Shown here one piece after another: positions 1-64,000 of a stretch of DNA of 64,000 nt (within the stretch, counting starts at the first letter, position 1; the number at the start of each line of letters is the position of its first letter). The notes beneath the pieces were generated by a model that was given only the letters and a program-made list of their open reading frames with translations, made no database searches and had not been told where the DNA came from. The position numbers and the translations under genes are program-made. Origin of the DNA: Octopus sinensis (Eukaryota); NCBI RefSeq assembly GCF_006345805.1, contig NC_043018.1, positions 15,562,001 through 15,626,000 on the forward strand, read 5' to 3'.

Positions 1-374
1 GAGTATTTAGTAAAATAACTGATCTTCCCACTATTAAGATATATTAAGAATATATCTTAAAGAATTCTTAAAAAATTGGAAGTTTCATCTCCTAAAACTC
101 TTTGAGGCAAATAAAAGCCTTGGCTGGAGGCCCAACCTTCCATGTTCTTTTACAGGGCTTTGTAAAACAGGACCCCTGCAATAAGCACGTGAATCTGAGA
201 GGAGAATATGTTCGATAAAATCATAATTAACTGGTCCTCTTGTATTTCCTTTTACCCAAAGCCAGAAACTTTTCAGCACACCCTCATATATTTTTTATTT
301 TTTTATTCTGTATTTCTAAGTTGTTCTAATTTGTTCTGTGCACACCAATATAAAAAGGTTTTCTGTTTTCGCAG

Positions 375-779
375 ATTCTAACAAAAGAACTGGTTTTAGA
401 GGAAGGCAAACCACCAAAACCTATTCAAATCAAATGCAACGTCCCTCCCAGTTTATTTTGCACCAAAGCAGAGAGAGATGAAGGTTCTTGTAATGTCCAG
501 GTGAAAGGTACTGTGGATGGGGTGCGAATGAAGAAATGTCCAAATGGTCTGAGTATTATACAATCAGTTTTTCTGCAGACAGGCAAGGAATCAAAAATAA
601 TGGAAAATGTCTGTGGTATTCCACTCAATTCAAAGAATTGGCAAACTGTTCAAGAAATATTCATCAAGTCTTCTATAGATACACTCATCGATAAAACACA
701 AGAAGAAAGTATCATAATCTCAATTGCAGTTCACCTTGATCGCTTCACCAGGAGGTTGGTTAATGCAGGAAGAGTGAAA
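375..779 (+). CDS. Exon 1 (module 1), pre-VWD beta domain
   Basis: gcag|ATT...AAA|gtaagt; 405 nt, phase 0-0; ILTKELVLEEGKPP...AGRVK; homologous to exons 17 and 34. Confidence 0.88.
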
Positions 780-1857
780 GTAAGTGATTTCTGTCTAATG
801 CCACCATTTCTTAAAATTGGGTGGGTAAGTGGTGGTGGTGGTAATTCTCAAAGTTGTCATGGTAATGTCCCTTATAGCTCACTTGTTTTATATGGCCTGA
901 AATGAAGACATGGTGTGTATACAAAGTGATTGGTGTTCATCAAATGTGAGGGCACATGGCCTGGAGGTGAGGATATTTGGCTCACAGTCATAAGGTTGTT
1001 GGTTCAATTTCTGCTTCATGCAGAGTGTCGTTGCTTCAGTCTACTCAGTTGAAACAAGGACCAGCTGAGTACTCATGGCAGGTGCATAAATTAGCTGAGC
1101 AAGCTACACAAACCATTCATTTATCAAAACTGTTGCTCAAAGTTGTGCCGCATTTTATGGGGGAGTCATAGTTGAATATTTTTGATTATAAATATGTTCA
1201 TTCAGGATTAATGTAAAGTAAGGAGAGGACCACAAAGCATCCTACATCAATTGCCTCCCCTCTAAGCCACTAGCATAAAAAAAAAGCAAAACAAAAGAGT
1301 GGCTGTGTGGTAAGTAGCTTGCTAACCAACCACATGGTCCCGGGTTCAGTCCCACTGCGTGGCATCTTGGGCAAGTGTCTTCTGCTATAGCCCCGGGCCG
1401 ACCAATGCCTTGTGAGTGGATTTGGTAGACGAAAACTGAAAGAAGCCTGTCGTATATATGTATATTTATATATATATATATGTATGTGTGTGTTTGTGTG
1501 TCTGCTGTGTTTGTCCCCCTAGCATTGCTTGACAACTGATGCTGGTGTGTTTACGTCCCCGTCACTTAGCGGTTTGGCAAAACAGACCGATAGAATAAGT
1601 ACTGGGCTTACAAAGAATAAGTCCCGGGGTCAATTTGCTCGACTAAAGGCGGTGCTCCAGCATGGCCGCAGTCAAATGACTGAAACAAGTAAAAGAGTAA
1701 AAGTGAGTATTAAAATGAAATAAGGAAACAAAATTTTTACTGAGCATCACCTTAAAAATACACACACACATTGAATAATGATAAAACCAGTGTTTTTAAT
1801 AAAATACATTCCATTTTCAAAATTATGAAAGAGAGGAAGAAAAAGTACACTGACACA

Positions 1858-1900
<43 letters not shown>

Positions 1901-3382
1901 CACACACACACACACAGATTTAATGTATTGAGGTATATTCTTGTTACATTTCAGGTGAAAGTTGTTGACATGGACAAAAATGTTTTGTGTAAATCTATAA
2001 ATGACCCTCATATGAGAACATTTGATAGGCAGTGAGTAAAATAAAAATTTTCTGCAATTAATATCTATCTATCTATATGCATACATTTGTATGCATTTAT
2101 ATATGTACATGTATGTATATACATATAGATACACACACTCACACAAATGTATATATATATTTCAAAATCTCATTATATGTTTTTTTTCTTTCAATTTTTA
2201 GAAATTACAATAACTTTTTTGAAGGTGAATTCATCATGTATCGACACAAGACACAACCTTTTGAGGTAAGGACTTTGATGCACAAATATATCTTCTGTGC
2301 GTGTGTGTGTGTGTTTGCTTGCGCATGAGGAAGTGACTTTCTTTTTGACATGTAAAGGTGAATCTCAACTATGTTTCAGTCATATCATTTTAATCATTTT
2401 AAAAAAATATTTCTGCATAAGACCTTTGCTGTTTGTTCAGGACAACAAGGTTATCCACTTTTATTGCAATTTCCAGATTATCTCAATACCATCATCAGGT
2501 TATGAACTTGTATTTGTTTCTTTATGTTTTTATTTATTGTGGTTGACTTATTTATGCAAACTCTGCTGCCAAAATTTGACCAGTAAAATTCCATATCATC
2601 AATCACATATTTTGTCCATCAGTGTTGCATGTCATAGGTGATGGTCATCTCCATCACATCACAACTAGTATCGGTAGGAGCAATGCTTGGATGGAAGTTT
2701 TAATCCACTGTCCAGTTTAACACCACTTCTTGGTGCTAAACACCACTTCTTGTTAGGTATTAAACACTTCTTGTTAGGTATCTGTTAGGTGTTCTTTAGT
2801 GGTGTCCACTCTGCTGTGAGCACTTGGGCCAAATCCTTACACTGAGACTCCCTTCATCCTCTGTTTCATGTACACAACATGACCCTATCTTTCCCCGGCC
2901 ATGCAGCAGAATAAACAACAACATAAGCACCACATACCAAACCTGCAGAGCTGCCTACAGTGGAGCCATCAAGACCAACCTTTTCTCTTTTCACAGCAAA
3001 TAAACTTAAGCACTCCTTATATAAAAAGAAAACAAAAATTTTCAAATCTCTGCACCAAACCCCCACCAAACAAGATGTAATATATGTCTAACACATTTCG
3101 TTTTTTTTTATTCTTATACAATGTAAGAATAACAGTGACGACAGTGAACAAACTGAAATTTCGAAGTCATTGTCAAACTTTTTCATCAAAAAGTTAGTAA
3201 ATGTTCTCTACTAAAAACAAAAGTACTGAGTAGTCCTTTAGTTGAATGTTAAATCGTTGCAATAACTTGATAAAAGAACTAGCATTAATACAATATATAA
3301 TGTTATTATCGTCATCATCATCATCATTTGATACTGCAAATGGAGCTTGACACAGCCCTGCAGCTTGCTGGATCTTGTCAAA

Positions 3383-3448
<66 letters not shown>

Positions 3449-5245
3449 CATGCTGTAAGTTACGCAGTAATGTAAACATTAACAATATCATATTGTTAAT
3501 GCTTACACTTGTGGCTGCAGTATTTTGTCTATGGCGGCTAAGTTCAATTCAGTCAAGTGATGACTTTGGAGGCTGAAACTTATATTGATATATCATGATA
3601 ATACATGTACATCTAAAACATTAAAAAAATATCTTTTTCTCTCTGTCATTCTAGGTCCGCAGTTTTTACCGTTCTTGTAATGGGTTTGCTTCTTGTAACT
3701 GTGCAGTTGCGGTGCGCAGTGGAGATGATGTAATTGTCTTTGATCGATGCGGTTCATCAATGGTAAAGCCCAAGGACAAAATTCCAATGACAGTTAAAAT
3801 TCATCTCAATGATGTCTTGACCCCTGGCACAAAAGTTATCAGCTTCAACGGTGGCAAGAAGTATGAAGTACGTGGGTTTTCATCTCCCTTCTTTTTCACT
3901 CTTAATTATTTGAGGTACATTTAGTGTACTGCTTACATATATTCCCCCGGTATTGTGGACTGGTTTTAGCCCTTTCTTATGTCTTTGTGAAATATTTCAA
4001 TTAAAGCTAATTAGTGAGGTGAATGAAGTATTGGACTGCCTGCTTTATGTTTGTGAAGTTTGTTTTGAAACCTTGTGGTTTCAGGTTCAATCCACTGTAT
4101 AGTGTTTTGGGGCAAGTGTATTCTACCATAGCCTCAAGTACACCGACCGACCGTGGTTGAGACAATGGAATTTACCATGCTACGCCAGACTTCACGGTCC
4201 ATCATGGCATTACGGAGGTCCTGTTGCTGGATGCCTGTATCCCTGGAGATTACATCAGGGTAGGAGATGTGCGCCCTCTGGTATTGCGAATACACCAATG
4301 ACTCATCATCATCATCATCATTTAGCGTCTGCTTTCCATGCTAGCATGGGTTGGACGGTTCAACTGGGGTATGGGAAGCCAGAAGGCTGCACCAGGCTCC
4401 AGTCTGATCTGGCAGTGTTTCTACGGCTGGATGCCCGTCCTAACGCCAACCACTCCGTGAGTGTAGTGGGTGCTTTTTACGTGCCACCGGCACTGTGAAA
4501 ACTGGTTGGCAGAAACTGTGAAATCCCATTGCATTGTGTGTGTGTGTGTGTGTGTGTTCTGTTGAAATATATTGTTAGGAAACGCAATCGGTGATGATCT
4601 GGCAGTTCAATAATATCAGCAAACCCAAGAAAGAAGATTAATAAATCACATCTTCTTACCAACAGTCTGCATCTCAGATACCAACAAGCTTAACTTTTTA
4701 ATAGTCCAGTCCATCTAAGCTGTATGTGTAACAGGGACTACACTCCCCCCTCTCTCTCTCTCTCTCTCTTTCTCTTCACATACACTTTTGTATGCTATTT
4801 TTTGTTGTATTTTTAAGGTCCATCTTCCAACTGGGATGGTTGTCAACATCCGACAAAGCTCAAGTCGTTTAGGCAGTTTCCTTAATCTGCAGATAAAACC
4901 ATCAGCCGTTGACTTCAACAATACTGAAGGTAAAAGTCTAACTTTTATACAATTTCTAATTCTTCTCATTATTATTATTATCATTATTATTTAATCAATT
5001 AATTAATTAATTAATTAATTAAGGTGGTGAGCAGACAGAACCATTAGCGTGCCAGGTTAAATGCTTTGCGGAATTTTGTCTGCCACTACGTTCTGAGTTC
5101 AAATTTTGCCACGGTCAACTTTGCCCTTCACCCTTTCAGAGTTGATAAATTAAGTATCAGTGAAATGCTAGGAGTCGATGTAATTGAGTCATCCTCTCAC
5201 CCAAAATGGCTGCCCTTGTGGCAAAATTTGTAACCATTATTATTA

Positions 5246-5288
<43 letters not shown>

Positions 5289-7944
5289 CATTATTATTGT
5301 TATTGTTATTAATGTTATTATAACTTAATTAATCAAGGTGGAAAGCTGGCAGAATCATTAGCATGTGGGACAGAATGCTTAGTGGTATTTCACCTGTTGC
5401 GACATTCTAAGCTCAAATTCCGCTGAGGTCAACTTTGCCTTTCATCCTTTTGGGGGTCAATAAATTAAGTATCAGTGAAACACTGGGGTCGATATAATCG
5501 ACGTCTGTCCTTCTTTGTCCTCTCTGTGTTTAGCCCCTTGTGCGTAGTAAAGAAATAGGTATTTCATCTGTTTTCACATTCTGAGTTCAAATTCCATTAA
5601 CGTCAACTTTGCCTTTCATCTTTTTGGGACTAATAAATTAAGTACCAGTTGCGTACTGGGGTCGATATAATCGACTTAATTCATTTGTCTGTCCTTCTTT
5701 GTCCTCTCTGTGTTTAGCCCCTTGTGCGTAGTAAAGAAATAGGTATTTCATCTGTCTTCACATTCTGAGTTCAAATTCCATTAATGTCGACTTTGCCTTT
5801 CATCTTTTTGGGGCTGATAAATTAAGTACCAGTTGTGTACTGGGGTCAATCTAATCAACTGCCCCCCTTCCTCCAAAACTTCAAATTTTGTGCCTAGAGT
5901 AAAAAAGTCTATTTAACCTTTCAAGTTTGATTCCTGCTGAGATTAACTTTGCCTTTCATATGCTCAGGTTTGGTAAAATGATCCCCATCAAGTTATGGTG
6001 GAGATTAACTCAACTCAATGTTACCTCTTCTCCTCCAAATTTTGTCTTTATGCTTACATCTAAAATTACTATAAAATATTTTTGTTTTTCCTTTGTTAAT
6101 CTGACAGGGTAAAAATATCACAAAGAAATGTCTTTGGTTTGATTTTTTTCAGGTTTGTGTGGAACATATGATGGAAACAAGAAGAATGACTTTTTAATGC
6201 CTAATGGCACCTTATATACTGTAATCAAGAAAAGCAAACCAGATCCATTTTCTCTGAGCTGGAGGTAAGATGTTTTGTCATTTAAACATTTTTTTTCCCT
6301 TGAAAGAAAGGCACACAACATGCAACTCTTTTCAGGGCTTTTGTGACTGATGAAGAAGAAAAAAGTGGGCTGCACAGAAACAGTGACCAAGGGACCAAGA
6401 CGTTTGGTGCTATACTATGCTTGAGAAGACCAGTCAAGCCAAGTGAGATTGTAGTCATGGCTGATGCCAGTGTTACATAACTGGCACCTGTGCCGGTGGC
6501 GCATACAAAACACCCACTGCGCTCTTACAGTAGTTGGCATTAGGAAGGGCATCCAGCTGTAGAAACCATGTCAGATCAGATTGGAACTTGGTGCAGTTCC
6601 CCAGCTTACCAGTTTCCAGTCAGGCCGTCCAACCCATGCCAGCATGGAAAATGGACGTTAAATGATGATGATGATGATGATGATGACTTGCAAGAGAATG
6701 GCCTCTGTTAAAGGCACCCAAGTATCCAGTAGTGTCATTAACATGATGTTAATGCAAACATTCCTGTCTGTTCTCTCATCTATGAATAATTCCCTCACTT
6801 CTTCCAGAAAATGGTTTGGCCGCAACCATTCCGTCACTTGTTAAGCCATTAAAAAACAAAACAAACAAAAGACAATCAAAATCAATCAAAAACAATAGAA
6901 CAACAAATGGTTTAATGTCTCTTCAACTTGCTTCAGTCATTTGACTGTGACCATGCTGGAGCACCGCCTTTAGTCAAGCAAATCGACCCCATGACTTATT
7001 CTTTGTAAGCCTAGTACTTATTCTATCGGTATCTTTTGCCAAACCGTTAAGTTACGGGGACGTAAACACACCAGCATCGGTTGTCAAGCGATGATGGGGG
7101 GACAAACACAGATACACAAACATACACACACGTGCACACACACACACACACACACATATATACCTATATACGACGGGCTTCTTTCAGTTTCCATCTACCA
7201 AATCCACTCACAAGGCTTTGGTCGGCCCGAGGCTATAGTAGAAGACACTTGCCCAAGGTGCCACGCAGTGGGACTGAACCCGGAACCATGTGGTTCGTAA
7301 GCAAGCTACTTACCAAGCAGCCACTCATTTTTTAAATTTTTTCTTTTCTCCAGAGTTGAAGAGAAAGATTCTCTTTACGATGGATATTGTCCAACTGCAA
7401 ATTCTAAAGAATATGGTCAACGGTACTGCCAGTGTGTAGAAAACAAACCAGAAGTGTGTGGTCCCAACTTTGATGTCATAAACTGCAACGCACCAGTAGC
7501 AGTTCAGAAAGGAAAGAAACGGAAGAAATTCTTGGGTTGGTACCACAAGCATTACTGTCATTGTCCTCTTCATCACCGTCATCATTACCACCACCATCTG
7601 CACTATCATCATCATTAACGCCACCACCACCACCATCATCATTAACACCACCACCATCATCATTACTATCGTCATTATCATCACCATCACCATCATCATT
7701 ACTACAATCATCATTGTCATTATTATTTTTATGTTTACCTTTTCCCTGCTGGTATGAGTTGGATGAGATGTATTAAGTCAAAGTTCTGAGGCCACGTGCC
7801 AATCCAGTTGCCAATCTTTTATTTCCGAATGAAGCATTTCATTAAAAGGAAGACTTTCTATACAACACAAAATGGTCCCTTAATTTTCACTATCTTCATT
7901 AATCTACACCCACAATGAAATCGGTTGACTTTTGCCTGGCTCTC

Positions 7945-7996
<52 letters not shown>

Positions 7997-8658
7997 ATCT
8001 ATCTCTCCATCTCTCTCTCTCTTTCTCGCTCTCTTTCTCCCCCTCTCCCTTTCTCTCTTCTCTCTCTCTTTGTTAACCACGCTTTTTCTCTCTCCCCTCT
8101 CTCTCCCCTCTCTCTCCCCCGTTCTCTCTCTCCTTACATTTATTCCCTTTTCCTCCATGTCCTCAAATTTAAGCCTCTCAATATAGTCAAGTTTGTTAAT
8201 CTGTAAATCTCATCTTATATGCTCACACTTTTTTTTTTCAAATTTATATAAAATTTTACCAGTGAGTGTGTTAAATTATGAGGCACAAAAAGAAAATGAC
8301 TCTCCCCAGATAAAACAGAATATGCTTCAACACACGAACTCACATAAAGAATCTTGCAAACCAAATCCCAAAACCGAAATATATATATCTTTGTATTTTG
8401 TATATGGCAGATGCCTAGCACTGCACTCATAAAAGTCCCTATGTTGCTTGTTGCTGGCCCCCATGTCTCATTTCCAGTCAATTTAATGGTTTCCCATCAA
8501 GTACATGGATATTACAAATAATATATAATAATATCCTATCAATGTAGTGAGGTGATCCCATAAAAATACAGGTCATGCTGGAACATATGTAGCAATGCAT
8601 AAATGAAAATATAAAAATCTTCATCCCTGAAATATTTTTGTTATATACATATATACTA

Positions 8659-8704
<46 letters not shown>

Positions 8705-9087
8705 AATGAAGGATAACATTTTTTTCGAAAAAATATTCTTTTTCAGAAAAAATTTTATCAATGGCCAGCATATCAAAAAATACCTTTAAAGGTTAAATCT
8801 ATAAACAATTCATAATTAAGGGCAAACGAAAAAATTCCTAATGCCAGATATGCCGAAAAATTGCCCTTAATTATGAATTAATATATATATATATACTAAT
8901 ACATATATATATATATATATATATATACATAAATATATACTAATACATACATATATATATATAGATATATATATGTATTAGTATATATATATATATAATT
9001 CATAATTAAGGGCAATTTTTTGCATATCTGGCATTAGGAATTTTTTCGTTTGCCCTTAATTATGAATTAATATATATATATATACTA

Positions 9088-9118
<31 letters not shown>

Positions 9119-12100
9119 CATAAATATATACTAATACATACATATATATATAGATATATATATGTATTAGTATATATATATATATAATTCATAATTAAGG
9201 GCAATTTTTTGGCATATCTGGCATTAGGAATTTTTTCGTTTGCCCTTAATTATGAATTATATATATAATATACTAATACATATATATATATATATATATA
9301 TATACATAAATATATACTAATACATACATATATATATATAGATATATATATACTAATGCATACATATATATATATACTAATACATCAGTTTTTTCATATG
9401 TATATGCACATACACATAAAATATTTGACAGCTGAAATATTTAACACCTAATCTTTTATTAGGATTGGACATGACTGAAACGTTGCTCAAGATAGCAGAG
9501 ACGCCAGAGAAATGTTTAACTAAAGAAACACAGATAATATTTGAATACAACAGGACCTATGTAGCAGGGGTGAATCATATTTTGTGATTTTCTTTTTGAT
9601 TTTTGGTCTTTTGTTTTCTCTGTTAGGGGCTTCTCTCAGTTATTTACAATGTGGCTGCAACAATAACTGGGAGAAGACTTTTGTCTATTGAATCGTATCC
9701 TTGTTTCCCTAAATTTCCCTACGTAGTTGTCCTGCCTCCGATTTTGGAAATCCTGTTTTCTCGTTGTTATGTTTGTCTTTGATTCTTACTACTATTTATT
9801 AGGCTGCTGGATTGTTAAAATTTGGGAAAAAATGCCTTGTGGTATTTCATACCCCACTTCTCATTCCAGGTCCAAATTATTTCTTCCAACTTCCAAGTTG
9901 ATAAAATAAAGTTCCAGTGCTTGATTAACCCCCTTTCCTCCCCTCAAAACTGCCTGCCTTGTACGTAAATTAAAAACTGTTATTATTGTTATTTTGGTCA
10001 TTATTAAATTTTTTCTCTCCCTTCTTTTCCCTTTTATCAGATGAGTTGTAGAAAACCTGAGTATTGTATACTATAAGCTTGTTGTTTTTTTTTAAGTGAA
10101 TGAAATTAATTTGCTTTAAAAATTTAAAAGAAAAAGTTAATTCATGTAAACTTGCAGAGTGATTGGTGTGACAGTAATATTTATTTGATAATTTTTACTC
10201 TATTGTACAAATATTAATGAACCTCCTATCTTACTTTCTTCCCCAGGAATTCCAGTCAAATCTTACTGAAGCAGAGAGTATGAAGAAATGTTCTGAACAT
10301 ATTAAAAATTCTAAAATAGGAAAACAGTGCAAATCCGTAGCAAATATAAACTACACCGAGATTATTTACTTCTGCAGTCAAGATCTAATGGTAAATCATA
10401 ATCTTCAAGATATTTCTGTGTTGACTAAAGACTTAAACGTTTCAATCAATCAAATAACATATTATTATTCTTTCATTCTACCAATCCATAATCATTCTAA
10501 TTATTGTTAATTGATTAGCATAGAATGAGGGATGTTGCATAAATTGAAAAATTATTTTATTGTCAGGCATTTATCAACTTTCACATTATAACTCAATTGC
10601 CTTCACCTTACTTGGCTATGACTACCACCATCAGACTCTGTAGAAAATGAAGGAGCCTCTATAGAGTTGTTCAGTCTGCAAAAAAGAGCAACCAAATCGC
10701 CCTCTAACCATACTGCTATCTTAAATAAAAGGAGAAGGAGTCATTAGATTTAGTCTTACAAACCCTTATAAAATGATAGATGGTCACAGTTGGAATGCCT
10801 TTGATAATGGGTCTATTTGATCATAGTTGACCAGAAATTCAACAACAGATAATGAGTGTGCATCTACATAGTTGCTTGACCTGTTAAAAATAGCTGCTAA
10901 ATCTTCCTTAAATTATATCTTAGAGCAGTGGTTTTCAACTAGGATTCCGCGGAACCTTAGGGTTCCGCCGAAGTTACAAAACTGCTAGAATCGGCAGTAA
11001 TTTTTAAGTCTCCTGTGCAGATATGTGTGCATAAGACTATTAAATTATTGCACAGGGGTTCCTCAAGCCAGTGGAATGTTTCCTTGGGATTCTGCTCCAG
11101 CAAAAAGTTTGAAAAGCACTGTCTTAGAGTATTGCAAAGAAGTAGACAAGGAGGAAACAGTGGCTAATGTGGTCTTTGATACAAAATATCCAACAGAAGG
11201 ATGGAGGGGCCAGACTAGAATGCCTGCTTAGTCAAGGGTGATGACATGAGGACCAAACAAGAACAACAACAACAAGTAAACAGAAACAAACTAAATGGTG
11301 TTAGAGGATGTAATAACAAACTGACTGACTGACTGTGTTTATCTTCGCCTGAGGTATATCTATAAAAGATATAAATATCGACAAGAAAACTAATACATTC
11401 AGTTCTTTCATATAAAAATGCCTTGTGTAGTGTTTGTTCTTACTAATGCAGTGTACCAGTGATTAACCCATCAGCTATCTGAAACCAACAATGTTATTGT
11501 TTTCCTGATATAAAATTAAAATAGTAAACAATTGCTGTCAAGAACAATAGCTTTTGTGTTTGGGACAAGAGTTTAACCCTTTTGATACTAACTCACCTGA
11601 AACTGCCCCTAAAAAAAAAATAATAAATGCGCCCTTTTAAAGCCTAGCCAGGCTCATGGGCCCGGCTTCCCGGTTTCTATGGCATATGTGTTCCCCAGCT
11701 GGATGGGACACCAGTCCATTGCAGCGTTACTCATTTTTGCAGCTGAGTGGACTGGAGAAATGTGAAATGAAGTGTTTGCTCAAGAACACAACGCGTCGTC
11801 TGGTCCAGGAATTGAAACCACAATCTTACGATCATGATGCTGATACCCTAACCACTAAGCCATGTGCCCCTGGTTCTATAATATAGATTTCCTGTTTCAA
11901 AGCGATCATCATCATCATCATCATCGTTTAACGTCCGTTCTCCATGCTAGCATGTGTTGGACGGTTCGACCGGGGATCTGGGAAGCCAGAAGGCTGCACC
12001 AGGCTCCAGGCTTATCTGGCAGTGTTTCTACAGCTGGATGCCCTTCCTAACGCCAACCACTCCGTGAGTGTAGTGGGTGCTTTTTACGTGCCAAACTTTC

Positions 12101-13774
12101 ATCAAAATATATTTATTTATGTTCCAAACACCTGTGGAATAACGACAAAGTTTTCTTACAAAATTCTTCATTATTTACAAAATTACTTGAACATAGACAT
12201 TGCAATGCAACAGAAATATGGTTATGAAAGGGTTACGGAATATTATAGGGAGCCAATTGATAGTTGGATACATAAACGTATTACTTTTATCTTATTTTTT
12301 ATTCTTTTACTTCAACAGTTAACTGGAAATGTGATGTGGACATTAGCAGCAATAAGCAACCTGGATGAAACTTGTCTCACTCAAATAAAGACCAACATTA
12401 CTGAGTGGATAGTTCCTGAAGTGGTGAACTACCTGAGTTTCCTTCAAATATAACTGATGCACTTTGTTTGAATGACTGTAGTAATCAGGGTACCTGTAAG
12501 AAAGGTAAGCAATAGTTCAATAGTTTAGATACGGTTATAAATGAGTCTAACCATGACTAAAAGGTTGAAAATATTTCCTGTGCAATTACGAGGGTCAGAA
12601 GTGGATCACAGTCTATGATGACATCTTCAGTAAATATATTTTATCGTTTTCTAATGAAGAACCTGGTCCAAAACACAAGATCTCTCTTCTTTTCTCACAG
12701 CAAACTAATTCCTCTCTGTACACTCAATATTTATTGACACAGGACACCACTAGTTTCTATTCTATCATTCCACCAGAGACTCTTTAACTTTACTGTCTCT
12801 TTTATTGACTACACAAAAGATAAAAGGCTAAGTGGACCCAGTAAAATGACAACTGACAGAGAGCTGAAACTCATCATCATCATCGTTTAACGTCTGGTTT
12901 CCATGCTAGCATGGGTTGGACGATTTGACAGAGGACTGGCAAACCAGATGGCTGCACCAGACTCCAATCTTGATCTGGCAGAGTTTCTACAACTGGATGC
13001 CCTTCCTGAAGCCAACCACTCTGAGAGTGTAGTGGGTTCTTTTACGTGCCACCAGCACGAGTGTCAGTCAAGTGGTACTGGCAACGGCCACGCTCAAATG
13101 GTGTTTTTAGTAAAGTTCATTCTGTTGCAGACATTTAGACCAGACCACTCTTAGTTTAAGGATAAAATTCCCACGTCCCTCAGTTTTTGAGTCTTTGAAA
13201 AATAGAAGCCTACTTCTTATCAGAAGCAGTGGTAATTAAAATGAATTTGTCAGTCATTCTTTAAATCTTGTGTTTCTGTTTATTTCAGGTATCTGCTTGT
13301 GTAACCAAACATTTGATGGTGTTGACTGTTCCATCAGTATTCTCATACCACCAACTATTGAGACAACATTCTTCATCAGAAAGATCCAAGTTTTGAACAA
13401 AATAAAAGACCTGGTAATAACTGGAAGTGGTTTTATAGAAGGTCCCAATCTTACTTGCTCAATCAGAGAAAATGTAAGCGGCATGTTTTGAGTTATTTAA
13501 AAAATTTCTTTTGCAAAATCTTTAAAGAATTCTTATCATCATCATGAGTTGTTGTTTAGTCCCAGGCTTGACTTGATGGAGTAGCCCTATTGAGGAAATT
13601 TCCAGCTTTGACTACCAAGGTTGTGTGTGTGTGTGTGTGTGTGTATTTCTCCATTTTTATTCTTTCTCTCACAATTTTCTTCCTCTCATCCCTTTCCATC
13701 GAAGAGCGTAGGCTCAAAACACCAAAGACTTTTCCCTTCTTCCTGAGTTTCAAACTAATACACCTGTTTGTGTG

Positions 13775-13860
<86 letters not shown>

Positions 13861-16800
13861 TATATTCACGAGGGCTGCAACTTGATTTCAAGCAATTGTT
13901 TGATTGTTCTCATAAATACATACGAGTATGACTTTTCAGCCCTGCTGGGATCCAACAATGATGGGCACCTCTTGCAACAGATGTTCACAGAGCTACCATT
14001 CTCACTAACACATGCTTTCATTCCCGCATGAGATTTTTCATAGAGTATTTTACCTTTTTCAACTCTGGTCAGCCATAGTAACTCATACTTAATCCTCATC
14101 GTCATCACCATCATTTAACGTCTGCTTTCCATGCTAGCATGGGTTGGACGATTTGACTGAGGACTGGCTCCAATCTGATCTGGCAGAGTTTCTACAGCTG
14201 GATACCCTTCCTGACGCCAACCACTCCAAGAGTGTAGTGGGTGCTTTTACATGCCCCCGGCATGAGGGCCAGTCTGGCGGTACTGGCAGCGGCCACGCTC
14301 AAATGGTGTTTTTTTACGTGCCATCTGCACAGGAGTCATTCCAGTGGCACTGGCAACGACCTTGCTCAAATGTTTTGTTCAAGCACCAGTAAGGCGACGC
14401 TGGTAACAATTACGCTCAAATGGTGCTTTTTATGTGCCACCAGCACGGAAGCCAGTTTGTTGCTCTGGCAACGATCATGCTCTAATGGAGCTGTTAGAGC
14501 TCCACTGGCATGGGTGCCAGTCATCGAATTTGGTTCAATTTCGATTTCACTTGCCCCAACAGGGTCAGTCCTACTCTCTATATAAAATATGCATTTATTC
14601 AAAGAAGAGAACTAGTCTACATCATTTGATGCAAACGAAATTGCAGGTGTAACATCAGAGCTTACCATCTCTTTAAGAAATGTCTGACCAAAGACTAAGA
14701 ATCTCTCATTCCCATCTGTTGGATGGCAGTTGACTCAACAGAGTTTGTCTGTTTTTTGTTAGGATTTTCTGGTGTCATCCCAAATATCATATTTCCCTCT
14801 GCTTTAATTTTTTCTTATATAAATTTTTTTTTTCTATCTCTCTCTGTTTTCAGAAAGAAAATTCCCAAACTTTTTACCTGAAAGCCATTTATATCAGTTC
14901 TGAACAGATCATGTGTCCAGTACCTCAGATAGGAACTCAGAATGTTTCCATCAGCAATGATAACAAAACCTGGAGTGTTAACATCTCAGTTAGACATTAC
15001 AACCCACTGTGTGAAGATTGTATCAATGATAAGTGCACTCCTCGTGTAAGTTAAAGAATAACTTTGTTTATAGCATTACACCTACCTCTTTCTATCTTTC
15101 TATTTGTCTGTTGTTTAACCCTGGTTCAATCTTGATCAAGCAAACCCATGATCAAAGGCATTCCAGCCATAATCATCCTATCTTAAATTGTAGGCAATGA
15201 ATACCTCAGACTACTGTATTCAAAGTACATTTTTTCCCCCAAGAAACTGTCTACAATCTGAGAATTGAGTGCAGTTTCTAGAGATCTTTTGCAAGCATAT
15301 TGAGCTTACCTCAATAATGTATTAAGGCTCTACACAACTGTTTATATCCATTTCTGACAAAAATGTTTTTCTTGAGGCTAACCATCTCTGAGAGAACAAC
15401 TTAAAATCATATGATATGATGCATTCAGTCAATTCTTTTTTTTTTATTCAGTTGAATAAGTCAAACCCTTGGTAGCTATTATTTGGTTCAGTGATCTCGC
15501 TCCTGATCAGTTAACCCTCAGTGATTAAATTCAGTGCCTGAATTGGCAAATTGAAGCCTAAAGCCTCAAACTCTAAGGGGCTGCCAGCCAAGGGGATAGT
15601 GTTTTTGTCATTGTTACAGGTCCTTTTGCAAGCAGTCACACAAGGAGAAAAGTCTTAGTCCACTTTTCATCTAAATTCATCACTGAGTTGATCCATGTTT
15701 AAAAGTCTTTCAGATATCTTGTATCCAATACTGCCTTAATCCTTTAATGTTCAAAAGTGTTTCAGATATCTTGTATCCAATACTGCCTTAATCCTTTAAT
15801 GTTCAAAAGTATTTCAGATATCTTGTATCCAATACTGCCTTAATCCTCTATGTTCAAAAGTGTTTCAGATATCTTGTATCCAATACTGCCTTAATCCTTT
15901 AATGTTCAAAAGTGTTTCAGATATCTTGTATCCAATACTGCCTTAATCCTTTAATGTTCAAAAGTGTTTCAGATATCTTGTAGCCAATACTGCCTTAATC
16001 CTTTAATGTTCAAAAGTATTTCAGATATCTTGTATCCAATACTGCCTTAATCCTCTATGTTCAAAAGTGTTTCAGATATCTTGTATCCAATACTGCCTTA
16101 ATCCTTTAATGTTCAAAAGTGTTTCAGATATCTTGTATCCAATACTGCCTTAATCCTTTAATGTTCAAAAGTGTTTCAGATATCTTGTAGCCAATACTGC
16201 CTTAATCCTTTAATGTTCAAAAGTATTTCAGATATCTTGTATCCAATACTGCCTTATCCTTTAATGTTCAAAAGTGTTTCAGATATCTTGTATCCAATAC
16301 TGCCTTAATCCTTTAATGTTCAAAAGTGTTTCAGATATCTTGTATCCAATACTGCCTTAATCCTTTAATGTTCAAAAGTATTTCAGATATCTTGTATCCA
16401 ATACTGCCTTAATCCTCTATGTTCAAAAGTGTTTCAGATATCTTGTATCCAATACTGCCTTAATCCATTTTATCCTTGGATGGCTTTCAGTGGAGCTCAT
16501 TTTGTGGAATTTGAGCCATATATCTAGTGTTAGGTTAACTTCTTTTCCTTTCTTTCAATCTCAGAAATCTTGGGCTGGTTCATAAGATCATGGCCAGCCA
16601 ATAAAGCAATCCAATGAAGATTTTGGTATCATCTTATTTTAAGATGGTATGATGTGGTTTAAGGAATATTTAGATGCTATTTCTAGCAGACCGGTCAATT
16701 GTGGTTGGTATCAGTTTTTCACATAGTAATCTTGTATCTCCTTTCAGCTTGATGTGTGTACCATTGGAGGTGTTTGCTTCCCTAATGGTGCAATAAATCC

Positions 16801-18916
16801 AGAAGACATTTCACAAGTCTGTATTTCATCAAAGGATCCATCAAGTTGGTCTGTGCTTCAGTGTAAGTATTTCCTTGCTGTGTTGTTTAGCCCTAGGTCA
16901 ACCCCATTTGAGTGGAACTGTTACCCAAGCTGTTTCAAGCATTACCACCCAGACTTTTTTTACATCAATGACTACATCTTCCAGTGTGTCTGTTCCTCTT
17001 TAAGGAGAATTGGTTGCTATTTAAAGCAGGTTGTACAACAGGATACAATCACCTTTGCTGATTCAAACCAATTAATAATGTACCAAATTAATCACTGTAA
17101 CTTTGATTAACATGTTACACTGTATCTATGTCACTCTCTAATACATCATTTGTCCATTTGTTACATTGTGTCTTACAAACTAATGAATGTCCCACAAACT
17201 AATATTTTTGTCACATGTTACTGTGTAACAGTTGAATGTGTTACATGTCAGTTTGTCCCTGATTAATGAGTCAAGTTAATGTATCATAAATCTCTGTGTC
17301 ACATGTAATGTGTCACACATCAATGGGAGTTAACTCTATTGATAGCAACATTCCTGACACTTTTTATGAATCAAACTTCCTGTTTAAAAGTAAATTAAAT
17401 CCTTCCATCGAAATATTATTTTATGTTCCAAACACCAGCTTAATAATGCTAACACCATGTAACAAAATCTTCATTTATTTTGTTATTGGTCAGTAAGTGT
17501 TATTTCCTATTTGCTTCTATCGAGAAATCAAGAGAAATTGCTATTATTCTCTTCAAATATTTTGCTTTTGTGACCTGGACATCAATGCTTTGAAACTGGC
17601 CTATTTTCCATTACGTGTTAGACAGATTCAGTGCTGAGTTGCTGAAGCAGAAATATCATTATAGCATATATTCTGCTCAATACTACAAGATTTGCTTGTC
17701 AGTCGCTTGATCTTAACCACTTGAGCATGTCCCTTAGTGGCTGACAATATGTGCATCTCTGATCATGAGCAGGAGGAGTGGGGAAGCATCATAGCCATGT
17801 GTTGAGAGGAATTCTTTGGAGTTTGAATAACTGTAACAAAAGTAAAGTTTGAAGGATATCATCAGCAGTTTTTCATGCTTCCTAGGGGTAAGCAAATCAC
17901 AAATAAAAGTTGCTACCAAAGGACAAAAATCGTGTTGCACAGTGTAACGATGAAAAAATTATGTTCATAAATTCTTCATTACCTTCAAAATTAATTGAAA
18001 TAAAGACATTGTATTTCTATAGAAATAATGTAAAAAAACAGTCAAGTTGGTGACTCAGGTCATGTTACTACCTCATATGTTGGTTGAATAAGTTATTGGT
18101 GACTTGTAAAACTAACTATGGTAACTGTTAGAAAAATATGGAAGCATTACCTTGTGACCAATCAGTTACTAATTATGACTAATTGCCTGGGGATTAATTT
18201 GTTTCTACATATGATTGATTGTCTCATGCCTAATTTCTAGTTATAACTAATTAGTTATATTGTTCTGCTTTCAGACCAAGACATTATTGTGAGGTATTAC
18301 TCTATTCTAAGAATTGAAGGTGATAATCTCATAACTTTGAATGGAAACCTTAAAGTAAATGGAACTGTCAAGTTGAAGAAAGGTCCCTATGAAGGAAACG
18401 CAGTTGTACTGGATGGAGTCAATAATTTCATTGACATGGGTAGAAATGTTCCATGCTTCAGTTCTTTGACTCAGTGTACATTTGGAATGACGGTTCATTT
18501 CAACTTATTCATTTTCAGTGTTACAGAAGGCATGTTCATTTTTTCAAATGGTGGAACTGAACCAACAACTGATGGGGTCAGCATGTATGTCTCCAAGGGA
18601 TTTTTGTTCCTCACACTCAGTACAAGTACCAAGCAGTGGACAGTAAAAACCAAAATGTTTCCAGTGAACAAATTCTTCAAAGTATTATTCAGCTGGAGTG
18701 AGAAATCTGGTCTTTATCTCTATTTTGACGACAAACAAGTAGAACATACAACCAAATACATTGACCGAGTTACCACGGGGGCTTTAACTTCACAAAGTTT
18801 AATTATTGGTGGCCATCACACTAAAATATTTCCTGCTAATATTGCTATTGAAGGATGGACTCTCATTGGAATTACACAGAAATTCATCCTTGGAAATGGC
18901 CTCAATTTTGGTAAAT

Positions 18917-18956
<40 letters not shown>

Positions 18957-19044
18957 TCTTCTTCTTTTTCTTCTTCTTCTTCTTCTTCTTCTTCTTCTTC
19001 TTCTTCTTCTTCTTCTTCTCTTCTTCTTCTTCTTCTTCTACTAC

Positions 19045-19076
<32 letters not shown>

Positions 19077-21387
19077 CTTCTTCTTCGTCATTTCTTACAA
19101 TCTGATTGATGCTCAAATGTCATCATCATTATCATCATCACTATCATCATCCCTTTTATGTCTGCTTGCCATGCTGCCATTGGTCAGATATCTAAACTGG
19201 ATTCAACAGACTGGAGGACTACATCTTGCTCTAGTGTAGCACTTTCAGTATGGTTAATTACAGAAAACAAAAGGGATAATTTACTCAAACGAATTTTAAA
19301 AACAAATATATTTACCCTTGACAAACATACACTACAATTGTCAGGTTAACAAATTTATGGACTATATGTTAACAAATGTGTTAAAAATTACACATATACC
19401 AACATTTTGCTTCTGGCATTGCTAATCATAATAATATTTTTTACTATAATAGATAAATTTTCTTAGAATTTATGTAAGATAATTTCTTGTTATTGTCAGT
19501 AATTTTTCTCAAAATTACCATCTCAAATTAAAAATGCTAAGTCCTAGCTCTGATGAAGTAAAAGCACATGAAAGCTGTTATATATACCCTTTATTGCTGA
19601 AGAAATACTTCAGATTAAATATTGTTAATTAGGATTCACACAGAATCTAATGTGCTTATCATTTTACTGACTACACTCTCAAAAAATGACAGAAACTCAC
19701 CAAAAGGTGAATAGACAGCAGAAGAGATCTTCAGAGGGAGAGTTCCCATCCAACAAGTAGTTTGATCCTTATACCTCACACTCTACAGGAGCCAGGCCCA
19801 CCCAGGTCATGACTCCTAGGTGTCCTTCTGCTGCTTTCCAAAATCATGTCTCCAGCAAGATTTGAACCTTGGTCATTCTTTTTGTGAGCTTGTGTTGTCA
19901 GGTCTGTGTTTCAGCCCACTAGGCCTCTCTGACCAACAAACGTAATAAACATTTTAAATATTTTTATTTTTTACTTTTATAATTGTATATTTATTATTTT
20001 TTTTTTTTTAGACTTACCATTCTTCAAAGAAAGACCAATGATATCATTCCATGGAGTGACTATCTCTGAAGAATATTTCCACTGTTCCTTCAAATATCTG
20101 CAGGAAGCTACCTTAAACTATACAGCCACTTGGTATATTGATGAAAAGGTTGTTTACACCTCACACTTTTCCAGATCAAACAAGAGTTTTTCAGATATTG
20201 AAAGCAAATATTTCACTGCATTAACTTATGGCAGTAAGGTGAGAAGAGGACAAGCTTGATTTACATAAATTTTTACATGTATAATTAAATTAACAAAAAA
20301 AAAATTTGATGAAATTTAATAGTAACAAAGTTTTCGTTTGTAAATATCAAAAGTGAATACAGACACTTGCTTTATAATCTTAGTGAAGGATGGGTTTGTC
20401 TTTCGTTTATCATTGACTAGCAGTATCGCCCGGCGTTGCTCGGGTTTGTAAGGGAAATAACTATAAAGCATTTTTAGAGAGTTATAGCCAAAAAATGGAA
20501 AAAAAATGATGGTAAATTTTTTTTTTAGTTAAAAAGGTCGAGTTGCGTCCCCTAGACAGTCTGTGGTTTGTGTTTCTGATTCTCGACCCCATGTCGAATT
20601 TATCGATTTTTTTCAGAACTGGGGGAACTTTTCAAAATTTTCGCTGTGTTAGTTTTGAATTATGACATTGGGCTATGTGTGTGTCAAGTTTCATCAGAAT
20701 CGGTTGAAAGCCGTGGTCAGGGTGAGGGTACAACCTAACAGACACACAGAAACACACACAGACAAACTGCCGTTTATATATAGAGAGATAAAACAACTGC
20801 TAATAGTGGGAGGTTACACTCCTATTGATCTCCTCCTGCTCCTCCTTCCCTCCTCTTCATGTAACAGTTCAGTTTCTGTTCGTCGACCAATGATGTTTAT
20901 TAATTTGTGTGTGAATTTGATTTTACAGTTGTATCTCACTTCTTCTACAGCTGCTACTCCCACTTTCTACCACCACCCACACAATAATTTTCTACTACTC
21001 CCTTAACTTTCGACTAACTCTAGTTTCTGCCATTACTCATTCGACTTTGAGTGAAGCCAGGGCTGAACTCTTCACTTCACTAATTCTAAAGTAAGCAGTT
21101 AAAATACAGATCAATAGCTGAGATACAAATTTATGATTGTGGGGTCAACAGTTTTGGTTCTTTTAGTCTCACAACCCTGGTATCTGATATGATTTTTTAT
21201 AATCGTATTTTGTAGCTAAATATTTGGTGGCTGTGTGGTAAGTAGCTTGCTAACCAACCACATGGTTCCGGGTTCAGTCCCACTGTGTGGCATCTTGGGC
21301 AAGTGTCTTCTGCTATAGCCCCGGGCCGACCAATGCCTTGTGAGTGGATTTGGTAGGCAGAAACTGAAAGAAGCCTGTCGTATATAT

Positions 21388-21421
<34 letters not shown>

Positions 21422-23783
21422 ATTTGTGTGTCTGTGTTTGTCCCCCTAGCATTGCTTGACAACCGATGCTGGTGTGTTTACGTCCCCGTCACTTAGCGGT
21501 TCGGCAAAAAGAGACCAATAGTATAAGTACTGGGCTTAAGTCCCGGGGTCGATTTGCTCGACTAAAGGCGGTGCTCCAGCATGGCCACAGTCAAATGACT
21601 GAAACAAGTAAAAGATAAAAGATAATTTCATTTAAAATATTTTGTGTATTTATTTTCTAGATCAAATGTGGAGTGAGAGCTTGTAAGTCATCAAACTGCA
21701 GTTCCATCTTTGGTCCCGAAAGAACAAGTAAACCATTTACTGCTGAAATTACTGTAAGTTTTTTTTTATTTATTTTTCTTTTTATTCACACTTTAGTCAG
21801 AGTAAGAAGAGTTTCAACCATGAATATTTGAGTTGGGCCTCTGAGACTGATGTAGTTGAAAAGAAAAGACAAAGGAGCCAAGGCTCCTAATTTGCCTCAG
21901 GAGGGAGCAGCTAATCAGAATACTTCATTATCTTTTGATTGGAGAACTTAGTCTGAATACAGGCAACAGAGTAAACTCTGACTAAGTGTCCAAGAGCCAG
22001 GTTCTGCTGTTAAACCAGACATTGGATCAAGTCGGCCACCCTAGAACACATAAACTTCATGCAACAAGCTTCCACGCAATTTCTACCTACCCATTGTATG
22101 ACTAGGAAATGGATTTGTTAACCAAAGGCAATATCTGAAGTTTCACTGCACATTCTGCAGGTATATCATTAGCAAAGAAAATACAATAACTGGGGAGACT
22201 GCAACTGCATGTATGAGGTGGTATTGAAAAGTTCCCTGACTACTTCTGTAGTACACCAGCAAATGGCAACAGACAGCAGCACATGATTGCATGTGCAATG
22301 ATCGCTAGCAGTGACCTTCATGAGGCAGTGTACCAAGTGACATCATTTTTTTTACTTGGCAAGCTGTGAAATTTGTGTCTTTTGTAATCCCGTGTATGCT
22401 GTAGTCTGTGATCTTCGTCATGGACAGGAAACTGAAACAAAGAGCCAATGTGGAATTTTGCATTAAACTTCAGAAGTCTCCTACAGGGACATTGAGTATG
22501 CTTCAGTAAGCTTCCAGTGATGAAGGAAGGGGCTACACACAATGTTTCAAGTGGCATGGGTGCTTCAAAAGTGGAAGAGCATCTCTGAAAGATGGTGATG
22601 TTCTTCTCCTCTAATACTCTTTCTTTCCTCTCTCTCCTGTTCCCTACCATTTCACTTAAAATCAGGCCCAACTCTCTCTTCTATATTCACTCACTTATAG
22701 GGACTATTTTAAGCTCTGAGCCTTACAAGTTATGAGTTGATCTTAACTAGAGCTTGTGACATAGAAAAAAGAACCACCCAATGCACCCTGTTAGGAGGTT
22801 GGCATAAAGAAGGGCATCCAGTCAGAGGAACCATGTAGCAGATATTTGATTATGATGTGGTCCTTTAATGCATTTGATACTGTCAAACCATTTTATTGAT
22901 GCCAGCATGGACGCCAGACATTAAATCATGGCGTGTGTGTAGGTGTGTATTGTTTATTCTTATTTCTATTTCTTCTGTTACAGATTAAAGAGAGTAATGT
23001 GAAAGTAATTGAAGGTGACCCATCTGGATTTATATCTGTTCAGTCCAACTTACCACCATATCTATTATGTAACACCACCACCGCCATCAACAACAACACC
23101 AACACCTCTCAATGCACTGTGCAGATTAGAACTTGGCTGGCAAGCTACAAAGAATTTCAGTGTGGAGCTGAAAGTATTCCACAAGCAGTGTTTGGTGCAC
23201 AGTTTCACTCCGAGGGAAAGTATGAAGGTTGCATGTATACAATCACAGACATTAACTGGAACAAAGTGTTGAAGATCCCTATCATGGCAACCTTAGATGG
23301 GTTACGAGATAAAACTCAGAAAAGAACTGTTATACTTTCAGGTCAAGTTGTGTTTAATGGAACAGTGGAGATGGAGAAAGTGCTTGGCTCTGTAGATGTA
23401 AGCTTGGCATTTGTTTCTGTTTGTTTGCTTTTATTATCTGTAATTAGTATAAGGAAGAGATTCTATTTTATTTTATTGTTTTTGTGCTCAGTGGTTTAGT
23501 TTCAAAAAGGAAAGGCTTTACACATGATCTCTTTCAGGGCCTCCATGACTTGTGGAGGAAAGGAAGAAGTTACTGGGTCTGGAAGTTTGAAACTGGGAGT
23601 GATGCCACTAAAGACATCCAGGGGCCGGTCCAGTGCTTAATGCTAATGTTTTACTTAGTGTCAGATGAAATACAGTACTTAAGAATAAGAACAATCTTTC
23701 CAAAGAGGTCCCAAACAGTTTCTATCTACAAAATTTCACTAACAATGCTTTTTGCTAACTGGTTATCTCTATCCATGAAATAT

Positions 23784-23814
<31 letters not shown>

Positions 23815-24595
23815 ATCAGTAAATAACTTTGCTGCAGGAAGGAAAGAATTTCTGATTTTAGATTCACAGTTAAGTGTTGGACTCGTGACTGGAAGGACCA
23901 AGTGGTGAATTTGTGTCCTTGGACAAAGCATTTCATTTTTCATTGTTCTCCATGTTGGTCCAGTTCACTCAGCTGTAGAAATGAGTTGTGATGTCACTGG
24001 TGCCAAACTGTATCAGCCTTTGTCTTCCCCTCGGGTAACATCGGTGGCACGTAGAGAGGAGGCTGGTATGCATGAGTGACTGCTAGTCTTCCATAAACAG
24101 CCTTGTCCGGACTTGTGCATCGGAGGGTAACTTTCTAGGTGCAATCCCATGGTCATTCATAACTGAAGGAGGCCCTTACTCTTTATGAAATGCAACACTT
24201 GAGTATCTGAGCCAGAATCAGAAACCCATAAATAAACACCTGGAACCTGAAACTGGTTTTATGCATGTTTCCCTATTTGTCTCTAAGAAATTATAATGTT
24301 CAGACTACAACATTTTATCTTATTTTCTTTTCTCTATTTCTTTATCTCTTTCCAGTTGGAAATCATCGACCGTGACAAGAGCAGTATTTGTAAATCAATC
24401 AACGATCCTCACATGACCACATTTGATAATAAGTAAAATATCTTCTTGTGATTGTTTCAAATATATTTCATAAAGCATTAACTGTTTTTTTTGTTTTTTT
24501 GAAGCCTGGCGACCTGTTGGAGTAATCTCCACCAGGCCACCACGATTGGTTACTACCAGTGGCACACACTACTGTTTGGAATTGCATATTACTAT

Positions 24596-24635
<40 letters not shown>

Positions 24636-25641
24636 CAAATATATACACAGACATTGCTCTGAAGTATACATACTTATGTACTAATGTGACATACACATAC
24701 ACTACATAAGTGAAAGTTTATCAGCATGCTCACATCTAGGCACACACACACACACACCACACACACACACACACTTGCACACACACACACACACACACAC
24801 ACTTGCACACATGTTCACATCAATCAATTTGGATAACCACTAACCACAAAAACAGTTTTGACTTAGACAGAAGAATTTTGCTTTTTTGTTGGTGGGCAGT
24901 TTGAATTTTACAAAGAAAAAGGCTTAAATTTCAAAGAAATAACGTCCACTCATCCATTCACCCATCTGTCCATCTCCCCATCCCCCATCCATCCATCCAT
25001 GCACACACCTGACAGCAGAGTCCTTTCATTGGTAGAGGCCCTCATTTACTAGCAGGGATTGTCATTTAGAATTTCCTGGATCTGCTCAGTAATTCTCTCA
25101 ATATTTGTCCCCTAAGAATGCTTTTCTCTGGGCAGTAAGTTATATGTATCTACCAGAGGCTTGAAGCTTGTTCCAAACATGGAACATGAAAGTCTGTCGG
25201 TGTCCAACTGGTGATCTCTAAACCAGAGAAGTTGGCAGCTTGAACCATGAGCACAGAATGATGCCTCTTCAGTTACTGTCTTAGACCAGAATCTACCATG
25301 ATGAGGGTGATGATATCTCTCAAAGAATGTTAACAAAATTAAAATTAAGCACATACTATACAGCAGAATGACAAATTGTCTCATTTTTATGCCCTACTTA
25401 GTACACCCTACATACATAGATCGGTAGCCACTACATACATTTTTTTCTATCCTTGTTTCTTTCTGTGTTCCTTTCTGTGGAAGAGCATAGGCTCGAAACG
25501 TTAAAGACTTTTTCAATTCCTGATCGTTATACTAATACATCTGTTTTTGTTTTCTACACCACTGTCTTCATCTTTTGTTTTTTTCGTGAACTCTCCCTAC
25601 ATACATACATACATACATACGTACATACATACATACATACA

Positions 25642-25675
<34 letters not shown>

Positions 25676-26971
25676 CATACATGAGCATGTCTAGATATGC
25701 AACTATATGCATGAGGATACATGCATAAAAGGAAACATACAAATCTGCATGCATACTTACATATATACATACACAATAGCTGCTTTCTCATATACGAGCA
25801 AAGTCATTGCTAGAAAGAATCACTGAAATGAGTAATTGACGATGCAGTGTGAGGCCATTCTATGACTCTTAAGTCCAGCCAAAGATTTGCACATTCTATT
25901 GCATAATGCACAACTGTGCTGGCTGGCAGAGGGAACAGGTGCCACAGTATAAATTCTTTTGACATGCCATATCAATCCTCCAACTTGAAGGCACAACTTT
26001 TCAAGCGTTGCACATGTTCTGTTGTGAACAATAGCCATATCACAATTTACCATACATACATACATACATACATACATACACACACATACATACAAACATA
26101 CAAACAAACAAACAAACAAACAAACAAACAAACAAACACCATTGATGTTGAAATTCCAATGGATCTAAGTTAGGAACCAACACTTTCTCTATTGGCAAGA
26201 AATCTTGAACTAAAACTGAATAATGACATGCATGGCAACCTGTTAAAATGATAGCTGTAAAGAATGGCAATATTTGACTAGGGTGTTCAGAAAACTAACC
26301 TTTGAAAGCCATATCCCCACCACCTGAGAGTCACAGCTATTACAAAGGAGGTAATCATTTCATCATAATTCAAAGCAGGATAAGAAATCTGAAACTGAAA
26401 TTCAATGAAAAGTAACATGGAATTTAATATCAATTTTTTTTCATTGTTTACTTAATAAGTTCTAAACATTTCAGTTACAGGTAATCATGTATAGTACTAT
26501 TTCATTATTTTTAGAAATTTTCAGCAAATTACAGTTCATGACATATTAATTAAAATGAAAATAATTTCAGTCTAAAATAAATTCAAAGAATGTGGTGTTG
26601 TTTTTGTTTTTTATTTTCATTGAATGCTACAGGTATTTATTTTGCTTTTACTGAAAGATTATTCATATAATTTTCCAGACGCTACGACAACTTCAAACAT
26701 GGTGAATTTGTTCTCTATCGCCACAAGCGTTTACCATATGCCGTAAGTTTATTCTTAATGTTGATTTATTTCACTCTTTAAAAATATTTGGTGAATATTA
26801 TCTATAGGTGTAGGAGTGGCTGTGTGGTAAGTAGCTTGCATACGAACCACATGGTTCTAGGTTCAGTCCCACTGCATGGCACCTTGGGCTAGTGTCTTCT
26901 ACTATAGCCTCAGGCTGACCAAAGCCTTGTGAGTGGATTTGGTAGATGGAAACTGAAAGAAGCCTGTCGTA

Positions 26972-27032
<61 letters not shown>

Positions 27033-30000
27033 GTGTGTGTGTATATGTTTGTGTGTCTGTGTTTGTCCCACCAATATTGCTTTCTGTCTACCAAATCCAC
27101 TCACAAGGCTTTGGTCAGCCCGAGGCTATAGTAGAAGACACTTGCCCAAGGTGCCACGCAGTGGGACTGAACCCAGAACCATGTGGTTGATATGCAAGCT
27201 ACTTACCACACAAATAGTAAAGCATAATAAAAGTGGGTAAGAAATGTCTTGCATGAGAAAACTGGACTAAGTTACGCATGTAAATTAAGAGCCGCTGCAC
27301 ACATCACCGAGGCATCGGTGATCTATTCTCTATACCAGAGAAACTAGTTGTTGTCTTCTTGTAGAATTGAAACTGAAAAGCAACTCGTTCTTTGTACCTG
27401 TCTGTCTGTCAGTCTGTCTGTTTATTAACTGTTCAATTGCTGAATGCTTTTTTTCATCTGTTACGCGCTTATAGGTACATGCGTTCTACAGAAGCTGTAA
27501 TGGTCGTGCCTCCTGTAACTGTGCCATTGCAGTGAGATCAGGTGATGATGTCATACTGATTGACAGGTGTGGATCTTCAATGAAAATTAAGAAAACGACT
27601 CTGACCATTACACTCTTCCAGAATGGAGAACTTACACCAGGAACCAAGATTTACCGTCTTAATGGTGGGAAGAAATTTAAGGTATGGTTACACAAAGAAT
27701 TTCCCTTTCTGTCACTGTCTCACTATATGTGCATGTGTGTGTGTATGTATGTGTATATATATATATATATATATATAAATGGCAGTGTGTTTGGATGTTT
27801 GTGTGAATTTGCAGTCTACATCCGTTAATGAATCCTGATGAAAGTTTTTATACATTTTAAACCAACATCCAGTTTCTTATTAAGCTCATTGAAGTTTGAT
27901 AAAAATCTATAATTGGATGGCTAGGGTCCCTAGAAGGCCCTACATTTCTGGAAATTACTGGGTCAGGTAGTGTATATATATATATATATATATATATATT
28001 CATATGTATATATGTATATAATTAATAATATCAGGATAATGAAGATTTTAGAAATTCTTACTACCAGTGGCATAGCATAAAGAAAAATTAGTCAATAGAC
28101 TGTATATTATTCATACAAAATACAGTGTATATCTAAAACACATTAAGAGGTATCCATTATAGGACTCCCTTACACTAGAAGGAACAGCTAAAGTTCAAAC
28201 CACTAGATTAGGGATAAAATCACTGTATTTTATCTTTCTATATATAAACGGCAGTTTGTCTGTCTGTGTGTCTGTGTGTCTGTCAGGTTGTACCCTCACC
28301 CTGACCACGGCTTTCAACCGATTCTGATGAAACTTGACACACACATAGCCCAATGTCATAATTCAAAACTAACGCAGCAAAAATTTTGAAAAGTTTCCCC
28401 AGTTCTGAAAAAAATCGATAATGATTTCGACATGGGGTCGAGAATCTAAGCTTTTTATATGCAACACATTTTCTGTCTAGGGGACACAACTCGACCTTTT
28501 TATCGCCCAAAGGGACAGCTAGGAACATCGTATACACAGAAGTATTCGAGTGAAGAGAAGACATTGCAACCTACACATGCGCCTTCATTCCCTAGAGGGA
28601 AAGGACTAGATTGGGATTAGTCGTTGCCTACTAGGGGCTCTTACATACCCGGGCAACGCCGGGCTATGCTGCTAGTATATATATATATATAAATTCTTCC
28701 CATTAGAGGTATAGGAATATTTTTTAACTGGCCACAGCCTTAGGGCTGAAACATATAAAAGCATAAAAGAATAGCGTTGATTACAGAGTCTCATAAAGCA
28801 TGGCATAGCCTAACGAAGCACACTGTAAACCATGTGCCACTAAGCTGTATGATTGAACCCACTTTCAATAAAATTGTGGAGCAAAGTTTCTAATCCCAAG
28901 TCTGAGCAAATTTGTGAAAATAAACCCCGCTTTTTTTTTTTTTTTTTTTGCCGTTTTTGATGAGTAGGTTGTTTTACCTATTGGTACTTCTGTGATTGTC
29001 GAAAAAAGTAAATCTGGCAGATCTAACTACATTAATGTCTGGGTACAAGCCTCACCTATTGATTACAAAAACACTGAAGGTAAGTGTAGTACTTTTACTC
29101 ATATGTTTCCCTTATTCTTATTGCAGCATGGAAGGTGTTTATAAGCCATTTAAGAAACACACAAAAACCGTTAGATTCACTTCGACATTTAAATTTTAAT
29201 TTGTCAAAATATTTTCATCGTTTTGAGACCGCGACCTGTTCACTGACAGCACGGAATTTTGTTAGCGAACTATTTTGTTGCACGAACCCTTAAAAATCTA
29301 ACATGGACACTCAGTGGCCTTATGGGCCCCAAATGAGAATCACTGCTCTAAAATAACTTGAGACTTATGAAAGGAAAACTTTATATTACTCAAAATGTAT
29401 GAAACAGAAAAGTTTGAAAATAAACATGGACATTTAGGACAAACATATGAAAATGCTTTGGGCAGACGAAGGGTTGATTTCATTTAACAGTATGATAATT
29501 TTAGCATAAGCTAATATTATTATTGATTTCACCTTGAAAACATAGCATTATTTGCTGAAAATCATAGCAATTAATTCATTATCATCATCATCATCATCAT
29601 CCTTTAATGTCCATGTTCTATACTTGCATTGGTCAGATGGTTTGACAGAATCCAATGAGTTGAAGGACTGTATTGTGCTCCAATGTCTATTTTGGCATAG
29701 ATTTCAAAAATTATTGTTGTTTTTCAAATTAACATGTACAATATATTCTTTTATTTTATTCCCTATTTCCATTCTGTATGGCAGGATTGTGTGGAAACTT
29801 CGACGGCATTAAAGATAATGACTATGTAACACCTGACTCTAAAGTTCTCTCAATCAAGTCAAAACAACCAAATAAATTCTCCGAAAGCTGGCGGTAATTA
29901 AAAACTTTTAATATGCTTTATTTGACTGTTAAGTTTCCTTTACTAATAACAATGGTAACTGATGAAGAAAGCTGAGATTTCTAACAAGTGAATCTATTTT

Positions 30001-32293
30001 TTTTTCGTCAGAGTCAGTAGATGCAGCATAGTAAAAGCATAAAGAAATTTGCTTCATATTCATACGGTCCAGGGTTTGATCTCAGCATATTGCCACTTGG
30101 TCATGGGTCTTTTACTATAGCTCTGGGTCAACCCAAGCTTCAGGAGTGAAACCAAGCAGTTAGACAGATCGTAGAAGAAATTCTAAAGTCTAGTCTTGTC
30201 ACAGACTGCATCAGATTGATTCTGCTTGAGGATTATGTGTCGGAGGAATACTCAGCCGCTTATGAATTGCTTCAGTGAGCAGGAAGTAGTTCAGTGGATT
30301 GAACAAGTGAATATTCATTGTAGAAATTGATGAAGATCGTTTTCTGTTTGAACTGAGTTTGTTATTTATTAGGGTTTTGAAATTTCTTTAGCAAACAATA
30401 TTATTTTTGCCATCCTTTAATAGGTAATTTAGCAAAACAATATTATTGCAAGGCGAATTTCTCATCAGTAACCGGCCTCAATAACTAACTTATAATTCAG
30501 AGACAAGAACGCGTGTCCCGCCATTATATGTTATAATTTTTCAAAATATATATATATATATATATAATGAGCTTTTTCCAGTTTCCATCTACCAAATACA
30601 CTCACAAGAAGACACTTGCCCAAGGTGCCACATAGTGGGACTGAACCCATAACAATGTAACTAAGAAGCAGGCTTCTTACCACACAGCCATGCTTAATAT
30701 AGTAAATATAGTAAAATCTGCAATGTTGTTTTTTCCAATGCTTACTTTGCCCTCAGTGAAGTGGTGCTGAAGTATTCAATGTTGTTTGGCTCAAAAGTTT
30801 GTTGAGTCACAAACTTTAAATTAGTCCAAATCAAATTGATCTTTAGCCCAATCGTTAATCAATCAATTGATTGATTAATTAGCTTTTGTCTTTCTTTTGT
30901 TTATCTTCAGAGTTTCAGCAAAGGATACTCTCTATAATGGTTTCTGTGGAATCGATGACGATGAAATGAAGCATCCAGTTTTCTGTGACTGCAAGAAAGA
31001 GAAATCATCATGCTTAGCAAATTTGAATCTTCAAACATGTGACAAACTCCGCAGCAAAAACAACAAAAAAGGATCAAAAGGTAATTCCAATTAATATTTT
31101 AAAAGTATTTATTTATTGAAACATCAAAAGCTTTTCTGGGTATTGATTGATGAACTCATGATATGAAGGTCCATTGAAACATAAAACAGGAATTTGGCTG
31201 CATCTTGCTGCAGGATTGGCAAAATCATTAAAGCATAGGACAAATTGTCTTGTGGTATTTGTTCCAGCTCTTTACATTCTGAGTTCAAATATTGCTGTGA
31301 TTAACTTTGACTTTCATCCTTCCAATGTCAATAAACCAATGTACCAATCAAGTGGAAGCACTCCGTCGGTTACGACGACGAGGATTCCGGTTGATCCAAC
31401 CAACAGAAGAGCCTGCTCATGAAATTAACGTGTAAGTGGCTGAGCACTCCACAGACACGTGTACCCTTAACGTAGTTCTTGGGGATATTCAGCGTGACAC
31501 AGAGAGTGACAAGGCCGGCCCTTTGAAATACAGGTACAACAGAAACAGGAAGAAAGGGTGAGAGAAAGTTGTGGTGAAAGAGTACAGCAGGGATCACCAC
31601 CATCCCCTGCCGGAGCCTCGTGGAGCTTTAGGTGTTTTTGCTCAATAAACACTCACAACGCCCGGTCTGGGAATCGAAACCGCGATCTTACAACCGCGAG
31701 TCCGCTGCCCTAACCACTGGGACATTGCGCCTCCACAACCAATCAAATACTGAGGTCTGTTCAATTGAATAGTTTAATCCTTCTTGGAAACATTGGTCTT
31801 GCTCCAAAAGTTTTGGCTAAAAAACAATTTTTGGAACAGGACATGAGATTCTGTATGCTACAGTTCACCTAGTTGTCAAAAACAGGTATAAGAACTTCAA
31901 AGAAACATGTTTGCCTTATCTAAAAATTCTGGCTTATCCCCATTACTGAGCCTTGTAGTTTAATACCCCTTTTAATTAAATTAACTTTCCCATGTATGGG
32001 AGGCCGTGGAAAGGTCTGTCTACTCAATAAACTGGTTTCATTAACCAACAATAAATTTCTTTTCCTGGTTTCATATTCCAATTGAAAGTCATTTGGAACT
32101 GAATAATTATATTAATTGAGTAGTTATACATTTTATGCTGCAGTCCCTTAAAGTTTGCAATATAGTTCATAGACCTTCAGAGTTGGTGCATGTGATCTGG
32201 GGACCACAGTCAACCAGAACACAAATGCCACTTGCACTTTTGTCAAATACACTCAACTTTCTGCCAAACCATTAAATAATTTCTTTTTTGTTT

Positions 32294-32340
<47 letters not shown>

Positions 32341-35300
32341 GATTCCAAATTTTTCCACAAGGGCAACAATTTTGGGAGGGGGGATGAGTCGATTACATTG
32401 ACTCCAGTGTTCGACTAGTACTTATTTTACTGACTCTGAAAGGATGAAAGGCAAAGCTGACCTTGGTGGAATTTGAGTTCAGAATGTAAGACAGACCAAA
32501 TTCCGCTTAGCATTTCATTTGGTGTGCTAACATTTCTGCCAGCTTACTTTCTAATAATAATAATCCTTTCTAAATATACTTTTCTACACTAGGCACAAGG
32601 CCCAAAATTTTTGGAGAGGGGCCCAGTCAATTAGATCGACCCCCAATACACAATTGGTACTTAATTTATTGACCCCCAACAAAATGAAAGGCAAAATCGA
32701 CCTCAGCAGAATTTGGACTCAGAATGTAAAGAGAGATGAAATGCCACTAAGCATTTCACCTGGCATGCTAGTGTTTCTTATTTCTTTATTGCCCACAAGG
32801 GGCTATACATAGAGGGGACACACAAGGACAGACAAAGGTATTAAGTCGATTACTTCGACCCCAGTGCATAACTGGTACTTAATTTATTGACTCTGAAAGG
32901 ATGAAAGACAAAGTCAACCTCGGCGGAATTTGAGCTCAGAACGTAACGGCAGACGAAATATTGCTAAACATTTCGCCCAGCATGCTAACGTTTCTGCCCA
33001 CTTGCCACCCTATAGGCAGAAAGCCTGAAGTTTTGTGGGGAGGGGTTAGTTTATTCAATCGACCCCAGTACTTGACAGGTACTTATTTCATCAACCCTGA
33101 AAAGATGAAAGACAAAGTTCATCTAAGTGAGATCGCAATTGTTAGCACACCAGGTAAAATACTTAGTGGCATTCCATCTGTCTTTGCAGCCTGAGTTCAA
33201 ATTCCTCTGAGATCAACTTCGCTTTTCATCCTTCCAGGGTCAATAAAATAGGTATGAGTTGAGGTCCTGGGTCAATGAAATCGATTTACTCCCTCCCCCA
33301 AAATTTCTGGCCTTGTGCCAAAATTTGAATGACAATGATATTAATAATTATAATAATAATGATGACAATGGTAATGTTTGTAGTCATTGTAATAATGGTA
33401 AACAATGGTGATGATGTTGATGATGATTGTGATATAATTTTAATTAATTACTTACGAATACATTCCCTTTTTAATCGTTATTCTGTAGTGAAAGATGTAA
33501 CAGAAGTTGTCATGGAAACAATGATGGAAAGTCCACCCAAGAAATGCATTACAGGAAATGTGACCACCAATTTTGAATTCAATGCCACATTCATTCCACA
33601 AGTAAGTAGAATATTTGATATTTTTACTTAGATGTTTTTCGTTTTTTTTTTTATATACCTGCCTTTATTTTCTCATTTTATATCAAGACATATGTAAGTG
33701 CAGGCATGGCAGTTTGGCAAGAGGTGGCGAGCTGGCAGAAATGTTAGCACGCCATGCGAAATGCTTAGTGGTATTTCGTCTGCCGCTACGTTCTGAGTTC
33801 AAATTCCACTGAGATCGACTTAGCCTTTCATCCTTTCGGGGTCGATTAAATAAGTACCAGTTATGCACTGGGGTCAAAGTAATCTACTTAATCCCTTTGT
33901 CTGTCCTTGTTTGTCCCCTCTGTGTTTAGCCCCTTGTGGGTAATAAAGAAATAGGTATTTCGTCTGCTGCTACGTTCTGAGTTCAAATTCCACCTAGGTC
34001 AACTTAGCCTTTCATCCTTTCAGGGTCGATTAAATAAATACAAGTTATACACTGGAGTCAAAGTAATCGATTTAATCCCTTTGTCTGTCCTTGTTTGTCC
34101 CCTGTATGTTTAGCCCCTTGTAGGCAATAAAGAAATAAGAAGCTTGCTTCCCAACTACATGGTTTCACTTGCCCAAGTGTCCTCTACTATAACCTCGGGC
34201 TGACCAAAGCCTTGTGGGTGGATTTGGAAGACACAAAGGCTACTATATCTGGCCTTTGGTGCTCTAACACCTTGTCTGTCTGGCAGTCAAAATCCCAGAG
34301 GATTTTTGCCTTCCCCTTTTCGTCCATTACCTTTTCTGGTGTCTATTGGTACTATGCCCCCGTTGCCTCATATCCATACTTCCAGCATAGTAGCTAGAGA
34401 GGTTTGGGTCTACTTTGTGATGCCTGTACTTGTACCCTTTCTGCACAAGACTTTCACAAGCACTGACAATGTGAGCCATGCTTTGGAACCTCTTCCCAAA
34501 CATCCTGCAGAGGTTCATTGCACTTGTGTGGTATATTTCCACATCGTTATTATTATTAAGGCAGTAAGCAGGCAGAATTGTTAGCAAGCTGGACAAAATA
34601 CTTTGTGGCATTTCTTTCAGCTTTATGTTTAGTGTTCTAATTCCACTGACCTCAATGAAAGAAGCTCAAAGCAGTAACTGGAGAAAACAAAACATGATGG
34701 TCACAGGTGGAATGCTATTGACTAGAGATTTTACTGGGAAGCTAAGATTGCAACAATAATGATTAAAACATATAACTTAATTTTGTTTTTCTTATATTAT
34801 CTCTTTCTTTATGGAAAATATAATCAAGGTTTTTCTGGAAAACACATCAATAATTTTTATTTTATTTTATTTTATTTTATTTCTTGCTATAGGAATTGAA
34901 GTGGCCAACTGAGTCTGGTATCACTGAAAAGATTGCAACCGAAAAATGCCAAGGTTTCATAAAAAATAAGGCCTCTACCAAGGCCTGCTTAGATGTACTT
35001 CCCAATTCTGATTTGGTAACAACTGTTGATTCCTGCGTCACTGATATACAGGTGAAGTTGCATAAATTCTGTTTAGATAATTTCATGACATTCCAATAAG
35101 CACATTCACACAGGCACAGATAGGCTCTCATACATACAGTCATGGAACCTAGGTCTGAAAATTAGAATTTTTACATTAGAGGCACAAAGCTATATTTAAT
35201 TTGCTATAGATAGTATTACTTGGTCAAAAGTTTTGCAACATGGGTCTGAGAATTTTTTCTTATAGATATTGAACCATTGGATCAGTTATTAAGTATGTAT

Positions 35301-38300
35301 ATCTCTACATTGTACATATTTGAATCACATTGCACTTGGGCATAACAATTTTAATTTTTAAAAAAATGTTCCAAACTTTTGGCCTTGACTGTACATACAC
35401 CCATGAACATACATATACAGGCATGTCAGTGACTACATGTTCATGTATATATGAAAACACATCACTTTCAGGTGGGCCGGTCCTGTATTCACTTCTTCAG
35501 CAAGTCACTTACTCCTCTCTCTCTCTCTCTCTCACTCTGTCATAGTTTCTTATTCATCCAGTCTATACCCTGCTCAGTTGAGAGGTCTATCTTACAGGTA
35601 CTTTGTGTCCTCACCAGTGTTGGTGCCATGTAAAAAGCACCCACTACACTCTGTTAAGTGGTTGGTTGTTAGTAAAGGCATCGAGTTGTAGAAACAATGC
35701 TAAAGCAGGCATTGAACCTGGTGGAGCCCTCTGGCTCATTTGTTCATGTTGAACTATCCAACCCATGCCACCATGGGAAAAGGATGTTAAATGATGATGA
35801 TGATGATATATATACAAGCACACATCATCATTTATCATTTATCATCCACTTTCCATGCTAGCATGGGTTGGACGATTTGACTGAGGACTGGCGAACCAGA
35901 TGGCTGCACCAGGCTCCAATCTGATCTGGCAGAGTTTCTACAGCTGGATGACCCTCCTAACGCTGACTATGCTGAGAGTGAAGTGGGTGCTTTTACGTGC
36001 CACCAGCACAAGGGCCAGTCAGGCAGTACTGGCAATAGCCACGCTCAAATGGTGTTTTTTACATGCCATCTGTACAGTAGTCAGTACAGCGGCACTGGCA
36101 ACGACCTCGCTCGAATGTTTTGCTCATGTGCCACCGACATAAGTGTCAATAAGGCGATGCACATATATTTATATTCATACATATGCACCTATTTATATTC
36201 ATATATGTGTACTAACATATACACATATACAAACACACACGTTCATACATGCACACACACACACATACACATACACACACACACATACAAGCAGATGTGC
36301 TTATGCCTACACATTCAAGTTTGTAAACAGTCAGCTGTAGTGATAGTGCTTGTTGTTGTAGTTTTGTATTTCAAACCTATTTTACTCTAAATATTATATT
36401 CCAGATTATGGACAACTTTATGTGGGTTGATGAAGCTTTACAGAATTATCTTCAGTTATGCCTCATTGAAGTAGACACCAATATTGAACTGTGGAAAAAC
36501 GATTCTTCAAATGGCACTGACAAATCCATAGCAGAAATAATTCAGGACAATATTTGTCCAAGTGAATGTAATGATCAAGGAAAATGTGTTGAAGGTAATT
36601 CATTAATTCTTTCTCTTCCCTCTAATTATCTAATGATTGGATTCATTAATTACCTGTATTTAACTATTTTACCATTTCTAAAATTTATTTCAGAATTTTA
36701 ATAGAATTAATTTTGTCAATTTGACCAATTTTAGCACAAGTTCTTGGTGCATGGCTCAGTGGTTTGAGCAACAGGCTCACAGTCATGAGGTAGTGAGTTC
36801 AGTTTCTCAACCAGGCTGTGTGTTGTTCTTGAGTAAGACATTTTATTTCATGTTACTGCTGTTCATTCGGTTGTAGAAATGAGTTGCAACATCACTGGTG
36901 CCAAGCTGTATTGCCCTTTACCTTTCTCTTGGATAACATCAGTGGCACGAAGAAGGGAGGCATGGAGTGTATGGGTGACTGTTTGTCTCTATAAACAAAT
37001 TTGTCTGGACTTGTTTACATCTTTGTTTACAGATACATAAAGCAAGCATAAAGTGACACACCATAAACACAAACAGACACAACATAAAGAGGCAACATAA
37101 AGATACCCTCACATAAACAGAGCGTGGGAAAGAGAGAGAAACATGGCCTAAACATGGGTGCACAACATACAGACACAGCATAAACATAGAGGCATGACAT
37201 AGGGACACTGCATAAACATGGAGGAGCAACATAGACACAGCATAAACATGGGTGGCACAACATAGACACAGCATAAACATGGGTGGCACAACATAGACAC
37301 AGCATAAACATGGGTGGCACAACATAGACACAGCATAAACATGGGTGGCACAACATAGACACAGCATAAACATGGGTGGCACAACATAGATACAGCATAA
37401 ACATGGGTGGCACAACATAACACAGCATAAACATGGGTGGCAAACATAGACACAGCATAAACATGGGTGGCACAACATAGACACAGCATAAACATGGGTG
37501 GCACAACATAAACACAGCATAAACATGGGTGGCACACACATAGACACAGCATAAACATGGGTGGCACAACATAGACACAGCATAAACATGGGTTGGCACA
37601 ATAACACATAGACACAGCATAAAACATGGGTGGCACAACATAGACACAGCATAAACATGGGTGGCACAAATAGACACAGCATAAACATGGGTGGTGGCAC
37701 AACATAGACACAGCATAAACATGGGTGGCACAACATAGACACAGCAAAACATGGGTGGCACAACATAGACACAGCATAAACATGGGTGGCACAACATAGA
37801 CACAGCATAAACATGGGTGGCACAACATAAACACAGCATAAACATGGGTGGCACAACATAGACACAGCATAAACATGGGTGGCACAACATAGACACAGCA
37901 TAAACATGGGTGGCACAACATAGACACAGCATAAACATGGGTGGCACAACATAGACACAGCATAAACATGGGTGGCACAACATAGACACAGCATAAACAT
38001 GGGTGGCACAACATAGACACAGCAATAAACATGGGTGGCACACATAGACACAGCATAAACATGGGTGGCACAACATAGACACAGCATAAACATGGGTGGC
38101 ACAACATAAACACAGCATAAACATGGGTGGCACAACATAGACACAGCATAAACATGGGTGGCACAACATAGACACAGCATAAACATGGGTGGCACAACAT
38201 AGACACAGCATAAACATGGGTGGCACAACACAAGGACAACATAAACATGGAGGCACAACATAGAGACACGGTTACTGAAATTGAATTCCACTCTTAAGTT

Positions 38301-38949
38301 GTCTTTGGTCAGCTAAAGTCTATGGCAGAAAGCAGCTAGCCAAGTTGAGAACAAACTGGGAAACCATGTGGTTGCAAAGCGAACATCTTTATTATTTTTT
38401 GTATAGGACTTAAAAGTAACTGTAAAGAAATCAAAATTTTTTATTCTTCAGGTATCTGTGTATGTGATGGCCAATTTGAGGGTGTTGACTGTTCTATAAG
38501 CAAAATCAAAGGACCTACAGTATCTGAGTTGAAAAAGAAATTTTGTGACACAAAAATATATAAATGTGACAAAGCAATTGTCTTTGGAGAGAACTTCTTA
38601 GACAGTTCCAGTTTAACTTGTCATTTGAAAATTCAAAATGTAAGTATTTCATAATGACTTAAATTTTTCCTAATTTCTTAAATTTTTCATTTTTGCCATC
38701 TAAACATATTGGCCTTAAAATTCCAAACGATATTTGATTTGTAATGACTTTCACTGTGAAGGACTTATTAAAAATCTTGTTTTCTAAATTATATATATAT
38801 TGCCATGTTGTACCGCTGAACTCTACACAGTTTTTCTCTCTGTGTTTTTTTTTCATTACCTCTCCTTTTTTTTGTTTTAAATCCTTTCTGTCAAAGAGCA
38901 TAGGCTTTCCTACACCTGTATTTGTCTTTTATTTCCTGTAAATTTGAGC

Positions 38950-38981
<32 letters not shown>

Positions 38982-39152
38982 TATATATATAGGCACAGGA
39001 GTGGCTGTGTGGTAAGTGGCTTGCTTACCAACCACATGGTTCTGAGTTCAGTCCCACTGTGTGGCACCTTGGGCAAGTGTCTTCTACTATAGCCTCAGGT
39101 CGACCAAAGCCTTGTGAGTGAATTTGGTAGACGGAAACTGAAAGAAGCCCGT

Positions 39153-39208
<56 letters not shown>

Positions 39209-39210
39209 CT

Positions 39211-39267
<57 letters not shown>

Positions 39268-42200
39268 TTGTATACTGTCAACTTAATGTGACAGTTTCGT
39301 AAAGGGAATAACACCACTGTTATTTAGCCCTAGGACTGATGATGAGCAAGACTCAGCAACATGCATGTCCTCCTCTTCTATTTATGATTAATTTGTGAAA
39401 AAATAAATAAATGGCTATATATTATTGTAGATATCATATAGAAGAAATTGTACTGTTTGTGTCACTGTATTGATTTAAAACTCCCACAGGACTCTTGAAG
39501 GTCCTTTTCTCAAAAGAGAATATATCATTTCTGATTGAGTGCTTTTGTTTTGTAGACTGATTCACAAGTTCAAGGCCTGTACATAACAAGCGAACAAGTA
39601 CAATGTCCCATACAGAATGAAGGTAGATACGAGATTTCAATAAGCAACAATGGAGTTCTGAAGAGTACTGAAACTGTGGTCTTTACAAAGTATGATTCAA
39701 CATGCCAAATATGTACAGAAAATTCCTGTTCCCAGAAGGTAAATATCTGCTGAAGTAACTTCTCACTTTCTCTGTTAACAATGGAACCCTTACGAGGTTG
39801 CTCTATCTGCTGGAAATACTTTTGTAAAAGAGTCCATGCAGTGCCATGTAAAAACACCCATGTGGTGCCATGTAAAAACAACCAGCATACTTTGTAAAAA
39901 GGATTGGCATTAGGAAGGGCATCCAGCCATAGAAACCATGCCAAATCAGACTGGAGTATGGTGAAGCCCCCAGCTTGCCAGCTTTAGTCACACCATCCAA
40001 CCCATACTAGCATGGACAACAGATGTTAAATGGTGATGATGATAATTTCTATGGAGGATTTCTTCCATTTATGCAACACCATTTTAAAATAAGTCATCTC
40101 ATCTAACCCTCTGGCAATTCTGCTGATCCCTGGACTGGTTCTTTATTTACCAACTCCAAAACAATGAAAAACAAAGTTGATTGCTGTGCTATTTGAACTT
40201 AGGATCCAATGAGCCTACAGGTTATTTAATCTAATGCTTAAAGAACCTTACCAATTTGTCCCCTTTAAAACCCCTTAGAAAAGATCTCATTGATTAAACA
40301 CACCATCTGATAGGGACATTTTGTTTTGTTTTGGGGTTTTTTTTTTGCATGACTTAGCCAACAGAAGAGCAACACTCAGGACTATTTTGAGGGCCAGATT
40401 AGTGGCATGAAGGGGGAAATAAATGATTCAAATACTTGCAGCTGACTAAACTCCACTAAAAACATTCAAGGATCAGGTGGCAGTGTTAAATTAAAGGACA
40501 GATTAGGCCTCCCATCCAAGAATAGATACAGTTCCTCTGAGAAACTTCCACAGTTTCAGTGAATGAAATTACCTATAAGACTTTGGTTGCTCCAACGGTT
40601 TTATAGAAGGTGTTACATGATGGAATTGAACCTGCGACCTTATAGCAGTAAGGCAAGCTTCTAATTCAAATAGACAAACTCATGAAGTCTGGCCCAAACA
40701 CATCTGCTGCAGGCATAAAACCATCCATGGTTTCATGAAGAAAGATATGAATTTTGTAGACATTATTTTTCATTGTTGTTTGGCCTGGAGGGAAGGACAA
40801 TGCTTGTTACATTTTATAGGGCCTTTGAGACTAGTGGGAGGGATAAAGTTATTCGCAAACCAGAAACCCAACACTTGGCCCAAATGCTTGCGACAGTGGA
40901 CTCTGCTAAAGACACCCAAGATGCCAGGTGACTGTTGAATTATGTGACAGATTAGTCCATCACTCAATTTCCTTTCTGTTCTTGTTGATCCACAGCTGGA
41001 TAGATTATCAGCATGACATTGCCAATTTATCTCTCATGGTTGTAAGGCTTGCCTCTCCATGCCAGCTAATTGAATGTAAAACAGACTGCTTCCATTACTG
41101 TATGATTCACTCTGACCATCAGCAACTTGGTAGAATTTGAACTCAGACCTCAAAAATCCTATTTTTCCAATGCTCTAAAAATTCTGTTACTCTACCACCC
41201 TGAACTAATATTTATCAGCTATGGCAAAAATTGACATCTGCAGAGTTTGAACTCAAAGTATATAGCTTACACTGTAAAGTATTCCATTCCATCAATTTAC
41301 TCTGCTAGTTTGCCATTTTAAAGCTCAGATATTGAATTCAAATACCACTAAGGCAGGGTTCAGAGCTTCAGATGCAAAACAACTGTCAGTCATAAGTACA
41401 AGTAATATACTGGTTGCAATTCATTAAATTTCTCTTATACAAATCTTTAACTTTCTCTCAGTGTCAGAAATATTTTTAAGTTGTAGCATTTTCTTTAAGC
41501 TCTTTACATTCTGAGTTCAAATCCCACTAAAGTTAGTGTTGCTTTTATCCTTCTGGGTATCAGTCAAGTACAGAGTTGATTGATGGTGTCAGTTAACTCC
41601 TTCTTCTTAAAATGAGCAGCCTTGAGTCTAAATCAGAAACAACTTAGAATAACAGGGATAAGATGACACAATAAACCAGAAATAATTGGTTTCAAATTTT
41701 GGTACAAGGCCAGCAGTTTTAGGGGAGAAGGCAAGTCGATTCCAATGAACCTAGTGCTCTGCGAGTACTTATTTTCTCAACCCCAAAAGGTATGAAAGGC
41801 AAAAACCAACCTCAGCAGAATTTGAACTCAGAATGTAATGCCAAATGAAATACTGCCAAGCATTTTGGCCATTGTGCTAATGATTCTGCCAGCTCGAAAA
41901 TTGAATTTTTGTCATATATTTTTTTTTTTTTTCAGAGTAATGTTTGCAAGGTTGATGGAAATTGCCTTGGAGAATTTTACTTTAATGTGAAAAATTTTAT
42001 GGAAGTTTGTATACCATCAAATTCCTCTAATGCATGGTCAACATTCGATGGTTAGTTTGATTTTTTATATATTAATTTTGAGTGTATGTATGATGAACAG
42101 CTGACATTTTGATATTACAAGATAATATGTGAAAATGATTACAATAATAATTCTTTCTAAAGGAGGCACAAGGCCTCAAATTTGTGGGGTGGGGACTAGT

Positions 42201-43318
42201 CAATTATATCGACCCCAGTGTTTCACTGGTACTTAATTTATCAACCCCGAAAGGATGAAATTCAAAGTCAACCTTGGCAGAATTTGACCCAAGGTTCTGT
42301 TAGAAAGACACTTGGCCATGGTGCCAAGCTGTAAGAATGAACTTGAAACCATGTGGTTAAAGAGTAAACTTCATTGCCACATGATCATGCATGTTCCCTA
42401 CTGTTAATTAAATGAGTAAAATTTAATTGAATTCAGTGATTAAATATTTTTGTTTATTTCATTCTTTCTTTTCCTGTTTCTTTCTAGTCCGGCAAATGCA
42501 ACTAATTGTTCTAATTTTCTTGCGAATTGAGAATAACCTCTTGATCACAACAACTGCTAACTTTTCGGTGTTTGGCAACCCTGGCTTGGTCGAAGGACCA
42601 AGGAAAGGCAAATACATTAACTTAAAGCAAGATGGACAATATCTTCAGCTATCTAGTACCCCGACTTGTTTGCAAGACCCCAGCCTGTGTCCGTATGGTC
42701 TATCAGTTTCATTTGATTTGAAAATCACTGATATGAAGAGAAGCTTTACAATTCTCTCAACAAGTTCTGAAACTGCCTTAGGACAAGGTGTCAAGGTAAA
42801 CGCATTATATTTCCCATTCTTTTTGTTGTTGTTGTTGATGTTGTTTTCCTTGGCTATACTACACACATAGCAGTCGTTTCACATACCAAGAAAACATTAC
42901 CACAGTCTACACCCCCCCACTACCACCACCACCACAACTCCCTCTAACCATGAACAATACAAATCAAACCTCAAACTTCACTAAAAATGCTATGTCCTAC
43001 TGCTCAGAAGTATAGTATGGTTTACCTGTGCAGGTGTGGCAGGGGCAGTTAGTTTTGTTTATTATTACTGCCTTTTACCTCTTTCTTGTTTCAGTTATTG
43101 GACTGTGGCCAAGCTGGGGCTCTTATTTGAAGTGTTTTAGCAGAAGGAATCAACCATCAACCCACCCCCAGCACTTATTTTGTTTAAGCTTCGTACTCAT
43201 TCTATTGGTCCCTTTTATCAAACTGCTAAGTTATAGGAACATAAACAAACAAACACAATGGAGGACAAAGACATGTACACCCCCCCCCCCACACACACAC
43301 ATATTTGCATACACACGT

Positions 43319-43358
<40 letters not shown>

Positions 43359-46300
43359 TCATTCACACGCATGCACACACACACAGGAATGGATCTCAAC
43401 CTGAAGCAAAGGGTTGAAAGCAATGAACATGTTTCAGACTTATCAAATCTCCTCAAGAAAGCATTTGCTTCTAAATTGACAGACTTGTGAATTGATCAGT
43501 ATGTTTTGGATGAGATAGAATGTTGTGATTTTGATTATGATTATCAACAACAAGGCAGAGAGGGAAAATATCTCAGTGGACCGTTCAGTACACCAAATCT
43601 AAATATGGCAGATATTCCTAAATCAAACAGAATGGCATGAAAATCTTTGATTATACAAAATTGTTCCTACAAATCAGTAGACAAAGTTTTTAGACATTTC
43701 TAGGTACCCCTTAGAAGTGTTTAGAATCTAAAAAAGGAAGAAACTGCAATATCATCAATAAAGTGGAATATTCAGAAAATAAAAATAATGTATAAGGGAA
43801 AATTAATTTCAGTTCAGATCTGTCTTTACTCTTTTACTTGTTTCAGTCATTTGACTGTGGCCATGCTGGAGCACCGCGTTTAGTTGAGCAAATTGACCCC
43901 AGGACTTATTCTTTGTAAGCCTAGTACTTATTCTATTGGTCTCTTTTGCCGAACCGCTAAGTTACAGGGATGTAAATACACCAGCATCGGTTGTCAAGTG
44001 ATATTGGGGGGACAAACACAGACACTCAAATCACACATATACATATACATACATACGACGGGCTTCTTTCAGTTTCCGTCTACCAAATCCACTCACAAGG
44101 CTTTGGTCGGCCCGAGGCTATAGTAGAAGACACTTGCCCAAGGTGCCACGCAGTGGGACTGAACCCAGAACCATATGGTTGGTAAGCAACCTACTTACCA
44201 CACAGCCACTCTTACGCCTATCTCTCTCTTTATTTTTTTTTTATAAATAAATCAATTTATGATGAGTTACTAGTGCAACATTTTTAATAAAAACCTGTTG
44301 ACATTCACTATTTTTATGGTCCCTTTCCTCTACTTTTTACAGATTTTCTACTCTGATTACAAACTTTATGTCAGCATTGTCAAAGGTAAAAAACACTGGA
44401 CAGTCTTCACTTCGGTGAAAAACGAGAAAAAATTTTTCTATGCGGGATTTTCTTGGAACGAGCAATTTGGTCTGTCAATTTACGTCAATGGTGCGAAGGC
44501 AGCTGAGACAGTGAAATTCACTGAACAAGAAACGGCAGCTCCAAGTTCCACCCACATATTCATTGGAACAACATTTGAGAAAAAAGTTTTTGGTCGTTTC
44601 ATAAGCGGAGCATGGACAATTGTTACTGCTGTAAAACAAGTGAGAGAATATCAAAACTTGGATACTGGTAAGAATTCTTTCAGCAACATTTTTGAAAATT
44701 TTAGATTAAGAAGCTGACAACAAACGTTCTATTTTTGCGAATGAAAATCTAAAACAAAATCCTTCCTCTATTAATAGATGCACCTTAGCATATACAATGA
44801 CTATCAACAAACAAACAAACAAACGACAGCCATAGCAAACAACAAATAAACACCACCACCACCACCACTGCTACTACCTTATCTTTTATTCTATTTTTTC
44901 TCTGGATTCCTCTTTTTCTCTCTCTTTTTTTTTTTTAATAAATAAATGTTAATTCCCTTCATAACTGAAGCCAACACAGACCTTTTTACTCTCAAACATT
45001 GATGTTCTGCCCAAGCAAAAAGAATTACTTTTATAAATAAAGGAAGAATACAATGTAATATGAAAAGTTTTCAAACAATAGTAAATCTCAGAGCGAGTTA
45101 TAAACAGTAGCAGCAACACTTCGTGATGTATATTTGCCATTAAATATGGCTAACCCCTAAGGGTGGATGCTACTGTAGTTTGTAGCCCCAGGAGGACACC
45201 TCCTCCAGCTGGCTATAGACACACTTTCTGTGCCCTATCAGTATTTGTGAAGGGAAGCCATCCTTCCCGTCTTCAACTTATGATACACACGGACTCGAGT
45301 TTCAGGGTATTGACCCGTCATCGGTGTGTGACAATGACAGTTGTCGATGAGAATTAGGTTCCCTTCACAAATACATATACTTTTTCCAGTATCGATTGAC
45401 ACTGATATTGAAAAAGTGTAATCAAACAATGATAAATCTCAGAGCGAGTTATAAACAGTAACAGCAACACATCGGGACGTATATTTGCCATTTGAATATG
45501 GCTAACCCCTAAGGGTGGATGCTACTGTAGTTTGTAGCCCCAGGAGGACACCTCCTCCAGCTGGCTATAGACACACTTTCTGTGCCCTAGAAATCAATTA
45601 ATATTGTTTTAATGTTAATATATTTTTTTTTAGCGGCACCTGAACTTGAAACTAAACCAGAGATCAGCTTTGAATATAATAATGACACAGAAAGCAAAAG
45701 CCTGAATGCTTTGTGTCAGTTTAAACCACTGAACAGAAATGATGTCAGTTATATCCTACTGTGGAAGCTCGATGCTAAGGAAATCATTGAAGTACGCCTT
45801 CAGAGTAATGTAAACAAACATCAACTGCCTGAAGACATGATTCCACGGTTCCAGTTTGGCAGCAAGGTAAGGAAACTAATCTTATCATCATCATCATCAT
45901 TTTCATGTAACATCCATTTTAGATCCTAGCATGGGTTGGACTGTTGGACAGCCGACCAATGCTTTGTGAGTGGATTTGGTAGACAGAAACTGAAAGAAGC
46001 CTGTCGTATATATATGTATATATATGTATGTGTGTGTGTGCGTGTTTGTGTTTGTCCCCCTAGCATTGCTTGACAACCAATGCTGGTGTGTGTTTATGTC
46101 CCCGTCACTTAGCGGTTCGGCAAAAGAGACTGATAGAATAAGTACTGGGCTTACAAAGAATAAGTCCCGGGGTCGATTTGCTTGACTAAAGGCAGTGCTC
46201 CATTTTGGTATTGTCTCTATGGCTGGATGCCCTTCCTAATGCCATTCACTTTATAGAGTATATTGGGTGCTTTTATGGGGCATCAGCACCCATCAGCCTG

Positions 46301-47136
46301 CAAGATTAGGAATTCTCAGCTGGAGAGGGATGCAGGGGACATGCTTGTATGCAAGGACAACCACAAGTTTACTTAAAGTAATTAAGACTGGCCTAATTTT
46401 CAAAAGCTTAAGCATCTGAGAAACATCGTTAAAGGGATTGTATTTTCTCAGCTCTTATGTTTAAAGATGAAATGTAAAGTAAATGTAAATATTTGAAACT
46501 GGTCTCACCTCTCATATTAACAAATCTGTCATGCCTCAAGTCCTGGGACTCATGCAGTGAGTTGCCCAGTCTCCATGGTGTATGAGTGGTCGAGATCACA
46601 ACGTCCCTCCTGGGTGCGATGCCAGTCCATTGCAGGATTATTCATTTACATCAGAATGGACTGGGACAAAGTGTAATGAAGTGTTTTGGCTCAAGAACAC
46701 AACGCATCACTCAGTCTGGGAAGAGAAACCATAATCTTGCCCCTGTGAGTGCAACACCCAAACCACAAGGCCGTGCAGCTTCACTTCTTCTTCTAAAGAT
46801 GGAGTTTAGTTGGGAATGTGGAGTGAAGTTCTGATGTGGATCTTGAATTAGGGAATAATGTCATTACTATTAGATTCTTTGTTGAAATAAAGAACTATAC
46901 AAATATCTATGACTGGAGAGTGAATAATCAATGATTGCCCAGTGACCCCTCTATTTTCATTCATGAATATCACATGTTCTGTTCAACTTCATCATTTTTC
47001 TTGATTGTGTTAACATCCATACCCAGTTCATGAAGAAAGGGTGGACAATGAATTTGTTACATGGTTTAACCTTGCCTTAACATGACTTTAGCTGAGTCTG
47101 TTGCTACCATTCAGATCATGGCACTGGTTTCTTTTG

Positions 47137-47174
<38 letters not shown>

Positions 47175-50100
47175 ATTCAACTTTAAGTCATCACCTGTTT
47201 AAATCAGCACCAGGTGTCTGTAATACCTAAATATTCTCCCTTTTTAACTATTTCTAATCAAGTCGTGATTTTCTCACCCATTTTTTTTTCTATACTGATA
47301 TAGATTTGACACAATATTTTGATGCAGTATTCTATGGCTGGATGCTTTTCCTGTTGCAAACCTTACTTCTTTCCAATTAAAATATTTGTGTCTTTGCTGT
47401 ATCCCCTGGTGAACTGTTCAATGGCCAGGCATGTTTTCACTACAGCCACACACAATGACACTGCTGCCATTGTTTTATGCTAAAGCATGTAAAGTGTGTC
47501 AGCACAAAAGGGAAGTTGAAGGACACAAACGGACAGTTGTGAGCAGTGGTTCTCAACTGGGTTCCAACAAGGCCCCCGAGGGTCCCTATAAGATTTTTAG
47601 GTGTCTGCACAACAAAAGAATAAATTGGAGATCTGCAATAGTATTTTAAAGGAACCTGAAAAAAATTTGCTTCAGATGTTTGTGTTGGTATATATTACAA
47701 GAAACAGCTAGTTTTGTTTCCCCCTAACATTTTACGTAGCTCAACCTACACTACCGTCAGAAATTAATTAGCACCCTTGATTTGCTCTTCACTCAAGGTA
47801 TGTGCTGTCACCTAGTGGCCATATCTCGAACTATTGCTTTGTTGCGAGTTCACTGTTGCGCAGAACGATGACGTAACTTTGTTTGCAGAGCAGTTTGAGA
47901 GTCTACAGCCTTATGATGTTGACATAGCAGTGCAACAACTTGGAGTGCGGATGCAGACAAATCTTCCTTTGTTTAATAGATATAGGTAGCGCCTTGCAAG
48001 GACCGAAATCACACCATACTAAGTTTTCTCATCGCGTAAGACGTTTTGAACAGCTCATAAGGTTAATTGATTTAACCTATTTAATGTAGAAATTTGAGAA
48101 GTGCTAATTAATTTCTGACGCAAGTGTATACAGGTTAAAATGTGAACGACAAAATAGGAATTTTGAAAGAAGTTTTAATAAAACTAGTTTTTAAACATAA
48201 AAAGCACCATCCGTTTGTGGCCGTTTGCCAGCTCTGTCTGGCACCTGTGCAGATGGCTCGTAAAAAGCACCCACTACACTCACGGAGTGGTTGGCGTTAG
48301 GAAGGGCATCCAGCCATAGAAACACTGCCAGATCTGACTGGGCCTGATGAAGCCTTCCAGCTTCACAGACCCCAGTTGAACCGTCCAACCCATGCTAGCA
48401 TGGAAAACGGACGCTAATCGATGATGATGATGATGATGATGATGAATGGCTATAGGGGTCTACCAGAATAAAATGGTAATCAAAGGAGTACAGAGATAAA
48501 AAAAATGGTTGAGATCCTCTGGTCATACACACACAGTTTCCATTTATCAGCTTCGTGCACATGACATTGCTTCATGTAAAAGAATAGCAGAATGGTTCTT
48601 GTATAATGTGGCATTGCTTTATGTAAGGGAACAGCAAAAAGACACTTGTTCACAGTTCCATGCAGCATGAATGAACCCAAAACCACAAGCTTGCAAAGCA
48701 AACACTTTAACCACAAACTAATATCTGCACTAATCTACTTGTAATTAAGTCGTTAACCTAATCATAAATTGTTTTTTACAGTTAATTTGTCAAGTGTCTA
48801 CATGTCTGTCTAACATGTGTGATGTGACGGGCAGTAAATGGATAGACAGTATACCAATTGTACCACAGATTTATGTAAGTAGATCTTTGCAGTTGTTTTT
48901 AGTTTTTAGTATACAATCGTTCCAAGGAACTTTGCTTTTCATCATTTCAAAACCAAAAAAGTATCACTCCAATACTGGGATCATCTCTTTCTCATTGGAA
49001 GATATTAGCTTGTTCAGACCTGGATGAACCCTAACCCTAAAACCACACAATATATCATGACTGTATCCCAGTGGCCCCATCAAGAGTAGAGGGCCTGTGA
49101 TGAGGGTCTGCCTTGTTTACTCATTGTTCTCCTTATTTTTCGATCTGTTACAGCTAAAAACCAAAACACTTACAATCAGAGAAGGCCAAGGAGCAGCTGA
49201 TATTCAAGTTCAAATAGACTTCCCTCCACGCTTGTTGTGTGAACCAAAAGACAGGAAAGAGTTCTGCCAGTTAAATATACACCCAGTTCTACCGGAAGTG
49301 AAGGCTGACATCAAATGTCCCCAAACTAACCATCATGTGAGTCAGGCAGTGTTTGGCTGGAAAGGAATGCTTTCTGACAAGCAGAAATTCTGTCAGTACC
49401 ATGTGGACATGACGCTGTCATATTCCGTCATCACGATCCCCGTCAGTGCAAGCCTTGATGCCTTAATTGATAAGAAGCAACAAAGGAAAATCGAAGTGTT
49501 TGCAGACATTATGATTGATGAAATATCCGACTCGGTTAAATCACTTGGCAAAGTTGATGTAAGTAAATTCTTCTTCTTCTTCTTCTTCTTCTTCTTCTTC
49601 TTCTTCTCCTCCTCCTCTTCCTCCTTCTCCTCCTTCTTCTTCTCCTCTTCCTCCTCCTCTTCCTCCTTCTCCTTCTTCTTCTCCTCTTCCTCCTTCTCCT
49701 TCTCCTCCTTCTCCTCCTCTTTCTCCTTCTTCTTCTCCTCCTCCTCCTCCTCCTCCTTCTTATTCTTCTTCTTCTCCTCTTTCTCCTCCTCCTCCTCCTT
49801 CTCCTCTTTCTTCTTCTTTTTCTTCTCCTCCTCTTTCTCCTCCTCCTCCTTCTTCTTCTTCTTCTTCTTCTCCTCTTTCTTCTTCTTCTTCTTCTTCTTC
49901 TCCTCTTTCTCCTCCTCCTCCTCCTTCTTCTTCTTCTCCTTTCTTCTTCTCCGTCTTCTTCTTGTTCTTGTTCTTGTTCTTCTTCTTGTTCTTCTTCTTC
50001 TTCTTCTCCGCCTTCTTCTTCTTCTTCTCCGTCTTCTTCTTCTTCTTCTTCTTCTTCTTCTTCTTCTTCTTCTCCGCCTTCTTCTTCTCTTCTTCTTCTT

Positions 50101-50555
50101 CCTTTTCTTCTTATTCTCCTCCTCCTCCTTCTTCTTTTCTTCTTCAAAATATGTACTAAACAAAGTACTTGCGACTGGTATACTCCACAAAGACCCAAGA
50201 ATGCTGCACCACAACAGCAGGAGGGCTACAAGTAAAATGGGGGAAACCAGTCAACAGATATAAATTCGAAGCAGGTTTGACCAGTTAACTTTCTCTCTCA
50301 CTTCTTTTTCAGATCAATATTGAAGACAACGATTCATTAGCATTGTGTCGTTCTATTAACGATCCTCACATGACAACATTTGATGGAAGGTAAGACATTT
50401 CCTGATATTTCAAAAAATAGGTAATTTTTAAACAAACAGAAATCTCTGAAGATCGCTGGGTCCCAATTCCTGAATATGCACATGAAACCATACTGGGTTC
50501 TGTTTAAATAATTACATCTGTTCTTAGACACTTTTATACTGAAATATATATCTGT

Positions 50556-50601
<46 letters not shown>

Positions 50602-52289
50602 ATGAGTAGTTGTATGTATGTTTATATATGGCTCAGTGGTTAGAGTATTGAACCATATATATATATATATCTTTATATATAAAAGTGAGGGTGTGTGCTG
50701 TCTGTCTCCTACGATTTAGATTCCTAACTACTCCCACATTTTGCGGTGCAGTGTAACCAAAAGCGGGTATCTGATAGTCGTGATTCATATCGAGCCCTTC
50801 TGGGTATTAGCGCGCATCTACGATGAGTCTACGATTTAAAAAAAAATTTCCCATCAATTTTTCCCATTTTTAATGCAGTTTTGGCATATATAAGGGAAGT
50901 AACTCTCTAAAAATTTATTATTTAATCTCAGAACGTAAAAAGCTACAGTAACCCCCCCCCCCCTTTGTGGTTAGCCATATTGAGATGGCTATTATACTTT
51001 ACATCTCTAAAAATGCTTATATAGTTATTTCCCTTACAAACCCGAGCAACGCCGGGCGATACTGCTAGTATATATATATATATATGAATAAATAAATAGG
51101 CTCTGCTATATACATTGAATACTTTATTTTCATGTTTGAAAATGGAAATACATTTAGACATAATATAAGGTTTCTAATTTTTTTTCATATCTTTTTTTTT
51201 TTACCATTTATCAGGCATTACAATAACTTCTTTGAGGGTGAATTTGTCCTGTACAAGCATAAAACCTTACCATATGAGGTAATTATACAGTATTTCTAAT
51301 TGACATTTTTTAAATATCTAATGAAATGTACTGCTTCTGTCTTTTAATTAACTTCCAAATAATAAAGAATTTGTAACAACTTAAAATTTCAATTAAATTT
51401 ATTTTATTATGGGGTAGGACCGTCTTTGGCAGTAATCACAGCTTGAATTCTACGAGGTATGGACTCGTACAAAGTTTGAATTGTTTCCAAAGGAATTTTT
51501 GTCCATTCTTCAGCTAAACCAGTCTCCAGTTCTTGTAGTGATGATGGTAGGGGATATCGACTCTTTACTTGTTTTGCTAAAATGCACCATAAATGTTCAA
51601 TAGTATTGAGATCTGGGGACTGTGGTGGCCAGATAAGATGTTCAACTTCACTAGAATGTTCCTCATGCTATTCAGTAACAACTTTAGCTGTTTGAACTGG
51701 TACATTTTCATCCTGAAAGATTGTGTTACCCTCTAGAAACAGTTCTCCAACCATAGGATGAATTTGATCAGATAAAATGCTTAAATAGTCTTGACTATTA
51801 ATTCTGCCATGAAGGGAAACCATTGGGCCTGTGGATTTCTAAGATATTTCAAAATTATGATGCTATGATGTTTCCATTATTTTGTCTAACCCCTGTATAT
51901 ATATATAGGTGCAGTCAGGTCTCTATGGTGGTAAGAAGTTTGCTTCCTAACCACATGGTTTCAGGTTCAGTCTTACTATGTGACACCTTGGGCAAGTTTC
52001 TCCTACAATAGCCCCGAGCCAATCAAAGCCTTTAGTGGATTTGGTAGATTGAAACTGAAAGAAGCCTATTATATATAGTTATATATATATTTCTCTGTTT
52101 GTTTGGTGTCAGTATTTGTCCCTCTTCATTGCTTCATAACAGGTGTCAGTGTGTTTACATCCCTGTAACCTAGCAGTTCAGAAGAGGAGACCAATGCGAT
52201 AAGTGACTTGCTTAAAAACAAACACAAATGCTGCGATTGACTTATTTGACTAAAATTCTTCAAAATGGTGCATAATGAGAGAAACAAGT

Positions 52290-52326
<37 letters not shown>

Positions 52327-52870
52327 CATGATAGTAATAAATAAGTCATACAAGCAGTGCTATTTGTTTCCAGTTTTCCATGGAAACATATCTAGTTATG
52401 GGGAAATATTACCTTATTTGGAAATAGCTGCAAGTTGGTAAAAGGAAGAGCCTCTGGCTGTAGGAAATCTGCCCTAATGACCTTCATCTGATCCATTTCA
52501 GCCAAGAAAAGAGGATGTCAAAATATTGATACTGATGAAATGATGATGATATGTGTATATATGTATATATATTATTTTGCAGATACATTCATTCTACCGT
52601 AATTGCAATGGACGTGCTTCTTGTAACTGTGCTGTAGCTATTAAATCCGATGATGATGTCATTGTGTTTGACCGCTGCGGGGCAAGCGCTGGAGCAGTTG
52701 CTAAGAAATCAGAAATTCTGAGAAAGATTTACTTAAATGGAGAACTGAACCCAGGAACTAAAATCCTCCAGTTTGGAGAAGGAAGAAAATATCAGGTACG
52801 GTTGATTACTAACAGGTTGTCTTCTGTCTTGTCTTTTTAAAGTAACTCCATCTTTATGCATGTATCAGAA

Positions 52871-52921
<51 letters not shown>

Positions 52922-55900
52922 TAGTTGAATGAATTATTTTAGTATGGATAATTCGGTTAACCGATACCTGGGTAGCAAATTCACATCAGAAAAACACGGT
53001 TGAGGCTACATGCCAAGGGCAGAGATCACGTGCTTTTGTGTGGAAATTTGTGTGTTTTTTTAATACAAATAAATGAAAGAATGGAGTTGAAAGACGATTT
53101 AACAAAATTCCTTTATTCTCGACATATGTTTCGAAGGCTGCATATTCCTAATTTCGAAGGACTAAGGGGTGCATTATGCCGCCTTCTCATCAGGAAAAAC
53201 AAGGAACTTATGTCAGCATCAAGATGAACAAAAACTTTTAGATGACTGCCCACACGGAGCCCATAGCGATAATAGCGAAAGTCTTTGTTCATCTTGATGC
53301 TGACATAAGTTCCTTGTTTTTCCTGATGAGAAGGCGGCATAATGCACCCCTTATTCCTTCTAAATTAGGAATATGCAGCCTTCGAAACAGATGTCGAGAA
53401 TAAAGGAATTTTGTTAAATCGTTGTTCAACTCCATTCTTTCATTTATTTATATATACATATATGTATGTATTTTTGTCTGTACATGTGTCCATGAATGAA
53501 TGTGTGTTCATGGTTCATATTTGTGTATGCATGTGTTTTTAATTCAGTATACATGTAATTGTATATTATTCTCTGTTCATATCTGTGTGCTTGCATAACT
53601 TTAACCCTTTAGCATTTAAGCCAGCCATGTCCAACCCAACTATTCTACCTCTTTTTTTATTCAAACTGGCCAGATCCAGCCACTTACACTTACCTTACAA
53701 TGTCATTGTAGAAATATATTCAACCACTGAGCAACCCATAAAAATATAAATAACAATACATCCATACAATGCAAACTCTCAAATCACACCCTACCTTCTT
53801 TAAAAATAAGAAGTCTCCATCGGATAGGATAGATCTGGCAATATTATGTTTGAAAAAAAATGTATGAGAAAGGATGGTCATTATTGGAATGCTTTTGACT
53901 ATAAGTATTGCTCAGTCAGAGTGAATCTAGAGCTAAACAACATCAACAACTCTTCGTACACTACATGTACAGAAATGATGAGGTTCAGATTGAACCTGTG
54001 AATATCCGGTTGAACTTGTGGTGCTACTAAATTAATCAGTAATGTTCTCATTACAGAAATGTGAAAATAATGTAAATTACTCTCTTAACTTTACCCTACA
54101 GGTAATTTTGCCAACAGGAGGAGTACTAACCATTCAAATGGTTAACCGTAAGAAAGCCAGTAAGTTTATAAACGTCTGGTTTAAGGCATCTGCATTGGAT
54201 TTCCAGAATACTGAAGGTAAAGCTCTGGTTTATTCTTATCAATTATTTTTGTGTATGCTAAACTAGATAAAGCTCATGTCAAATTATAGTTAATAAAATC
54301 GTCTTAGAAAAACTTATATATGTTTGCAAAGAGGCCTTCACTTTCATCGCGACCTGGTGGTTACCGCCCGTTGACGAGGGACAACAATCCCGAAACTAGT
54401 TTGAGCGTATCACTCAGGCTTGCGAGGAAGGGATGGCCTCCCTTTGCAAATACTCCAAGGACACTGATATTGTGTCTAAAGCCAGCTAGAGACGAAGATC
54501 TCTTGGGGCTATAAAGCTACAGTAACACCCCCCTCCCCAATGTGGTTAGCCATGATAAGATGGCTTCTATACTTTACATTATTGAGCGATTACTGTTTCA
54601 ATCTGATTCTGAGATTTAATTATGCCATCTTTATAATGTTATCTTTGTAATTTAATCTCTAAATATATTAATATCACTTGTTCTTAATAAGATTATTGTT
54701 TTAGGAGACAGTTTATATATCAGCGGTTAGAGTGTGAGGTAGTGAGTTCAGTTCCTGGACCGAGCTGTGTATTGTGTTCTTGAGCAAGACACTTTATTTC
54801 ACATTGCTTCAGCACACTCAGCTGTAGAAATGAGCTACAATGTCGCTTGGGCCAAGCTGTATCAGTGTTTGTCTCCCTCAGATAACATCAGTGATGTGAA
54901 GATGGGAGCATGATATGCATGAGTGACTGCCTGTCTTCCATATACAACATTACCTGGACTTGTGCCTTGGAGAGTAAATTTCTAGGTGCAATCCCATGGT
55001 CATTCATGACTGAAAGGGGTTTTTACCTCTTTTACCTAACATCTCCTGTACAGATAAAATATTTATTTGATAACTCCATATACAGGAGTGGCTGTGTGGT
55101 AAGTAGCTTGTTTATGAACCACATGGTTCCAGGTTCATTCCCACTGCATGGCACCTTGGGGTAGTGTCTTCTACTATAGCCTCGGGCCAACCAAAGCCTT
55201 GTGAGTGGATTTGGTAGACAGAAACTGAATGAAGCCCGTCGTATATATATGTATATGTATGTGTGCATGTGTATGTTTGTGTGTCTGTGTTTGTCCCCCT
55301 CCCCCAACATCGCTTGACAACCGATGCTGGTGTGTTTATGTCCCCATAACTTAGCAGTTCGGCAAGAGAGACCAATAGAATAAGTACTAGGCTTACAAAG
55401 AATAAGTCCTGGGGTCGATTTGCTTGACTAAAAGTGGTACTCCAGCATGGCCGCAGTCAAATGATTGAAACAAGTAAAAGAGTAAAGAGTAAAAGAGTAA
55501 CCAGTTTGATCTCTGATCAGTTTGATACTTAAACAGTTTCATCTCTACAAAAAAAGACCCCTGTTGATAATTAGATATATCAAATAGATACAACACAGTG
55601 TATGTGTAAATAGGGATATCAAACAGGGGAACAATACCAGACATTCTGAAAACCAATATGGTTGAGTAAAACCAACCCCTGCACTTGTACCATATTCTAA
55701 CATTTCTGAAACAATTAAAAGGAAAGATAGGTTTCAATAGGCATGGTTGTGTGGTAAAAAAACTTGCTTCACAACCACATGGTTCCAGGTTCGGTCCTAC
55801 TGCATGGCACCTTGAGCAAGTTTCTTCTAATATAGCTTTGAGCTGACGAAAGCCTTGTGAGTGGATTTGGTAAATGGAAACTGAAACAAGCCCATCATAT

Positions 55901-55976
55901 ATATGTTTATGTTATATATTTTGGTTGTTTTGTGGAACACATTTCTACTGTCTATGAAGAAGTTGGAACCAAATAA

Positions 55977-56059
<83 letters not shown>

Positions 56060-59000
56060 AGTGTACATTGATTGCTACTTTCATTTCCAATTGTCTTAAT
56101 TATATCAATTTTCTTACATTAATAGGTTTGTGTGGCACCTTTGATCATAACACGAAGAATGATCTCTTAATGTCTGATGGACAGACATTAACAACCACTA
56201 AATCTCAACCAAATAAGTTCTCACTAAGCTGGAAGTAAGAGAAATATTTTTAATATTATGTATGCTTAAACCCATGTCAGCCAACATTGAACAGATTTAT
56301 AGTCAATCGTAGCTCCTATTATTGACCAGGAAGAAATGCCATAAAGATACTTTGTCCAACTTGCTTAACGCCTGAAAATCTTGTAGCTGCTTCTTCCTTT
56401 GTATGCAACTCATTGCTCATTTTTAAGGTACTGCTATGAGAAGATATTTGCTACTTAATGGCAATATTCCAGGGCACTGAAGGCACATGGCTCAGTGGTT
56501 AGACTATTGGGCTCACAATAGTGAGGTGGTGAGCTCAATTCTTGGACAAGGCTGTGTGTTGCGTTCTTGAACAACACACTTTATTCTACATTGCTCCAGT
56601 TCACTCAGCTGTAGAAATGAGTTGAGATGTCACTGGTGCCAAGCTGTATCAATCTTTGCCTTCCCCTTGGATAACATTGGTGGCATAGAGAAGGGAGGCG
56701 GCTATGCTTGGGCAACTGCTGGTCTTCCATAAACAACCTTGCCTGGATCTGTGTTTCAGAGAGGAACTTTCTAGGTGCAATCCCACGGTCATTCATGATC
56801 GAAGAGGGTCTTTACCCTTTTATTTATGACAGCAATAAAATAAACCTTAATGTTTTCTTCATAATAAACAAAAAGAATCTCATCTCATCTAGGTTGTCCC
56901 ATAGGATGCCCCTCATAGGGGTTTCGGTTTTGCATACTATTGGAGTCACAGGGTGCTGCTCCATTTGGTCCCACACTTTCCATCTAACTAAGAATATTAG
57001 GGTCTCATCCATTGTCTTGTATTCAAGATCCTCTGCATGACATCCTGCTAGTTCAAAGCCAGGAATCTGGTCTGTTAGGTCCTGCCGATAACTAAATCCA
57101 CACCCTGCTGCCATTGCTTCGATTTATTGTCATTAAGGTTTTGTCTGTCTCCTACCCTTCAACCTGTCTGGCCTGGTAAGACCTGCCTGAAGATTTCTCT
57201 CCTTCCAGCAGAGCACTCCAAGTCAATGGAGCACACAGGCACTTCACCACAACAAGGTACTTGTTGAATTGGCTGTTGACTACGCAGTAGTTCTTCCACC
57301 CTTTGACGGGTCTTAGTTTTCATCCCACTGGGTGCCCAACAATCACTCTCCTCACCAAGCAAGGTTGCCAGTTTAGTCACTGATGACCCGACCATGAGAT
57401 AGGTTGTACTGTGTTACATGTTACCAGTAGTGCTCAAGAGCAACCTGACATTATACAAAAAATAAACAAATTATACTTATTTATATATATATATTGGTGG
57501 CTGCCCCCTCGTTATCGAGTATGGCCATTGCACGAAGCTTAATTAATGTTGTTATCGTGCAATGCCTGTGCAAGAAGATTTGTTTTTTTAAAGTGAGGAA
57601 AGGCTGTGCACTGAGTCAATCCCACTCACTGAGGAACAGCAGCCATAATCTGAAAAGAAGAACAAGTCAACATCATCGGTAACCACAGAGCCGCAGGTTT
57701 TATGTCGGAGTTATCCCTGTTACCTGAGTTACCTTCTACTAGAAGGATGCCCTAACAAAGGCTAGGAGTCCTTCACTCCCAATGGCTTAATCGCGCGATT
57801 GGGTATTCAGTCCGATTATTTCTATGTCCCCGTGCATGATACAGCCTTAAGACATTTATTGGATGGCCGTTGACTCTCAAGAGTTCCTCCGCCCTTTGAC
57901 GGGTCTTGTTTTTCATCCCGCAGGGTGACCAATAAACACCCTCCTCACCAAGCAAGCTTGGTGGGTTTGCCAGTTTAGTCGCCGACGACCCGACCATGCA
58001 ACGAACTGGATTGGAAAGATCTTCACTCTTAAAATGTTCACTTGTGCTGATCCTTATTCATTTCATCCATGAATTCCAAACAATCAGATATTTTACTTTG
58101 CCACTTTCCTTAATCTCCTCCTTACTCATACGACCTTACTCATACAAGTTGTGGTGCACCTGAGCACTGTATACAATAATTTCATTATTAACCTTCTACT
58201 GTCAGCAAATACAAGTTTTCCATTTGTGGCTCACACTGATGGAATTATTGTTCTTTTATTCATTACCTATTATATTTGGTACCCAGCACCACCTTCAACT
58301 CATTTATGCTCCATCCAATCTATCACCCAAAATCCCAAAATCTATGCCCATTTCCTCCATTTGTAAATCCTTGTTTTTGTTAACAATCACTAAATAAGAA
58401 ATATTTTATTTTTAACAGAGTCTATGAGAAGGATTCTTTATATGATGGCTTCTGTGGAGAAACAAGTCAGAAAGATTCAGACAAAGAGATCTATTGTTCT
58501 TGTGGTCAAAAGATGCCTGCGATGTGTGGCCGTGGGTTTGATCTGATGTCCTGTGATGCTATTAATGAAAGGCTGAATGGCTCAAAAGTAGAAATTAAAA
58601 ATGGTAGAGGAAAAGGTAAATCAAATTTGTCTCTAATTTCACATTTCATCTTTTTCCTGCTCGTATTATCCCCACCAATCCTTCATCATTAATAATCACC
58701 GTTACTGAATAAAAAATGCTAAAGGTATGCAATTATTTAATATGTTTTTATGAACTTGTTTTGTTTTTGGATTTTTCACTGGTGGGCGTGGGGTGTGTGT
58801 GGGGGGGTTTCTGGAGGAAGAGTGGAGTGTTCGTGGTTTTTCCAATTCTCGAAGGTTAGTGAGATTGATGCTGTTGATATTTATCTCAAAGCATTGTAGG
58901 TCAACACCAGTGGGAAAGACAGGGTGAGGGGAGGAGAGGAGAAGAGCAGAAACAAATGAATCAGATGATGAGCTGGCGAATGAATCAAGCGGCGAGCTGG

Positions 59001-61464
59001 TTGAATCGTTAACAGGTTGGGCAAAATGCTTAGCGGTATTTCGTCTGACTTTACGTTCTGCACTGAAATTCCGCTGAGGTCGACTTTGCCTTTCATCCTT
59101 TCGGGGTTGATTAAATAAGTACCAGTTACGTACTGGGGTCGATATAATCGACTTAATCTGTTTGTCTGTCCTTGTTTGTCCCCTCTGTGTTTAGCCCCTC
59201 GTGGGCAATAAAGAAATAAGAAATGAATCAGGAATGCTCAGGTGTAGGGGTCACAAGTGTGGACAGCTGTGAAGAGAAGATGCTAGCAAAGTAGGGGTAG
59301 AAAAGGCATAGAGAGGACACAGAGTACCTGTGGGCCAGAATCTGGTTACCTGTGAATGACTTTATGTCAATCTATCGGATGGTTGTTTTCTGGATGCAGT
59401 CTACAATGTTTGTGTGTGTAGCACTAAGCAGTAGAATTGTTCCAGGCATAGAAATAAGACTCCATTGTGGAACACACCCGAGTTTTGTACTGTACCAATA
59501 TTTTATTGAGTTAAATTACATCATTATCTCTGTTTACAGCAAAAGATATTACTGAAATGCTACTTAAAGAGGCTGCTGTCACTGGGAAATGTGTTTCAGA
59601 AGATCAAAGAGAAATATTTGAAGTCAACCATAACTATACTAGTCCTGTAAGTAAAATAATATCTTGCTTATTCACCACCACTACATCATATTTCCCTCCT
59701 TTTTCTGTGTTCCTTTCTTAGGTCTGTATATATGTTTATATGTCTGTACTTATGTGTGGTGCGTGGCTTAGTGGATAGAGAATCAGGCTCACACTCATGA
59801 GGTAGTGAGTTCAATTCCTGCACTGGGCTCTTTGTTGTGTTCTTGAGCAAGACTCTTTATTTCATATTGCTCCAATTCACCCAGCTGTAGCAATGAGTTA
59901 TGATGTCACTGGTGCCAAGCTATATCAACCTTTACCTTTCTCTTGGATAACACTGTTGGCGTGGAGAGGGGAGACCGGTATGCATGGGCGACTACTGGTC
60001 TTCCATAAACAACATTGCCCGGACTTGTGCCTTGGAGGGGAACTTTCTAGGTTCAATCCCAAGCTCATTCATGACTGAAGGGGGTCTATACCAGCATGGA
60101 AAGTGGATGTTAAACGACGATGATGGATGATGGTTTATAGGTTTATATATGTGTGTGTGTGTTGGCATATAATGATGATGATGATGATCATCATCATCGT
60201 TTAACATCCGTTCTCCATGCTAGCATGGGTTGGACGGTTTGACCGGGGATCTGGGAAGCCAGTAGGCTGCACCAGGCTCCAGTCTTATCTGGAAATGTTT
60301 CTACAGCTGGATGCCCTTCCTAATGCCAACCACTCCATGAGTGTAGTGGGTGCTTTTTACATGCCACCTGCACAGATGCCAGGCGAGGCTGGCATCGGCC
60401 ACGGTCAGATTGGTGCATCTTACGTGCCACCGGCACGGAAGCCAGCAGAGGCGGCACTGGCTTCGGCCACGATTCGGATGGTGCTTTTTACGTGCCACCG
60501 ACATGGAAGCCAGTACGGAAGCTGTGTATATATAGTTGTGTATGTATGTAGGTATGTGTCTACTTACCTACCTATTAACCTCTCTCTCTCTCTCTCTCAT
60601 TCTACTCTATCACTTCTCTCTCTTTCTACTTTATCTCCTTCCACTCCCAACATGCAACTTCCTCCTCCTTCTACTCTAGCCCCTCCAGTTTCTTTCTCCT
60701 CCTTCACCAATTTCACCATCTCTCTCTCTCTCCATGTCAGCATTAACAGTGCAGTGACATTTATTTGTGCCCTCCATAAAATTAAACATCCCACTCAGTG
60801 GTCCAATGTATAAATTCCATTTGGAATAAAGAACCCTTCTTGAAAACATGAAAGCAAAGCATCAGAAATACTGCTTCAACACATCTCCTCTAATCTCATT
60901 CTCTTAGCCCCTCACTGTTAATCTCACTCTCTTAGCCCCTCACTGTTAATCCCATTCTCTTAACCCCTCACTGTTAATCCCATTCTCTTAACACCTCACT
61001 GTTAATCCCATTCTCTTAACCTCTCACTGTTAATCCCACTCTCTTAACCTCTCACTGTTAATCTCAGTCTCTTAACACCTAATGCTAATCCCACTCTCTT
61101 AGCCCCTCACTGTTAATCCCACTCTCTTAACTCCTAGTCCTACACTGCTTTATTTTTCACAGAGTTTTGAACTATTTCTTTTGGTTTCTTAATAATATTT
61201 TTATCATTTACTTCTTTCTTTTGTAGGATGTTAAATGGCCAACAGCAAGTGGAATCACAGAAGAAAATGCCCACGAGTATTGCATGGACTTCATTCGGCA
61301 GAGCAAGTCAGGCCAATATTGCGAGAAAGTTAAGGATGTGAGCTTTTCAAATGTAATAGCCTCATGCTTTGAAGATATCAAAGTAAGTTTAACTGATGTG
61401 ACTCTCCTTGTTGTCGTTACAGTTGCCATCATCATCTTTGTCATTATTTTTATCATCATTATTG

Positions 61465-61498
<34 letters not shown>

Positions 61499-62195
61499 GA
61501 CAACATTATAACTGATATTGTTAGTTTCATTCTCATTTTTCATCACTTTCATTCATTATTAATCATTATTATTGCTATATATTTACACGGAGCACACAGG
61601 ATATAAAGAATACAAACCAAAAAATATATATAAAGAGATTAATTAATTTTTAACTGAACAGCTGTTTCAAGAAGCCAAAAGTTGTGTAATAATCATATCT
61701 TGCAGGTATTATGTGCAAAAAGTCATGGGTATGCAATCAATGACCAGGAAGATAGTGCAAAGAAATCATGCTTCCCTTCTCAAGAGAAGTTTGGCTAAAG
61801 GAGGTCATTTTGTATTGCTAGCAAATATAAAGAGCTGAAGGGAGAGAGAAAGCAGAATGAAATCATAGAAGGGGGAGTAGTTAAGATATGAAATAAGAGG
61901 AAGAACAGCAATCACAACATAAGGTGAAATGATATGTCTATAAAATCTTGATCTCCAGATTAAGCAGACTTTGGAGAGTATGGCTGAAGACTGCAATGTA
62001 AATTCTTTCATTTGTTTCAGTCATTTGACTGCGGCCATGCTGGGGCACCGCCTTTTAGTCGAACAAATCGCCCCCCAGGACTTATTCTTTGTAAGCCTAG
62101 TACTTATTCTATTGGTTCCTTTTGCTGAACCAATAAGTTACGGGGAAATAAACACACCGACATCACTTGTCAAGCAATGGTGGGGGTACAAACAA

Positions 62196-62235
<40 letters not shown>

Positions 62236-62764
62236 GATGGGCTTCTTTCAGTTTCCGTCTGCCAAATCCATTCACAAGGCTTTGGTCAGCCTAAGGCTAT
62301 AGTAGAAGACACTTGCCCAAGGTGCCATGCAGTGGGACTGAACCCAGAACCATGTGGTTGGTAAGCAAGCTACTTACCACACAGCCACTCTGGTGCCTAA
62401 ATATTTATTTCTTTTATCTAAGTGTTTTAAAAATGTATTATTTCAAATGAAACAAGTTTTACACATTAATGCATAATATTGTAATTAAGGACTTAGTATA
62501 TCTAATTAAACACCAATATACTAAATCACTCTCTTCCCTGTTTCCATGGTATTTCATTGTGATCTTTGTTATTGTTATTGTAGCTCACCGATGACAAGTC
62601 TTGGGCTTCATCTGCTTTAGAGAACTTAAAAGAACAATGTTTGACTTCGATTGAAAACAATGTTGACTTGTGGATAACAGTGAATGGATCAAGAGGACCA
62701 CCAATAAGTATTATTGAGTCCATGTGTCCCAATGACTGTAGTCAAAATGGAAATTGTAGTAAAG
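375..62764 (+). CDS. Partial multi-exon gene (43 exons in window, both ends outside): giant VWD/EGF (VWDE-like) protein of tandem VWD-EGF-IPT-LamG modules
   Basis: Manually spliced GT-AG exons with compatible phases throughout except exon 10. Motifs CKSINDPHMxTFD, GEFVLYRH, ASCNCAVAVRSGDDV, GLCGxFDG, FSxSWR, WPTxSGIT and CPxxCxxxGxC..GxCxC recur across the modules and match the VWDE family. Orthology to VWDE is not established. Confidence 0.9.
1297..1703 (+). mobile_element. tRNA-derived SINE family A (Octopus-type)
   Basis: A/B-box head tggctgtgtggtaag...ggttcagtccc, internal (TA)/(TG) tract, (gtaaaaga) tail; many copies in window. Confidence 0.85.
1955..2031 (+). CDS. Exon 2 (module 1), VWD start with NDPH
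   Basis: 77 nt, phase 0-2; VKVVDMDKNVLCKSINDPHMRTFDR. Confidence 0.92.
2202..2265 (+). CDS. Exon 3 (module 1), VWD
   Basis: 64 nt, phase 2-0; NYNNFFEGEFIMYRHKTQPFE. Confidence 0.92.
3655..3867 (+). CDS. Exon 4 (module 1), VWD
   Basis: 213 nt; VRSFYRSCNGFASCNCAVAVRSGDDV...GGKKYE. Confidence 0.92.
4303..4495 (-). mobile_element. Retroposon family C, 3' end with (GAT)n tail
   Basis: ggttggcgttagga.gggcatccagc...ccatgctagcatgga...(gat)n; other copies at 6390-6685, 11905-12093, 12871-13108, 14095-14560, 35600-36160, 39840-40045, 48192-48445 and 60170-60515. Confidence 0.75.
4818..4929 (+). CDS. Exon 5 (module 1), VWD
   Basis: 112 nt, phase 0-1; VHLPTGMVV...SAVDFNNTE. Confidence 0.9.
5021..5910 (+). 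mobile_element. SINE-like family B, tandem multimer
   Basis: Repeated gagctggcagaa...ttctgagttcaaattcc...tttgcctttcatc...ggggtcgat units around (ATT)n. Confidence 0.75.
6153..6264 (+). CDS. Exon 6 (module 1), VWD end
   Basis: 112 nt, phase 1-2; GLCGTYDGNKKNDF...FSLSWR. Confidence 0.92.
6925..7326 (-). mobile_element. SINE family A
   Basis: Reverse-complement match to 1297-1703. Confidence 0.85.
7354..7535 (+). CDS. Exon 7 (module 1), Cys-rich linker with basic tail
   Basis: 182 nt, phase 2-1; VEEKDSLYDGYC...KGKKRKKFL; donor gttggt. Confidence 0.82.
7940..8135. repeat. (CT)n-rich low-complexity tract
   Basis: Direct reading. Confidence 0.9.
8640..9385. repeat. (TA)-rich ~189-bp tandem repeat with palindromic 73-bp units
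   Basis: Units at 8807-8879, 8997-9068 and 9186-9258 bounded by aattcataattaagggcaa inverted ends. Confidence 0.8.
9463..9569 (+). CDS. Exon 8 (module 1)
   Basis: 107 nt, phase 1-0; LDMTETLLK...FEYNRTYVAG; homologous to exons 24 and 41. Confidence 0.82.
10247..10390 (+). CDS. Exon 9 (module 1), helical Cys domain
   Basis: 144 nt; EFQSNLTEAESMKKC...FCSQDLM. Confidence 0.85.
10926..11121. mobile_element. hAT-type MITE
   Basis: TIRs cagtggttttcaa/ttgaaaagcactg with a perfect 8-bp target-site duplication tcttagag. Confidence 0.88.
11577..12232. mobile_element. piggyBac-like non-autonomous element with two nested SINEs
   Basis: ttaa|cccttt...aaaggg|ttac ends; related sequence at ~17340-18040. 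Confidence 0.5.
11628..11870 (-). mobile_element. tRNA-derived SINE family E
   Basis: Head and core like family D but a different 3' tail; second copy at ~46530-46780. Confidence 0.7.
12319..12504 (+). CDS. Exon 10 (module 1), EGF first half; contains an apparent 1-nt deletion
   Basis: LTGNVMWTLAA...WIVPE in the entry frame (stop at 12451-12453); GELPEFPSNITDALCLNDCSNQGTCKK in a shifted frame; 186 nt where 3n+1 is needed. Confidence 0.82.
13289..13473 (+). CDS. Exon 11 (module 1), EGF end plus IPT/TIG-like start
   Basis: 185 nt, phase 1-0; GICLCNQTFDGVDCS...ITGSGFIEGPNLTC. Confidence 0.9.
14854..15045 (+). CDS. Exon 12 (module 1), IPT/TIG-like end
   Basis: 192 nt; ...YISSEQIMCPVP...VSISND...YNPLCEDCINDKCTPR. 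Confidence 0.88.
15699..16467. repeat. 52-bp minisatellite, ~15 copies
   Basis: Unit tcaaaagtgtttcagatatcttgtatccaatactgccttaatcctttaatgt. Confidence 0.95.
16748..16862 (+). CDS. Exon 13 (module 1), small Cys domain
   Basis: 115 nt, phase 0-1; LDVCTIGGVCFPNGAINP...SSWS. Confidence 0.88.
18275..18910 (+). CDS. Exon 14 (module 1), LamG/pentraxin (ConA-like) domain
   Basis: 636 nt, phase 1-1; GNAVVLDGVNNFIDMG...CFSSLTQCTFGMTV...FSWSEKSGLYLYFD...LIIG. Confidence 0.9.
18921..19086. repeat. (CT)n(CTT)n tract
   Basis: Immediately after the exon 14 donor. Confidence 0.95.
20012..20238 (+). CDS. Exon 15 (module 2 start), Ig-like
   Basis: 227 nt, phase 1-0; LPFFKERP...FHCSF...YTATWYID...YGSK. Confidence 0.88.
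20417..20788 (-). mobile_element. Non-autonomous Helitron
   Basis: Minus strand: A|TC start, 3' hairpin cccgagcaacgccggg then CTAG|T. Confidence 0.8.
21227..21622 (+). mobile_element. SINE family A
   Basis: Near full-length match. Confidence 0.85.
21661..21753 (+). CDS. Exon 16 (module 2)
   Basis: 93 nt; IKCGVRACKSSNCSSIFGPERTSKPFTAEIT. Confidence 0.86.
22212..22600 (+). mobile_element. Mariner transposon remnant (5' TIR plus decayed HTH region)
   Basis: tatgaggtggtattgaaaagttcc end; translation MDRKLKQRANVEFCIKLQKS...CFKWHGCFKSGRASLKD with frameshifts/stops. Confidence 0.7.
22984..23397 (+). CDS. Exon 17 (module 2), pre-VWD domain
   Basis: 414 nt; IKESNVKVIEGD...IPQAVF...ATLDGLRD...GSVD. 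Confidence 0.9.
24356..24432 (+). CDS. Exon 18 (module 2), VWD start with NDPH
   Basis: 77 nt; LEIIDRDKSSICKSINDPHMTTFDN. Confidence 0.92.
25820..26040 (-). mobile_element. LINE (RTE-like) ORF 3'-end fragment
   Basis: CALCNRMCKSLAGLKSHR zinc-finger-like terminus. Confidence 0.5.
26679..26742 (+). CDS. Exon 19 (module 2), VWD
   Basis: 64 nt; RYDNFKHGEFVLYRHKRLPYA. Confidence 0.92.
26808..27212. mobile_element. SINE family A, two 5' halves in inverted orientation
   Basis: 26808-27072 (+) followed by 27080-27212 (-). Confidence 0.8.
27475..27681 (+). CDS. Exon 20 (module 2), VWD
   Basis: 207 nt; VHAFYRSCNGRASCNCAIAVRSGDDV...GGKKFK. Confidence 0.92.
28233..28675 (+). mobile_element. Non-autonomous Helitron
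   Basis: a|tctttctatatataaacggcag... cccgggcaacgccggg-ctatgctg-CTAG|t; 5' part matches the 20.4-kb copy. Confidence 0.8.
28968..29079 (+). CDS. Exon 21 (module 2), VWD
   Basis: 112 nt; VVLPIGTSV...YINVWVQASPIDYKNTE. Confidence 0.9.
29785..29893 (+). CDS. Exon 22 (module 2), VWD end
   Basis: 109 nt; GLCGNFDGIKDND...FSESWR. Confidence 0.92.
30911..31080 (+). CDS. Exon 23 (module 2), Cys-rich linker
   Basis: 170 nt; VSAKDTLYNGFC...FCDC...KNNKKGSK. Confidence 0.88.
31352..31736 (-). mobile_element. tRNA-derived SINE family F
   Basis: Minus-strand head ggaggcgcaatgtcccagtggttagggcagcgg...ggtttcgattccc with A/B boxes, ~385 bp, CpG-rich. Confidence 0.7.
32345..33330. mobile_element. SINE-like family B cluster (several minus copies, then a plus copy)
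   Basis: gatgaaaggcaaagtcgacc...gaatttgagctcagaa repeats. Confidence 0.7.
33489..33601 (+). CDS. Exon 24 (module 2)
   Basis: 113 nt; KDVTEVVME...KC...FEFNATFIPQ. Confidence 0.85.
33720..34140 (+). mobile_element. SINE-like family B dimer
   Basis: Two tandem ~180-bp units; other copies at ~41690-41897 (-), ~42160-42290 (-) and 58988-59222 (+). Confidence 0.75.
34232..34530 (-). mobile_element. RLE-type non-LTR retrotransposon fragment (R4/Dong-like)
   Basis: CRM..K...AHIVSAC..L....Y..RH zinc knuckle followed by KILWDFDCQTDKVLEHQRPDIV endonuclease motif. Confidence 0.8.
34893..35051 (+). CDS. Exon 25 (module 2)
   Basis: 159 nt; ELKWPTESGITE...SCVTDIQ. Confidence 0.9.
36405..36594 (+). CDS. 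Exon 26 (module 2), EGF first half
   Basis: 190 nt, phase 0-1; IMDNFMWV...ICPSECNDQGKCVE. Confidence 0.9.
37150..38265. repeat. 31-bp minisatellite, ~35 copies
   Basis: Unit acacagcataaacatgggtggcacaacatag. Confidence 0.95.
38452..38639 (+). CDS. Exon 27 (module 2), EGF end plus IPT-like
   Basis: 188 nt; GICVCDGQFEGVDCS...VFGENFLDSSSLTC. Confidence 0.9.
38991..39155 (+). mobile_element. SINE family A, 5' half
   Basis: Head region running into (TA)n(GA)n. Confidence 0.8.
39556..39738 (+). CDS. Exon 28 (module 2), IPT-like end
   Basis: 183 nt; TDSQVQGLYITSEQVQCP...ISNNG...YDSTCQIC. Confidence 0.88.
41936..42050 (+). CDS. Exon 29 (module 2), small Cys domain
   Basis: 115 nt; SNVCKVDGNC...CIPSNSSNAWS. 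Confidence 0.87.
42488..42795 (+). CDS. Exon 30 (module 2), LamG N-half
   Basis: 308 nt, phase 1-0; ...LRIENNLL...CLQDPSLCPYGLSVSF...QGVK. Confidence 0.88.
43826..44218 (-). mobile_element. SINE family A
   Basis: Full-length reverse match. Confidence 0.85.
44343..44667 (+). CDS. Exon 31 (module 2), LamG C-half
   Basis: 325 nt, phase 0-1; IFYSDYKLYV...FSWNEQFGLSIYVNG...IFIG. Confidence 0.9.
45071..45589 (-). mobile_element. Retrozyme/Penelope-like partial tandem element (~351-nt period, ~167-bp direct repeats)
   Basis: 45071-45237 is repeated at 45422-45589; the spacer holds a 16-bp inverted repeat enclosing a hammerhead motif. Confidence 0.65.
45285..45330 (-). ncRNA. Type I hammerhead-like motif (U4C variant)
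   Basis: Minus strand: cacaca-CCGAUGA-c-gggu/caau/accc-u-GAAA-cucgaGUC-cgugugu; palindromic stem III acucgagu. Confidence 0.6.
45634..45866 (+). CDS. Exon 32 (module 3 start), Ig-like
   Basis: 233 nt; APELETKPEI...LCQF...YILLWKLD...FGSK. Confidence 0.88.
45951..46203 (+). mobile_element. SINE family A, partial
   Basis: Middle and 3' portion, interrupting a family C element. Confidence 0.75.
47544..48521. mobile_element. hAT-type MITE containing nested insertions
   Basis: Ends cagtggttctcaac / gttgagatcctctg; TSD not preserved. Confidence 0.55.
47749..48126. mobile_element. Tc1/mariner-type MITE
   Basis: ta|cactaccgtcagaaattaattagcac ... gtgctaattaatttctgacgcaagtg|ta; TA TSD. Confidence 0.85.
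48782..48874 (+). CDS. Exon 33 (module 3)
   Basis: 93 nt (same size as exon 16); LICQVSTCLSNMCDVTGSKWIDSIPIVPQIY. Confidence 0.86.
49154..49558 (+). CDS. Exon 34 (module 3), pre-VWD domain
   Basis: 405 nt; LKTKTLTIREG...VSQAVF...ASLDALID...GKVD. Confidence 0.9.
49568..50145. repeat. (TTC/TCC)n polypyrimidine tract
   Basis: ~580 nt of nearly pure C/T triplets just after the exon 34 donor. Confidence 0.95.
50313..50389 (+). CDS. Exon 35 (module 3), VWD start with NDPH
   Basis: 77 nt; INIEDNDSLALCRSINDPHMTTFDG. Confidence 0.92.
50670..51068 (+). mobile_element. Non-autonomous Helitron
   Basis: a|tctttatatataaaag... cccgagcaacgccggg-cgatactg-CTAG|t; 3' end matches the 20.4-kb copy. Confidence 0.8.
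51215..51278 (+). CDS. Exon 36 (module 3), VWD
   Basis: 64 nt; HYNNFFEGEFVLYKHKTLPYE. Confidence 0.92.
51408..51895 (-). mobile_element. Tc1 transposon remnant (DDE C-terminus, internally deleted)
   Basis: Minus strand: IFQDENVP...E*HEE...WPPQSPDLNTIEHLW...SIPRRIQAVITAKDGPTP; TIR-like ta|caggggttagacaaaataatggaaac. Confidence 0.85.
52583..52795 (+). CDS. Exon 37 (module 3), VWD
   Basis: 213 nt; IHSFYRNCNGRASCNCAVAIKSDDDV...GRKYQ. Confidence 0.92.
53105..53209 (-). ncRNA. Type I hammerhead ribozyme (intact core), inverted partner
   Basis: Reverse complement of the left arm: CUGAUGA, stem II, GAAAC-auau-GUC with palindromic stem III acauaugu. Confidence 0.8.
53307..53411 (+). ncRNA. Type I hammerhead ribozyme (intact core)
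   Basis: Stem I aagttccttgtttttc/gagaataaaggaattt; CUGAUGA 53323-53329; stem II gaaggcggcata/tatgcagccttc; GAAAC-agat-GUC, predicted cut after 53395. Confidence 0.8.
54102..54216 (+). CDS. Exon 38 (module 3), VWD
   Basis: 115 nt; VILPTGG...FINVWFKASALDFQNTE. Confidence 0.9.
54321..54620 (+). mobile_element. Diverged second copy of the 45-kb hammerhead element family
   Basis: 54471-54553 aligns to the reverse complement of the 45-kb direct repeat (gtgtcta.agccagct...ggggcta..aa.ctacagta.ca...ggttagccat); an enclosing stem flanks the hammerhead in the same way. Confidence 0.6.
54365..54407 (+). ncRNA. Type I hammerhead-like motif (C3U variant)
   Basis: cgcccg-UUGACGA-ggga/caacaa/uccc-GAAA-cuaGUU-ugagcg; palindromic stem III aacuaguu. 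Confidence 0.6.
55082..55500 (+). mobile_element. SINE family A
   Basis: Full-length match; further decayed copies at ~51907-52292 and ~55738-55900. Confidence 0.85.
56126..56234 (+). CDS. Exon 39 (module 3), VWD end
   Basis: 109 nt; GLCGTFDHNTKND...FSLSWK. Confidence 0.92.
56482..56822 (+). mobile_element. tRNA-derived SINE family D
   Basis: ggcacatggctcagtggttag head...cagttcactcagctgtagaaatgag...tttacccttt tail; other copies at ~23900-24185, 36748-37025, 54722-55035 and 59757-60090. Confidence 0.8.
56880..58010 (-). mobile_element. Interspersed repeat fragments, possibly LINE 5' regions; two diverged copies (~57270-57420 and ~57865-58005)
   Basis: Shared ccctttgacgggtctt.gttttcatccc...ctcctcaccaagcaag...gacccgaccatg. 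Confidence 0.4.
58419..58615 (+). CDS. Exon 40 (module 3), Cys-rich linker
   Basis: 197 nt; VYEKDSLYDGFC...YCSC...KNGRGK. Confidence 0.87.
59540..59646 (+). CDS. Exon 41 (module 3)
   Basis: 107 nt; KDITEMLLK...KC...FEVNHNYTSP. Confidence 0.86.
60890..61135. repeat. 28-bp minisatellite, ~9 copies
   Basis: Unit ccctcactgttaatcccactctcttaac. Confidence 0.9.
61227..61382 (+). CDS. Exon 42 (module 3)
   Basis: 156 nt; DVKWPTASGITEE...SCFEDIK. Confidence 0.9.
62005..62392 (-). mobile_element. SINE family A
   Basis: Full-length reverse match. Confidence 0.85.
62584..62764 (+). CDS. Exon 43 (module 3), EGF first half
   Basis: 181 nt, phase 0-1; LTDDKSWA...MCPNDCSQNGNCSK. Confidence 0.9.
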
Positions 62765-62807
62765 GTGAGGAACTTACTGATTTGCTTTGACAATTCATTT
62801 AGTTTAT

Positions 62808-63212
62808 ATCTTTTAATCTTTTACTTGTTTCAGTCATTTGTCTGCGGCCATGCTGGAGCACCACCTTTAGTCGAGCAAATCGACCCCGGGACTTATTCTT
62901 TGTAATCCCAGTACTTATTCTATCGGTCTCTTTTTGCCGAACCGCTAAGTGACGGGGACGTAAACACACCAGCATCGGTTGTCAAGCGATGGTGGGGGGA
63001 CAAACACAGACACACAAACACATACATACACATATATATACATATATACGACAGGCTACTTTCAGTTTCCGTCTACCAAACCCACTCATAAGGCATTGGT
63101 CGGCCCGAGGCTATAGCAGAAGACACTTGCCCAAGATGCCACGCAGTGGGACTGAACCCGGAACCATGTGGTTGGTAAGCAAGCTACTTACCACACAGCC
63201 ACTCCTGCGCCT
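62808..63212 (-). mobile_element. SINE family A
   Basis: Full-length reverse match. Confidence 0.85.
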
Positions 63213-63694
63213 ATAATAATAATATGCAAACCTATGTTTATAAATAATGACCCCAGCGATCCAGATGATTGCATCTCTAAGAGAAATCCTCCACTGGACC
63301 AATCAACTTGTCACTGTGTTTCCAGGGAAGAATATGAAAGGAATTGTTAGTTTCTTTCTTGCATGCTTACATTTCTCTTAAGACAATAGCAACTTTTGGA
63401 ATATTAATCCAGTTTCAAATGCCACACATGATGCAGGAACATGACAAAAACATGATCTTGGGTTGACCCTGTCAGGACACTGCATCTTTCACAAAGTCCT
63501 TTGCTTCCTAAAACTCACCAACATTACGCTTATTGTACCTGTGCACTCTTTCCTTTTTATGACTCTTTTTAATCCCTTTTCTGTCCTTTGTGTATCATTT
63601 TGGGTGCTGTTCATATACTTTTGACTTGCAGTTAATATCGGGGTAAATCTTAAACAGTTAATCTTAACCAAATAGCCATGTCTATTGTATGTAT

Positions 63695-63772
<78 letters not shown>

Positions 63773-64000
63773 TAATAGGGAATACAATTCCAAACTTACA
63801 AGGAAAAATTCAATTTAGCAATTCTAATCAAATTTCACAAAATATGATATATGGATATAATTTAGAGAAAAACCTCTATTAAGCAATTTAATAGTGAAAG
63901 ACGTTATTCACACCATATAGAAAACATATACTATTAAAAAACCTTATACTAAAAATCAATAAAGTATATAAACAATAAATAGTCTTTCACTATTGAATTG

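What the first reader, a model, noticed from the sequence alone, without database searches (positions are those of the whole stretch)
375..62764. Giant protein built from tandem ~1,020-aa VWD-EGF-IPT-LamG super-modules
Seen: a 16/17-exon cassette recurs about 2.7 times with matching phases and often identical exon sizes (77/77/77, 64/64/64, 93/93, 115/115, 405/414/405). The complete module 2 (exons 15-31) is 3,054 nt, or 1,018 codons. Each LamG exon splices in phase 1 into the next module with no stop, signal peptide or intergenic gap, so this reads as one polyprotein rather than tandem genes. Known: vertebrate VWDE has a single VWD followed by EGF repeats. Inference: this is a lineage-specific extracellular matrix, mucus or adhesive protein formed by old whole-module duplication. 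I do not recognise this VWDE+LamG repeating architecture as a characterised protein.
Basis: partly seen in the sequence, partly recalled or inferred. Interest (0 to 1): 0.72.

Follow-up and report, generated by a model that had tools for sequence, protein, structure and literature searches.

The report
Giant octopus VWDE-like tandem-module surface protein
The window holds 43 exons (three ~1,020-residue repeat modules) from the middle of one very large octopus gene. Spliced RNA reads straight through the module borders. The whole protein is predicted to have about 14 modules (~13,000 residues) and is likely membrane-anchored. Relatives occur across molluscs, but none has been studied.

Summary
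The window has 43 AG/GT exons forming a 16/17-exon cassette repeated 2.6 times. The spliced frame is open for 2,578 codons, apart from one 1-nt deficit in the genome. Spliced RNA contigs from 5 runs (4 studies), up to 20,834 nt long, cross both module borders through GT..AG introns, so this is one transcript and not tandem genes.

The window is only the middle of the gene. It holds modules 9-11 of 14 colinear modules spread over about 413 kb. The flanks inferred from DNA and homology are:
- a discoidin-like exon at the 5' side;
- PAN exons in modules 1-2;
- LamG-like exons only in modules 6-13;
- a mucin-like repeat exon;
- an in-phase transmembrane exon.

The same tandem architecture occurs in Argonauta, gastropods, bivalves and nemerteans, and several of those proteins end in a transmembrane tail. 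Module trees show that the duplications predate the cephalopod-gastropod-bivalve split. "Lineage-specific" is therefore wrong. VWD, EGF and LamG-like domains are supported; IPT is not. The Pfam "VWDE-like Ig" domain maps to exons o+p. My searches found no paper that describes this family.

The parts
375..779 (+). M1 (module 9) exon a, 405 nt, phase 0>0; Ig-like beta-sandwich domain
   Evidence: AG/GT and open frame; paralogues E 8e-12 and 2e-9.
1955..2031 (+). M1 exon b, 77 nt; start of VWD, carries the NDPH motif
   Evidence: motif count.
2202..2265 (+). M1 exon c, 64 nt (VWD)
3655..3867 (+). M1 exon d, 213 nt (VWD core)
   Evidence: 14 copies on the contig.
4818..4929 (+). M1 exon e, 112 nt (VWD)
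6153..6264 (+). M1 exon f, 112 nt (end of VWD)
7354..7535 (+). M1 exon g, 182 nt (Cys-rich)
   Evidence: RNA contig piece 7352-7534 in 4 of 4 runs.
9463..9569 (+). M1 exon h, 107 nt
   Evidence: Of the open 107-nt AG..GT/GC candidates (5, 2 with a GT donor), the one that is paralogous and in the right frame; fills the 107-nt gap in the contig record.
10247..10390 (+). M1 exon i, 144 nt
   Evidence: RNA piece listed for X10 and X5.
12319..12504 (+). M1 exon j, 186 nt in the genome, 187 nt in RNA; frame changes in the window sequence
   Evidence: RNA piece with 1 gap in 4 of 4 runs; frames.
13289..13473 (+). M1 exon k, 185 nt (EGF end plus beta-sandwich)
   Evidence: RNA piece in 4 of 4 runs.
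14854..15045 (+). M1 exon l, 192 nt (beta-sandwich; weak TIG hit)
   Evidence: RNA piece in 4 of 4 runs; TIG E 0.02, below cut-off.
16748..16862 (+). M1 exon m, 115 nt (Cys-rich)
   Evidence: Fills the 115-nt record gap.
18275..18910 (+). M1 exon n, 636 nt; LamG-like/ConA-like jelly roll
   Evidence: RNA piece in 4 of 4 runs; AF2 pLDDT 94.4; Foldseek jelly-roll matches.
20012..20238 (+). M1 exon o, 227 nt (first half of the VWDE-like Ig domain)
   Evidence: RNA piece in 4 of 4 runs; Ig_VWDE maps to o+p in homologues.
21661..21753 (+). M1 exon p, 93 nt
   Evidence: Fills the 93-nt record gap; GTAAGT donor.
22984..23397 (+). M2 (module 10) exon a, 414 nt
   Evidence: RNA piece in 4 of 4 runs; same contig as the M1 exons in 3 of them.
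24356..24432 (+). M2 exon b, 77 nt
   Evidence: The b-j sum of 1,201 nt fits the X1 record gap.
26679..26742 (+). M2 exon c, 64 nt
27475..27681 (+). M2 exon d, 207 nt
28968..29079 (+). M2 exon e, 112 nt
29785..29893 (+). M2 exon f, 109 nt
30911..31080 (+). M2 exon g, 170 nt
33489..33601 (+). M2 exon h, 113 nt
   Evidence: chosen over the 107-nt option by the record length.
34893..35051 (+). M2 exon i, 159 nt
36405..36594 (+). M2 exon j, 190 nt (start of EGF)
38452..38639 (+). M2 exon k, 188 nt
   Evidence: RNA piece and joint 38639>39556 GT..AG in 4 of 4 runs.
39556..39738 (+). M2 exon l, 183 nt
   Evidence: Joints in 4 of 4 runs.
41936..42050 (+). M2 exon m, 115 nt
   Evidence: Joints in 4 of 4 runs.
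42488..42795 (+). M2 exon n1, 308 nt (LamG-like, first half)
   Evidence: RNA pieces.
44343..44667 (+). M2 exon n2, 325 nt (LamG-like, second half)
   Evidence: Joint 44666>45633 GT..AG in 4 of 4 runs; Laminin_G_3 E 0.016, below cut-off.
45634..45866 (+). M2 exon o, 233 nt
   Evidence: Pieces listed for X2 and X5; joint in 4 of 4 runs.
48782..48874 (+). M2 exon p, 93 nt
   Evidence: Joint 48874>49154 GT..AG in 4 of 4 runs.
49154..49558 (+). M3 (module 11) exon a, 405 nt
   Evidence: RNA piece in 4 of 4 runs; AF2 beta-sandwich, pLDDT 84.5.
50313..50389 (+). M3 exon b, 77 nt
   Evidence: Joint 50387>51213 in 4 of 4 runs.
51215..51278 (+). M3 exon c, 64 nt
   Evidence: Same joint.
52583..52795 (+). 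M3 exon d, 213 nt
   Evidence: Joint 52792>54099 in 4 of 4 runs.
54102..54216 (+). M3 exon e, 115 nt
   Evidence: Both joints in 4 of 4 runs.
56126..56234 (+). M3 exon f, 109 nt
   Evidence: Joint 54214>56124 in 4 of 4 runs.
58419..58615 (+). M3 exon g, 197 nt (donor uncertain; a 185-nt option exists)
   Evidence: No RNA laid here.
59540..59646 (+). M3 exon h, 107 nt
61227..61382 (+). M3 exon i, 156 nt
62584..62764 (+). M3 exon j, 181 nt; last exon in the window. Exons k-p lie 326-8,107 nt beyond the window end

Best explanation
The window holds 43 exons, three ~1,020-residue repeat modules, from the middle of one large gene whose spliced RNA runs through both module borders. The complete protein is predicted to have about 14 such modules (~13,000 residues) and is likely a single-pass membrane protein of the cell surface.

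Module layout. Each module reads: VWDE-like Ig domain (exons o, p); a second Ig-like sandwich (a); a VWD domain (b-f); a Cys-rich stretch (g-j); one tenascin/teneurin-type EGF (j/k); a beta-rich stretch (k, l); a Cys-rich knot (m); and, in modules 6-13 only, a LamG-like/ConA-like jelly roll (n).

Shown:
- the exon structure;
- the open frame;
- splicing across the borders in RNA contigs up to 20.8 kb;
- colinear orthology to one Argonauta protein;
- the same tandem order in other molluscs and nemerteans;
- the age of the duplications.

Inferred from DNA and homologues only:
- that all 14 modules, the upstream discoidin-like and PAN exons, the Ser/Thr/Pro-rich repeat exon and the transmembrane exon belong to the same transcript.

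Proposed mechanism (inference). The protein would be a very long, heavily disulfide-bonded and glycosylated filament anchored in the apical membrane. Its lectin-like domains (discoidin, PAN, LamG-like) would bind glycans or matrix. Its VWD domains would allow lateral disulfide linkage, or Asp-Pro self-cleavage, since 12 of 14 carry a DPH motif. On this reading it organises or tethers an apical extracellular coat or adhesive layer.
For: Exon model:
- All 43 exons have AG/GT borders and conserved phases.
- The frame is open for 2,578 codons.

RNA:
- Contig pieces in colinear order, in 4 of 4 runs from 4 studies, join M1 exons to M2 exon a.
- Eight GT..AG joints, each in 4 of 4 runs from 3 studies, include 44666>45633 and 48874>49154, which is the M2>M3 border.
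- Single contigs reach 20,834 nt (X10), 15,494 nt (X2) and 15,447 nt (X5).
- M2's length of 3,060 nt fits the contig records.

Locus:
- The VWD-core exon occurs 14 times on the + strand over 360 kb.
- The exon walker finds 212 exons in 14 colinear modules with 37,788 coding nt and no in-frame stop except at the 1-nt deficit.
- Between modules 13 and 14 lies a Ser/Thr/Pro-rich exon of 9-residue repeats with AG/GT borders and phase 1>1.
- A hydrophobic exon lies 1.8 kb after the last module's exon m, with an acceptor in phase 1.
- PAN_1 hits on three exons between m and o of modules 1-2: E 3e-8, 1e-7, 4.5e-7, all above cut-off.
- A discoidin-like exon lies upstream: tblastn E 2e-4 (1.6e-6 in the looser search), Pfam E 2.8e-4, below cut-off.

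Homologues:
- M1 and M2 align end to end with consecutive parts of Argonauta P0001, at 54.6% over 1,031 and 50.8% over 1,020 residues.
- P0001 carries Pfam VWD (E 1.5e-35) and EGF_Tenascin (E 2e-16) at the positions of exons b-f and j/k.
- The tandem o-p-a-d-g-i-j-k-l-m(-n) order is present in 17 of the 31 proteins mapped.
- Twelve of 24 homologues inspected have a C-terminal hydrophobic segment followed by a tail (11 score Kyte-Doolittle 2.3 or more; P0162's 1.81 peak is marginal). This includes Aplysia P0160, which ends module-TM-tail.

LamG-like domain:
- The AF2 model has pLDDT 94.4.
- At least 500 PDB matches at E <= 0.001, all listed ones ConA-like jelly rolls.
- Laminin_G_3 hits lie at the n position in Haliotis (E 8e-18) and Lineus (E 2e-12).
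Against: - The runs are labelled only 'RNA?'. The contigs are short-read assemblies and cannot show transcript ends or isoforms. The longest covers about 7 of 14 modules.
- The 5' end and signal peptide were not found in the 20 kb upstream of the discoidin-like exon.
- Single exons of the window give no significant Pfam hit (0 of 22 above cut-off), so the domain names rest on orthologues and models.
- Module 3 lacks recognisable exons c, f and h, and its VWD motif is degenerate.
- The genome sequence has a frameshift in M1 exon j.
- Function and tissue are unknown. The octopus skin-mucus paper I searched for 'von Willebrand' names only other von Willebrand-type proteins (C- and A-domain), no VWD or VWDE-like protein (passages only; supplements not read).
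Confidence: 0.7

Rival explanations
1. The locus makes one or more giant secreted proteins rather than one membrane-anchored protein. For example, modules 1-13 would form a secreted gel or matrix protein, and module 14 plus the transmembrane exon would be a separate single-module receptor like those of Haliotis or Capitella.
For: - The RNA contigs of X10 and X5 end at the same place, about 150 nt past the LamG exon of module 13. X2's contig ends 89 nt short of it (bookkeeping).
- Module 14 groups with single-module membrane proteins and with the last Aplysia module.
- Single-module SP...TM relatives exist.
Against: - The donor after module 13's LamG exon is a consensus GGTAAGT.
- The next exon is in phase and begins with about 100-135 nt of unique sequence before a 27-nt tandem repeat. 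That is where a k-mer assembly would break.
- Aplysia P0160 has LamG modules, a spacer of about 280 residues, the last module and the TM in one model.
Confidence: 0.2
2. The array is a set of tandem, separately transcribed ~1,000-residue genes, and the long contigs are assembly chimeras or read-through.
For: - The tool itself warns that a contig across two genes does not prove a single transcript.
- Argonauta and Aplysia annotations split the array into two models each.
Against: - Module borders are ordinary GT..AG introns in phase, seen in 4 of 4 runs.
- There is no stop, start-like Met with signal peptide, or hydrophobic stretch at any border.
- Modules are only 33-41% identical, so shared 31-mers that could cause chimeras are unlikely.
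- The annotated models elsewhere each still span 3-6 modules.
Confidence: 0.05
3. The gene is decaying (a pseudogene or partly dead array) in this species.
For: - The frameshift in M1 exon j of the genome sequence.
- Module 3 has missing exons and a degenerate VWD start.
Against: - RNA contigs of 4 of 4 runs carry the missing base.
- All other exons found in the 14 modules are open.
- Cysteine pattern and phases are conserved.
- Spliced RNA is present in runs of 4 studies.
Confidence: 0.05

Closest known systems
Uncharacterised tandem-module proteins of other lophotrochozoans: Argonauta hians GAB1607640.1/GAB1607641.1, Aplysia LOC118477191 and LOC106014199, Biomphalaria A0A2C9L6R6, Elysia, Bulinus, Candidula, Pecten, Lineus
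   Same: - They have the same exon-type order o-p-a-VWD-g-i-j-k-l-m(-n) repeated in tandem.
- LamG-less modules come first and LamG modules later in Biomphalaria and Aplysia, as here.
- PAN lies between m and o in Pecten.
- The Aplysia model ends in a TM tail.
- M1-M3 are colinear with Argonauta P0001 at 51-61% identity.
   Different: - All are database models of 2,400-5,070 residues that begin or end inside modules, so none shows the full length.
- All carry automatic names only.
- The octopus locus has 14 modules and shows a three-module block duplication (8-9-10 against 11-12-13).
[quoted passage not shown]
   Same: - Pfam's 'VWDE-like immunoglobulin domain' (PF25776) lies at exons o+p in homologues.
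- The module has VWD and an EGF.
- PF26129 is precomputed on 16 of the 18 proteins listed (P0001 and 15 relatives).
- NCBI names oyster and scallop relatives 'VWDE-like'.
   Different: - VWDE is described as a secreted protein with one VWD and a variable run of EGF repeats. It has been studied only in deuterostomes (PMC7390686 and PMC9117669, passages read; size and layout otherwise recalled).
- Here there is one EGF per module, about 14 modules, and LamG-like, PAN and discoidin-like domains with a likely TM.
- I could not fetch a vertebrate VWDE sequence, so no direct alignment was made.
FCGBP, gel-forming mucins and zonadhesin (tandem VWD assemblies)
   Same: - Many VWD domains lie in one chain.
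- An Asp-Pro-His motif sits at the VWD start (12 of 14 modules), as in the self-cleaving GDPH of FCGBP and MUC2 (recalled).
- A mucin-like repeat is present, as is a membrane anchor as in zonadhesin (recalled).
- Mucin-2 and FCGBP appear as weak VWD-only hits (E 2e-11 and 8e-4).
   Different: - No C8 or TIL domain turned up in any of the 12 family proteins I scanned with Pfam.
- The unit is about 1,000 residues with Ig-like, EGF and LamG-like parts instead of VWD-C8-TIL.
Earlier scan note e1-8148565 (giant membrane-anchored EGF-VWD-LamG-C8 protein in another genome)
   Same: A giant, membrane-anchored animal protein with a repeated VWD/EGF/LamG-type unit and no described function.
   Different: - It has a different unit (~635 residues, with C8) and a beta-helix rod, and it comes from another genome.
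- I did not compare the sequences.

Membership tests
VWDE-like family (Pfam domain set) | VWD domain (PF00094) | tested here: met
   The evidence is indirect. Argonauta P0001 has VWD at E 1.5e-35, best stretch 1923-2082. That stretch aligns to M2 residues ~147-306, exons b-f. Single window exons gave no VWD hit (0 of 6 b-f-type exons tested).
VWDE-like family (Pfam domain set) | VWDE-like Ig domain (PF25776) before the VWD | tested here: inconclusive
   Above cut-off in Pecten (33.4 bits) and Candidula (32.6 bits), at the o+p position. Below cut-off in O. bimaculoides (19.6 bits). Absent in Argonauta P0001 at E <= 10. Window exons o and p gave no hit.
VWDE-like family (Pfam domain set) | PF26129 domain | not testable with these tools
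   It is listed as precomputed on P0001 and 15 of the 17 other hits, and on 6 of the 12 hits. The model is not in the local Pfam copy, so I have no name or position for it.
Vertebrate VWDE proper | Single VWD followed by a run of EGF repeats, secreted | tested here: not met
   There is one EGF hit per module and tandem modules. A likely TM exon lies downstream.
Gel-forming mucin / VWF D assembly | VWD followed by C8 and TIL | tested here: not met
   No PF08742 or PF01826 appeared in P0001, P0004, P0026, P0027, P0163, P0164, P0166, P0175 or P0162. Both are present in the weak Mucin-2 and FCGBP hits.
LamG / ConA-like lectin superfamily | Jelly-roll fold and family profile match for exon n | tested here: met
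   The AF2 model has pLDDT 94.4 and pTM 0.90. Foldseek gives at least 500 PDB matches at E <= 0.001, with top TM 0.6-0.69 to lectin-like jelly rolls at 12-17% identity. Laminin_G_3 hits lie at the n position in Haliotis and Lineus. The window exon itself scores only E 0.016. The match is at the level of fold and superfamily.
IPT/TIG domain | TIG profile match on exons k-l | tested here: inconclusive
   M1 exon l scores E 0.02, 15.3 bits against a 20.9 cut-off. There is no TIG hit on P0001 or P0163 at E <= 10. The domain is split over two exons and could not be folded.
Type I membrane protein | Signal peptide and one C-terminal TM helix | tested here: inconclusive
   The TM exon is in phase 1.8 kb after the last module and matches the layout of homologues. 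No RNA was laid there, and no signal-peptide exon was found.

The most novel reading that the evidence does not exclude
Molluscs and their relatives share an unstudied membrane-anchored protein built from about 14 VWDE-like super-modules (~13,000 residues, about 413 kb, at least 212 exons). It is more than 500 million years old. The individual modules have kept positional orthology between cephalopods, gastropods and bivalves. Its self-cleaving-type VWD domains and lectin-like domains would build or tether an apical extracellular coat.
Probability: 0.45. Interest if true: 0.65.

Novelty: new variant of a known kind. Interest (0 to 1): 0.55.

Why it matters
This would be one of the largest proteins of a cephalopod. 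It would be a conserved lophotrochozoan surface protein that genome annotations currently break into anonymous fragments.

The finding gives three things:
- a full exon map for three modules;
- a draft map of the whole locus;
- evidence that module identity is conserved across mollusc classes.

With these, orthologues can be annotated correctly. The map also gives targets for expression, knock-down and proteomic work on mucus, adhesion or apical matrix. Finally, it links vertebrate VWDE, studied only in limb and fin regeneration, to a much larger protostome family.

Tried and rejected
- Pfam on 22 single exons gave no hit above cut-off.
- The search for homologous proteins with the LamG exon, lengths 'longer', found nothing, but only proteins of 371-2,000 residues were searched.
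- No listed run is on record as RNA. I used the spliced contigs instead.
- The ESM Atlas search with an oyster relative gave only scores of 0.75-0.77, which is no lead.
- PDB sequence searches with the LamG and domain-a profiles and with P0001 found nothing meaningful.
- Domain a folds as a beta-sandwich (pLDDT 84.5) but has no PDB match at E <= 0.001. The best hits are pilus chaperones and p53 cores at TM < 0.5, so it is a generic Ig-like fold only.
- A search for a signal-peptide exon in the 20 kb upstream found none.
- Rfam found no family in the window.
- Earlier scan notes by place and by sequence returned nothing.
- Literature:
  - VWDE+mollusc gave 6 papers, listing only.
  - The broad searches were dominated by unrelated cephalopod and snail-mucus papers.
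  - Six accession names gave 0 papers.
  - PF26129/PF25776/Ig_VWDE/'VWDE-like' gave 1 shrimp hemocyte preprint, listing only.
  - Octopus + von Willebrand factor + proteom + mucus gave 18 papers. I searched one for 'von Willebrand'; its passages name C- and A-domain von Willebrand proteins but no VWD or VWDE-like protein.
  - Supplementary tables were not read and could hold such identifications.
- The own species' annotated protein did not appear in any protein search, so I cannot say how it is annotated.
Full report
**What the window is.** The window is G000 contig C22, bases 15,562,001-15,626,000, + strand, in a 2.72-Gb animal genome. It is AT-rich and full of short interspersed repeats. 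The best protein relatives are from octopods.

**Check of the observation.**
- Stop-free stretches of the + strand match each other exon by exon in three sets, at 28-55% identity and E 1e-8 to 1e-29.
- I fixed the exon borders with splice signals, phase and RNA. This gave 43 exons, all AG/GT, of 16 types (a-p). M1 has 16 exons (375-21753), M2 has 17 (22984-48874; the LamG exon is split) and M3 has 10 (49154-62764).
So is the 3,054-nt 'exons 15-31', which equals o and p of M1 plus a to n2 of M2.
- M2 is 3,060 nt, or 1,020 codons, with no stop. The whole spliced frame of the window is 2,578 codons with no stop and no hydrophobic segment.
- There is one flaw. Exon j of M1 changes frame in the genome sequence, while the RNA contigs carry one more base there in 4 of 4 runs.

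**One transcript.**
- No listed run is recorded as RNA. Even so, contigs of runs X1, X5, X9 and X10 (four studies) lie on the window as intron-less pieces in genomic order: 7352-7534, 10246-10389, 12318-12502, 13287-13473, 14854-15045, 18275-18909, 20017-20236, 22984-23397. The gaps in the records have exactly the sizes of the small exons (107, 115 and 93 nt).
- On 38320-58319, eight joints with GT..AG ends are each present in 4 of 4 runs (three studies). They include 44666>45633 (LamG exon to exon o) and 48874>49154 (exon p to exon a of M3).
- Single contigs are 20,834, 15,494 and 15,447 nt long.
- Modules are only 33-41% identical, so chimeric assembly between them is unlikely.
- The module borders are therefore ordinary in-phase introns of one mRNA.

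**The window is a fraction of the gene.**
- The VWD-core exon recurs 14 times on the + strand between 15,327,189 and 15,686,996.
- I fetched 15,282,001-15,746,000 and walked it with the exon peptides. This found 14 colinear modules, 212 exons and 37,788 coding nt. All are open except at the 1-nt deficit. The window holds modules 9, 10 and 11.
- Modules 1-5 and 14 lack the LamG exon. Phase is kept, because exon n enters and leaves in phase 1.
- Modules 1 and 2 instead carry PAN exons (Pfam E 3e-8 to 4.5e-7).
- Upstream, at about 15,302,434 and 15,315,313, lie discoidin-like exons. These are supported by tblastn to the Lingula relative and by a sub-threshold Pfam hit.
- Between module 13 and module 14 is an exon of about 550 nt made of some 17 nine-residue Ser/Thr/Pro-rich repeats. 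It has a good acceptor and donor and phase 1>1.
- By exon-sum bookkeeping, the long contigs of X10 and X5 end at one place about 150 nt past module 13's LamG exon. X2's contig stops 89 nt earlier. That is where this repeat begins and where a k-mer assembly would break. This is an inference.
- About 1.8 kb after the last module's exon m is an exon that enters in phase 1 and encodes a hydrophobic stretch of some 24 residues followed by a strong donor.
- No signal-peptide exon was found in the 20 kb I had upstream.

**Domains.**
- Single exons are too short for Pfam.
- M1 and M2 align end to end with consecutive parts of an Argonauta hians protein. P0001 residues 757-1776 match M1 at 54.6% and residues 1777-2787 match M2 at 50.8%. 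M3 continues at 60.6%.
- On that protein Pfam finds VWD (E 1.5e-35) at the place of exons b-f, and tenascin/teneurin-type EGF at the j/k junction.
- Pfam's 'VWDE-like immunoglobulin domain' falls on exons o+p in Pecten and Candidula.
- Exon n folds with pLDDT 94.4 into a jelly roll. It matches at least 500 PDB chains at E <= 0.001, with lectin-like ConA-type domains on top. Laminin_G_3 hits sit at the same place in Haliotis and Lineus.
- Exon a folds as a generic Ig-like sandwich with no specific match.
- Twelve of 14 VWD starts carry Asp-Pro-His.

**Relatives.**
- A full HMMER scan with the LamG exon gave 265 hits.
- Word-based searches with one Argonauta module gave large proteins in Biomphalaria (5,070 aa), Aplysia (4,956 and 4,490 aa on one contig), Elysia, Bulinus, Candidula, Pecten, Tegillarca, Lineus, Tubulanus, Lingula and Capitella.
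- All carry automatic names: 'uncharacterized', 'VWFD domain-containing', 'mucin-17' or 'VWDE-like'.
- HMMs of the octopus exons show the same order o-p-a-d-g-i-j-k-l-m(-n) in tandem in 17 of the 31 proteins mapped. LamG-less modules come first and LamG modules later in Biomphalaria and Aplysia.
- Several relatives start with a signal peptide and discoidin domain, and 12 of 24 inspected end in a TM helix and tail.

**Age of the duplications.**
- In a tree of 59 modules, octopus modules need 13 changes of label. Module 2 pairs with Elysia and Pecten modules, module 4 with gastropod modules, and module 14 with the last Aplysia module. That last pairing joins two long branches and needs caution.
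- Modules 8/11, 9/12 and 10/13 pair up, which points to a three-module block duplication before the Octopus-Argonauta split (FastTree, SH-like support).
- With IQ-TREE on 36 rows, forcing octopus modules together costs 110 log-likelihood units (AU p = 7e-5). I named the group after seeing the first tree, and I left out module 3 as a long branch.

**Mechanism (inference).** I read this as a very long, Cys-rich, N-glycosylated ectodomain anchored by one helix. The window part alone has 106 Cys and 32 sequons. Lectin-like domains would provide binding, and VWD domains would provide cross-linking or self-cleavage, so the protein would organise an apical coat or adhesive layer. Tissue and partners are unknown.

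**Literature.**
- VWDE has been studied only in deuterostomes, and 'not in depth in any species' (PMC7390686, passages). The planarian equinox paper contrasts VWDE with a TSP1-EGF family (PMC9117669, passages).
- Searches by accession names and Pfam ids gave 0 and 1 papers. Neither these nor the other searches turned up a description of the tandem-module family.
- Supplements were not read.

**Verdict.** It is wrong about lineage specificity and incomplete about size and anchoring.

Noticed in passing
window ~12,410-12,430 (inside M1 exon j, 12319-12504): The genome sequence is one base short compared with the RNA contigs of 4 of 4 runs, which shifts the frame. This is probably an assembly indel, but it could be a real allele.
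   Followed up: partly
window 37149-38268: A minisatellite of 31 nt x 36 copies (93% matches) lies in the j-k intron of M2. It gives long false Cys-rich frames on the - strand and blocked read laying.
   Followed up: partly
window 15695-16466; 49568-50145; 18951-19086: Other intronic repeats are present: 52 nt x 15 in the l-m intron of M1; (TTC)n of 578 nt directly after exon a of M3; and (TCT)n directly after the LamG exon of M1.
   Followed up: no
window 51410-51667, - strand: A fragment of a DDE_3 (Tc1/mariner-type) transposase (Pfam E 3e-6, just below cut-off) lies in the c-d intron of M3.
   Followed up: partly
G000:C22 about 15,672,401-15,672,950 (L015): An in-phase exon made of about 17 nine-residue Ser/Thr/Pro-rich repeats lies between modules 13 and 14. 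It is a likely mucin-type spacer, and the long RNA contigs appear to stop where it starts.
   Followed up: partly
G000:C22 15,535,585-15,677,819 (modules 8-13): Modules pair as 8/11, 9/12 and 10/13 in the tree. This suggests a duplication of a three-module block before the Octopus-Argonauta split.
   Followed up: partly
P0001 and P0151 (Argonauta hians, adjacent gene models): The two models share near-identical modules (tree branch lengths 0-0.014) and the same last 60 residues. The Argonauta array may be mis-assembled, or annotated twice.
   Followed up: no
table 3: Contigs of 'organism A' differ from the window at 0-3 letters per exon piece, while those of 'organism B' differ by up to 15 in 635. 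B's M2 record is also 3 nt longer. B is probably a close relative or another population.
   Followed up: no
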